From: Macrostomum lignano
Taxonomy: Eukaryota
Direction: 5' to 3'
Assembly: GCA_002269645.1 (NCBI GenBank)
Contig: NIVC01002734.1
Span: 62,001-126,000 of the forward strand
DNA: 64,000 nt
How positions within the stretch are numbered: position 1 is the first letter of the stretch; each line of letters starts with the position of its first letter. Shown here one piece after another: positions 1-64,000 of the stretch. The translations under genes were made by a program, and so were the position numbers. The notes under the pieces are model-generated. The model was not told the DNA's origin, ran no database searches, and saw only the letters and a program-made list of their open reading frames with translations.

Positions 1-588
1 GTACGAGCGTACAAGATAAGGCAAGGAGGGGTGGAGTGCGCGACTGAGGAAAGAGGCGAGAATGAAGAGCGAATCAGAAGGCGCCTTAAATGCGCCGTCA
101 GACCTCGGGCTCTTGTTTATTCATTTTGTTTCTTTTGATTGTCTTGTGTTTGTTTAGAATTTCCTCTCATGGATCTGCAAGTGGAGCAATAAAGAGAGAA
201 AGTCCATGAAAGTTTTGGCTGACTGAACCGAAAAGGGCTCTGTTGAATATGAAAGAGAGTGTCTTAATTGAATTTCTGTAAGAACTGTGTTTCACAGACA
301 GTTTAAATTGCTGTTCCGATTGTTTAAATTTAAACAAATTAAAAATTTAAATTTAAATTTCAGTTAAAGGGAGTTTGGTCAAAATAGTGTAGTGTAAAAT
401 AGTGTAACTGTCTTCACCACAAAAATAGAAAATCACCAATCATAGTTTTTTCGGCGGATTTCTCTGCAAGAGGGCTGATCGGGCATTCTGTATATTCTGT
501 GAAGCAAGGGGCTGTAGCGCAAGAGCCAGACGCGTTTACTACAAAGCTACCCCCTGTAGCCTGTTTAAAGAGCCTCTCTCTGAGTCTC

Positions 589-3500
589 CTACATAGATCG
601 CACTTCAAACAGACCACCCTGAGACGAACTGCTGCCGCCAGACGTCATCAAATCGGCGCTAGCATGCGTTGAAGCTGATCGTTTCATTCCAGAAGCAGAA
701 GCAGACTGTTGCAATTGCTGCTGTTGCTGTTGTTGCTGAGCAAGAAACGTCACAGATGATGGCGATCTATCTATAACGCTGCTGACGCAATCTAACTGAT
801 TATTCTTCAACTCCGGGTAGTACAGCTTAAAACAAATGTAGGCCACAGAGAATCCCAGAATCGAGCCAACGGCGACATCTTCGCAATGATGATGAAAATC
901 TGCTAGCCGGCTAAGAGCTATGCACATGGCTATAAACAGAGGCAATCCGCCTAGCAACAGTTGCCAAGCCGACGGTGCGCCGGGAAACCGACGCCAGAGG
1001 CCGAACCGACGCCACAGCAGAAGCGACAGGAAGCCTAGACTAGCAAAAGAAAATGTCGAATGCCCGGATGGAAAGGATTTCCGGCCTTCAATGATAGAAT
1101 CCAGATCGCCATAGCAGGGTTGCATTTGAAGACTCGATTGCATTGGCGCTCCGGCCCCGGCCTCGTGCTCGTGATCGTCCGGGTAGCAACGATAGTAAAA
1201 ATCTGGCCTTGGCCTGCCAACTATGACTTTGATTGTGTTGGCCAGATTGCCGGCTAATAAGATAATTAGCCAATAAGCTAGCTGACAGGTGAGCAATGCG
1301 CTTGATCTACTACTACTGTTAGTAGATGCCTGTTGATCCATTGTCGCCGGACAGAAAGCTGTAAGACAGAGCAAACTGACGGGAATAATTAGCAGGATAA
1401 ACAGCCACATCAACCATGCGGGTACGTAGGAATCGCTCGGGTGATTCTTGTACAGCCACCATTCCTCTGGGTGGATGTCGCGAATGCGGGGATTCAGGTG
1501 CTCCGTGATGCTGGAACAAGGATTTGAATGGGATCAATGATGAAGCGTGAAGCTGGAATAGGGATTTGATGGGATCAATGAAGAAGCGTGATGCTGGAAT
1601 AGGGATTTGATGGGATCAACGATGAAGCATGAAGCTGGAATATGGAATTGATGGGATCAATGATCAAGCGTGATGCTGGAATAGGGATTTGATGGGATCA
1701 ATGATGAAGCGTGATACTGGAATAGGAATTTGATGGGATCAATGATGAAGCGTGAAGCTGGAATAGGGATTTGATGGGATCAACGATGAAGCATGAAGCT
1801 GGAATATGGAATTGATGGGATCAATGATGAAGCGTGATACTGGAATAGGAATTTGATGGGATCAATGATGAAGCGTGATACTGGAATAGGGATTTGATGG
1901 TATCAATGAAGAAGCGTGATGCTGGAATAGGGATTTGGATGGGATCAATGATGAAGCGTGAAGCTGGAATAGGGATTTGGATGGGATCAATGATGAAGCA
2001 TGAAGCTGGAATAGGGATTTAAATGGGATCAATGAAGAAGCGTGATGCTGGAATAGGGATTTGGATGGGATCAATGATGAAGCGTGATGCTGGAACAAGG
2101 ATTTGAAGGGGATCAATGATGAAGCGTGAAGCTGGAATAGGGATTTGGATGGAATCAATGATGAAGCATGAAGCTGGAATAGGGATTTCCATGGGATCAA
2201 TGAAGAAGCGTGATGCTGGAATAGGGATTTGATGGGATCAATGAAGAAGCGTGATGCTGGAATAGGGATTTGATGGGATCAATGAAGAAGCGTGATGCTG
2301 GAATAGGGATTTGATGGGATCAATGATGAACTGTGATGCTGGAATAGGGATTTCAATGGGATCAATGATGAAGCGTGATGCTGGAATAGGGATTTGATGG
2401 GATCAATGATGAACTGTGATGCTGGAATAGGGATTTCAATGGGATCAATGATCAAGCGTGATGCTGGAACAAGGATTTGAAGGGGATCAATGATGAAGCG
2501 TGAAGCTGGAATAGGGATTTGGATGGGATCAATGATGAAGCATGAAGCTGGAATAGGGATTTCAATGGGATCAATGAAGAAGCGTGATGCTGGAATAGGG
2601 ATTTGATGGGATCAATGAAGAAGCGTGATGCTGGAATAGGGATTTGATGGGATCAATGATGAAGCATGAAGCTGGAATAGGGATTTCAATGGGATCAATG
2701 AAGAAGCGTGAAGCTGGAATAGGGATTTGGATGGAATCAATGATGAAGCATGAAGCTGGAATAGGGATTTCAATGGGATCAATGAAGAAGCGTGATGCTG
2801 GAATAGGGATTTGATGGGATCAATGAAGAAGCGTGATGCTGGAATAGGGATTTGATGGGATCAATGAAGAAGCGTGATGCTGGAATAGGGATTTAATGGG
2901 ATCAATGAAGAAGCATGATGCTGGAATAGGGATTTGATGGGATCAATGATGAAGCGTGATGCTGGAATAGGGATTTGATGGGATCAATGATGAACTGTGA
3001 TGCTGGAATAGGGATTTCAATGGGATCAATGATCAAGCGTGATGCTGGAACAAGGATTTGAAGGGGATCAATGATGAAGCGTGAAGCTGGAATAGGGATT
3101 TGGATGGGATCAATGATGAAGCATGAAGCTGGAATAGGGATTTCAATGGGATCAATGAAGAAGCGTGATGCTGGAATAGGGATTTGATGGGATCAATGAA
3201 GAAGCGTGATGCTGGAATAGGGATTTGATGGGATCAATGATGAAGCATGAAGCTGGAATAGGGATTTCAATGGGATCAATGAAGAAGCGTAATGCTGGAA
3301 TAGGGATTTGATGGGATCAATGATCAAGCGTGAAGCTGGACTAGGGATTTCAATGGGATCAATGATGAAGCGTGATGCTGGAATAGGGATTTGTATGGGA
3401 TCAATGATGAAGCATGAAGCTGGAATAGGGATTTGATGGGATCAATGATGAAGCGTGAAGCTGGAATAGGGATTTCAATGGGATCAATGATGAAGCGTTG

Positions 3501-4052
3501 ATGTGATGAAGTGAAGTGATGAAGTGATGCTGGAACAAGGATTTGAAGGGGATCAATGATGAAGCGTGAAGCTGGAATATGGATTTGATGGGATCAATGA
3601 TGAAGCGTGAAGCTGGAATATGGATTTGATGGGATCAATGATGAACTGTGATGCTGGAACAAGGATTTGAAGGGGATCAATGATGAAGCGTGAAGCTGGA
3701 ATATGGATTTGATGGGATCAATGATGAAGCGTGAAGCTGGAATAGGGATTTCAATGGGATCAATGATGAAGCATGAAGCTGGAATAGGGATTTGATGGGA
3801 TCAATGATGAAGCGTGATGCTGGAACAAGGATTTGAAGGGGATCAATGAAGAAGCGTGAAGCTGGAATAGGGATTTCAATGGGATCAATGATGAAGCATG
3901 AAGCTGGTATAGGGAGTTGCATCCAAATAATGAAGCTGGATGCAGAAGTGTAAATAAGATATAAAATAAAGTGTGCCGATAGCTTACACCAACAAAACTG
4001 CCAGAGCCAAGCGCGAACCAATCTCAGTGAGCAGATGAGACGACTTGGGCAG
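589..4052 (-). CDS. PAP2-family phospholipid phosphatase, PLPP4/PLPP5 (PPAPDC1)-like; exon 4052-3988, intron 3987-1511, exon 1510-589
   Basis: PAP2 motifs KxxxGRPRP, SFPSGH and SRxxDFHHH are in ORF 589-1413. Manual splicing (TTG GT|gtaagc ... ttccag|C ATC ACG GAG) gives LPKSSHLLTEIGSRLALAVLLVITEHLNPRIRDIHPEEWWLYKNHP, which resembles the PLPP4/5 N-terminus (E-x-G-x-R-L-A-L ... I-x-PEExWLY). No ATG is present in the first exon. Confidence 0.9.
1511..3905. repeat. 41-42-bp intronic minisatellite (GATGAAGCGTGATGCTGGAATAGGGATTTGATGGGATCAAT)n, roughly 55-60 units by length
   Basis: Directly visible tandem array filling the PLPP intron. Confidence 0.97.
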
Positions 4053-4334
4053 CTGCAAAATGTTTCTTGAAGATAATTCGCGCATGAATTCTTTTATCTG
4101 TTTTGTAAACAAAGACAATTATTTATTCCGTTGTTCAGTGAGCATTTGAGTTCGACCGCTCGCTATTTGTTTAGCTGAAGGAGGAAAATAAGCTTTGAAG
4201 TAGTGAAGATTTATTTTATCGATCTAAATTAATTATCTCAATAGTAATTAGTAGTATTAGCTAAATGCTATTATATACGCGCAACTTTACTATAGGCATG
4301 TGAAGGGTGAAGATAACAATGCAAAACTTAATGA

Positions 4335-4396
4335 ACACTTAAGATAGATTTAACAGAGACAGACAGACAGACAGAAAGACAGACAGACAGACAGAC

Positions 4397-4439
<43 letters not shown>

Positions 4440-4496
4440 AAGACAGACAGACAGACAGACAGACAGACATACATACATACATTAAGACAGACAGGC

Positions 4497-4575
<79 letters not shown>

Positions 4576-4790
4576 TACATACATTAAGACAGACAGGCAG
4601 ACAGACACAGACAGACAGACAGACAGACACAGACAGACAGACAGACATACACTAAGACAGACAGACAGACAGACAGACACAGATAGACAGACAGACACTA
4701 AGACAGACAGACACAGACAGACCAGACAGACAGACAGACAGCAGACAGACAGAGACAGACAGACAGACGCAGAAATATACACAACAGCAC
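4335..4790. repeat. (CAGA)n microsatellite
   Basis: Directly visible; it generates the spurious SVCL ORFs. Confidence 0.97.
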
Positions 4791-5789
4791 ACAAACAGAT
4801 CGATAAACCGACCGACCATCTGTCTGTATTTCTAAGCGTCTGCAGACGCAGCAAAAAGCTTTCTACAGACAAGAACCCTAGGACAGCAATAAAAATAAGG
4901 TAACCAGCACGCAGGCCAAGTCCAATCCAGCATTAGGGTAAATGCGCGATTTCTTTATATTTGACTGCTTTAGCCTGGATTAAACGACCATCTTTTCATG
5001 GCACATCAAAACGCATCCCTGCTTATTATTATTAGTATAGGTAAGTATTTTGCTATATTTTTATTAGGTATATTGACCAAAAATAGTAATAGTAGTAGAA
5101 TATTATGTAAAGTCGAAATTGTGTGTTAATAGCAATAAAAATAAATTAATTATCTGTCGTATTTTAACTTTCAATAAAATTTACGGTCGGCCTAGCACTT
5201 TATTATTCAGGGTTGAAAATTGGTATATTAGTTAAAATCAAAACGAGTTTCGAAGTTTCACTATATTATTAAAGCTTAAAGACTAAAAATAGATGCATTT
5301 AAGCTTTACAGCTATATTGGTACTTGTCTACTATCAGTAGGCATGTGAACATGTAGCCGTAGCGTTAGAAAATGCCTAAAAGAATGACTACCTTTGTGTT
5401 TTTTTTAATTTTAAACAAACATTTTTCTTCTTATAGTGACACAAAACCGAAACCAAAACTCAAAGACAAACGTAGTTTTTTATCTTCAATAAAAAGCGTA
5501 TTAAAAACTGTAGGTGAGCGAGAGAACAAAGAAAAAGCAGAGTGTGAAGCTACAATCGGAATGGCACTGACTTAACAAAAACTTGTTGCTATAAATTACG
5601 CAAAAATTGCTTGTGTTTTTGCAAAGAAATGCTTCAATTTAAAAGCCATTTTTATGAAAGATTTTGTTATTCACGACAGGAGCTCTTAAAAAATGAGTAC
5701 AAATATCACAATACAAATTTAGCGTAACGGCATTTTAGCTCAAATAGATGGATACTAATACCCACTGTAGCTCCAGTGAGTAGCATGCT

Positions 5790-6160
5790 TTCCCTGTTTT
5801 GTATCACCTGTTAATCAGTGACATACACAAACACCGTTTTGTATCACCTGTTAATCAGTGACATTCAAACACCCTGTTTTGTATCACCTGTTAATCAGGT
5901 GAAATATTCAAACACCTGTTTCGTATCACCCGTTAATCAGGTGGAATATTCAAGCACCTGTGTCGTATCACCCGTTAATCAGGTGGAATATTCAAGCACC
6001 TGTTTCGTATCACCCGTTAATCAGGTGGAATATTCAAGCACCTGTTTCGTATCACCCGTTAATCAGGTGGAATATTCAAGCACCTGTGTCGTATCACCCG
6101 TTAATCAGGTGGAATATTCAAGCACCTGTTTCGTATCACCCGTTAATCAGGTGGAATACA
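5790..6160. repeat. 42-bp tandem repeat with internal hairpin (CAGGTG-GAATATTC-AAG-CACCTG)
   Basis: About 6 near-identical units plus degenerate upstream copies; no spacers between units. Confidence 0.93.
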
Positions 6161-6401
6161 AATACGCATTCCAGCACCAACACTTGTTTTGCATTGTTTT
6201 GGTGATTGTAAACACATAACAGGAGCAAATATACGATAAATCCGTTACATACTACTTTAACCATTGAGTGTTAATAAAATGCTGTATTAGCACTGGAAGC
6301 CTAATGTTAGGAATTTAGTTCGATTTGGAATTAATTGATAATATGCACAGCTTAGGATAAAAATTAACTGTCACATCGATGCAATAGCTGACTAGCTAAT
6401 T

Positions 6402-9400
6402 TCATTTTAGACTCGGCACCAGATGAACAACCGAGCCCAAATTAAAAAGGCCACCCGGAGCGAAACCGCGCAAACCGGCAGCTTGAAAAGCGTCCCTAGT
6501 AACGCCTAGATCGCACAGATAGTTGGCGCCTAATTTACTACTAGTACTACTAGCAGCAGTAGTAGTTGATGGTGCGATAGGCAGGCAGCAGTGAATATTG
6601 TAGCGGGGCGATAGGCAGGCCGGATTTCCGGCTGGCGGTGCCAAACATGCCAGCGGCGCGCGGCAGGCCCGAAACCACTGCGCTAACGGGTGAGCAGGGG
6701 AGTCCACCTGGGGATTTAGTGAGGTGGCGTTTTTATGAGCAGATATACGACTAAACTATGAGCAGATACACTCAAACTATGAGCAGATGCACTCAAATTA
6801 TGAGTGGATGCAATGAAACTATGAGCAGATACACTCAGACTATGAGCATATGTACTAAACTATGAGCAGATACACCTAAACTATGAGCAGATACACACAA
6901 ACTATGAGCAGATACACACAAACTATGAGCAGATGCACACAAACTGTGAGCAGATACACACAAACTGTGAGCAGATACACACAAACTGTGAGCAGATACA
7001 CTCTAACTATGAGCAGATACACACAAACTGAGCAGATACACACAAACTATGAGCAGATACACAAACTGTGAGCAGATACACACAAACTATGAGCAGATAC
7101 ACACAAACTATGAGCAGATACACACCAACTATGAGCAGATACACAAACTGTGAGCAGATACACACAAACTATGAGCAGATACACACAAACTATGAGCAGA
7201 TACACACAAACTGTGAGCAGATACACACAAACTATGAGCAGATACACTCAAACTATGAGCAGATACACACAAACTGTGAGCAGATACACTCAAATTATGA
7301 GCAGATACACACAAACTGTGAGCAGATACACACAAACTATGAGCAGATACACACAAACTGTGAGCAGATACACACAAACTGTGAGCAGATACACACAAAC
7401 TATGAGCAGATACACACAAACTGTGAGCAGATACCTGATCGCTAGCCAACAAGACGCAGTCCAGAATCCATGGCAGATCACGGCTATGCTCAACTAGCGG
7501 ACAACCGGTGCTCCGATACAGGCGAATCTCCTGACCCAACTGGTCTCTATCAACCGGGTCAGTGGCAGTTATATAAGCGCAAACTGAAGCGCCCCGGCTA
7601 GCTAAATGCCTGGCCGCTGCTAGGCCGAACTGGCCTCTACGACCGCCGCCAATGATGACTGCGAATTGCAAGTTCTGACGGTGCTGCTGCTGGCTCTGCA
7701 AGCTCAGCTGGTTTAGCTGGCGTGTTTGCTGGTACAGCGGATATGGCGAAGCAATTTGATTGATCTGAAGTGTCGAAGCAAAATTATATTATTAGAACTG
7801 ATTTGCCTGCTAAGTTCTGCTAAGTGAAAGTAGGACTGGGTGAGATAGAGCTGATAGAGCTGATAGATCAGTAAAAATAAAAAATTGTGTTAAAATAACA
7901 GCTATAGGGTGGGAGTCACACTTAGCGTCAGGGTTAGAGTAATTTGGTAACAGTCATAGACAGAGTGAGAGTCATAGAGACGTTGAGTCATAGAGGCAGG
8001 CTGATTCATAGAGACAGTGATGGTTATAGAGGCAGGCTGAGTTATAGATAGAGGGAAAATGATGGTCATAGAGACAGGTTGAGAGTCATAGACACGGTGA
8101 TAGTCATATGCAGGGTGCGAGTCTTAGACAGGGCGAGAGTCATAGACACAGGGTGAGAGTCATAGACACAGGGTGAGAGTCATAGACACAGGGTGAGAGT
8201 CATAGACACAGGGTGAGAGTCATAGACACAGGGTGAGAGTCATAGACACAGGGTGAGAGTCATAGACACAGGGTGAGAGTCATAGACACAGGGTGAGAGT
8301 CATAGACACAGGGTGAGAGTCATAGACACAGGGTGAGAGTCATAGACACAGGGTGAGAGTCATAGACACAGGGTGAGAGTCATAGACACAGGGTGAGAGT
8401 CAAAGACACAGGGTTAGAGCCATAGACACAGGGTGAGTCATAGACACAGGGTGAGAGTCATAGACACAGGGTGAGAGCCATAGACAGGGCGAGAGTCATA
8501 GACACAGGGTGAGAGTCATAGACACAGGGTGAGAGTCATAGACACAGGGTGAGAGCCATAGACAGGGCGAGAGTCATAGACACAGGGTGAGAGTCATAGA
8601 CACAGGGTGAGAGTCATAGACACAGGGTGAGAGTCAAAGACACAGGGTGAGAGTCATAGACACAGGGTGAGAGCCATAGACACAGGGTGAGAGCCATAGA
8701 CACAGGGTGAGAGTCATAGACACAATGGGAGAGTCATAGACACAGCTACCGAGAACAGCACCCCAACAGTACGAAGCCCCACTAACCAGAAAGTCGGCCA
8801 CGCTTCGCCCGCAGCACTCGGCCATTCTGGCCATAGACAATCCGAGTTTCTCGGCCGCTAATAGCACGGTCTCGAGAAAGTGATCGGACACGGCTGGCAC
8901 GCGAAGATCAGAGTCGCCATTAGCAAGAAACCAAACAGTTGATCCTGACTGATCCACAGCGATGCCATTAGGCATGGTAGGTGAACTACTACTAGTAGTG
9001 TTATTGGTAGCACCAATGCTATTGTTAACGCAGCTGATATAATTAGTAACTAGCTCAGATCTCGCCCTGACGTGCTGATGCGTGGCAGGATTACCGCCCG
9101 AGTTGACCTGACGCCGACCGGTTGGGGAGACTGGCAGGTTTCTATCTTTATTACTACGACCATTGCTAGTAGTTAAGTCGCCGCTACTGTTTATGCCTTT
9201 CGGTTTACTGGCTTCGCTACTAAAAGTAGAGTGATCAGGATATTTGCATTTATTTTTTACGAAGTCGATTAATAGAGACCCCTTGACTGTTTGAAACTAT
9301 ATTGAAAATTGATTCCCTCACCCTTTGTGCCTGCCATTCTGCCCGTTGCCACCGCTGCCTCCACCCCCTTTGCCGGGGCAAATTGGCGAATTCTGACAAA

Positions 9401-9797
9401 TATAAACAGGCGTAGCATTGGGAATGCTCATCAGTCGCTCTCTGGCCGCTTCTCTGCGAGCCTGCTGCTGTTGCTGTTGCTGTTGAGTCTTTTCTTGTAA
9501 ACTAGCTTCAATTACTCGATGATCAATTTTGTTCTCTTTATCTTTAACTTGCTGCAAAGTAGTACTAGCAGTAGAAACAGTAGAGTCACTGGCTTGTTCA
9601 CCAGGAGAACGCAGCATTGTAATGCTAACAATGGAAGATCGATGCAGCGTGACTAAACCCGTGTCGCTAGGCAGTCCATTTCTTAAAGCATTTTTCAATG
9701 TCAATTTCTCGTCACTAACATCAACAATTGTGCCAACAAAGGTGCCAACACTTGGGCCGCAGTCTAATTGCAATTTGGCGCCAACAAAACTGCTCAT
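6402..9797 (-). CDS. EDC3: Enhancer of mRNA-decapping protein 3 (LSm domain - linker - YjeF_N domain); exons ~9797-9322, ~9296-8787, 7764-7435, 6707-6402
   Basis: N-terminal LSm-like segment (FVGAKLQLDCGPSVGTFVG...LRNG). YjeF_N segments: VPAVS...AAEKLGLS, GGGRRGQFGLAAARHLASRG, and LCDLGVTRDAFQAAG. In-phase splice sites ctg|gttagt, ttcag|ATC, cag|gtatct and cccag|GTG. The first junction near 9.3 kb is unresolved. Confidence 0.88.
6735..7434. repeat. 21-bp intronic minisatellite (GAGCAGATACACACAAACTAT)n
   Basis: Visible array that begins at the donor of EDC3's last intron. Confidence 0.97.
7950..8745. repeat. 20-bp intronic minisatellite (GGGTGAGAGTCATAGACACA)n
   Basis: Visible array inside an EDC3 intron. 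Confidence 0.97.
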
Positions 9798-10129
9798 GAT
9801 TAATATAGCAAATCAAGCTATCGATCAATAATCAACCAAATTATTGAGTTCCTTGGAACAACAAATAAAAGCACCTTCGTTGAGATTAAAAAATTGCTGA
9901 ATTTTGTGTTTCTGTTCTACTCAAAGCCTGAATGAATCGAAATCGATGTAGTTTTTGCTCAGGAAGAATGATGGTGCGGTAGAAAGATATTAATTTTCTA
10001 GTAATGATAATGTGCTACGAAAGCTTTGTGCTTTAGACTAAAAAATAAAATGAAATATACAAGTACATGAGCCATAAGTTCAAGTGTCCGGTAGTTATTA
10101 TGTATTTCTTAAATACATCTTAAAGAGGT

Positions 10130-10635
10130 CATTGTCCATGATACTCGCATTACGGCGCTGGTAGGAGCGTCATGTAAAAAACTAAGCGTCATGTAGAAAC
10201 AAAAAGAAGCATCATTTAAACATAAAAGAAGCGTCATGTCAAAAAGAACGTAAAACGTAAAACGTAAAAGAATCTGACAGACATAAAAAGAAGCGTCATG
10301 TCGAACATAGAAGATTAATTTGGGAATTGCTACGATGTCAAGGCTTGGAGTGAATCGCTATAATGCTGTGAAAAATTACTGAAATGTCAAGGATTACCGT
10401 TAAAGAATAGCTGGAATGTCAAGGCTTTAGGGTTAGGGTTAGGGGGCATTGCTGAGATTTCTAGGCTAACGGTTGATTTTTTTTAAGACTTCAAGGCTTA
10501 TGGGGGCATTGCTGAGATACCAAGGCTCATGGGTTGTTGAGGTTATTGCAATAAGAAGCTACATGTAGTTTATTTTAAAATTTGCCTTCCATTCTTTGTT
10601 GGCTTCCTAACAGGGGGCGCTGATTACTAGCATTT
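10130..10635. repeat. Degenerate copy of a dispersed repeat family (AAACATAAAAGAAGCGTCATGTC units plus GGCATTGCTGAGAT units); related copy at 53.2-54.2 kb
   Basis: Shares the repeat unit and the downstream flank (ATGTAGTTTATT..AAAATTTG..TTCCATTCTTT) with 54061-54180. Confidence 0.75.
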
Positions 10636-10789
10636 ATTCTATATTATTTTGGCAGGTGCTACGGGAGTATCTAAAATAAAACAAGGAACAATGCAACATG
10701 TAAGTAGACATGTCCGAAATTGGCATCAAAAGGTATTGGAGACCTAAAGCAACACAAGCAAGCGTTTTAATAAAAATATAAAAACTAGT

Positions 10790-12811
10790 TCAGCACTCTA
10801 AACTCCAGAGTTCATTAAAGTCTTCCTCAGCCTCGCCTGCAGACATTAATTTAGCGCATTCAAGCCAGCGGTTTTTATCGGGCGCAGAATTTGCTCGCCA
10901 ATTATCCAGTCGCTTACGCAATCGTTTTAACATTTTGTTATTAGCTGGCGATAGAAGAGGCAACCGCTCAACTTGGCGGGACTTGTCAATAGTTGTATTA
11001 TTTAAACAATCAACAATATAAGTTAGACGATAGGATGTTAACTGAAGCAGACGGTTGCAGAATGGAATTGCATGATTAGTTGCCATGGCAACAAAACTAG
11101 CCAGATTGGCGCGCTGACGTGAACGCAACTGACGATCTGAACGCAAGTCTGCTAATCTTATCAGACCGAATCGATTCATAGATTCAAGAGATTCTTTAGC
11201 TGCAACTACAAGTCCATTCAAATATGATAACCAGTTAACAAAACATGGCTGATTAGTTAACTCCCAGATGGATGACAGTTTGCATTGGACAACAATAGTA
11301 TTAGCACTGCATTTGGGTAGTTCGTGTGCATCTTCAGGAAAATGTTCAATTGACAGTTTGTTTATCTCATTAACAGTCTGTGCCAACTCAGTTAGAGTCC
11401 TCCATGTTATATCGATTAATTCAGCCAGGTATACCGCTGGATGACACACAGACGAGTGCCTATCAGAAGTGAAAAAATCAATAAATCTTTCTATGAGCCG
11501 CCGATCTTCTAGGCGAACGAAAGCATCAATGGGTACGGCTGAAGTAGAGAACATCAGTATGCTATGCAGACAAATGGTTAGGGCGATCGCCCACGATGGC
11601 CCGATAGATTCGCGACTAAATTCGCCATGGCTCAAGTGATCCCGAAATCTTGGACCGCGCTCCAACTGTATCACATCAAGCAGCCAAACAAGAAGACCTT
11701 CCGGTAGGACAGAGACTAGACAACTTCGCGAGCAAAGCATCACATCTAGAGTAGTGAAGTGAGCGCTGTTTAAAGCGCAAAGCTCTCGGTCAGGCAAATT
11801 ATTGGCATTGCAGTACAGAACACGAAGTACAGCTTCTATTGACACCAAAGTGAAACAACATGCATCATAGTATCGCTCCTCAGTGTAGAGCTTTTCAAGA
11901 AAATTCACGATTGGCACTAATTGACAACTAGCCAAGTTAGAATGCTGAGTGTTAGATACCAAATTTCTCAAACTATTTTTTAGAAGTAGCAATATATCCA
12001 ACCATGCAGCTCTGTCAAGACAAGAAATATGTAGTCCATTCAGCAAACAATTTAATGGCTTAGTATTTGGCTCAATAAAACCAAAATACTCTGATTGACA
12101 GAGTGCATCAAATAGAAGCCGGTTGCTATGGCACAAGTGCCGACCAATAAGTGTCAAAGTTGCGCAGAGGGCACATAAGCTGGACATTACATACTTCGGC
12201 AGAGAGAGCAGGAATCCATGCCAAGCCAGATTGCGCAGGTTCAATGAGACTGGCGGACCAACTAGAAGACTTAGTAACCGAACTAAATCAGAGCCAATAG
12301 CTTCATTTAATGCAGGATGCGCTAAGATGTCCTTGAGCATTGATGGACAAGTTCGGGAACAGCTACTAGCTCGTAGCAGACGTCTAAGGCTGATTTCAAC
12401 GAGTTGAGAGGCTGACAATAAGTAAAGAGCTAAACTAGCTTCATCACACCGATCTGGATTTGAGCTGATAGAGTAGTGCAAGTGTTTGATGACGTCAGCA
12501 AATAATTCGAGATTAGTGTGCATCCATTCGCAGTGCAGCAAACATTCCTGCATTATAGTTAATAAATTGGACTTAACAAAGAAATTTAGAATCCATTTAA
12601 AGTGTGGTGCCACTCTTTGACAGCAAGACTTATAATATTGATAAGTGTTACCAGGTGACATTACTTTTGCTTGTTCACTTAGAATATTGCAAACGTTTGT
12701 TGACCAATGTGAAAAATCTGAGCAATCTGTATCCATTTCAAGTGTTGCTAGATTTTGATTCACATCTAAGCTCTCAAATAGTTGGACTATTTCAGCTGAT
12801 AGGAAAGACAT
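10790..12811 (-). CDS. ERMARD: ERMARD/C6orf70-like (DUF4209) protein, 673 aa, intronless, two HEPN-like RxxxxH motifs
   Basis: Long unique ORF. The motifs LLSLLVGPPVSLNLRNLAWHGF and GPRFRDHLSHGE match the C6orf70 family as I recall it, as does the segment 'CPSMLKDIL'. Confidence 0.85.
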   Translation of the reverse strand: MSFLSAEIVQLFESLDVNQNLATLEMDTDCSDFSHWSTNVCNILSEQAKVMSPGNTYQYYKSCCQRVAPHFKWILNFFVKSNLLTIMQECLLHCEWMHTNLELFADVIKHLHYSISSNPDRCDEASLALYLLSASQLVEISLRRLLRASSCSRTCPSMLKDILAHPALNEAIGSDLVRLLSLLVGPPVSLNLRNLAWHGFLLSLPKYVMSSLCALCATLTLIGRHLCHSNRLLFDALCQSEYFGFIEPNTKPLNCLLNGLHISCLDRAAWLDILLLLKNSLRNLVSNTQHSNLASCQLVPIVNFLEKLYTEERYYDACCFTLVSIEAVLRVLYCNANNLPDRELCALNSAHFTTLDVMLCSRSCLVSVLPEGLLVWLLDVIQLERGPRFRDHLSHGEFSRESIGPSWAIALTICLHSILMFSTSAVPIDAFVRLEDRRLIERFIDFFTSDRHSSVCHPAVYLAELIDITWRTLTELAQTVNEINKLSIEHFPEDAHELPKCSANTIVVQCKLSSIWELTNQPCFVNWLSYLNGLVVAAKESLESMNRFGLIRLADLRSDRQLRSRQRANLASFVAMATNHAIPFCNRLLQLTSYRLTYIVDCLNNTTIDKSRQVERLPLLSPANNKMLKRLRKRLDNWRANSAPDKNRWLECAKLMSAGEAEEDFNELWSLEC

Positions 12812-14537
12812 TTTACATTATAGTGGCCCAGAGCTGCACAAGATAACCTCCAGAATAAAATAGCAAACTTCTGAAGACAAAATGGAATAAATATAGTGTT
12901 GGTATGTTTTTATTAGGTGTTTAAATCTATATCAAATAAATTAGCACTTAAAATGATTAAATTGATATATGATTGCTTTAAATATTATTTCATTACAAGG
13001 ACTGTTTGAAGTTCTTATAAATTACTAATGTAATTCTAAGTTTAATAATAAATTAACTATATATTTTAAAAAAGGCCTAGCCCAATAACTATAAAAGCAA
13101 TATAGGGCACAATGTAGAACATTATCTTAAAAAATTATAACATTTTTATTAATTTTATAGTTAAGTCCATAATTTTGAACATATTCTATGTATACAAATA
13201 TTCTATAGGAAAGGGGAGGGGACATAGACCAAGTGGGAAAAAGTATAAAAGGGGCAGAAAATATAGACTAGAAAGCAGTATAAACTAGGAAGTAGAAAGT
13301 ATAAACCATAAATCGGCATAATTTTACTGTTTAAGTTTTTTTGGTAGCACTTTAAAAGAGTTTAGAATTCCTAAACAGAAAACATATGTCTAAATCTATA
13401 TATCTATTGTTTAAATCAATAAAATTTTGTTCAAAAAGAATTCTAGGTTTTTTTGTCCATAACTTGGGTGCAATTTTGCACCCTGTGCTAGATTTTAGGG
13501 TGCAATTTTCAAGACCAGGATGCTATTTGCACCCATTTGCACAAAAAACCCAGGCTATCTACCATTCAGTATTCAATTCATTAGGTTCTGCTTACCAAAA
13601 TTTAATCGACCGTTGATAATTCCTTAAATTACATTAATTAAGGATTCAAAAAATTACTGGCTAATTCTAAGAATACAAAGTTATGGACTTAAGACATCCA
13701 TAACACAAAATTGTGAAATCCGCATCACATCCTTTGCAAAAAATTCTGGTGCGCTTTTCGCACCTTGAGTCAAATTTCAGGGTGCAATTTTTAAGACCAG
13801 GATACTATTTGCACCCATTTGCACAAAAAACCTACAAAATAGATAGATTTGAATAACAAATCATAACTAAAGATGACTATTAGATCTAAAACTATGACTT
13901 TGAATGTAAGCAAGATCCATTAAATGGCAATGCTCTAGGGAAGGCGCCTCTGCAAGTTCAAGCAAGCAAAGTCAACTAACAAGATCTTGGGTTATTTCTT
14001 CTAGGACATTAGGTTATCCTATTTGCTAGGTATCTGCCTATAGGACATACTGTCACATGTGTCTAGTATGCTAAACAGCTAGATAGGCTTTGTTAAGCAG
14101 ATGTCTAGAAAAGATAGGAGAAGCTGAGTGCTAGTTTGTTATTACCCTATTGGAATAAATGGACAAAAGACTTGACTGTCTATTGCAATTTCAGAATTTT
14201 CTAATGTCACATTGCAATTGGAGTCAAGGCAGGTGATTTTGCAGCGCAATGCAGCTTTGGGTAAATAGCAAGAGTAACTATGACTGTCTTTTTAATGCTA
14301 AATGCCTCATCATCTAATAAGTACTCTGCCTATATTTGGTAGGAAAGTTAATATGTTCTGTGTTGTGTCACATTTTTGAGCTACAATTTTACAATGGTTT
14401 TCTATACTTATTCTAATAGGGTGCTATTGCTTTGACAATGCCCCAGCACTTAAACTACCAAGGTTGCAATGAATGCTAATACTATTCTATAGTTTGAAAG
14501 GCGACATGTATGACAGGATTTCCTAGTGTACAACAAG

Positions 14538-14831
14538 CATACATGCGCAACAGTCGGCCAAGTCAGCCAATCTGGCCAATTTGGCGGCCAACCAAGGAAG
14601 TCGCAAAAATGGCCACCCAAAAAACGCTAAAGTAGTAGTACTAAATAGCTGATAAGGCATTTCGGCTTAATAAGACAGTCATAGTTACTCATGTTGTTTA
14701 CCCAAAGTTGCATTAATTTTGCTTTAGGGTTTTTTTTACATGTAAGTTGCATTTTTGGCCAAAAACCATGTCACATTTTTGTTAAAACTAAGTCGCATGG
14801 CCGACCAAATTTTGGAGGTTGAGCATGTATG
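14538..14831. mobile_element. hAT-type MITE, 294 bp
   Basis: TIR CATACATGC(G/T)CAAC; perfect 8-bp TSD ACAACAAG (14530-14537 and 14832-14839). Confidence 0.85.
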
Positions 14832-15346
14832 ACAACAAGGGTCTTATCATTTTTCAGTGTACATTAAAGTATATCTCGGCATATATGACACAGCAGATAC
14901 ATTATGCCAAATAACAATTTTTTTGCATTGGCGCACAAACCTGGCATACAAACGAGGTCTTATTATTTTTGGCATTAAAGCCACTGTACACTAATACATG
15001 ATCTGAACTATGGATACTACTGTGGGGTTTGAAATCTTCATCTAGCTTATTTACCAGATTTATCCAATTTTTATCTATTCTATTAGCTTAAGTGGCCATT
15101 CTATAGGCACTACTTTGAATCCAACAGAGGTCATTAGCCTTGCTAACTAATGGCTAGAAGACCAACTGGCCAAGTTCTGCACTAGTAATATCTAGGCATT
15201 GTATAAATAATTTGCAAAAGTACATTGATTGCCAGGGAGACTATGTTGAAAAAATGCAACATTATTCAAAGATTTCAACTCTAGTTATATAAAACAAAAA
15301 ACTTTTCAAAAATCATCATGTATATAAATAACGCAAGGGTTCAGAT

Positions 15347-15802
15347 CAATGTTTCCACTTAGCAACTTTCATTTTTTGTACCAAGCTATTCATTTTCATG
15401 CCATGGATATTTTTTGCGCCATGATCCCTCTTTACCCCTAAGACTCTAATGCAGTGTGATGCCTATTGAGATTTTTATTTAAACTCGAATACCTAACATC
15501 CAGGGACCTCAATCATAAATCATCCAATTTTGGATAAGATAAAACACTACAACTTGGCAAAAATGGGTCAAAAAATGGCAACAACAGCATGGGCATCAGA
15601 CTATTAATTTTTCTAAATCAATACTGCAATTATAAAACATAATAGTTTCTAAAAAAGCATCCAAAAATGTGAAAAAGGGTTATAATTTAGGCATGAATTT
15701 TCCACATTTTCAGATTTGCACCAAACCTTATTAATTGCGCATTTGTGTCATATTGCCTCATTTTTGGGCATGATACAAATTTGTACCAGAGTGGGAACAC
15801 TG
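15347..15802. mobile_element. hAT-type MITE, 456 bp
   Basis: TIR CA(A/G)TGTT(T/C)CCACT; 8-bp TSD GTTCAGAT/GTTTAGAT (7 of 8 match). Confidence 0.75.
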
Positions 15803-15945
15803 GTTTAGATCTCATTGCATGATAGTAAGATCTTTTATATATAAGGATATTTAAATCATTAAAATAGCATTTTTAGAATATAAGTTAAGGTTAAAGTTTT
15901 AAAACCTTTTTTTAAGTATTTAATATAAAGCATATAGGTAGGGCC

Positions 15946-17083
15946 TAGTGTTCCGCCGCCGCGAGTTTTGACCTCCGTAACCGTAACCGTAGCCGTAAGA
16001 AAGAAGCAACTTCCGTAGCCGAATTTTGCCGTCATTACAGGCTAAAAAAGTCCGTAACCGTAATTTGCCGTAACCGTAGCCGTAATGTATAACAAAAATT
16101 GATATTTTTGCATGAAAAGTAGGGCAGACAGAAAAGGACAGATAAAAAGGATAAAAGGATAGCAATAAAACCTACTTGTTGTTCGTTCATGCATTAATAT
16201 TCATTTATTTTTTCGTAAATATAATATCTTTATCGAAGTATTCTATAGCATTGCTGTATGCAATTGTGTGCTTGGTGCCTTTTTCAGTTTTCTGTGTCGT
16301 GATTCTATTTTGTTTCGCTACAATATGAATATATGACTGACGTGCCAAGGTCAATGTGTATGTTTAATATCATTAAATAAATATATGAATTTGTTCAAAT
16401 AAAACTGCTTCAAAATTTCCGATGACTAAGAAATTGCATGTTACATTTTTCATTTTCATTTTATTGCATTGTCTATTGTATTGTCTTCTTTGGTTTCAAT
16501 CAATTTTCAATCATAATTCATATTCTTATCCTATTAGTATTTATTTAGTATTTCCTTATTAATATTCTTTCATCCTTATCCTCATAATCTAAATCTAATA
16601 TCCTATTTTTATGCTAAGGAGCTAAATGCTACATATGGCTAAGAAATAAGAATGCCAGATTCTTAGTCTCTTGTAGGCTTTGACTGGCTCTCTCTGTCTC
16701 GCTGCTATCATGCTATCGCTATGCTATGCTATGCCGTATGCCTAATGAGAAAATTCGTGAAAAAATTCGTTTTTCATTTTCAAGAAGTTTCGTAGATATT
16801 TAGAAACTTAACAAATGTAAAAAATAATAATAACTAGTAAAACAAAATGAAAACTGGTTGAAGTTGATATAAAGAAATTCTTTTATAAAACTAAACAGTT
16901 AAAAATAAATAATTTTTGTTACGGCTACCAATTACGGCAAGTCTAGAAAAATCTCCGTAATCCGTAACCGTAACCGTAAGCTCAAAATATGTCCGTAACC
17001 GTAATCCGTAATGAAAATACGGCTTCAAAAGTGTCGTAGCCGTAATTTGCCGTAGCCGTAGCCGTAATTACGGCGGAACACTA
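15946..17083. mobile_element. Non-autonomous hAT element, 1138 bp, with subterminal (CCGTAA/CCGTAG)n repeats
   Basis: 13-bp perfect TIR TAGTGTTCCGCCG; perfect 8-bp TSD GTAGGGCC (15938-15945 and 17084-17091). Confidence 0.92.
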
Positions 17084-18648
17084 GTAGGGCCTATAAAATA
17101 TTCATATATGTTTTAAGCATATAGGTGCAATAGGCTTTGTTTTTTAGTAAACACATTTTTATATTTCTAAGAAACTTATAAAATTTGAAAGCTATAACTT
17201 TGTTATGTTGAATGAATATTGGAAATATTTGGCATATTTAGTATATTTTTATACAATGATTTGTTTAAAACAGTAATGAAATTTTTACTATAAATAGGGG
17301 CCATCTGAGGGCCTAGCCAAAATAAAGTGGTGTGTGTCTGTATGTTTCTTGCCTTCAAGCTCAAGCTTTGATTGTGCTAACCTGCTTATTTTGCATAAAA
17401 TTTATCAGCCTTGGGCTTATAATCACTTGTGTTACTTATTTTGAGTAGTAGATAATGACTTAGAAATAACCCTAGAATTGGGAGGATTCAGCCCATTCTT
17501 AGAAGAATGAGATATCCAGATCAGAATCTGAGAAATCGCCTTTAAAAGGTAGAAATCCTATTTGAAGGTAGAGAGATCTTGACACAGAGTCTGAGAAACC
17601 CACCTCAGGGCAGAACACCCAGCAAAAAAGCTGTGACCCTCTGATCCCAGTAATAGTAATACCCAGACTGAAAGAAACCTTCCTAGAGGAAAGAACTAAA
17701 AATATATAGAATAGAATTAGAAAAATAGTGCCATTAGACCATTCAGGCTAAAATTATATATGCTACTAGTAAAAGTACATACACTACTAGTAAAAGGATA
17801 TATGCTACCAGTAAGTATACAAGTACAGGTATCAGGTAATAACCAATAAAATCTAGTAAGAAATAACCCTAGTACAAATTTAGTAACAATAGGATAGAGT
17901 AAACCCTGTTACAACTTGGTGGCAGCAAGTAAGATTAAACAGTAAAGGAAATAGAGTCCTTCTACAACTTTGGTGGCTAATTAGTGGGATTTAGTATCAT
18001 ACAAGAAAAATACTAGCATAACTTTAGTAGCAACAGTAGGATAATTACAGTGAGAACAAGCAGCCCTAATACATAGGTATCTAACAAACTTGTAAAATGA
18101 GTAAATTTTAGTAGTAGGCCTAACTAGAAATCTAGTTCCCCTTTATAAAGTGGCCAATAAGCAAAGGATAAAAATAATTTATAAAAGTCCTATTTGCCTT
18201 GACATCTTAATAATTTTACCTAAGCTTTAAAATCTATGCAATTCTCTCCCAAGGCCAAGCCTTAAAATCTTAGCAATGCCTTCCAAGCCCTGCTATCTTA
18301 ACAATTTTTCTTATAAGCATGAAAATAACTTTGGCTAATTGTTTTTAAAGACATTAAAATATATGCATGATGATTTACTTAACCTTATCCCTTAGTCAGC
18401 CACCATATAATCCAGTTTGCAACAATCCTATAATTTTGCTTTCTAATATAGAGACACCCTATTTTAATTATAAACATTTTAACTTTGTCATTGGTTTTAA
18501 TATTGATAAAAACTAATTGGCCAAAGTTATATATATATATCTATAATAAGTCTTAATATATTAGCAGTTAGCAATTGCAATTCTCTTAATAAGCCTTGAA
18601 ATCTTAACAATTTCCCAAATAAGCCTTGGCATTTGACATATTTAAATG

Positions 18649-19301
18649 GGTACTAGTCGTTTCAGTGACAAGACATTTCGGTGACAGACAAATAGTCGTT
18701 TCAGTCACAAGTTGCTATTGTGATAGACACACTTTATTTTAAATGAAAAATCTAAGATTTCATGAGTATTGTCATTTTAGTGATAAGAGACATTTCATAA
18801 TATTCAGTTGTAGTTATTTTGTTAAGATTTATGTTTCATAATATATTTAAATTTTCATTAAAAGAATATATTAAAGAAAAGAAATCAAACCAATTATATT
18901 GTTTTCTTCCTATGCAGATCATTTTGAATTGTTCCAGAGTATTCAGACACATAAACCATAAACCTATAGAGAATCCTCATGAAATGCAGACCACGAGAAA
19001 TGCGGAGATATTCACTCGTCGACGCTTTTGCATGTTTAAATTGGAAAACATAATTCAAAAGACTGGCACAACTCTATAATTGTAAATAAACAAAATTAAA
19101 TATAGAAATAGGCCCTACTTAATTGTTTAAAAAATTATTAAATTTTAGGCTCAATATCCCTTAAGATTTTCGAAGTAATTTTCTGTTTAAAAACAGAATG
19201 GCTATAACTAAAATTGTATTTTTCTTGTCACTGAAATGACTTTTGCTTGTCACCAAAAGGACTGTCACCAAAACGTCTTGTCACCGAAATGACTGTAATC
19301 C
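18649..19301. mobile_element. Non-autonomous Mutator-like (MULE) element, 653 bp
   Basis: GG...CC termini with imperfect TIRs built of GTGACAAGAC/TTTC(A/G)GTGACA repeats; perfect 9-bp TSD ATTTAAATG (18640-18648 and 19302-19310). Confidence 0.85.
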
Positions 19302-20699
19302 ATTTAAATGATGCAACTTTTATGTTTAACATATAATAAAAGCTTTTAATAAAAAGTGCATGCTATAAAGATTTGAATCGGCTACAGGTCAAAAGGGCGA
19401 CAGATCAAAAGGGCGACAGATAAAAGCATCAGTGTCACAAACACGTAGCAGAATAGGACACGTTTTTTTCGGCTTCAGAAGCGGTCAATACATGTTTTGT
19501 GTACGAAAATGTATTAGTAAGATGTATCACCCGTGACACAACGTAAGGCTCAAAAATACCTCTTCACAAGAGCCTTAACCTTTTTTTTAGCCTTTTCCTT
19601 GAGAGCATTTTCCTTAAAGGCAGATAATACCCGTCGATAGGTATTTGTACCCATATTTTTATGCATTTTAAGGCTTCCGTGTACTCGCGTGTAGAAGTTG
19701 TCACGGGTGATGTTGGTAAACTGTATAATTCAAATTCCATTCTAGCTAGCTATTAAAATAATTAGCCTGCGTCAGGATTAGCAAAAATTTAAAGGGCTAG
19801 TGACCAATGTAGCTAGTTCTAGTCTAGGAAGTTGCGCATCTTACCTAGCTATCTTATTCTTGGTCTAATCGGCTAGGCCTATGATATGCTGTTCGACCTA
19901 AATATTAAATTTTACTACTATTGCCATTTTGTTACAGATTTATTTAGGACCTACTGTTCTACCAATGTCAATGGCAATAGATTAAATTTAAAACTACCTA
20001 GGCAGCTAGGCCTAGTAATTTTGCATTTAGTAATACAAAGCCTACTGTTTCACTGATTATTTTCTTCTATTGACTAGTAGCCCTAAATCTAAAATATTTT
20101 CTTTTCTTTTGTGTTATAAGGCCTAGCCTTTACCTTTATGTTATATTATTAAAATGTTCTTTTGACTTAATAATAGTATTAATAAGCATCTTTTTTCTTT
20201 CTTGGATGTAAAGTTAATTTGGTCCTTCTTTGATTTAATTTAATTAGCTTATATTTTATACAATTTACTAAGGCTATAGGAATGGAAGTATTATAATATT
20301 TATATTAATTTTTTCTAACAAATATTATAAATTCTGTTTTATAAGCATCAAAAATGGAAATATAAAACAAGATAATATAGAGCACATTCTATATTGAAAT
20401 ATTATGCACATTTTTAAATATTTTGATAAATAAGATTTCTCCACAAAATTAAAAATATTTTAGAAATTAGATTATAAACTTAAAGCCATAAACCATAGAC
20501 TAGCAACTAGTTATTTACTACCATTATAAAGTAAGTCATGATATCTATCTAGTAGTCATGACCTTTTCTTCCTCTCTAACCTCTATCTATATCCTGTTCT
20601 TCTTTCTAGACCTATTTTCTTTTTGAAAAATTTACCTCCTCTTCCTTCCAATATTACTCCTTTCTTTATTTTAGCCCCATCATGTCTTCCCCTTGAATC

Positions 20700-22330
20700 C
20701 TTATTCTCTCCTCTTCACTACCTACCTTCTCTTTTCTAGTTCTTACTTTCCTCATTTCTAGCCCTTACTCTCTTCTCCTCTCCAGCCTAACCCTCCTAGC
20801 CTCACCTCTTCCTCCAGCCCCACCTAAACCTCTTTGAACCTCTAGCCCCATCTTTTTTTCTTTCCAGCCCTATCCTCCTCCACTCTAGTCTCATCCTACC
20901 TTCCAGTCTTATCCTTCTTTCTAGCCTCACCCTCCTCCCTTTCAAGCCCTACCCTCCTTCCCTGCACCACCACCCTCCTTCTCTCCAGCCCTACCCTCCC
21001 TCCCTGCAACACTACCCTCCTTCCCTCCAGCCCTATCCTCCCTCCCTGCTACCCTGCTTTCCTTCTAGCCCTACCTTTTCCCCTACTACCCCGCATTCCC
21101 CTCCAGCTTCCATCTTCTATCCTCTAGCCCAACCCTTCAGCCCTATCCTTCCCTCTAACCCTACCCCCTTTCCCTCCAGCCCTACCCTCCTTCTCTGCAG
21201 CACCACCCTCCTACCCTCTAGCCCCACCCTCCTTCCCTCTAGCCCACCCTCCTTCCCTCTAGCCCACCCTCCTTCCCTCTAGCCCTACCCTCCTTTCCTC
21301 CAGCCCCACTCTCCTTCCCTCCAGCCCCACTCTCCTTCCCTCCAGCCCCACCCTCCTTCCCTCCAGCCCGACTCTCCTTCCCTCAAGCCCTGCCCTCTTC
21401 CCCTACTGCCCCACGCTCCCCTCCAGCTTCCATCCTCTTCTACCCTCTAGCCCCACCCTCTTACCCTTCAGCCCCATCCTTCCCTCTAACCCTACCCCCT
21501 TTCCCTCCAGCCCTACCCTCCTTCCCTCCAGCCCCACTCTCCTTCCCTCTAGCCCTGCCCTCCTCCTCGACTTTCCACCCTCCCTTCCAGCTTCCACCCT
21601 CTCCTCCCTCCAGGACCCACCCTCCCTCCTTCTAGCCCTACCCTCCTTCCCTCCAGCCCCACTCGCCTTCCCTCTAGCCCACCCTCCTTCCCTCTAGCCC
21701 TACCCTCCTTCCCTCCAGCCCCACTCTCCTTCCCTCCAGCCCCACCCTCCTTCCCTCCAGCCCGACACTCCTTCCCTCCAGCCCCACTCTCCTTCCCTCA
21801 AGCCCCGCCCTCTTCCTCTACTGCCCACGCTCCCCTCCAGCTTCCATCCTCTTCCACCCTCTAGCCCCACCCTCTTACCCTTCCACCCCATCCTTCCCTC
21901 TAACCCTACCCCCTTTCCCTCCAGCCCCACTCGCCTTAGCTCCAGCCCCACCCTCCCTCCCTCTAGCCCTACCCTCCTTCCCTCCAGCCACACCCTCCTT
22001 CCCTCCAGCCCTGCTCTCCTTTCCTCTAGCCCCACTCTCCTTCCCTCCAGCCCCACTCTCCTTCCCTCCAGCCCCACCCTCCTTCCCTCCAGCCCGACTC
22101 TCCTTCCCTCAAGCCCCGCCCTCTTCCCCTACTGCCCCACGCTCCCCTCCAGCTTCCATCCTCTTCTACCCTCTAGCCCCACCCTCTTACCCTTTAGCCC
22201 CATCCTTCCTTCCAGCACCACCGCCTTCTTTCCCCAACCCCAACCTCTCCTCCCCTCGAGTGCTCAGCCTCTCCTCCCCTCAAGTGCTCAGCCTCTCCTC
22301 CCCTCCAGCCTCACCCTCTCCTCCCCCAGC
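20700..22330. repeat. C-rich degenerate minisatellite (CCCTCCAGCCCCACCCTCCTT-like) in FB1 left arm; G-rich mirror at ~29400-30800
   Basis: Visible strand-skewed array and its reverse complement. Confidence 0.93.
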
Positions 22331-22544
22331 ATGAACATCTTCGCCCCTACTGGCCCACCCTTCGCCCCTGCAGTCCCCACCCTATTCTCCTTTTCAGCCT
22401 CACCCTTTTTTCGTAGCTTTGTTAATTAAATTTAATTATCCGTTTTAGAAGTAAAAACGAATATTTCTCCTTCCTCTCTTCTGAATCTCCTCGATGGGGA
22501 GAAAAAGATAAGGCCAAGGCAAAACCTAACAATAGCAAACCAAG

Positions 22545-23070
22545 CAATGGAGACAATGCTACGGAGGGCCCTGCCAACAGGATGAGTACGGCTTTCTACT
22601 TCCTACCGAACAAACAGCCGCCAATCGGAGAAGCGGCTGTCACTCCTGGGTTACGCCGACGACCTGGCGCTGCCCGCCTCTACGGCTGAGGGAGCCCCAG
22701 CGCATGCTAGACAGCCTGGTGGCAGCTGCGGCATCGGTCGGGCATCAACACCGAGAAGACGAGGTGATGACTGTACCCGCGGAGCTGCCTATCAAAATCA
22801 CCTGCTGGGACGCCCGACGGTTGTGCAGCAGCTCTACCTCGTTGCACCCTCGCTGCGACTACCCAGCGAGACCTTCCGCAGGCGAAGACTTCAGCTGGTG
22901 GGCCACACCATCCGCGTGGAGGCCTACTGTTCTCAACCATTGAACCAGTGCAGGACGTCCTGCTGCTCACGATGCAGGGCCCCTGGCGCCGGGATTACGG
23001 CCGGGCGGGTCGCTACGCGGATTGCCTGCTGGATGACGCTGGGTGATCGGCCAGGCGCACGCTGTTGTCG
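22545..23070 (+). pseudogene. Decayed RTE-like LINE reverse-transcriptase fragment in FB1 arm; mirror copy at ~28730-29235 (-)
   Basis: Translates to ...EKRLSLLGYADDLAL...MLDSLVAAAASVG..., similar to the RT at 49996-51303 (KKLSVLGYADDLALL...LLDSLTAAAARVG); frameshifted. Confidence 0.85.
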
Positions 23071-24040
23071 CTTTCAGAGAGTTAGCACTGAAAGAACTGA
23101 TCTGACACTGCCTCCCATTGTGAACTGTTACTCTTAACTCAACCTTGCCTTGTTGTTTTCTCTTCAGAATAATTTGCCCAGCTGCAAACTGTGATGGTGC
23201 ATATCTCGTACTCGCGATTAAAAAATCTTATACTTCTTACTGTTTCACTGATTTAATTCCGAACCAACCAGGAAAACAAATTTATTTTTAATTCCGTGCA
23301 TTTTTCTTGTGCTTTACTTTTACTGATCGGTGTTAGTGCTATTTATTGTGTGTAATATTATCGAAAAATTCAATTTCCGATGTCATTATTTAGGAACTTC
23401 CGCTGTGCTGTATTAAAACTATATAGTACTTCCGCATGCACTGACGTAGCATTGCGCCAATAATTTTACATTGCGTGACGCAGGCGCCTAAACCAATCTT
23501 TTGTTGAATGCTACTAGCATAATAATCCTTTGAAATACATTGTATTGCTATACTGCATTGCTTTTGATGATCTAAACGAGACTAGCTAGACTCCTCACTG
23601 ATCCATACGAGTATGCTCCTCAGTCCTCAAGCGAACTACGAGTATATGGAAACGAGAGCAGATTGAGCTAGCAGCAAACTTAGTATTTGATCTTCGGATC
23701 ACGGATAGAATCAAGGAAATGTAGATCTGGCACTTACACAAAAGTCCTTGATTTAATGGAATACAGCAATTTTCAATCTGTCACTTTTTCAACTTCAACT
23801 TTTTAAAATTTGGATTGGCGCAAGTCTCCTTTACATCGTCAAAAGCAATACTGGTTCCAATCCAAGAGAATGATTTGTTGATAACTGTATTTCACTCTTT
23901 GAGCTGAACGCTGTGTTTGACCATTATTTTGTTGGTGTACAGCGTGCAACAGATCGCATGAATTGGTAAATTTCCTTTCATGCGTTCCTTTCATCCTATA
24001 ATTCTGGTAGGGGGCGCTGCTGTTGCAAAGAGCGGCGGTG

Positions 24041-24437
24041 GATAGCGGAGCTGTTGCAGGAGCTGCGGCAGATAGCGGAGCTGTTGCAGGAGCTGCGGCA
24101 GATAGCGGAGCTGTTGCAGGAGCTGCGGCAGATAGCGGAGCTGTTGCAGGAGCTGCGGCAGATAGCGGAGCTGTTGCAGGAGCTGCGGCAGATAGCGGAG
24201 CTGTTTCAGGAGCTGCGGCAGATAGCGGAGCTGTTGCAGGAGCTGCGGCAGATAGCGGAGCTGTTGCAGGAGCTGCGGCAGATAGCGGAGCTGTTGCAGG
24301 AGCTGCGGCAGATAGCGGAGCTGTTGCAGGAGCTGCGGCAGATAGCGGAGCTGTTACAGGAGCTGCGGCAGATAGCGGAGCTGTTGCAGGAGCTGCGGCA
24401 GATAGCGGAGCTGTTACAGGAGCGGCGGCAGATAGCA
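24041..24437. repeat. 30-bp GC-rich tandem array (GATAGCGGAGCTGTTGCAGGAGCTGCGGCA), ~13 units
   Basis: Near-perfect units; the mirror array is at 26612-27780. Confidence 0.97.
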
Positions 24438-25569
24438 GATTTACTCGTATCCCAAAAATATTCGCCTTTAAAATTGCATACAGTGTTTGAAAAAATCAAT
24501 TGTGGAGTTTTAGATGCTTGAATCAATTTTGCTTAAGCCAGTGGCGTTTGCCGTACATGCCGTTCAATCTTTTTGTACATAAGGCCAAGCATAATTCTCA
24601 AATGGTAGATTTATCGCTTGGTTTCAAGTGCGTTAAGTCCTGTCACGAGTGCGCATAGCCTCCTCGCCTGTGTGGAGTTTTATTAGCCATTGATGAGGCT
24701 CCATGACCAGTAGCGCACTTGATGCAGTAATCTTTACGCACGAATTAAGGAATCTTAAAAACGAATAACCAATTAAGGAATTTATTTGCGAAGCTGTTTT
24801 CTGATTTAGACAAGCGTATAGACATTTAGAGGAATTGGAACTTACCATACTGCTAAGGAAAGGGAAAACAGCTTGTCTGCATGGAGTTCTCACAGGAAGC
24901 TGGAGTTTTACCATAAGACTATAAGAGATATACATGTAAAGAGACGAAGAGTGGGGACTAAAATTTTGAGTTGGTCCCGGAAGAAGAGGTGACGAGAAGG
25001 ACGACAAGAGCTGAAAATGTCTCGAACCACTACAGATCGACTAAGGCTTTAGACTGGCATGGAGTGACGGCGCTGGTTGATGAGCACTGGCTGTCTCCGG
25101 CGATTTTTTGACGAAGATCACAGGCAAACAATTCAAATAGACTTTTGGATTACCGGAGATTGATGGAGCTGGCTGAGAAGAAGCTGTACTGGTGGAGTTG
25201 ACAAGAATATTTGCGCTCAGTAACTCGAGAAGACCAGCTGAATTGAAGGGACAAAGCGAGAAGATCGTTCTTTATTTGGGCCTCTTTTGGAAGCTTGCTT
25301 CTGCGCACATACAGCCATGACCTGACCTGAAGGACCTGACAAGATGTAAGAAAGGTCTACTAGCTACATTTAGATGCCGGCGTCAAATTTCTCTACATAA
25401 CAGCACCAACGGAACCTTGTTCCAGATAATGACCTGTGCCCCAACATTCTCAATGAGTGCCAGTCCAATCGCGTCTCCACCGAAGGAATTGCCAATCTGA
25501 GATAACGCTACACTCCCGTAGCTATCGTATCACGCGATATATCCTCAATGACCACTGCTGGAACCCTGG

Positions 25570-25895
25570 GTGAGCTCCACTGCTACCACTGACGGTTCAA
25601 AGCAGTCAATCAACACCGGCTTTGATGTTGGGATCTTTCTGAACGGGAGGGTTTCGCAACCAACGCTCAGTACACTGAGGTCAACTCCAGTGTTTTCCAA
25701 AATGAATTAGTTCTCGCCATCAGCTCCTGCACTGCAGAGCTTCTCGCCACTGGCGTAACCGGTAAGAGCATAACCGAAACCGGCCTTGTAGACTTGGCAT
25801 GGCATCTGTGGCTGCAGCGTCAATTCTAAAACATTCCTTGACATGTTGGGTTCCACCAACGAATTTACTCTTCACTGGGTTCCGGGGCATGTGCA
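25570..25895 (+). pseudogene. Decayed RNase H domain of a non-LTR retrotransposon in the FB1 spacer
   Basis: Manual translation gives TDGSK..., NSSVFQNELVLAISSC, and LDMLGSTNEFTLHWVPGH across frameshifts. Confidence 0.75.
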
Positions 25896-26169
25896 GGAGC
25901 GGTGGAAGATAGCAAAGCTGTTGCAAGGAGCCAGCGGTGGTAGATAGTGGAGCATGGCCGGCAGGGCGGGAGCGAAGAGTAGAAGTGGCAGGCTGCAGAA
26001 GCTTTTTGTTGTTTTGCATGGCTGCTAAACATGTAAATGCTGAAGTTAATTATGATAAATTGAGTACATGTGCGTGTGAGATGTGCTTTTTATTAGCCAT
26101 AAACGGTATACAGTATGTACAGTACAGCTACATTAGCATACATATATATTGTAGTTCAATAACATTTTG

Positions 26170-26450
26170 ACTCAAACGAGTCCGGCGTTCGAGTCACGAC
26201 GATGTGCCATTTTTTTAATTTATTTAGTCTCCAGACCACAAGTCCTCAAGGATACGGTACAGCTGATCAAGGGAAGCTGGCTGCTGCCTCTGGATGTCCC
26301 ACTCGACCCAGTTCCATATATTCTATATCGGATTGAGGTCTGGTGACTGTGCTGGCCAGTCCATGGTGCGAATGTTGTTCTCAGCTATGCTCGGCTATGC
26401 GCACTCGTGACAGGACTTAACGCACTTGAAACCAAGCGATAAATCTACCA
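26170..26450 (-). pseudogene. Tc1/mariner transposase C-terminal remnant
   Basis: Manual translation gives IAENNIRTMDWPAQSPDLNPI*NIWNWVEWDIQRQQPASLDQLYRILEDLW, matching the WPxxSPDLNPIE motif with the E mutated to a stop. Confidence 0.85.
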
Positions 26451-26611
26451 TTTGAGAATTATGCTTGGCCTTATGTACAAAAAGATTGAACGGCATGTAC
26501 GGCAAACGCCACTGGCTTAAGCAAAATTGATTCAAGCATCTAAAACTCCACAATTGATTTTTTCAAACACTGTATGCAATTTTAAAGGCGAATATTTTTG
26601 GGATACGAGTA

Positions 26612-27780
26612 AATCTGCTATCTGCCGCCGCTCCTGCAACAGCTCCGCTATCTGCCGCAGCTCCTGCAACAGCTCCGCTATCTGCCGCAGCTCCTGCAAC
26701 AGCTCCGCTATCTGCCGCAGCTCCTGCAACAGCTCCGCTATCTGCCGCAGCTCCTGCAACAGCTCCGCTATCTGCCGCAGCTCCTGCAACAGCTCCGCTA
26801 TCTGCCGCAGCTCCTGTAACAGCTCCGCTATCTGCCGCAGCTCCTGCAACAGCTCCGCTATCTGCCGCAGCTCCTGCAACAGCTCCGCTATCTGCCGCAG
26901 CTCCTGCAACAGCTCCGCTATCTGCCGCAGCTCCTGCAACAGCTCCGCTATCTGCCGCAGCTCCTGCAACAGCTCCGCTATCTGCCGCAGCTCCTGCAAC
27001 AGCTCCGCTATCTGCCGCAGCTCCTGCAACAGCTCCGCTATCTGCCGCAGCTCCTGCAACAGCTCCGCTATCTGCCGCAGCTCCTGCAACAGCTCCGCTA
27101 TCTGCCGCAGCTCCTGCAACAGCTCCGCTATCTGCCGCAGCTCCTGCAACAGCTCCGCTATCTGCCGCAGCTCCTGCAACAGCTCCGCTATCTGCCGCAG
27201 CTCCTGCAACAGCTCCGCTATCTGCCGCAGCTCCTGCAACAGCTCCGCTATCTGCCGCAGCTCCTGTAACAGCTCCGCTATCTGCCGCAGCTCCTGCAAC
27301 AGCTCCGCTATCTGCCGCAGCTCCTGCAACAGCTCCGCTATCTGCCGCAGCTCCTGCAACAGCTCCGCTATCTGCCGCAGCTCCTGCAACAGCTCCGCTA
27401 TCTGCCGCAGCTCCTGTAACAGCTCCGCTATCTGCCGCAGCTCCTGCAACAGCTCCGCTATCTGCCGCAGCTCCTGTAACAGCTCCGCTATCTGCCGCAG
27501 CTCCTGCAACAGCTCCGCTATCTGCCGCAGCTCCTGCAACAGCTCCGCTATCTGCCGCAGCTCCTGCAACAGCTCCGCTATCTGCCGCAGCTCCTGCAAC
27601 AGCTCCGCTATCTGCCGCAGCTCCTGCAACAGCTCCGCTATCTGCCGCAGCTCCTGCAACAGCTCCGCTATCTGCCGCAGCTCCTGCAACAGCTCCGCTA
27701 TCTGCCGCAGCTCCTGCAACAGCTCCGCTATCTGCCGCAGCTCCTGCAACAGCTCCGCTATCCACCGCCGCTCTTTGCAA
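26612..27780. repeat. 30-bp tandem array, ~38 units (mirror of 24041-24437)
   Basis: Visible array; source of the 405-426-aa repeat ORFs. Confidence 0.97.
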
Positions 27781-30700
27781 CAGCAGCGCCCCCTACCAGA
27801 ATTATAGGATGAAAGGAACGCATGAAAGGAAATTTACCAATTCATGCGATCTGTTGCACGCTGTACACCAACAAAATAATGGTCAAACACAGCGTTCAGC
27901 TCAAAGAGTGAAATACAGTTATCAACAAATCATTCTCTTGGATTGGAACCAGTATTGCTTTTGACGATGTAAAGGAGACTTGCGCCAATCCAAATTTTAA
28001 AAAGTTGAAGTTGAAAAAGTGACAGATTGAAAATTGCTGTATTCCATTAAATCAAGGACTTTTGTGTAAGTGCCAGATCTACATTTCCTTGATTCTATCC
28101 GTGATCCGAAGATCAAATACTAAGTTTGCTGCTAGCTCAATCTGCTCTCGTTTCCATATACTCGTAGTTCGCTTGAGGACTGAGGAGCATACTCGTATGG
28201 ATCAGTGAGGAGTCTAGCTAGTCTCGTTTAGATCATCAAAAGCAATGCAGTATAGCAATACAATGTATTTCAAAGGATTATTATGCTAGTAGCATTCAAC
28301 AAAAGATTGGTTTAGGCGCCTGCGTCACGCAATGTAAAATTATTGGCGCAATGCTACGTCAGTGCATGCGGAAGTACTATATAGTTTTAATACAGCACAG
28401 CGGAAGTTCCTAAATAATGACATCGGAAATTGAATTTTTCGATAATATTACACACAATAAATAGCACTAACACCGATCAGTAAAAGTAAAGCACAAGAAA
28501 AATGCACGGAATTAAAAATAAATTTGTTTTCCTGGTTGGTTCGGAATTAAATCAGTGAAACAGTAAGAAGTATAAGATTTTTTAATCGCGAGTACGAGAT
28601 ATGCACCATCACAGTTTGCAGCTGGGCAAATTATTCTGAAGAGAAAACAACAAGGCAAGGTTGAGTTAAGAGTAACAGTTCACAATGGGAGGCAGTGTCA
28701 GATCAGTTCTTTCAGTGCTAACTCTCTGAAAGCGACAACAGCGTGCGCCTGGCCGATCACCCAGCGTCATCCAGCAGGCAATCCGCGTAGCGACCCGCCC
28801 GGCCGTAATCCCGGCGCCAGGGGCCCTGCATCGTGAGCAGCAGGACGTCCTGCACTGGTTCAATGGTTGAGAACAGTAGGCCTCCACGCGGATGGTGTGG
28901 CCCACCAGCTGAAGTCTTCGCCTGCGGAAGGTCTCGCTGGGTAGTCGCAGCGAGGGTGCAACGAGGTAGAGCTGCTGCACAACCGTCGGGCGTCCCAGCA
29001 GGTGATTTTGATAGGCAGCTCCGCGGGTACAGTCATCACCTCGTCTTCTCGGTGTTGATGCCCGACCGATGCCGCAGCTGCCACCAGGCTGTCTAGCATG
29101 CGCTGGGGCTCCCTCAGCCGTAGAGGCGGGCAGCGCCAGGTCGTCGGCGTAACCCAGGAGTGACAGCCGCTTCTCCGATTTGCGGCTGTTTGTTCGGTAG
29201 GAAGTAGAAAGCCGTACTCATCCTGTTGGCAGGGCCCTCCGTAGCATTGTCTCCATTGCTTGGTTTGCTATTGTTAGGTTTTGCCTTGGCCTTATCTTTT
29301 TCTCCCCATCGAGGAGATTCTGAAGAGAGGAAGGAGAAATATTCGTTTTTACTTCTAAAACGGATAATTAAATTTAATTAACAAAGCTACGAAAAAAGGG
29401 TGAGGCTGAAAAGGAGAATAGGGTGGGGACTGCAGGGGCGAAGGGTGGGCCAGTAGGGGCGAAGATGTTCATGCTGGGGGAGGAGAGGGTGAGGCTGGAG
29501 GGGAGGAGAGGCTGAGCACTTGAGGGGAGGAGAGGCTGAGCACTCGAGGGGAGGAGAGGTTGGGGTTGGGGAAAGAAGGCGGTGGTGCTGGAAGGAAGGA
29601 TGGGGCTAAAGGGTAAGAGGGTGGGGCTAGAGGGTAGAAGAGGATGGAAGCTGGAGGGGAGCGTGGGCAGTAGGGGAAGAGGGCGGGGCTTGAGGGAAGG
29701 AGAGTCGGGCTGGAGGGAAGGAGGGTGGGGCTGGAGGGAAGGAGAGTGGGGCTGGAGGGAAGGAGAGTGGGGCTAGAGGAAAGGAGAGCAGGGCTGGAGG
29801 GAAGGAGGGTGTGGCTGGAGGGAAGGAGGGTAGGGCTAGAGGGAGGGAGGGTGGGGCTGGAGCTAAGGCGAGTGGGGCTGGAGGGAAAGGGGGTAGGGTT
29901 AGAGGGAAGGATGGGGTGGAAGGGTAAGAGGGTGGGGCTAGAGGGTGGAAGAGGATGGAAGCTGGAGGGGAGCGTGGGGCAGTAGAGGAAGAGGGCGGGG
30001 CTTGAGGGAAGGAGAGTGGGGCTGGAGGGAAGGAGTGTCGGGCTGGAGGGAAGGAGGGTGGGGCTGGAGGGAAGGAGAGTGGGGCTGGAGGGAAGGAGGG
30101 TAGGGCTAGAGGGAAGGAGGGTGGGCTAGAGGGAAGGCGAGTGGGGCTGGAGGGAAGGAGGGTAGGGCTAGAAGGAGGGAGGGTGGGTCCTGGAGGGAGG
30201 AGAGGGTGGAAGCTGGAAGGGAGGGTGGAAAGTCGAGGAGGAGGGCAGGGCTAGAGGGAAGGAGGGTGGGGATGGAGGGAAGGAGAGTGGGGCTGGAGGG
30301 AAGGAGGGTAGGGCTGGAGGGAAAGGGGGTAGGGTTAGAGGGAAGGATAGGGCTGAAGGGTTGGGCTAGAGGATAGAAGATGGAAGCTGGAGGGGAATGC
30401 GGGGTAGTAGGGGGAAAAGGTAGGGCTAGAAGGAAAGCAGGGTAGCAGGGAGGGAGGATAGGGCTGGAGGGAAGGAGGGTAGTGTTGCAGGGAGGGAGGG
30501 TAGGGCTGGAGAGAAGGAGGGTGGTGGTGCAGGGAAGGAGGGTAGGGCTTGAAAGGGAGGAGGGTGAGGCTAGAAAGAAGGATAAGACTGGAAGGTAGGA
30601 TGAGACTAGAGTGGAGGAGGATAGGGCTGGAAAGAAAAAAAGATGGGGCTAGAGGTTCAAAGAGGTTTAGGTGGGGCTGGAGGAAGAGGTGAGGCTAGGA

Positions 30701-32949
30701 GGGTTAGGCTGGAGAGGAGAAGAGAGTAAGGGCTAGAAATGAGGAAAGTAAGAACTAGAAAAGAGAAGGTAGGTAGTGAAGAGGAGAGAATAAGGATTCA
30801 AGGGGAAGACATGATGGGGCTAAAATAAAGAAAGGAGTAATATTGGAAGGAAGAGGAGGTAAATTTTTCAAAAAGAAAATAGGTCTAGAAAGAAGAACAG
30901 GATATAGATAGAGGTTAGAGAGGAAGAAAAGGTCATGACTACTAGATAGATATCATGACTTACTTTATAATGGTAGTAAATAACTAGTTGCTAGTCTATG
31001 GTTTATGGCTTTAAGTTTATAATCTAATTTCTAAAATATTTTTAATTTTGTGGAGAAATCTTATTTATCAAAATATTTAAAAAATGTGCATAATATTTCA
31101 ATATAGAATGTGCTCTATATTATCTTGTTTTATATTTCCATTTTTGATGCTTATAAAACAGAATTTATAATATTTGTTAGAAAAAATTAATATAAATATT
31201 ATAATACTTCCATTCCTATAGCCTTAGTAAATTGTATAAAATATAAGCTAATTAAATTAAATCAAAGAAGGACCAAATTAACTTTACATCCAAGAAAGAA
31301 AAAAGATGCTTATTAATACTATTATTAAGTCAAAAGAACATTTTAATAATATAACATAAAGGTAAAGGCTAGGCCTTATAACACAAAAGAAAAGAAAATA
31401 TTTTAGATTTAGGGCTACTAGTCAATAGAAGAAAATAATCAGTGAAACAGTAGGCTTTGTATTACTAAATGCAAAATTACTAGGCCTAGCTGCCTAGGTA
31501 GTTTTAAATTTAATCTATTGCCATTGACATTGGTAGAACAGTAGGTCCTAAATAAATCTGTAACAAAATGGCAATAGTAGTAAAATTTAATATTTAGGTC
31601 GAACAGCATATCATAGGCCTAGCCGATTAGACCAAGAATAAGATAGCTAGGTAAGATGCGCAACTTCCTAGACTAGAACTAGCTACATTGGTCACTAGCC
31701 CTTTAAATTTTTGCTAATCCTGACGCAGGCTAATTATTTTAATAGCTAGCTAGAATGGAATTTGAATTATACAGTTTACCAACATCACCCGTGACAACTT
31801 CTACACGCGAGTACACGGAAGCCTTAAAATGCATAAAAATATGGGTACAAATACCTATCGACACCCGTATATACACGTTAGGCGGTATAGAACACGGCAA
31901 AAACCGCCTATAAGGCAGTCCGTATCATGCTATATGATACAGTAGCATGCTATAGACCGCCTTTTTTATGCGCACAAGGGCCAAATATGGCACAAATTTG
32001 AACAGACGTTTCTGCTTATTTTTTAGTTCACTAATGCAAAGTAGGCCTAGCGATTTTACTAACCTACTATGCTACTATTCTCTAGTACAGTATTTTAGTG
32101 TCACTAGAATGCTAGATAAAAATTAGGTCAGGATGACTTAGTTACAAGTGTAAGTGTTAACATTTAACATTATTTTATGTAGGCCTACTAGCTGTTTATT
32201 ATTTCCACAATATTAATAGGCCCAGCGAATTAATATTAGAACAGGAGAACAATACAACTCGACTTAAAGTTCAATTAGTGAACTTGGATGGCGCTCAGTT
32301 TCAGTTTGTAGCTAGGCCTATGCACAATTTTGTAACTGAATGCAATAACTGTGTGACTAAGCTAGGCCTAGGGCTATATATTCAATATTCTTTTTTCTGA
32401 ACCCTGAATCCTGAGTTTAGGAGAGAAACTATTTAGTAAAGCTAGCTATATTGATAGATATATTGAACAACCATAATTTAGGGTTCTAATATACTATACT
32501 AATAGCCTATTATATATATGTAGTACAACTAGCTGAGCTAGCATAAAATTCCATAAATGGATGTATTTTTATTTTTTATTTTATTGATAAATTGGGTTCT
32601 ATTCTACTATTTTATGTTATAGGTTAAGCCTGAAATTAGTATTTAGTATTTAGAGGTTCTATATTTTTTGTTTTTTTAACCTTCCCTTTCCCCATAACCT
32701 GCTAGCCTTCCCTACATGGTTACACCCTACTGCCCTTTACCATACCTTACCCCAATGGCCTTCCTACAACACTTGCTACCTTTTCTTATCAATACAAGCC
32801 TTTCCCATACCTTGCTGCCCTTCATTGTCTTTTATAGGCCTTTTCCATACCCTGCTGTCTTTCACAAACCTTGCTGCTCTTCAATGTATCCTGCTTGGCC
32901 TTCATTGTATCTTGTTGGCCTTCCCACATGGCCACACCTTGCTGGCTTT

Positions 32950-35350
32950 TCCCATATCCTGCTAGCCTTCCCACACCCTACTGTCTTTCCCATACCCTGC
33001 TGTCTTTCCCCTACCCTGCTGTCCTTCCCCACACCCTTGCCAGCCTTCCTTACTCCTTGCTGGCCTTCCCCACACCCTGCCAGCTTCCCCACATCCTGCT
33101 GGCCTTCCCTACTCCCTGCTACCCTTCCCCACACCCTGCTGTCCTTCCCCATCAATGCAGGCCTTCCTCACTCCCTGTTGGCATTCCCCACACCCTGCCG
33201 GCCTTCCCCACATCCTGCTGGCCTTCCCTACTCCTTGCTACCCTTCCCCACACCCTGCCGGCCTTCCCCACATCCTGCTGGCCTTCCCTACTCCCTGCTA
33301 CCCTTCCCCACATCCTGCTGTCCTTCCCCACACCCTGCTTGTCTTCACTACCAATGCAGGCTTTCCCTACACCCTGCTGTCCTTCCCCATACCCTGCTGT
33401 CTTTCCCCTACCCTGCTGTCCTTCCCCATCAATGCAGGCCTTCCTCACTCCCTGCTGGCATTCCCCACACCCTGCCGGCCTTCCCCACACCCTTGCCAGC
33501 CTTCCTTACTCCTTGCTGGCCTTCCCCACACCCTGCTAGCTTCCCCACATCCTGCTCGCCTTCCCTACTCCCTGCTACCCTTCCCCACACCCTGCTGTCC
33601 TTCCCCACATCCTGCTGGCCTTCCCTACTCCTTGCTACCCTTCCCCACACCCTGCCGGCCTTCCCCACACCCTGCCGGCTTCCCCACATCCTGCTGGCCT
33701 TGCCTTCCCTACTCCCTGCTACCCTTCCCCACACCCTGCTGTCCTTCCCCACACCCTGCTTGCCTTACACTACCAATGCAGGCTTTCCCTACACCCTGCT
33801 GTCCTTCCCCATCAATGCAGGCCTTCCTCACTCCCTGCTGGCATTCCCCACACCCTGCCGGCCTTCCCCACATCCTGCTGGCCTTCCCTACTCCCTGCTA
33901 CCCTTCCCCACACCCTGCTGTCCTTCCCCATCAATGCAGGCCTTCCTCACTCCCTGCTGGCATTCCCCACACCCTGCCGGCCTTCCCCACATCCTGCTGG
34001 CCTTCCCTACTCCTTGCTACCCTTCCCCACACCCTGCCGGCCTTCCCCACACCCTGCCGGCTTCCCCACATCCTGCTGACCTTCTCTACTCCCTGCTACC
34101 CTTCCCCACACCCTGCTGTCCTTCCCCACACCCTGCCGGCCTTCCCCACACCCTGCCTGCTTCCCACATCCTGCTGGCCTTCCCTACTCCCTGCTACCCT
34201 TCCCCACATCCTGCTGTCCTTCCCCACACCCTGCTTGTCTTCACTACCAATGCAGGCTTTCCCTACACCCTGCTGTCCTTCCCCAATTCCCTGCTGTCTT
34301 TCCCCTACCCTGCTGTCCTTCCCCATCAATGCAGGCCTTCCTCACTCCCTGCTGGCATTCCCCACACCCTGCTGGCCTTCCCCACACCCTTGCCAGCCTT
34401 CCTTACTCCTTGCTGGCCTTCCCCACACCCTGCTAGCTTCCCCACATCCTGCTCGCCTTCCCTACTCCCTGCTACCCTTCCCCACACCCTGCTGTCCTTC
34501 CCCATCAATGCAGGCCTTCCTCACTCCTTGCTACCCTTCCCCACACCCTGCCGGCCTTCCCCACACCCTGCCGGCTTCCCCACATCCTGCTGACCTTCTC
34601 TACTCCCTGCTACCCTTCCCCACACCCTGCCTGCTTCCCCTCATCCTGCTGGCCTTCCCTACTCCCTGCTACCCTTCCCCACACCCTGCTGTCCTTCCCC
34701 ACACCCTGCTAATCTTCACTACCAATGCAGGCTTTCCCTACACCTTTCTTTCCTTCCCCATCAATGCAGGCCTTTCCCACTCCCTTCTGGCATTCCCCAC
34801 ACCCTGCCGGCTTCCCCACTTCCTGCTGGCCTTCCCTACTCCCTGCTACCCTTCCCCACATCCTGCCGGCCTTCCCCACACCCTGCCGGCTTCTCCACAT
34901 CCTGCCGGCTTCTCCACATCCTGCCGGCCTTCCCTACTCCCTGCTACCCTTCCCCACACCCTGCTGTCCTTCCCCACACCCTGCTTGCCTTACACTACCA
35001 ATGCAGGCTTTCCCTACACCCTGCTGTCCTTCCCCATCAATGCAGGCCTTTCCCACTCCCTTCTGGCATTCCCCACACCCTGCCGGCTTCCCCACTTCCT
35101 GCTGGCCTTCCCTACTCCCTGCTACCCTTCCCCACACCCTGCTGTCCTTCCCCACACCCTGCTTGCCTTACACTACCAATGCAGGCTTTCCCTACACCCT
35201 GCTGTCCTTCCCCATCAATGCAGGCCTTTCCCACTCCCTGCTGGCATTCCCCACACCCTGCCAGCCTTCCCTACTGCTGGCCTTCCCTTTTTCCTGCTAC
35301 CCTTCCCCACACCCTGCCGGCCTTCCCCATACCCTGCTGTCATTTCCCAC
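32950..35350. repeat. C-rich degenerate minisatellite (CCTTCCCCACACCCTGC-like) in FB2 left arm; G-rich mirror at ~42400-44480
   Basis: Visible array; source of the 400-930-aa Pro/His/Leu-rich spurious ORFs. Confidence 0.95.
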
Positions 35351-35493
35351 ACCCTGCCACTCTACCTCTCACAGGCTACCCCTCCCAGACAGCCCTCCCA
35401 GACAGCCCTCCCAGACAGCCCCTCCAGGCTAACCCAACTCTACCCCTCCCAGGCAGCCCTTCCGGGCTTCATCTCCCACTCAACCTCTTCCAG

Positions 35494-35830
35494 AAGCGGA
35501 GGACGATCGCAGGACTGTCTGCTGCCTGCCGCTTCGGCTGCAGTGACCGCCGGCTCAAGCGGAGGACGATCGCAGGACTGTCTGCTGCCTGCCGCTTCGG
35601 CTGCAGTGACCGCCGGCTCAAGCGGAGGACGATCGCAGGACTGTCTGCTGCCTGCCGCTTCGGCTGCAGTGACCGCCGGCTCAAGCGGAGGACGATCGCA
35701 GGACTGTCTGCTGCCTGCCGCTTCGGCTGCAGTGACCGCCGGCTCAAGCGGAGGACGATCGCAGGACTGTCTGCTGCCTGCCGCTTCGGCTGCAGTGACC
35801 GCCGGCTCAAGCGGAGGACGATCGCTGCTC
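35494..35830. repeat. 63-bp GC-rich tandem repeat, ~5 units (mirror with ~3 units at 41760-41940)
   Basis: Unit AGCGGAGGACGATCGCAGGACTGTCTGCTGCCTGCCGCTTCGGCTGCAGTGACCGCCGGCTCA. Confidence 0.95.
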
Positions 35831-38800
35831 CGCGTGCTATCATCTACTAGTGTTGTGAGTGCTAAGGGCGATCGAAGGACTAATGAAGAAGCATATTATC
35901 CGATTTCTTTTAGAGGAGATCTATGCCAGTTATTTATCTTCTCGTTTAATTAGCAGTGAGTAAAAAAATACGACAATTATATGCTGCCGCTTATAGACTC
36001 TACAATATCATCAGCAGAATACGTAAATTGAAGTCGTTTGAAACAAGAGTACGTAGATGGTAAGATGGCATGTATTTAGCTTCTTCCTAGTGAAATCAGT
36101 GAATTGTGTTGGTCGCTTACAGAACCTATTCAGCTTCTCCGCTCATAGTCACTCCAGCATCAAGTGCTAACAATGCAGATTAGCTATGAACTGTATTGGA
36201 ATGCTTTGCATCATGCATTTGCATTTTAAATACAAGGACTTTTTCTCTCGTTCATTGGCAGGTATCGAGATGAGACAAAGCAATGTGCATTATGCTGCTG
36301 CCGATGCACAGGACGCAAGAGTGCACGCAGGATCCTCGTGAGGTGAAAGAAGACGACGGTGACGACTACGACATGTATGACTATTCAGCCACATTGGACA
36401 GAAATTAGCTGTTAGCCGACGTAGCCGTATAAATGTTTGGTCACACTTCTCTGTGCCCGTGGCGTATGCAACATTTAATCCATGACCTCTTTGCAATATT
36501 GCACTACCATCAAACGCTGACGCTCTTTTTCTCGCTCTGTAATGCTGTAACCAGTTTTTTGTCCCCCCCCTTGTCGAGTTTGAGAGAACTATGCAGCGCA
36601 TTTTTTCGACAAGAGTTTTTCATTGTCTTTTGTCAATGTGCAGTTTTACGGGTACATGTATATACTTAACTGAGTATTGTAAACATGTGCCTCTAAAATA
36701 AAACAGACTTCACTGCTTTTAACTATGCTTTTTACGATAATTCGCTCTGTCATGTCCTGAAACATTCCTGTTTTATCGAATTCTCTTTTGATGATGACAC
36801 AAATATGGTCACAAAGAATAGTGGGAGGTAGAGCCATATGGCGCGAGGTATAAAGTGATTTTACATGATTTTACATGATTTTACGAGAGGTATGATTTTA
36901 CATTACAGTAGTCTCAATAGTTTATCTCCCCCTATTGGCCTCCCTTTCTCCTTCTCGCCCTCTGTCTCTGCAGCACCTGTTGGTTAAAAATGAGAGGAAA
37001 GCTCGGCAAGAAAAGCCTCTGTGGAAAAGTCTCGTGCTCTCATAGCCTGACATCCTGCCACTTTTTAAATAGCCATGACTTTCCTGGTACATGGACATTT
37101 ACATACGTAAGTTGTTTCCATCGGATTGAGACATGATTTATAACTAGTATAAGTATATTAGTAATAGTAAATTCAGTCAGTCTTATCATATACGAGCAGT
37201 GGCGGATCTAGAATTTCATTTTGGGAGGGGGCGGTCCAAGTTTGGGAGGCCAACATGAGTAATGAGGGGCACCAATTATGAGGGGGTGCAAAAATGCTGT
37301 ACTGCTGAAAATAACGAACGGGAAACACGGATTGCATGTTATTAATTTAAATACGTACGAGTATTTGATTTGAGAAGCACAATATCGGGGAAAAGTTTTG
37401 CCTTCTCTGTGACGTGCTTGGCAAGTGCACATGCACTAGCTACATGGGGGGGTTCATAAGACCGAAATTTCACAACGCCGAAACCATACTTCACAAGACC
37501 GATACTTCATAAGACCGAAATTTCACAACGGCGGAGTTTTAACAAAAGCTCTCAGCCAATCGGAAAATTCAGCGTGCGTTAAAACAAATCGGCCGCGTGA
37601 GAGCTATAAAAGGCGGCAACTCTAACTGCGCTCGAAATATCTCCCGGTTTTTGTCCTTGCCAATGCCTGGGGCGCTCAACTTGGCCTGATACGGCCTTCT
37701 GGCTCTTCCCCCTACGGTCCTGCCGATCTGATCCTCCTTCCCCCGGCAGTTTCGTCTTCAAAAGCTAAGTTCCCCCTGAGAAGCATCATCAATATCTCCC
37801 GGCAGTGATCTAAGAGCATGAGCAGCAACGACAACCGGCAAGTGAGGAGCAACAGCGTCGCGCGTCAGTTAAGATCAGCAGCAGCATACCATCTGAGTGT
37901 TTCGGTCTCTGTGGATTCCTTGGCTACCGGCAGATAGGTCCTCTGATTGGTTGGGTGAGAGGCTCTTTTGACCTGCTTAACTGGGTGCACCCTTTGTCTG
38001 ACCCCTTCCTAGGTAGTCTGATAGGATTTGCACTTTTGCTTACTTGCTTTTGTGTGCCAATCTCGAGGCAGAAGTGTCAGTTAATATTAAAATTAGCCAT
38101 TTGCTCGAACTCAATCTAAAGTGTTTAGGATTGCGGATTAAGTGAGAAAGCTAAATCTGGAAGTTAAAGACTTGGCGTTTTCATTCTTTTTCGCAATACC
38201 AGCTGAGATGAGCGGCTTAATCTAGAGGCAGAGGTCACGGTGGACCGGAAGCGGCACAGTTCCCAGTCAATCAGTCGATCTAAGAAATCATTATGTTAAG
38301 CATGCAAATTAAGTGCCAGACTGGCGCTTTCGCGCTGTCTCAGGCAGCTAAGCGGCTAAAACGAGATAAATATTAGTCTGAAGGTCTCCAAAAGTGACAA
38401 TACATCTACACCATCGTTATCTGTCGACGTGTTTACACATTTAGTGCCAAAAGCGTGCAGTTACGTGTACTTATGCATGTACTTCTGGGAATTCGGTAAT
38501 GAAATAGTACATTTAGTAGTGTATGAAGGCTCGCCAGCGCAAGAACCCCCTGCAAAAGTCCTCTCTGTCCCTGCATGGCCAATGCGATCTTAGTCCCAGC
38601 AGCGTCCCTTCTATTCGGCTATGACTTCGAGATAGACAGCTAAAAGACACTAGATGGCAGGTAAGTGCAGTGCCCCTCTAGTCGGAAGTCCGATTTCGAT
38701 AGCTCCGGTTTGGTGAGCCGGGGCGCACGGACTGGTGGTAGCGGGTTAGTTAATCTGCGGATTAGCTAATCTCTACCTTTCAAATTCTCCCTGCTTGTCT

Positions 38801-39145
38801 CTCGCTGTCTTCTCCTAGCTATAGGACCTTGCTGCTCGCCCACAATCTAGCTACCATGGGGCTGACCATCTGACAGGAGTGAGAGGCCAGAGTTCTAAGT
38901 GATTCATTTCCGAATTCTGAGGCCCGAAGCTATAGGCTTAGAAAGGCCGAACCCATCAAATTGAAGAGAATGTCAGTTTTGATGAGCTACAGGTAAGTTT
39001 ATCCCTTGCTCAAATTTCTGCCGAGGAAAAAGCCTGATCTATTTACTACATAAGTGGCTACGTTTACACAAAAATGCACAAAAACTTGACTAAAAATGCA
39101 TTCTGCTCGCTGAGCCGTGGAGTGGATTTCAGCTGGACTACAGTA

Positions 39146-39758
39146 CAGTATGGCTAGGAAAGAAGTGCATTTGGGATAACTCCAGTAGTGGAATATAAAG
39201 GAAACTCCAGCATTGGAGCGAGTACTGGATCGCTGATATAAATCCAGCATTGGAGCATCGGTGCTGGCTCCAATGCCGGAATTTCCTTATGCTCTAATGC
39301 TGGAGTCATACATGTATCAGCTCCAATACTGGAGCTTCGGTTTTGGCACCGGAAAAGTGCAAATAACTCTACCGGACGACCTTCTGGCGCTCTGGGACCG
39401 GCGCCAATCGACTCAGGGGGCCGAAATCTATCAGAAAATGTTGGTCGCATAGGCGCGAAAGGCACTCTGCAAATGCCAAAAAAATGTATCCCCGGCCTAG
39501 GTGTACTTGTCAAATTCACACCTTATCAACCTGCTGCCGGTAAAGATTCTGCAAGTAAACCGGCTGTCCTGCAACTTGCAACTAATCAAAACTACGCAAG
39601 CCGCTGAGCAGTGTCGCACTAAACTGCACGCTAAAATCTACCATCAATCTATAGTATTGGAGTCTACAAGGCTTCAATGCTGGAGTTTCCTTTATATTCC
39701 ACTTTTGTACCTTTGTACTGGAGTTATGCCAAAATGCACTTCTTTCCGAGCCATACTG
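39146..39758. mobile_element. Small foldback/MITE (Tc1-like CAGT start) in the FB2 spacer
   Basis: Inverted termini CAGTATGGCT(A/C)GGAAAGAAGTGCATTT...ATAACTCCAGT plus internal CTCCAGCATTGGAG repeats. TA precedes the left end, but the right flank is TT, so the TSD is not confirmed. Confidence 0.6.
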
Positions 39759-40059
39759 TTCCCCAAAACGATAGATTTGGCGCATGAAATTATACTCGAT
39801 AATAGGTAAAGAAATTCTGCACCAGCAGTACTTTACCGCTTGTCAAAATATTGAATAGTTGCTGAGATATCGATGCTACAATTTCGGTGAATTTCCAGTG
39901 CTCTTCAAATCAGCGCAAAATACGTTTTTTAGTCCAGCTCAATCCACTTCACGGCTTCGTGTGGATTCACTTGCAATCAGTAAAAGTGGCAAAAGTAGAG
40001 ATCTGTTTTGGTTGTTAAATATTAAGCTTGCATGCAAAGGTATTATTAACTACCAAATA

Positions 40060-40730
40060 GCAGCACACAGGGACTCAATTCCAGTGTTTTTTAGAGCGAG
40101 GTGCTTGCCATCAGCTCCTGTGTGGTGCCAGAGCTGTTCGAAGGCAGCTTAGCTTGCAGTCAGAAATTTATTTTTCACTCCGACAGCCAAGCAGCCCTTC
40201 TGCCCGTCTGCTGCAGCACCACCAACTCCAGATCTGTCCTGGACTGCAACGCCCGGCTCCATGCAGGGCTTGCGCTGGGCAACCAGCAGGTGGAGCTCAA
40301 ATTGACCCCGGCCTACGATGTCATGGTTTCCATCCCGGCAAGGCTGGCTCCGCCGGCACGCTTCTGGACCGGGCCCAGGGGCCCCCACCCCTGCGCCTCG
40401 GTGATTAACTCCCGCGTCAAGCACTGGGCTGACTCTTAGCATCTCCGCAGGTGGCAGGATCAACACTCGAAATTGCAGGAAATCCCGTGCTGCTGTCCCC
40501 CTGCGTAGAGCCTTCCTTAGGCTCAACCTCAGGGATCTTAAGAGCATTTACATGTACATGGGCCCTCTCCGGGCATGCATGGCTGCTTCTCTCGCCACCG
40601 CTTCCTTCAGGGCCAGGTACTTGAGGAGCCGTGCGCGGTGCCCCAAGCTCTTCTGCCGCTCAACAGGCAGTAAAAACGCAGAACAATTTATCTGCCACTA
40701 CCTGGTCTTCACCACTCACTCACCCCGGCC
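40060..40730 (+). pseudogene. Decayed RNase H plus C-terminal zinc-knuckle region of a non-LTR retrotransposon in the FB2 spacer
   Basis: Motifs SVF..EVLAISSC, FHSDSQAAL and FWTGPRGP; downstream GCFSRHRFLQGQ and NAEQFICH. Confidence 0.8.
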
Positions 40731-43700
40731 CAACTCTCCGATGCTTGCAGGCCCGAGAGCATATCGATGCTCACCCGGTACCTCAGCTGAGTTTTCCCCA
40801 CCGCCGGTGAGGAGGACCGTGCTGCAAGCGAGACCGACGCCCCCGGAAGGGACATCACTTCGATGGAAGTCATTCATGGTCGCCAGAGGCTAGCGGAATT
40901 GGGCGGTCTTCTTCGCCTCCTGATCGCTGCATCCGCCGGATGATCTCCTCTGCAGCTAGGTCAAACATACTCGTGTGCATACTGGCACTAATCCATGATT
41001 GAACATACATGTAGGTGAAATACTTGCGTGAGTTGCGTCAGTGTCAATACGCTCTTGCTCCAAAATACTTGAGCTCTTGTGCTAATCTCCATTCTAGCCG
41101 TGCTTGCTTTTGCTAGTGCGAGCTTGTTCATGCAACCCAATTTTGGTGCTATTTTTAAGCCTAGCTTACTTGAGGTAGCAAATTAGCCAGACTATGTGGA
41201 TAGTTTGCCATTAGCTAAGGATAGTTTAACATTCTGAGCAGGATGAGAGAATTTTCAGGCCGCCGCGATCCGAAATTCAAACCGCGACTTGCAGTCTGGT
41301 CAATTCTTTTGCACGAACGAAATTTCTCAAATAAGTGTAACACAAAGTGAAAAAATTAGAAAACTACTTGGACGATTTGACCTTTCAAAACTGCACTAAA
41401 ATGCGTGGCGCAACAGCCAAATTACCGGGTGACATCGATCGAGCAAAAGTGCTTTTTTATTTAAGTGCAAAAATTACAGCTCTCAATAAACGCAAAGGTA
41501 ATGTGCCGCTTGGATAGAAAAACTTTATGCAGCTACGCAAAAACAACTGAAGTAATACGCGCAACATAGAGCTGCCCGCAAAAACTTCAGCTACACAGCA
41601 ACTACAAACCGCTGGTACAGGACTGCGCATCGCCAGGGTGAGTCCCACGAACACGCATCACTTCAGACAATCGTTCAGATAATAAACATAGTTATTAAAT
41701 AACCCTCACTTTGCCACTGTTCGTTAAGGTCGAAACGGAACCGGACTGGATGATAGCACGCGGAGCAGCGATCGTCCTCCGCTTGAGCCGGCGGTCACTG
41801 CAGCCGAAGCGGCAGGCAGCAAACAGTCCTGCGATCGTCCTCCGCTTGAGCCGGCGGTCACTGCAGCCGAAGCGGCAGGCAGCAGACAGTCCTGCGATCG
41901 TCCTCCGCTTGAGCCAGTGGTCACTGCAGCCGAAGCCGCAGCATTCATCGGATCCTTGCAAAATAAAATATCTTTTCTGGCATTCCAAATCCCAAATGGC
42001 TTTCATAAACGCACAGTTCCCCGTTGGAAAGCCGAATACAAAGTGCGGCGTCAGCGTTAGCTGACTCGCATGTACGCACCAGAAATGGTGAGAGTGAAGC
42101 GTCTGAAGTAAATAATGATGCATAGTCTTCTTCTCAGTTTTGAACATAAATGGAGACAGTACTCAAGGGCACAGTGGGAGATAGCCTGGAAGTGGTTGCC
42201 ATGGAAGGGGTAGCCTGGGAGAGTAGCCTGGAAGAGCTGCCTGGGAGGGTTAGACTGGAAGGGCTGCCTGCGAGGGGTAGTCTCGGAGCGCTGCCTTGGA
42301 GGGGTAGAGTGGAAGAGGAGCCTGAGAGGGGTTGAGTAAGAGGGGTAGCCTGGCAAGAGTAGCCAGGAAGGGTAGCCTAGGAGCGCTGTCTGGAAGAGGT
42401 TGATGAGAGATGAAGCCCGGAAGGCCGGCAGGATGTGGAGAAGCCGGCAGGATGTGGAGAAGCCGGCAGGGTGTGGGGAAGGGTAGCAGGGAGTAGGGAA
42501 GTCCAGCAGGAAGTGGGGAAGCCGGCAGGGTGTAGGGAATGCCAGAAGGGAGTGGGAAAGGCCTGCATTGATGGGGAAGGAAAGCAAGGTGTAGGGAAAG
42601 CCTGCATTGGTAGTGAAGATTACCAGGGTGTGGGGAAAGACAGCAGGGTGTGGGGAAGGACAGCAGGGTGTGGGGAAGGGTAGCAGGGAGTAGGGAAGGC
42701 CAGCAGGATGAGGGGAAGCAGGCAGGGTGTGGGGAAGGCCGGCAGGGTGTGGGGAAGGGTAGCAAGGAGTAGGGAAGGCCAGCAGGATGTAGGGAAGGCC
42801 GGCAGGGTGTGGGGAATGCCAGCAGGGAGTGAGGAAGGCCTGCATTGATGGGGAAGGACAGCAGGGTGTGGGGAAGGGTAGCAGGGAGTAGGGAAGGCCA
42901 GCAGGATGTGGGGAAGGACAGCAGGGTGTGGGGAAGGGTAGCAGGGAGTAGGGAAGGCGAGCAGGATGTGGGGAAGCTAGCAGGGTGTGGGGAAGGCCAG
43001 CAAGGAGTAAGGAAGGCTGGCAAGGGTGTGGGGAAGGCCAGCAGGGTGTGGGGAATGCCAACAGGGAGTGAGGAAGGCCTGCATTGATGGGGAAGGACAG
43101 TAGGGTAGGGGAAAGACAGCAGGGAATTGGGGAAGGACAGCAGGGTGTAGGGAAAGCCTGCATTGGTAGTGAAGACAAGCAGGGTGTGGGGAAGGACAGC
43201 AGGATGTGGGGAAGGGTAGCAGGGAGTAGGGAAGGCCAGCAGGATGTGGGGAAGCAGGCAGGGTGTGGGGAAGGCCGGCAGGGTGTGGGGAAGGACAACA
43301 GGGTGTGGGGAAGGGTAGCAGGGAGTAGAGAAGGTCAGCAGGATGTGGGGAAGCCGGCAGGGTGTGGGGAAGGCCGGCAGGGTGTGGGGAAGGGTAGCAA
43401 GGAGTAGGGAAGGCCAGCAGGATGTGGGGAAGGCCGGCAGGGTGTGGGGAATGCCAGCAGGGAGTGAGGAAGGCCTGCATTGATGGGGAAGGACAGCAGG
43501 GTGTGGGGAAGGGTAGCAGGGAGTAGGGAAGGCCAGCAGGATGTGGGGAAGGCCGGCAGGGTGTGGGGAATGCCAGCAGGGAGTGAGGAAGGCCTGCATT
43601 GATGGGGAAGGACAGCAGGGTGTAGGGAAAGCCTGCATTGGTAGTGTAAGGCAAGCAGGGTGTGGGGAAGGACAGCAGGGTGTGGGGAAGGGTAGCAGGG

Positions 43701-45999
43701 AGTAGGGAAGGCAAGGCCAGCAGGATGTGGGGAAGCCGGCAGGGTGTGGGGAAGGCCGGCAGGGTGTGGGGAAGGGTAGCAAGGAGTAGGGAAGGCCAGC
43801 AGGATGTGGGGAAGGACAGCAGGGTGTGGGGAAGGGTAGCAGGGAGTAGGGAAGGCGAGCAGGATGTGGGGAAGCTAGCAGGGTGTGGGGAAGGCCAGCA
43901 AGGAGTAAGGAAGGCTGGCAAGGGTGTGGGGAAGGCCGGCAGGGTGTGGGGAATGCCAGCAGGGAGTGAGGAAGGCCTGCATTGATGGGGAAGGACAGCA
44001 GGGTAGGGGAAAGACAGCAGGGTATGGGGAAGGACAGCAGGGTGTAGGGAAAGCCTGCATTGGTAGTGAAGACAAGCAGGGTGTGGGGAAGGACAGCAGG
44101 ATGTGGGGAAGGGTAGCAGGGAGTAGGGAAGGCCAGCAGGATGTGGGGAAGGCCGGCAGGGTGTGGGGAAGGGTAGCAAGGAGTAGGGAAGGCCAGCAGG
44201 ATGTGGGGAAGGCCGGCAGGGTGTGGGGAATGCCAACAGGGAGTGAGGAAGGCCTGCATTGATGGGGAAGGACAGCAGGGTGTGGGGAAGGGTAGCAGGG
44301 AGTAGGGAAGGCCAGCAGGATGTGGGGAAGCTGGCAGGGTGTGGGGAAGGCCAGCAAGGAGTAAGGAAGGCTGGCAAGGGTGTGGGGAAGGACAGCAGGG
44401 TAGGGGAAAGACAGCAGGGTATGGGAAAGACAGTAGGGTGTGGGGAAGGCTAGCAGGATATGGGAAAAGCCAGCAAGGTGTGGCCATGTGGGAAGGCCAA
44501 CAAGATACAATGAAGGCCAAGCAGGATACATTGAAGAGCAGCAAGGTTTGTGAAAGACAGCAGGGTATGGAAAAGGCCTATAAAAGACAATGAAGGGCAG
44601 CAAGGTATGGGAAAGGCTTGTATTGATAAGAAAAGGTAGCAAGTGTTGTAGGAAGGCCATTGGGGTAAGGTATGGTAAAGGGCAGTAGGGTGTAACCATG
44701 TAGGGAAGGCTAGCAGGTTATGGGGAAAGGGAAGGTTAAAAAAACAAAAAATATAGAACCTCTAAATACTAAATACTAATTTCAGGCTTAACCTATAACA
44801 TAAAATAGTAGAATAGAACCCAATTTATCAATAAAATAAAAAATAAAAAATACATCCATTTATGGAATTTTATGCTAGCTCAGCTAGTTGTACTACATAT
44901 ATATAATAGGCTATTAGTATAGTATATTAGAACCCTAAATTATGGTTGTTCAATATATCTATCAATATAGCTAGCTTTACTAAATAGTTTCTCTCCTAAA
45001 CTCAGGATTCAGGGTTCAGAAAAAAGAATATTGAATATATAGCCCTAGGCCTAGCTTAGTCACACAGTTATTGCATTCAGTTACAAAATTGTGCATAGGC
45101 CTAGCTACAAACTGAAACTGAGCGCCATCCAAGTTCACTAATTGAACTTTAAGTCGAGTTGTATTGTTCTCCTGTTCTAATATTAATTCGCTGGGCCTAT
45201 TAATATTGTGGAAATAATAAACAGCTAGTAGGCCTACATAAAATAATGTTAAATGTTAACACTTACACTTGTAACTAAGTCATCCTGACCTAATTTTTAT
45301 CTAGCATTCTAGTGACACTAAAATACTGTACTAGAGAATAGTAGCGTAGTAGGTTAGTAAAATCGCTAGGCCTACTTTGCATTAGTGAACTAAAAAATAA
45401 GCAGAAACGTCTGTTCAAATTTGTGCCATATTTGGCCCTTGTGCGCATAAAAAAGGCGGTCTATAGCATGCTACTGTATCATATAGCATGATACGGACTG
45501 CCTTATAGGCGGTTTTTGCCGTGTTCTATACCGCCTAACGTGTATATACGGCTGCTATCGACGGGTATTATCTGCCTTTAAGGAAAATGCTCTCAAGGAA
45601 AAGGCTAAAAAAAGGTTAAGGCTCTTGTGAAGAGGTATTTTTGAGCCTTACGTTGTGTCACGGGTGATACATCTTACTAATACATTTTCGTACACAAAAC
45701 ATGTATTGACCGCTTCTGAAGCCGAAAAAAACGTGTCCTATTCTGCTACGTGTTTGTGACACGGCTGGCAGATAAAAGGGCGACAGTCAAAAGGGCGACA
45801 GTCAAAAGGGCGACAGTTACAGTGTATTTATATTGAAAATACGAGTTCCACGTACATTAAAAGTATTTGTTAAAAGCAGTAAACATGTATCATACTTGTA
45901 TTTGTTAAAATGCGTTGTTAAAATTGTACGAGCAGTTAAAATGGGGTTGTATAAAAGCTGGACACGTATTGGACTCACTATTAAATGTTAAAATGTGGT

Positions 46000-47661
46000 T
46001 CAGTGAGGTCCATTTATTTCACTAACCGCCTTCAGTAGATCATCCGCCGAGCGGTTGCCACGCCTGAATTCTCTCCAGTATTTGAAGTACTGGGCCTGCA
46101 TGCTTCGGTATCTGTTGCGCTGTACGCGGCGCATTACTCCTTGGGAGAGGAGGTGCACCTCTACGGGGATCATTCGCGCTTCATTGAATAGGAGCTTGAT
46201 GAGCAGGTAGAATTGGATGTTTCCTCGCTGGGCTCTGTAGTTTAGAGCGCGATGCCAGCTCTCTAAGTCGTTTTTTTCATTTTTTCATAACTTCACCTGT
46301 CTGTATAAGGAGATGTCATGGACGTTCCAGATGGAGCTGGTGATCCACGTCACTTGGACATAGTCGCACAGGGCAGACAGGAGAGGTGTTAGAGTAGTCT
46401 CAACGCGGAGACGGTAAAATGTCATCGCGATATGCTGAGGTGGCAGGAAGGGGAGCGCCATCAGCTTTCGGCAGAATCGCTGAGTTCCATCATCGTCACA
46501 GTATGCTGGCTGCAAGCCTAGCTGCTGAATGTGACGCCAAACAGCCTGCGTGTAGTGGAAGACACATCCGCGAATAGATGCTTGTGGGAAGACAGTTCGG
46601 ATGGCTCTCCAAACTGCAGCCTCAAAGTCAACGACAAAGCCCTCTGGTTTCGCGTGCGGGACGATGGCCTTAAGTGCCTTGCATGTATACATGTAGGAAG
46701 GAATTATGACAATGGTTAGCTTTTACTTCTCATTCTTTTCATTCTACATGTACATGTATACATGTAATTTTCTTACCTCAAGTACTTGCTGGTAATCTTC
46801 GCGGCTTTTTCCAGACATGAATACAAAGGCAAGTGGGACTTGTTTCATGCTGTCTCCATTAGAGATGAACGCGTGAATCGAATAAAGCTGCTGAAATGGC
46901 TGTTGGATGACATTGAAAGTGCCATCCATATACCACCATGTGGCTCGTATCAACAGCGATAGCATGTCATCTGTAGCGAAGATGATGTGGCGACGGCCAT
47001 TCACATGAATGTCGCTACGGAGAAAGTTGTTGGGAATGGCATTCATGTCAATGTCAAAGTCGATTGTGTCTGGCTCCTCTGGACGGTCTTTGCGCCGGTC
47101 TCGATTGGCAGCCTGTGCAAGGTTGTCAGGATTTGGCATTCTCGGACCACTCTGAAAGTCGTTGAGCACTTGCAGCAGCTCTTCTCGTGCAATTTGAGGC
47201 GCTGACTGAAACAGTTTTTGTCGCGCCTGAGTTTTAACACGCTGTTTCAACTTCCTCTCTGCTGGTCTATGAAGTGGAGGATGGTTGTGGTGACTGTGGC
47301 CTTTGGTGAAGGTGTCACCCTTTTGAACCACTGTGGCGCCACAGTGTGCTTTGCACTGCGAGCATCGCCAGTATGTGTTGTTGCCACGAGTCCGTGACAC
47401 ACCAAAGCTGTACTGACCATCCACGATTAATACATCTTTCTTCTTGTTTGAGCCATCACGAATCAGTTCAAAATCTGCAATCTCCCGTGCTGTGATCTCC
47501 CGAGGAGCTGGATCTCGAATGCTTATGCCAGTGTCCGTTGGCACACCATCCTGACTGACATCATTTCCATCCACATGGGGCAAGTAAGGACGACTGCAAA
47601 GCACATATTGGCATTGCACTGAATTTGGTTTCACCATTATATAGAGCTGAGACAAATCCAT
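46000..47661 (-). pseudogene. Mutator-like (MULE) transposase with FLYWCH-type zinc finger; intron 46776-46678; in-frame TGA at 46287-46285
   Basis: FLYWCH-like YWRCSQCKAHC...HNH and MULE catalytic motifs YMDGTF, VVDFE, GCVFHY and NDLESWH. The ORF reads YRQVKL*KNEKNDLESWH and ends ...EINGPH* at 46000. The 5' end is uncertain. Confidence 0.88.
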
Positions 47662-48873
47662 GCTATAAAAAACGATTTATTATTAGTGAGCTTTTCAATT
47701 CATTTGCATGTACCTTTTTAGAAAATAAAGACCGCGCGTGTCTCTATATGGCTGGTAATCTCAGGCCTCGCCGAACGATTATCACGGTTGAAAATCTTGT
47801 CCAGCTTCCTGTTGACACAGAGAACGCCAGTTAGTTTATCATCAAGATCATTGCTAAAGTCGAACGGTGCCGACGATGAGTTTATCGTTCAGAGAGGTCC
47901 CCGAGGTGTACCATATGTCCAATAAACCATTGCTTATATGGAAAAGCTCTTGCACATGAATCGCTATAGGCCGTAGTTCTGCTCATGTCTTGCTTAGACA
48001 TTTATGTATCGGAATGGCTTCAAGAAAATTTTGTTTACCTGGGTAATATCGAGACCATGATCATGTCAAAAAACGTTCGCAATTGACGCACGTGCTGGGG
48101 GGCTATACTTTGGTGCTAGGATGTTATTTCAACCCATTTGAATACATGAATTTTGGACGCACAAGGGCAAATACATTAGGAAGGATAACAGCAGATAAAC
48201 TGGAGAGTATAAGTCACTTACCTTACAGTCGCCATGACTAGGACTATGCTAAGAGTCACACTGAAACTAGCAAATACAATGCAAATAGGACAAGTGTTTC
48301 TGATGATGAAGATCGCAAACCTGACTCTACAGCATGACAAACAATTAAGCTAATTGGTTTGAGAAAAAATTTCTCATTGGAACAAAATTCTGAGTAAATT
48401 TAGTAGCAAGATTACACTCTGGCGACTGTTGTCTGTGGAATAGGCATGACTGCTGCCTCCTACTGTATGGATAACATTTTGCTACACTGCATGATGATTG
48501 AACAGAGAAAGTAAGCATTTGATAATCCGAACTACGATGTGCTACTAAGTCAGATTATATAATTGGGTAGCTCGTAGAGGCGTGAGTTGGATGCCCCACT
48601 GAGAATGAGGCGCGACTTATAACACCGGGAATGTTACAGGGAGAGAAAGGCCGGTTAGCCTTGCAAAGTGTGTTTGAATATCTTTTTGATGCATAAAAAC
48701 TTTCGGCCCACTTCCCACTTCCGGCTGTGAGCTGGTAGTACAGGGATGATCATCCCATTTTCAAGATCGTATATTTCAGTTGTCGCTAAGTGACAAAACA
48801 ACACATCCTAAATACGCAAACTTGTTCCCAGCTAAATTAATTGTTTCCTAAGATTTCATTTCTTGTTTATCTT

Positions 48874-49578
48874 TCAGTACTTCTTGACGAACTTGGCCCA
48901 GCTCGGATCGGTCTCGATGGCGTCGCCGACGCTCGAGTCAGCGAAGTCCAGCATGCGGCAGTCACCGCTGGCCCGGTTGAACAGGACGGCCCGGCACTCC
49001 CAGCGCTGCACGCAGAGCCACAGGCAGTGAAACTCCGAGCTCACCGAGGCGTCAGTGTAGCAGTAGACAGGGCTGATGTTGCCCAGCTTCAGGAACTCCT
49101 CTCGTCGAAGGTACTCGCTGTTGGGCGTCGCGATCGGCTGGCAGACGAATCTTTTGCTCGAATTCGGGCGTCTGTCTCGCAAGCCTGCCTTGGTGACCCC
49201 TACAAAGTCATCGTCTATCGAACCGCTGTTTGGCATGTCAGTCTTCCAGTCGCTGTCATTCAAAGTCGGAAACAGCGAGCCGTTGGTGAATCTCCAGCCA
49301 CTGCGAGACGTGCCCGCCTCAACCAGGAGGTCCGTCACTCCGATGTAGTAATAATCAAGCCAATGATTGACGGCTCGGATGGCAGTCAGGTCCATCAGCA
49401 GCTCTCCGCCGATTCCCAGGCACAGTCTGGCTGCGTCGCACCAGCTGGAAACGCTGAGGTTGTAGCCGGGGTACACGCAGCTGCCCAGCCTGTCGATGAA
49501 CGGAGCGACGCAGGCGCCAGAGTCAAGAGCTGCCAGTCCCGCAAACAGCGTCATCTTGAGCAGCAGTTTCGGTAGCAT
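48874..49578 (-). CDS. Secreted C-type lectin-like domain plus PAN/apple domain protein, 234 aa, single exon
   Basis: Hydrophobic N-terminus; CTLD pattern (C..., SWCDAARLC, YYIGVTD, WRFTNG, KRFVCQ); C-terminal PAN pattern (HCLWLC...CRAVLFN...GDCRM). Confidence 0.8.
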   Translation of the reverse strand: MLPKLLLKMTLFAGLAALDSGACVAPFIDRLGSCVYPGYNLSVSSWCDAARLCLGIGGELLMDLTAIRAVNHWLDYYYIGVTDLLVEAGTSRSGWRFTNGSLFPTLNDSDWKTDMPNSGSIDDDFVGVTKAGLRDRRPNSSKRFVCQPIATPNSEYLRREEFLKLGNISPVYCYTDASVSSEFHCLWLCVQRWECRAVLFNRASGDCRMLDFADSSVGDAIETDPSWAKFVKKY

Positions 49579-49893
49579 CAGCGAGTCTCAAGTCGGTGTA
49601 GCGTGGAGCAGCTTAATTTGTGAGCAAGTTGAAATTTTCTAAGTTGCCAACTGAAGGTATTTCTGCAAAATTTGAGCCCTATAAATCTATAGCTTAGTCT
49701 GTACCGCCTGCATTTATAGAGAGCTGCAGCAGCCAATGACTCGTAGCCAACCAACCGTCGATCCAGTGCAGCAGCGCCGACTTCGGAGACTGGCTTTGAA
49801 CGATGCAAATAGCTTCCACAGCATACTCACCTCTACACGTACGAGCGTTGCTATGATGAAAAAGTAGAGAAATTGAAATTTTATAGGAGACTA

Positions 49894-52190
49894 CTAATAA
49901 TAATAATAATAGTTACACCCCACGCCAGCCACGGGAGTGGCCAAGAGGGGGGAGCGTCAAATCGCACGTTTCAGAGCTAGGGTCTCTAACGTGCTTCACA
50001 CCGGCCGCCTGGCTGGGTGTTCGCGCATCTTCAAAAAGGCGGTCGACGTAGCGGGCTGATCGCCCTGGCCACGCCTGCGCGGTCCCTGCGGGGTCCACAG
50101 CAGGACGTCCTGCAGCGGCTCTGGGCAGTAGGCTTCGGCCCGGGTGACATGTCCGGCAAGCCGCGGGCGCCGCTGACTCAGCAGGGCAGAAGGCCGCGTC
50201 AGGCCTGTGCGCTTGTACATGGACTCGGTTGTCTCGCTGCCAGGGCCGCGGCGGGCGCCGAAAGCGGCGCGAACTAGGGCCGCATGTGCCGCGTCAAGCT
50301 GCGCCTCAAGCGCCCCGGTCAGCGTCCAGGTCCCAGAATTGTACAGCAGGGCGGTCTTAACAACCGCCTGGAACAGCTGGGACCTGGCGCCGTCGGACAG
50401 GGCCTCGGAGAGCAGCACCGCCCGCACAGATCGGAAGGCAGCCCAGGCCTTGCCGCGCCGTCTGGCCAGGTCGTCGCCGACGTCAGGCACCAGTCCGCCG
50501 AGGTAGACGAACTGAAGGCACTTCGGGAGCGCCATCCTGGGGCCGTCACCGTCTCGAAGTCTAATCTCGGCGGGTAGTAGCAGCGGCACCGTCAGCACCT
50601 CGGTCTTCCTGGCGTTGATGACGAGACCGACTCTCGCCGCCGCCGCAGTCAGGCTGTCCAGCAGCCGTTGGGCGCCTTCGGCCGTCGAAGATAGCAGGGC
50701 GAGGTCGTCCGCGTAGCCGAGGACAGACAGTTTCTTCTCCGGGTGCCTTCTACTGGTGCGCCTTTGCAGCAGAAAGCCGTCCTCTGTTGTCGGCAGGCCG
50801 GTTCTGAGCACCCAGTCCATCACCAGCACGAAGAGAAAGGGCGCCAGAGTGTCACCCTGTAGCACTCCGGAGGTCGTGCTAAACAGGTACGACGGTCCGT
50901 CTGGCGTCGCTACCGCGGCGGTGGTGTCCTGATACAGCGCCATGATGGCGGAGATCAGCTGCTGCGGTACGTTGTAGGCACGGAGCACGTGAGGCAGCGC
51001 GCCGCGCGCCACCGAGTCGAAGGCCTTGAGGAAGTCAACAAAGATGACGATAAGGCTTGACTGGTGGATGCGCGCCTCCTCGATGATGCGGCGGAGGGCC
51101 AGGATCTGCGTCACCGTACCGCGATGGGGGCGGAACCCGTTCTGCTCGTACCGCAGGAACGAGTCCAGCACGGGCTGTAACCGTGCTAATAGCACCCGGT
51201 TGAACAGCTTCGCGGTACAGGACATGAGCGAGATTCCACGATGCTCCTCCTTCCGTGTAGTGCCCGGCTTCTTCGGGATGCCGACGATGTTAGCCTGGTC
51301 CACTCGCGGGGCGCGGGCCTCCCGCCAGGACGCCGTTCATCACGCGGGCCACCTCAGTGGCAACCCTTGTGACTCGCAGCGCCTCGACGGGGACCTCGTC
51401 CGGGCCGGGGGCGCGGCCTCCCGGAGCCCTGCGGGCGAATTCCACGACGTCGGTGCTGGTCACAGGACGGGTGTCGAAGTCCTCCTGCCGCGGCAGCGCC
51501 ACCTCGGGGGGCAGCGGCATCTCGTTCGGCAGAGTCGGCGGCGGCGCGTTGACAATGGCGGCGAAGAAGGTGCGCAGCTCGTTTCTGCGCTCTTCGGCCG
51601 TGTCGCCAGCCAGGTTGAGCGCCGTCTTCTTTTTGCGACCGGTTAGGGCGTTCACGACCGGCCAGACGACCTTGTTCTGCCGTTCAGGCCCGACTTAGGC
51701 GACTGCCCTGATTGCATCGTCAACAGCGGCTTGTTGTCGACTAGCGTAGGCGTCTGCCAGGGCTTTCACGGCATCGGATGATCGGATGTCGGTCGCCTGG
51801 CTCGTCGCAGCTGCTGGACTGTGCGGCGGGCTTCCTGTGCCTCCGGGTCGCTCGCCCAAACCGGAAGTTGCCGTGACGCGGGCTCCATAAGTGGCAGAGT
51901 TTTGGCAACGGCAGTGGTGATGGCTGAGCTGATGGTGGTGTAGTCTGGCGCCTGCGCGGATCCCAGGGCAGTCGTGAAGGTGTACGCAAAGTTGCTGCGG
52001 GTACCGGGGTCTTGCAAGGCGCGGAAAAGTCTTCTCCTAGGGTGTTTTGGTGGCCTGTACAGCGGGTCAGAGAGCCTCAGGTCGCAGTAGAGAAGGCGAT
52101 GGTCGGACCGGAGAGCCAGGGGTTCCACTGTGTCACAGTTCTGCAGCCGACTGCGTTCGCGGTGTCGAACCAGCACGTGGTCAAACTCTA
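49894..52190 (-). mobile_element. 5'-truncated RTE-like LINE (endonuclease C-terminus plus RT), frameshifted
   Basis: RT motifs QNGFRP, FVDFxKAFDSV, GVLQGDTLAPFLF and GYADD; endonuclease end FDHVLV...SDH; (ATT)n 3' tail; 9-bp TSD AGGAGACTA (49885-49893 and 52191-52199). Confidence 0.93.
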
Positions 52191-53274
52191 AGGAGACTAA
52201 CAAAATAAATACAGCAAGTCCAGATAAGAGCGAAGTATTAAAACATCTCAAAAGAAGGGGGTCGTAGCCCAGTGGTCCTGCGCGGCGCTCTGATGTGCCA
52301 GCGGCCCAGGCTCGATTCCAAGTGCAGTCACATTAATTTGGGGCTAAATTGGAATCTCGGCTTGGCTCTGCTCGTGCAATTAGCGCCTTTGAGGCCCAAC
52401 ACCCAAGGCACAGTGAAGTGTACATGCCTAACGATAAAGTTAGGGCCGCTGTACACTCCTGTGTGAGTGTGTGCCTGTGCGTATGACTGCGTACGTATCC
52501 GCGCGCTTGTGTGCCTGCTCAGGGGAGTCGACGGAATGGGCAGTAATGCCCCTCGCCGGTTGTGTGACAATGTCGCTTAAAGTGCACAAAGGTGCACACA
52601 GCCCCTTGCCTCTAACTAAAAAAATTCTACATGGCAAAGTTCGAAGTACAACAGCCAAGTTCTAATGCAAGACACAAATAGTGTTAGCCAAACAGCAGCC
52701 CATGCAGTTTCCAGCTTTAGAGGGCCCGATCAATGACCGAGCAGCACGTTCGATGCCGTGCGGTACATTGACTCGAATTCGCTAGGGTAAAATTCGGGCT
52801 GCCGCCCCTTTGGTGACGCCACCATCCGATAGCGCACTCAAGATGGCTCCTCCTTCTGCAGTTGCCCCGCGATTTTAAAATCTTGCTTTCTACTCTAGTT
52901 TATCTGTCAATTGTCAGATGCCATGGAGTGCCACTTTAAAACTGTGGGTGGTTCACGAGTAGCTCATATCGTTAATTCAGCCAAAATTCAGACGAAGCTC
53001 AAGTGGAGAAGCAAATACTCAGTCAAATTTTCTGTGTGGTGCTTCAACAGAGAAATATTTTTGTCGCACAGAGTCAACAAGAATTGCTAGCTTAAAAGAC
53101 AGTTGCACCATCCTTGAAAATCGACTAAGGGACGCCAGGTAAAAAAGGGGGTACCAGCTACAGAGGGGGGCACAGAGGGAGCGGTGCTAATATTGCGAGT
53201 AGTATAGTATGTGTTTTTTGCGACAATGCATCCAAAAACGATCTTAATTTGCACGATAAATACTCATGTCAACC

Positions 53275-54040
53275 GAAAAGAAGCGTCATGTCAAACATAA
53301 AAGAAGCGTCATGTCAAACATAAAAGAAGCGTCATGTCAAACATAAAAGAAGCGTCGTCAAACATAAAAGAAGCGTCATGTCAAACATAAAAGAAGCGTC
53401 GTCAAACATAAAAGAAGCGTCATGTCAAGCATAAAAGAAGCGTCATGTCAAACATAAAAGAAGCGTCATGTCAAACATAAAAGAAGCGTCGTCAAACATA
53501 AAAGAAGCGTCATGTCAAGCATAAAAGAAGCGTCATGTCAAACATAAAAGAAGCGTCATGTCAAACATAAAAGAAGCGTCATGTCAAACATAAAAGAAGC
53601 GTCGTCAAACGTAAAAGAAGCGTCATGTCAAACATAAAAGAAACATCATGTCAAACATAAAAGAAGCGTCGTCAAACATAAAAGAAGCGTCATGTCAAAC
53701 ATAAAAGAAGCGTCGTCAAACGTAAAAGAAGCGTCATGTCAAAAATAAAAGAAGCGTCGTCAAACATAAAGAAGCGTCGTCAAACATAAAAGAAGCGTCA
53801 TGTCAAACATAAAAGAAGCGTCGTCAAACGTAAAAGAAGCGTCATGTCAAAAATAAAAGAAGCGTCGTCAAACATAAAGAAGCGTCGTCAAACATAAAAG
53901 AAGCGTCGTCAAACATAAAAGAAGCGTCATGTCAAACGTAAAAGAAGCGTCATGTCAAACGTAAAAGATGCGTCATGCCAAACATAAAAGAAGCGTCATG
54001 TCAATAAAAAAAGAAGCGTCATGTCAATCAAAAAAGAATT
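53275..54040. repeat. 23/20-bp tandem array (AAACATAAAAGAAGCGTCATGTC)n within a dispersed repeat
   Basis: Visible array; same family as the repeat at 10.1-10.6 kb. Confidence 0.95.
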
Positions 54041-55689
54041 GCGTCGATCATGTCATCCATAAAAGCTCACGGGGGATTGCTGAGATGTCAAGGCTGAGGT
54101 CAAAAACTATATGTAGTTTATTCAAAAATTTGTATTCCATTCTTTATCGGCTCCCCTACGGAGAGCACTGATTTCTTGTAGTAGCTAACTAAATATATTA
54201 ATTTAACGAATATAATTCTTTAATCATGCATAAACGAGTGGTAATAATAGCCACTCCGTGATTGAAATTACCCCGTGTTAGTTCGTATCGATCTTTTGAT
54301 TTCTGATTCTTACAATGTACGTCGCTTTGACTTTGTAGGTCTTAGTCTGATTTCAGTTCTTAGTCTATGGTGAATTGCAACGCACCAAGTCGGACGGAGT
54401 ACGATCGTAAAAACCAAAATAGAAAGCAATAAGATATCTCCGCTTGCCGTGGGTGTAAGTCACTCATGCTTTCAATTGTTTGCCTGAGAAGTTTTTTGAA
54501 AATCACATAGCAAATCCACATTTGTCTAGCAGAGAAGTACGAGTATATCGTATAAGAAATCTGTCGCGTTAGACTTAGGCCGGGGCAAGTGGGGTTACAT
54601 TGTCCAGCCAGGTTTTCAGCTCATTGTCATCTACGAATGCTTTTTTCTTCTGGGCATTGTTCAGGGATACGAAAGGTGATAATCCGTTGGCGCTATGTAT
54701 GGTCAGTGTGTCACGCCGTATTTCCTCGGCGCAGATCTAGAAGTTTGTTGACCAACCATTTTGCAGTTGTTTGGCAGACAGCTCAGCATGGCGGCAGGGG
54801 AAGTCCACCAAATGCAAAGAATGACAGGGCCAATGGACTTCAGCCGATCTGTTGTATGACGATACGAGAGCAACGAAGTTGCCCTGACAACATGCCAGTT
54901 CCGGTCAAATTCAGGCAGCTGGTGGGCCACCCATTGATCCAAGCTCGGACACCAATTGCCTATTGTTTGCAATTGTGTTGTGCTGCGAGCTCTCGTGGTC
55001 ATCGACCTCGGAAGGTGGTCCAGTTACCAGTAACAGTCTCGATATTCAAGACCCTCATCTCGAGAGAGGAGTGACGGCAGGGAGTGACAGCATAAAAAGT
55101 CATGATTAGTTAGTTTGTCTGCTTTTCACCTTTCCTTGGTTGCCATGGCAATAGTTTCCCAAGTCTGAGGTCTATTAGTACTGCAGCGGTAATGTAATTA
55201 TCGAGGTAAATTTCCTAAATTGATCATTAATAACTGCATGTCTCCCACCGCGCAGCTCTTAATTTCTTACCTATTGTTAATTTTTATTTATTAATTAATG
55301 GCCCCGTAATAATAATAGACTTGATTGGCAAGATAGGGAAACTATGTGTGGCAATCAAGCCTGCACACATGTATACAATGTGCATCGTTGATTAACTACC
55401 GTGTGTGGCTATTGTATCTGAATAAACATAGCTGCTCAAGTCTGCAAAAGCGTGTGTTTGCGTTGCCATTGACAACCAGAGAGGCAAACACAAGCAGTAG
55501 GGAGCAAGGTGAAATCCGCTAGCCGCTAAGCAATTATTTTAATGCATTCTCAGCTATGCGTGCCAATGGCCTTGGCCTTGCAGCCACTGTATCCAATTGG
55601 TAGAAAACAGTAACTAACCAATACCTTTGGAATAAAAGTAGCGAACAGACTGACTGACTCGCGAGTTTTTGCTTTCCATTTCTCTAACA

Positions 55690-58600
55690 ATGAGCAAAAG
55701 CCAGGTTCGACCATCTGGGAGCGGCTCCAACCAGCTGCGGACCGTCCAGCTGCCTCTGCAGCCTCATCATCTTGAGAAGATTACCAGTCAGCTTCAAAAT
55801 CCACTGGCTTCGACGAGTGCCGCCAATCTGAACTCAAATGTGGTCATCGATGTTCAGCAGCAGGTTGCCAACCTGTACCCGTGGGAGATGACCAAACATG
55901 TGAGCCATTGGTTTGATTGGGGACTCAGGAAGCCAAAAAGTTGCATCTCAAAAAACGCTAGCTAAAATTAGTTTTCAAAGGTGCCAAAGTCTTGCGAAAC
56001 GCGTGCAGAGAAGCGGGCGCAGAACAGAGGCCACCATTCATTTAGGGTTCATAGAGAGAGCCAGGGCCGCTGAACACCCTGTGCGAGCGTGTGTCAGCGC
56101 TCAGGATTCAGCAGAACGGATGTGACTGTTCGATTTTCATCCAGCGTCTGAAGGCACTAGCAAACTGACTAATCTGCAGTCACACCATTGGATTTCAAAC
56201 CCTCTCAGAACTCAAAGCCGCCCCTCTCGCCCCCGCAGTTTCACCACGCGGTTCGCGAAGGCGACGCGCAGTTCGTCCGGGCGGCCGTCCTCGCCAAGCC
56301 GTCGCTGATCGACAGCTTGGACGAGCGGCTCGCATGCGCCCTGAGCTACGCCATCAAGTACCGCCGTCTGGAGGTTCTGCAGCTGCTCATTCGGAAAGGC
56401 GCTGCGCTGAACCTTCGCGGCCAAGAGGGCACCCGGCCGATCCACGCGGCTGCAACCTTCAACGTCGAGGAGGCGATGCAGCTGCTGCTGCGGCAGAAGG
56501 GCATCAAAATTGACGTTACTGACGACAAGGGGCAGACGGCCCTGCATGTGGCGTGCCGGAGGAGCCACGTGCAGATCGCCAGAGTGAGGGGTTGCTGATG
56601 ACCTGCAGCCCTGACACCCTCAGCCCTGACACTCTCAGCCCTGACACCCTCAGCCCTGATACCCTCTCAGCCCTGACACCCTCAACCCTGACGCATAGCA
56701 CTGACACCCCTCAGACCTGACACCCCTCAGCCCTGACACAAGTCAGCTCCTGACACAACTCAGCTCCTGACACAACTCAGCTCCTGACACCCTCAGCCAT
56801 GACACCCCTCAGCACTGACACCCTTCAGCCCTGACACCACCGCCTCTGACACTCTCAGCCCTGACACACCTCAGCCCTGACACCCCTCAGCCCTGACACC
56901 CCAGAGTGGGCCCTGCAAACAATCCGAATGCCACAAACAAAACACGCCCTGACCGCAGCTGCTGCTTGAGTTCGGCGCCGATGTGCTCAAACAGGAGAAG
57001 GACGGCGTGTCTGCACTGCACCAGCCAGCTCGGAATGGCAGCTTGGAGCTGTGCGAACTTCTGGTGCGCGTTGAATTTTAAATCCCTACTAGTATGCTAT
57101 TAGTAAAACTATGAAGTGTCTGCGTCTAAGTAATCATTTCATTTCTCATAGTTGTCAAGCGGCGCTAACGTAGACACGACCGATAACAACGGCCTGACTC
57201 CGGTCATGGTTGCCTCCATAGAGGGTCGTCTGCCAATACTGAAACGGCTTCTTCAGCATTCTACTGAGAAGAGTGAGCTCTCTAGTAGTCTGTTATTTTG
57301 AGCAGTGTAAATAGCTCCCTGGCTGTGTTGAACCAACAGCAACTTGCGATTTTCAGATGAAAAGGCCCGGGGCAGCCAAGCCGGAAAGATGCTGCTGTTG
57401 GAACTGCGGGATAATGACGGATCGACAGCACTGCATCATGCGACTCAGAATCGCCAGGTTGAGGCGAGTGAAGATGGAGGCAGCTGGGAGGAATTGCTTG
57501 GGCACTGCATGGATACGGAGTCTTTAAAGAGAAGCATGACTTCTGGCCACGAGAGAAGAGAGTAGAGACTGAGAGAGAAGAGAGCAGGAGAGAAGAGAGC
57601 GAGAAAGGAGAGAGCGGGAAAAGAGAGAGCGGGAGAGGAGAGAGGGGAAGATAAGAGAGCGGGAAAGAAGAGAGCAAGAGAAAAGAGTAAAGACTAACTA
57701 TAGAATGATGATGAGAATAATTCATTTCTTATCTGTAGATTCTTGCCCATTTGCTGGAAGCCGGAGCGAACGCCAATGCCAAGAGGGTTAGTTTATTTCG
57801 AGTGCAACATTAACTAAAGAGTGCAGACTCCACCGTCTGCAGCGTTAGCTAATTGCTGAAAAAAAATCAATTCAATAATTAAACCAGAATGACGGCAACA
57901 CGCCGCTGCACATAGCCGCATCGCTGGGCTACCAAGACGTGGTCGAGATTCTCCTGTCGAATGGCGCAAATCCGTGCGCTTTGGACAAGAAGAAGCGAAC
58001 GCCGCTGCATGAGTGAGCGCGATTTGTGATATTTTTTGCTGTTGCTAACTTTATGGATCCATCGAAGTATCGATTCATGAATTTGGCGCCTCTGATGTCT
58101 GTTTTGTGGCGTCTCTGACGCTTGTTTGTGACGTCTCTGATGCCTGTTTTGTGGCGTCTCTGATGCCTGTTTTGTGACGTCTCTGATGCCTGTTTTGTGA
58201 CGTCTCTGATGCCTGTATTATGACGCTTCTGATGCCTGTTTTGTGACGTCTCTGATGCCTGTTTTGTGACGTCTCTGATGCCTGTTTTGTGACGTCTCTG
58301 ATGCCTGTTTTGTGGCGTCTCCGATGCCTGTTTTGTGACGTCTCTGATGCCTGTTTTGTGACGTCTCTGATGCCTGTTTTGTGACGTCTCTGATGCCTGT
58401 TTTGTGGCGTCTCTGATGCCTGTTTTGTGGCGTCTCTGATGCCTGTTTTGTGACGTCTCTGATGCCTGTTTTGTGACGTCTCTGATGCCTGTTTTGTGAC
58501 GTCTCTGATGCCTGTTTTGTGGCGTCTCTAATGTCTGTATTATGACGCTTCTGATGCTTGTTTTGTGACCTCTCTGACGCTTGTTTGTGACGTCTCTGAT

Positions 58601-61384
58601 GCCTGTTTTGTGGCGTCTCTGATGCCCATTTTGTGAGTCTCTGATACCTGTTTCTGACGCTTCTGATACCCGTTTATGGCATTCATTTAAAATGGAATTC
58701 AATATCCTCTTTATTAATTTGCTAGCTCGAATGCGGCTTATTTTATCCAAAATTTCCAGATGCGGACTCAACAATCAGCCAGAAATCGCCAGGCAGCTAA
58801 TAATAAAGGTCATTCCCATTTAAGGCTTTATTAGAAAAAGCGCAATCGCAAAAATTCTAGCGAAGTCCCATCAAGTCACATCGAGTCCGTAAAGTCACAT
58901 CAAGTCCCGTGAAACCACATCAAGTATCACTGAAATCCCAGCAAACTCTAAAATCCTCATCGTCGCGAACTCCTCCAGGGCGCTGCCGTGGACGCCGCAG
59001 ACGCAGACTTCATGTCGCCGCTGCACTGGGCCTGCAAGCGGGGCCACCGTCCGGTCGCCGACGTCTTGCTGGAATTTCGCGCCAGACTGGACGGCCACGA
59101 TGTCGGCATGCGGACGCCGCTGCACTGGGCGGTCATCGAGGACAACGACGGGATTGTTGAGCGGCTCCTGGAGGCGCCTGGGGTGGAGACAGTGCTCAAC
59201 AAGCAAGACATGTTCGACAAGACTCCGCTGCACTACGCCACCGAGAGGGGCTGCACCGGGGTAAGAAAAAAATTAAGGTCATATCTCGCGGAAAAGCTGT
59301 GGATGCTGTACGCAGGCTCTCTCACTTGCTACTTGACAGAAATGTACAAATCACTATTCAAACTGAATCCTGAGAAATCTGTTTTCTAAGAAAGGACACA
59401 TAATCTGTTAATCGAACGTTTCTTCGAAACCTTCCTCCCACAAAAATTTCATTTCTTTCTAGGAAAATATTTACTGTATCTTCTTGGACCATGAAAACTT
59501 TCTAAGTTTTGTAGAAAAAACTTACTAAAAATGTTTGCTTGGAAAGCCGCGTGACCTTGGAAATTTAAAACAGCGTGCTTAGATAAATAGCCCTAAGAAA
59601 AGAAGTCGATCGCTCACTCCACTCCATTCAGCTCGCCAGGCGCCTGGTGGGCAGCGGCGCCGACTGCACTGTCGTTGACGGAGACGAGCGCCGTCCCGCC
59701 ACGTGGCGGCCAAGGCCGGCCACCTGGACTGCCTGCGGCTGCTCATCGAGGCCACGGCCGGCCTGTCAGTTCATCATCGCGACCTGGACGAGCGGACAAT
59801 GGTGCTGCTGGCGGCTGAGGAGGGCCGCTTTGAAGCATTTCACTTCCTGTGCGTTGAGTGCGGAGCGGACTTTAGCGCCAAGTGAGGCTGCTGGGAGTAA
59901 AGGGACCTCAGCGACCTGAGATTACCATTTAGTGACCCAATGATCCAGTGACCCAATGACCCAGTGACCCAATGACCCAGTGACCCAATGACCCAGTGAC
60001 CCAATGACCCAGTGACCCAATGACCCAATGACCCAATGACCCAGTGACCCAATGACCCAGTAACCCAATGACCCAATGACCCAGTGATCCAATGACCCAG
60101 TAACCCAATGACCCAATGACCCAGTGACCCAATGACCCAATGACTCAATGCCCAGAGTGGCTCAATCACCCAGCAGCTCAACAAAATCAGTGACTCATTT
60201 GCACCCAATGACCCCAGGGACGATGTGGGCCGCAACTCGCTGATGCTGGCGGTCGCCAAGTCCCACTACGAGATCGCCAAGTTCCTCCTGGACAGGGACA
60301 TCGATATCAACGCCACCGATGTCAACAAGGTTGCCATTTTTAGTGCACGCGTACTAATACTAAAAGTACAAATGGCTGAAGGTGTCTCTGAATAATTGCA
60401 GAACACGGCACTGCACTATGCAGCAAAGGAGGACTCAACCGGTCGGTGCGTGAGGCTGCTGCTGGAGTACTCAGCACCGATCAGCGAGAACAACAGCAGC
60501 GAGACGGCTGTGGACTTCGCTATTTTCGTCAGCAATCGAGAGGCGTTGGAGATTTTCTTCAGCGAGCAGTAGTATGTGGCGCATTTTAGTGACATGTATT
60601 ATATGCTTGGCGTTCAATGTTACGGTATTGGAGTTTAGTAGCATAACTTCTCATGATTCTCAAGTTGAGTAGCATAGCTGCTCATGGTTCTCAAGTTGAG
60701 TAGCGTAGCTTCTCATGATTCTCAAGTTGAGTAGCGTAGCTTCTCATGATTCTCAAGTTGAGTAGCGTAGCTTCTCATGGTTCTCAAGTTGAGTAGCATA
60801 GCTTCTCATGATTCTCAAGTTGAGTAGCATAGCTGCTCATGGTTTTCAAGTTAAGTAGCGTAGCTTCTCATGATTCTCAAGTTGAGTAGTATAGCTTCTC
60901 ATGGTTCTCAAGTTGAGTAGTGTAGCTTCTCATGGTTCTCAAGTTGAGTAGCATAGCTGCTCATGGTTCTCAAGTTGAGTAGCGTAGCTTCTCATGATTC
61001 TCAAGTAGAGTAGTGTAGCTTCTCATGATTCTCAAGTTGAGTGGCATAGCTTCTCATGATTCTCAAGTTGAGTGGCATAGTTTCTGATGATTGACGTGTT
61101 TGAGAATTTTTTTTGCAATAGGAACGTTATGGATTTTACAAACGGTGGCATGAATGATATTAGTCCACATGGTTAGCATTAAAACAAATTGATCAGACCC
61201 TTGACAACCGATTCTCCATGCAAACACGGCTCTGTGTGCGCAAATTGCTGAAGGCCAGTTGCTGCTCAGTAAACACACGGATTTCTGATCTGTATGACTG
61301 CCGTATTGACATGTGTGTCTGGCAGGGTTCTGAATGTCCTCTAGGCAGCCCGCTGGCATATTCAGTACATTATAGCACAGTTTA

Positions 61385-61465
<81 letters not shown>

Positions 61466-61761
61466 CGATCGCTCTTTCTCGCTATCTACCATCTATTGCC
61501 AGGACCTGCACCGGAGCGGTTACGAAAATTAGATTTCTCGGTAGTTGCACGTACTCTTTTGCACTACTTGAGTAGTCTGGTTTTCGTTCGGCATGGCTGG
61601 TTCCAGCAGGTAGTTCCTCTGGATAAAAGCGCTTACCGCGCCCATTGGCTTTCCAGCTGCCTTAATCGTTTCCGGTGATCTTGTGTGCGTGCTTTCAGCT
61701 TGATTGGCTGTGGCAAGCAAGCTCGAAAGAGCTCGCTTCGCTCGCTCTTTCTCGCTATCTA

Positions 61762-61813
<52 letters not shown>

Positions 61814-61814
61814 A

Positions 61815-61863
<49 letters not shown>

Positions 61864-61903
61864 CTATCTATCCACTATCTATCTATCTATCCATCTATCT
61901 ATC

Positions 61904-61989
<86 letters not shown>

Positions 61990-63345
61990 CTTCTATCTAA
62001 TTCCTGCAGCTGGTCGTGGACCATGGCCTACAGACGAGAGAACGGCAGGACCCACATGGACAAGCTGATTGAGCATTCGCTCGAGTTTGCCACGGTATTC
62101 CAGTTCTACTTTACGCAATCAACGTCACAGCCTTTTTGCAGTCAAATGTACTTTTAATGTTTTAAAATTCGCTCATCGGTCATCATGGCACCCACCCATT
62201 CAGAAAGTTCTTGACTACGGCATCAGCACTACAGTCCGGGATCCGATGGACAAGAACTTTGCCGTAAAGTTGAAACTATTTTCTTAAAATTATTGAGCAT
62301 ATTTAAGCATTGTAGTTCGTAGAGAGGAGAGAAGAGAGAGAGGAGTGATGAGAGAGAAGAGAAGACAGAGGAGAGGGGAGAGGACATTATACACCCATGC
62401 AACCAGTACACCATAATTGTATCCTTTCATTTTTAGGTAATCTACAACTACTCCCTAATCGATCCTGGACCAGACGATCCAGCCTCTCAGCCTCATCGCT
62501 ACCTGGCTCTGATGACTATGGCTCGATTCAAGCAGCTGGACTTGCTGAAGCATCCTCTGTCTTCTGCTGTTATGCAGGAGAAGTGGTGCGTGACTGAGCT
62601 AGAAGTGTCTTTTCCGGTTGATTAATCATCAGCTAAAAACCAGGGGTGTCCACTAAGAATCAAGGTTGTCCACTAAGAATCAAAGGTGTCCACTGAGAAT
62701 CAGGGGTGTCCAGTAAGAATCAGGGCCAGGGGTGTCCACTGAGAATCAAGAGACGTCCATCAATAATCAGGGTGTCCATCAACAATCAGGGGTGTCCAGT
62801 AAGAATCAGGGCCAGGGGTGTCCACTGAGAATCAAGAGACGTCCATCAATAATCAGGGTGTCCATCAATAATCAGGGTGTCCATCAATAATCAGGGGTGT
62901 CCATCAACAATCAGGGGTGTCCATCAACAATCAGGGGTTTCCATCAGTAATCAGGGGTGTCCATCAATAATCAGGGGTGTCCATCAATAATCAGGGGTGT
63001 CCATCAATAATCAGGGTGTCCATCAATAATCAGGGTGTCCATCAATAATCAGGGTGTCCATCAATAATCAAGGGTGTCATTAATAATCAGGGGTGTCCAT
63101 CAACAATCAGGGGTGTCCATCAGTCCAACCAAAAAAAAATAGCAGTTCTGAGTGAACAATTTCAGGACTAAATTCGCTATCACCTCGCTGCTGGTGGACC
63201 TCATATTCTACGTGCTGTTCCTGACCTGTCTGACAATATTTGTGATGGACCAGGGACCGTTGCGTCCAACTGAAATGGACGAGCAGGGCTGCAGGAACAC
63301 TTCGGCTGGAATGGTGATGACTCGATTTTATTGGCATCGATCGAG
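55690..63345 (+). CDS. TRPA1-like ankyrin-repeat ion channel, 5' part, multi-exon, continuing beyond the window
   Basis: Many ankyrin-repeat exons (GQTALHVAC, GSTALHHA, GNTPLHIAA, MSPLHWAC, RTPLHWA, KTPLHYA, NTALHYA). These are followed by LALMTMARFKQLDLLKHPL...EKW (TRPA pre-S1 motif) and the first transmembrane segment LLVDLIFYVLFLTCLTIFVM. In-phase junctions were checked at several sites, e.g. cat|gtgagc...gcag|TTT and TG|gtgcgt...ttcag|G. Confidence 0.85.
56605..56900. repeat. ~15-bp intronic minisatellite (CAGCCCTGACACCCT)n
   Basis: Visible array in a TRPA intron. Confidence 0.93.
58085..58670. repeat. 23-bp intronic minisatellite (GTTTTGTGACGTCTCTGATGCCT)n
   Basis: Visible array. Confidence 0.95.
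59930..60150. repeat. 8-bp intronic repeat (TGACCCA[A/G])n
   Basis: Visible array. Confidence 0.95.
60640..61080. repeat. 31-bp intronic minisatellite (TTCTCAAGTTGAGTAGCGTAGCTTCTCATGA)n
   Basis: Visible array; each unit contains the CTCAAGTTGAG palindrome. Confidence 0.95.
61385..61990. repeat. Two (TCTA)n microsatellites (61385-61465 and 61760-61990) with a shared flank TCGCTCTTTCTCGCTATCTAC
   Basis: Directly visible. Confidence 0.93.
62640..63120. repeat. ~20-bp intronic minisatellite (TCAGGGGTGTCCATCAATAA)n
   Basis: Visible array. Confidence 0.93.
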
Positions 63346-63349
63346 CTAA

Positions 63350-64000
63350 ATAGAGGCTAGAGGCTAAATCTATAGACTGTTAGAGGCTAAATCTATAGAC
63401 TGTTAGAGGCTAAATCTATAGACTGTTAGAGGCTAAATCTATAGACTGTTAGAGGCTAAATCTATAGACTGTTAGAGGCTAAATCTATAGACTGTTAGAG
63501 GCTAAATCTATAGACTGTTAGAGGCTAGATCTATAGACTGTTAGAGGCTAGATCTATAGACTGTTAGAGGCTAGATCTATAGACTGTTAGAGGCTAAATC
63601 TATAGACTGTTAGAGGCTAGATCTATAGACTGTTAGAGGCTAAATCTATAGACTGTTAGAGGCTAAATCTATAGACTGTTAGAGGCTAAATCTAGACCAT
63701 ATAGGTTTTGAATCTATAAGCGGTGAATCTAAAAACAATCTAAGCATTGGAAGGGCTTAACTGTAGGGCGTAAAATCTAAACAGTCAAGGCCGCCAAATC
63801 TAAACAGTGAAGGTCACCAAATCTAAACAGTGAAGGCCGCCAAATCTCAACAGTGAAGGCCGCCAAATCTAAACAGTGAAGGGCGCCAAATCTAAACAGT
63901 GAAGGGCGCCAAATCTAAACAGTGAAGGGCGCCAAATCTAAACAGTGAAGAGCGCCAAATCTAAACAGTGAAGGCCGCCAAATCTAAACAGTGAAGGTCA
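63350..64000. repeat. Two adjacent 23-bp arrays: (GTTAGAGGCTAAATCTATAGACT)n and (CCAAATCTAAACAGTGAAGGGCG)n
   Basis: Visible arrays, presumably intronic. Confidence 0.93.

Follow-up and report, generated by a model that had tools for sequence, protein, structure and literature searches.

Contig NIVC01002734.1 of the Macrostomum lignano assembly Mlig_3_7 carries, mid-way along its 145 kb, a nest of long inverted repeats spanning ~26 kb, and the locus raises the question of whether two giant transposons have come to lie one inside the other and, if so, to which known mobile elements they are related. We analysed the nest within a window of 64 kb (the whole stretch of DNA under study), and the basis of all structural claims is one PacBio CLR/Canu assembly. 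The order X-Y-[spacer 1]-Y′-Z-[spacer 2]-Z′-X′, which a first-pass annotation had proposed, is present in the sequence, and all eight of the junctions listed there (19426, 24660, 26393, 31862, 35844, 41749, 45554 and 45768) are correct. Inverted-repeat pairs place the X arms at 19427–19632 and 45562–45768, the Y arms at 19633–24660 and 26393–31861, and the Z arms at 31862–35844 and 41749–45554; being exact at the kilobase scale, these repeats leave chance a non-issue. The 26-kb structure is real and comprises two foldback DNA transposons, both non-coding and of very large size, the outer designated as FB1 and the inner as FB2, with the following features:

19417–19426, left copy of the FB1 target-site duplication, CAGATAAAAG, read directly and identical to 45769–45778
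19427–24660, plus strand, FB1 left arm (X followed by Y), from inverted-repeat pairs and arm alignment
20912–22330, C-rich 21-bp tandem array in the FB1 left arm, from Tandem Repeats Finder
22607–23120, plus strand, degenerate reverse transcriptase fragment of a non-LTR retrotransposon in the FB1 arm, from tblastx
24019–24436, 30-bp tandem array in the FB1 left arm, 14 copies
24661–26392, FB1 spacer (spacer 1), 1,732 bp, unique and non-coding
26393–31861, minus strand, inner part (Y′) of the FB1 right arm, ending in the FB2 target CTATCGA
26617–27784, 30-bp tandem array in the FB1 right arm, 39 copies
31855–31861 and 45555–45561, left and right copies of the FB2 target-site duplication CTATCGA
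31862–45554, plus strand, FB2 element, 13,693 bp, delimited by exact terminal strings in the window and in two further copies (L125 and L126, below)
31862–35844, plus strand, FB2 left arm: 1.07 kb of unique sequence, a 20-bp array, a degenerate inner part and a 63-bp array
32932–35357, C-rich 20-bp array in the FB2 left arm
35494–35825, 63-bp array in the FB2 left arm
35845–41748, FB2 spacer (spacer 2), 5,904 bp, non-coding
41749–45554, minus strand, FB2 right arm, from inverted-repeat pairs and arm alignment
45562–45768, minus strand, outer part (X′) of the FB1 right arm, with the terminus CCAGCCGTGTCACAAACACG on the complementary strand
45769–45778, right copy of the FB1 target-site duplication, CAGATAAAAG

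FB1 extends from 19427 to 45768 and measures 12,642 bp once its guest FB2 is subtracted, with arms of 5.2 kb each, in agreement with the ~12.6-kb palindrome with a flanking duplication that had been claimed. It was inserted into a short array of 16-bp repeats, 10 bp of which were duplicated to give a perfect repeat. The outermost nucleotides of the left arm, CATCA, lie outside the inverted repeat. The arms show no mismatch across 19633–21190, and one exact arm pair extends over 2,304 nt; within this pair lie both copies of the LINE fragment, which is mirrored in the right arm at 100% identity. The fragment is colinear with an RVT_1 open reading frame at 49996–51303 (tblastx, E = 6e-18) and, being too short, gave no Pfam match. 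The mirror of the 21-bp array (~29473–30386) is shorter than its counterpart, and the arm alignment has a gap of 310 bp here.

FB2 lies in the right arm of FB1, 207 bp from its right end, and its size and position agree with the ~13.7 kb and ~210 bp given in the first-pass annotation; the 8-bp duplication given there has to be shortened by one nucleotide. The exact flanking repeat CTATCGAC, at 31855–31862 and 45555–45562, includes the first C of FB2. The L125 and L126 copies show that the element starts with CACCCGT, and because the C preceding ACCCGT is thus its own, the duplication is 7 bp (CTATCGA). The left terminus reads 5′-CACCCGTATATACACGTTAGG and the right one, as its complement, 5′-CAGCCGTATATACACGTTAGG; position 3 is C in every left end and G in every right end of the three copies. 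The arms (3.8–4.0 kb) differ by 5 mismatches in 2,642 bp, and the spacer, which contains a small inverted-repeat element at 39145–39759, is colinear with the L125 and L126 spacers at 96–99% identity, indels aside. Outside the tandem arrays the arm pairs of the nest are nearly identical, the main difference being array copy number: the 63-bp unit is present in 5.3 versus 2.8 copies, indels between arms occur in the 21-bp and 20-bp arrays, and the copy numbers of the 20-, 21-, 30- and 63-bp units, unequal between arms, also vary among FB2 copies.

Empty sites are available for both insertions and support the separate duplications claimed for FB1 and for FB2 inside its right arm. A paralogous locus (L003), 99% identical to the flanks, lacks the whole nest and contains the FB1 10-mer once as CAGTTAAAAG, with one SNP. 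Positions 17084–19426 of the window align with 6871–4539 of L003 (98.9% identity) and positions 45769–47070 with 4548–3247 (99.9% identity), their overlap being precisely the 10-mer; the paralogous empty site that had been proposed as a check is thus a precise one. For FB2, the intact empty site is the left arm of FB1. When FB2 and one copy of its repeat were excised in silico, the right arm of FB1 became the exact complement of the left arm, the only exceptions being the outermost 6 nt and one homopolymer indel of 1 nt.

Two other full copies of FB2, in NIVC01000778.1 (L125) and NIVC01000385.1 (L126), have identical termini and the same arm-spacer-arm order within unrelated flanks, which brings the family to three full copies and a minimum of three insertion sites; annotated peptides suggest that further, more diverged copies may exist. 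The expectation that these elements move as units was borne out for FB2 by full-length copies that share its termini and lie at two unrelated sites, and the expectation of inverted terminal pairs with new duplications elsewhere held for FB2 in L125 and L126; of FB1, a single copy is known. That such elements can target each other, as had also been suggested, was seen for the insertion of FB2 into FB1, as a single event. Over 13.1 kb, 27 mismatches distinguish L125 from L126 (99.8% identity), and both contain a 2,056-bp piggyBac remnant at TTAA that the window FB2 lacks; therefore, the large element moved after the remnant had been acquired. These comparisons indicate that a palindromic element of ~13 kb recently moved as one unit and that FB2 is a young multi-copy family. 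Within the terminal 1,050 bp, 72 of the 94 variable columns separate both arms of the window copy from all four arms of L125 and L126. Since the variants that distinguish the copies sit symmetrically on both arms, the arms evolve in concert, and we infer arm-to-arm gene conversion as the probable cause; arm-to-arm homogenisation is reported in Galileo, and nested insertions are reported in Tm1 (PMC3169594).

Given these data, it is highly improbable that the palindromes are assembly artefacts, namely fold-back chimeras from missed SMRTbell adapters or PacBio CLR/Canu mis-joins. The assembly was made with Canu from PacBio RS data of a repeat-rich, partly duplicated genome (PMC5730564), a fold-back chimera would yield arms that are 100% identical, and the flank exchange between L125 and L126 (below) makes mis-joins within the repeat at least conceivable. 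However, missed-adapter chimeras have no unique spacer, whereas spacers of 1.7 and 5.9 kb are present here; array copy number and a few substitutions set the arms apart; FB1 and FB2 each have an exact duplication and a precise empty site; the arm-spacer-arm structure of FB2 recurs in the assembly in three different contigs; and the nest is located far from the contig ends. Another reading, in which FB2 alone is mobile and FB1 is a one-off inverted duplication or DNA captured at a double-strand break, would account for the single known copy of FB1 and for the ordinary genomic debris in its arms (the LINE fragment and minisatellites). It is nevertheless improbable, because the perfect 10-bp duplication, single in L003, is the signature of a staggered cut and not of break repair, and the termini of FB1 resemble those of FB2 from the first nucleotide. 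The nest thus very probably consists of one non-autonomous, foldback-like (long-inverted-repeat) cut-and-paste DNA transposon inside another. The features that characterise the foldback-like class were found as follows: long fold-back arms make up most of both FB1 and FB2, the arms are modular with variable tandem repeats, each element has a duplication and an empty site, and FB2 is present in several copies (three full ones) with the same termini.

Neither element encodes an intact transposase, as the first-pass annotation had stated: there was no Pfam match among open stretches of at least 45 aa in the unique region of the Y arm (22300–24050) and both spacers, and no match for the other unique arm parts, queried against the protein database alone. 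The FB1 spacer gave neither internal repeats nor Pfam or protein-database matches. We found no autonomous copy or cognate transposase in the window or the fetched loci; the 64 kb of the window and the ~80 kb of fetched M. lignano loci likewise yielded no THAP or P-type transposase. The structure of the elements suggests that a transposase encoded elsewhere may mobilise both in trans. This enzyme would recognise just the outer few tens of nucleotides, and the kilobases of arm (tandem arrays and the captured LINE fragment) would be passengers that grew by slippage. The alignment of the FB1 and FB2 termini starts at nucleotide 1, and 24 of 5,000 shuffles attained its local score (p ~0.005); the two share the motif CA-C-GT ... 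ACACG ... ATAGRACACG and nothing else.

The superfamily was considered from the duplications, which are 10 bp for FB1 (one site) and 7 bp for FB2 (three sites). The former length points to the Mutator/Foldback (Phantom) type and the latter to the P/Galileo type; the gap between them, wider than usual for one transposase, sits uneasily with the common terminal motif, which is itself modestly supported. Membership in the hAT superfamily was rejected, as the duplications are 7 and 10 bp versus 8 bp and the terminal CACCC, CAGCC and CATCA have no G at position 5 (YARNG). By contrast, a genuine hAT-like element nearby (15946–17083) combines an 8-bp duplication with the terminus TAGTG. Assignment to the P/Galileo type is possible and can be made only tentatively. 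Galileo generates 7-bp duplications, as FB2 does exactly at all three sites (PMC2775673), conserves only ~40 terminal bp, and has arms that are more than 99% identical within a copy and ~7% divergent between copies (PMC3688188, PMC2775673). Like Galileo, our elements have termini starting with CA, long inverted arms with internal tandem repeats, mostly non-autonomous copies, arm identity above 99% within copies that diverge from each other, and a likeness between FB1 and FB2 confined to the outermost ~40 bp, as among Galileo subfamilies and species; the duplications exchanged between two FB2 copies likewise recall those at Galileo inversion and other rearrangement breakpoints (PMC2775673, PMC3688188). 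In contrast, the 10-bp duplication of FB1 is outside the P-type range of 7–8 bp that accommodates FB2, no THAP/P transposase is linked to the elements, the host is a flatworm and not a fly, and the likeness is one of structure. Whole Galileo elements are not known to exceed ~5–6 kb, whereas FB1 and FB2 measure 12.6–13.7 kb. Their arms are 4–5 kb long, against 0.5–1.2 kb in Galileo (PMC3688188).

It is possible, but slightly less likely, that both elements are Mutator/Foldback transposons (Phantom-type MULEs) moved by a FLYWCH+MULE transposase such as the one encoded beside FB1. The duplication of FB1 is within the MULE range of 8–11 bp, whereas that of FB2, 7 bp at three sites, is outside it, and Phantom elements exist in Platyhelminthes (PMC6446971). 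An apparently intact gene with FLYWCH and MULE domains adjoins FB1 (46000–47661, minus strand, 222 bp to its right), and the 16-bp array hosting FB1, which starts exactly where homology to an older paralogue (L004) stops, may be the end of that MULE. However, no FB-like terminal inverted repeats surround the gene, its paralogue in L003 has a 212-bp deletion, and the most similar proteins in the database share only ~42% identity with its product, with no M. lignano paralogue seen there, which leaves a link to a young, active family unsupported. Tm1 of root-knot nematodes is a foldback element with FB-like composite arms, 8–10-bp duplications, asymmetric terminal nucleotides and a FLYWCH+MULE transposase (PMC3169594). 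Tm1, Drosophila FB and Phantom-type MULEs resemble the elements described here in their composite arms, composed largely of tandem repeats whose number is unequal between arms, in the short asymmetric nucleotides beyond the inverted repeat, and in their non-coding derivatives and nested insertions; their duplication length suits FB1 and differs from that of FB2, and the FLYWCH+MULE gene beside FB1 is a further parallel. With lengths on the order of a kilobase or less, Tm1 elements are much smaller than FB1 and FB2. The Tm1 family is also described as old and inactive, whereas two of the FB2 copies are 99.8% identical. Tetris, a foldback element of Drosophila virilis, likewise has 8–10-bp duplications and modular arms consisting of a terminal domain, tandem repeats and an inner domain on either side of a non-coding middle domain (PMC4079207). 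As here, few complete copies of Tetris exist, no autonomous partner was found, and the superfamily was inferred from duplication length only; its internal repeats seeded a satellite.

The designation of the nest as the best candidate for an undescribed system was too strong, as non-coding foldbacks with long repetitive arms are known (FB, Galileo, Tetris and Tm1). The novelty lies in host, family and size; the class is already known, and the categories of mobile elements are unchanged. In the searchable literature we found no foldback-type transposon described in M. lignano. The published repeat annotation of this species dropped unclassified repeat models (PMC5730564); therefore, elements like FB1 and FB2 would have been missed. 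They are 2–3 times larger than well-studied foldback-like families, yet FB2 moved very recently, which raises the questions of how a transposon with ends 13 kb apart, forming a 4-kb hairpin, achieves synapsis and moves, and how the host tolerates such palindromes. Nearly identical palindromic repeats of 13 kb are also a likely source of contig breaks and mis-joins in a genome that is hard to assemble.

The flanks of L125 and L126 bear on this last point. In L125, CTCGATG flanks FB2 on its left side and ACGTTTG on its right; in L126 the two are swapped, and re-pairing the flanks restores a perfect 7-bp duplication at each site. The exchange reflects either ectopic recombination or an assembly mis-join. 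We do not favour but regard as conceivable a real exchange, in which FB2 would have mediated an inversion or translocation through ectopic recombination or hybrid-element insertion, with such elements driving rearrangements in M. lignano, possibly by means of a transposase with a 7–10-bp stagger. The karyotype of this neopolyploid worm is notoriously unstable, and giant palindromic repeats may serve as substrates for the rearrangements that its chromosomes undergo.

The order X-Y-[spacer 1]-Y'-Z-[spacer 2]-Z'-X', where X, Y and Z are arm segments and primes denote mirror copies, was recovered by both an inverted-repeat search and a self-BLAST of the window, with all junctions at the positions proposed in the first-pass annotation. 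The outer foldback element, FB1 (19427–45768), has XY arms and is 12,642 bp long without its guest, and the second, FB2 (31862–45554; 13,693 bp), has Z arms. CAGATAAAAG is found on either side of the nest formed by the two elements, and CTATCGA(C) on either side of FB2. When FB2 and one repeat copy were excised in silico, the FB1 right arm became the exact complement of the left arm, except for the outermost 6 nt and one homopolymer indel. The restored arm thus confirmed the earlier parse, in which FB2 was inserted into the right arm of FB1. Arm identity is near-complete in both elements once the tandem arrays are set aside: the FB1 arms show no mismatches across 19633–21190 and contain an exact pair of 2,304 nt, and the FB2 arms show 5 mismatches in 2,642 bp. 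The copy number of the 21-, 30-, 20- and 63-bp units is unequal between arms, and the FB2 arms are degenerate over their innermost few hundred bp. Minisatellites are abundant throughout the window, in line with expectation for M. lignano. The window lies on contig NIVC01002734.1 of Mlig_3_7 (GCA_002269645.1), which was assembled with Canu from the PacBio data of a repeat-rich and recently duplicated genome (PMC5730564).

A 673-aa protein encoded in the window has two paralogues within the same assembly, at the loci L003 and L004. L003 (NIVC01000010.1), 98–99.9% identical to the window flanks, provides the empty site: positions 6871–4539 match window 17084–19426 and positions 4548–3247 match window 45769–47070, with exactly 10 bp shared between the two alignments. 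Direct reading of L003 showed that the 10-mer occurs there only once and bears one SNP (...GGGCGA CAGTTAAAAG GGCGAC...). Given this single copy and the overlap, the 26.3-kb nest is an insertion with a 10-bp duplication, as had been supposed; if the G beside the right terminus is included, the duplication is 11 bp long with one mismatch. L003 and the window have the same number of 16-bp units around the 10-mer. L004, an older paralogue (85–93% identity), lacks the entire stretch 19379–52255; its homology ends exactly at the start of a repeat array (19378) and picks up again at 52256, and the indel comprises that array, a MULE gene, a lectin-like ORF and a reverse-transcriptase ORF.

Features of the FB1 target and its right-hand flank (window coordinates)
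19379–19426 and 45769–45818: five-unit array of a 15–16-bp repeat, GTCAAAAGGGCGACA, the target of FB1
46000–47661, minus strand: apparently intact FLYWCH+MULE (Phantom-type) transposase gene, 508 aa
46678–46776 (99 nt) and 46261–46296 (36 nt), minus strand: introns of the MULE gene
48874–49578, minus strand: 234-aa ORF beside the reverse-transcriptase ORF, a putative C-type lectin as judged by eye
49996–51303, minus strand: reverse-transcriptase ORF (RVT_1) of a non-LTR retrotransposon, kin of a fragment in the FB1 arm

Further copies of FB2 were reached by an exhaustive search with a 932-aa ORF running through the FB2 arm, which matched two peptides of the M. lignano annotation that are translations of the 63-bp array. 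The loci L125 (NIVC01000778.1, ~257–277 kb) and L126 (NIVC01000385.1, ~584–604 kb) each carry a complete FB2 consisting of left arm, colinear spacer and right arm, so that the other copies with paired inverted ends sought since the first reading do exist. Neither copy is embedded in FB1 sequence, and they sit in unrelated flanks.

FB2 copies and associated features
L125 6159–19259: FB2 copy, 13,101 bp
L126 5626–19274: FB2 copy, 13,649 bp
L125 13932–15987 and the corresponding L126 stretch: piggyBac remnant with Pfam DDE_Tnp_1_7 and a C-terminal zinc finger, zf-Tnp_2
L125 10001–10159, L126 10001–10171 and window 35494–35850: gene models and peptides derived from the 63-bp array

C-ACCCGT forms the start, and ACGGCTG the end, of each of the three copies. 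The terminal C therefore belongs to the element, and the flanking repeats first noted around FB2 are a target duplication whose true length is 7 bp; the inverted repeat of FB2 is CA(C/G)CCGTATATACACG. Only 27 substitutions separate the L125 copy from the L126 copy over 13.1 kb, and the spacers of both contain a 2,056-bp internally deleted piggyBac at TTAA, whereas the window copy lacks it and its TTAA at 41155–41158 is unoccupied. The 13-kb FB2 therefore transposed as a unit after gaining the piggyBac remnant. Three peptides of the older ML2 annotation match any of these copies at no more than 95%, which points to additional, more diverged copies. These peptides and the NCBI gene models BOX15_Mlig018474g1 and g2 represent the 63-bp array read into the spacer, and on the strength of these annotations the inner part of FB2 is probably transcribed. 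The UniRef name of the ML2 peptides, "Clade I nitrous oxide reductase", is surely wrong. The spacer of the window copy also harbors a small inverted-repeat element (39145–39759; ~615 bp, 31–33-nt arms) inside a 1.4-kb stretch (39071–40508) that is missing from L125 and L126.

The duplications flanking the two other copies are exchanged: L125 has CTCGATG on the left and ACGTTTG on the right, and L126 has ACGTTTG on the left and CTCGATG on the right. The probability of such a double 7/7 match by chance is ~4e-9, and re-pairing the flanks turns the two sites into ordinary insertions, each with a perfect 7-bp duplication. Exchanged duplications are expected either from ectopic recombination of one copy with the other or from an assembler mis-join, and this pattern proved the role of Galileo in Drosophila inversions (PMC2775673); the L125 and L126 copies could accordingly have recombined through an inversion, a translocation or the insertion of a hybrid element. 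Alternatively, Canu could have jumped from one copy to the other within the 13-kb repeat, given its 99.8% identity, and we lean slightly toward such a mis-join. The arm test used for Galileo, a within- versus between-copy comparison, encounters two copies that differ by few private changes and are too alike for it.

A degenerate non-LTR reverse-transcriptase fragment lies in the FB1 arm and has an exact mirror in the opposite arm; therefore, much of each arm is passenger DNA that predates the last equalization of the arms. Across the outermost 1,050 bp of the FB2 arms, six in all from the window, L125 and L126, 72 of the 94 variable columns (SNPs and indels) split both window arms from the four others. 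The two arms of a copy thus carry variants symmetrically and the FB2 arms evolve in concert, as reported for Galileo (PMC2775673). The sole position escaping concert is nucleotide 3, which is C at all left ends and G at all right ends. Re-synthesis of the second arm from the first at each transposition is disfavored, both by this asymmetry, kept in all copies, and by the very young L125 and L126 copies, whose arms differ by 1.3–1.9 kb in length.

The termini of FB1 and FB2 align from nucleotide 1 (CAGCCGT - ACACG - TAG - ATAGRACACG) with a local alignment score matched by 24 of 5,000 shuffles, and their interiors show no similarity past the termini. Galileo subfamilies offer a parallel, having only ~40 terminal bp in common (PMC3688188). 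The duplication lengths, 10 and 7 bp, argue against one single transposase for both elements. We observed discrete insertions with staggered-cut duplications and precise empty sites, in several copies and with no internal transposase. Such elements would be mobilized in trans by a cut-and-paste transposase acting on the outer few tens of bp; their arms may grow through array slippage and capture, and intramolecular conversion would homogenize them.

As first noted, neither element appears to contain an intact transposase: Pfam gave no match for any open stretch of at least 45 aa within the unique region of the Y arm (22300–24050) or either spacer, and a word-indexed search of 5.8 billion proteins gave none for the concatenated ORF pieces of arms and spacers. 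In metagenome contigs, a degenerate terminal pattern, too loose as it proved, matched 120 stretches, none of which was truly similar to the nest. A low-complexity peptide match on an ENA hifiasm contig (P0045, locus L127) was unrelated to the nest. Rfam and tRNA scans found no structured RNAs in the window, and exact-protein look-ups returned no record for the lectin-like ORF or the first MULE exon ORF.

The MULE gene lies 222 bp from the right duplication of FB1. Its best homologues in the protein database, from molluscs and crustaceans, are ~42% identical; the search returned no M. lignano paralogue and hence no autonomous FB copy by that route. No convincing inverted repeats or FB-like termini were found around the gene, either in the window without the nest or in L003, where the MULE copy carries a 212-bp deletion corresponding to window 47071–47282. 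The array hit by FB1 may be the end of a MULE element; nearness and this array are the only ties between the gene and the FB elements. One array unit, inverted, occurs within the MULE coding region (47313–47326).

The structure of FB1 and FB2 matches the foldback-like class. Tm1 has composite tandem-repeat arms, asymmetric outermost nucleotides, 8–10-bp duplications and a Phantom-type FLYWCH+MULE transposase (PMC3169594), and Tetris is modular and non-coding, with 8–10-bp duplications and without an autonomous partner (PMC4079207). Galileo, of the P superfamily, makes 7-bp duplications, which are found exchanged at inversion breakpoints (PMC2775673), and has arms of 0.5–1.2 kb (PMC3688188). 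The best fit for FB1 is Mutator/Foldback and, by duplication length, that for FB2 is Galileo, although a superfamily claim for either needs a transposase; hAT is excluded for both. Our literature search turned up no report of elements of this sort from M. lignano. FB1 and FB2 are real and represent a family that is new, of unusual size and recently active, but one of a known transposon kind; the "undescribed system" of the first-pass annotation holds for the family and not for the kind of system.

A non-autonomous hAT-like element of 1,138 bp (15946–17083) is absent from L003 and represents a second insertion polymorphism between that locus and the window. Its inverted repeats are perfect over 13 bp (TAGTGTTCCGCCG), its subterminal regions carry CCGTAA/CCGTAG repeats, and its duplication measures 8 bp (GTAGGGCC). 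A MITE-like element of ~680 bp (18633–19316), with imperfect inverted ends of ~57 nt that are rich in TGTCACC motifs, is present in L003 and absent from the older L004. The assembly has three copies of a syntenic gene trio, which encodes a PAP2 phosphatase, a YjeF_N protein and a DUF4209/EMARD_N protein.

Copies of the syntenic gene trio
Window 589–12811
L003
L004

Two of the copies are 98–99.9% identical and one is 85–95% identical, which fits the layered duplication reported for the M. lignano genome.
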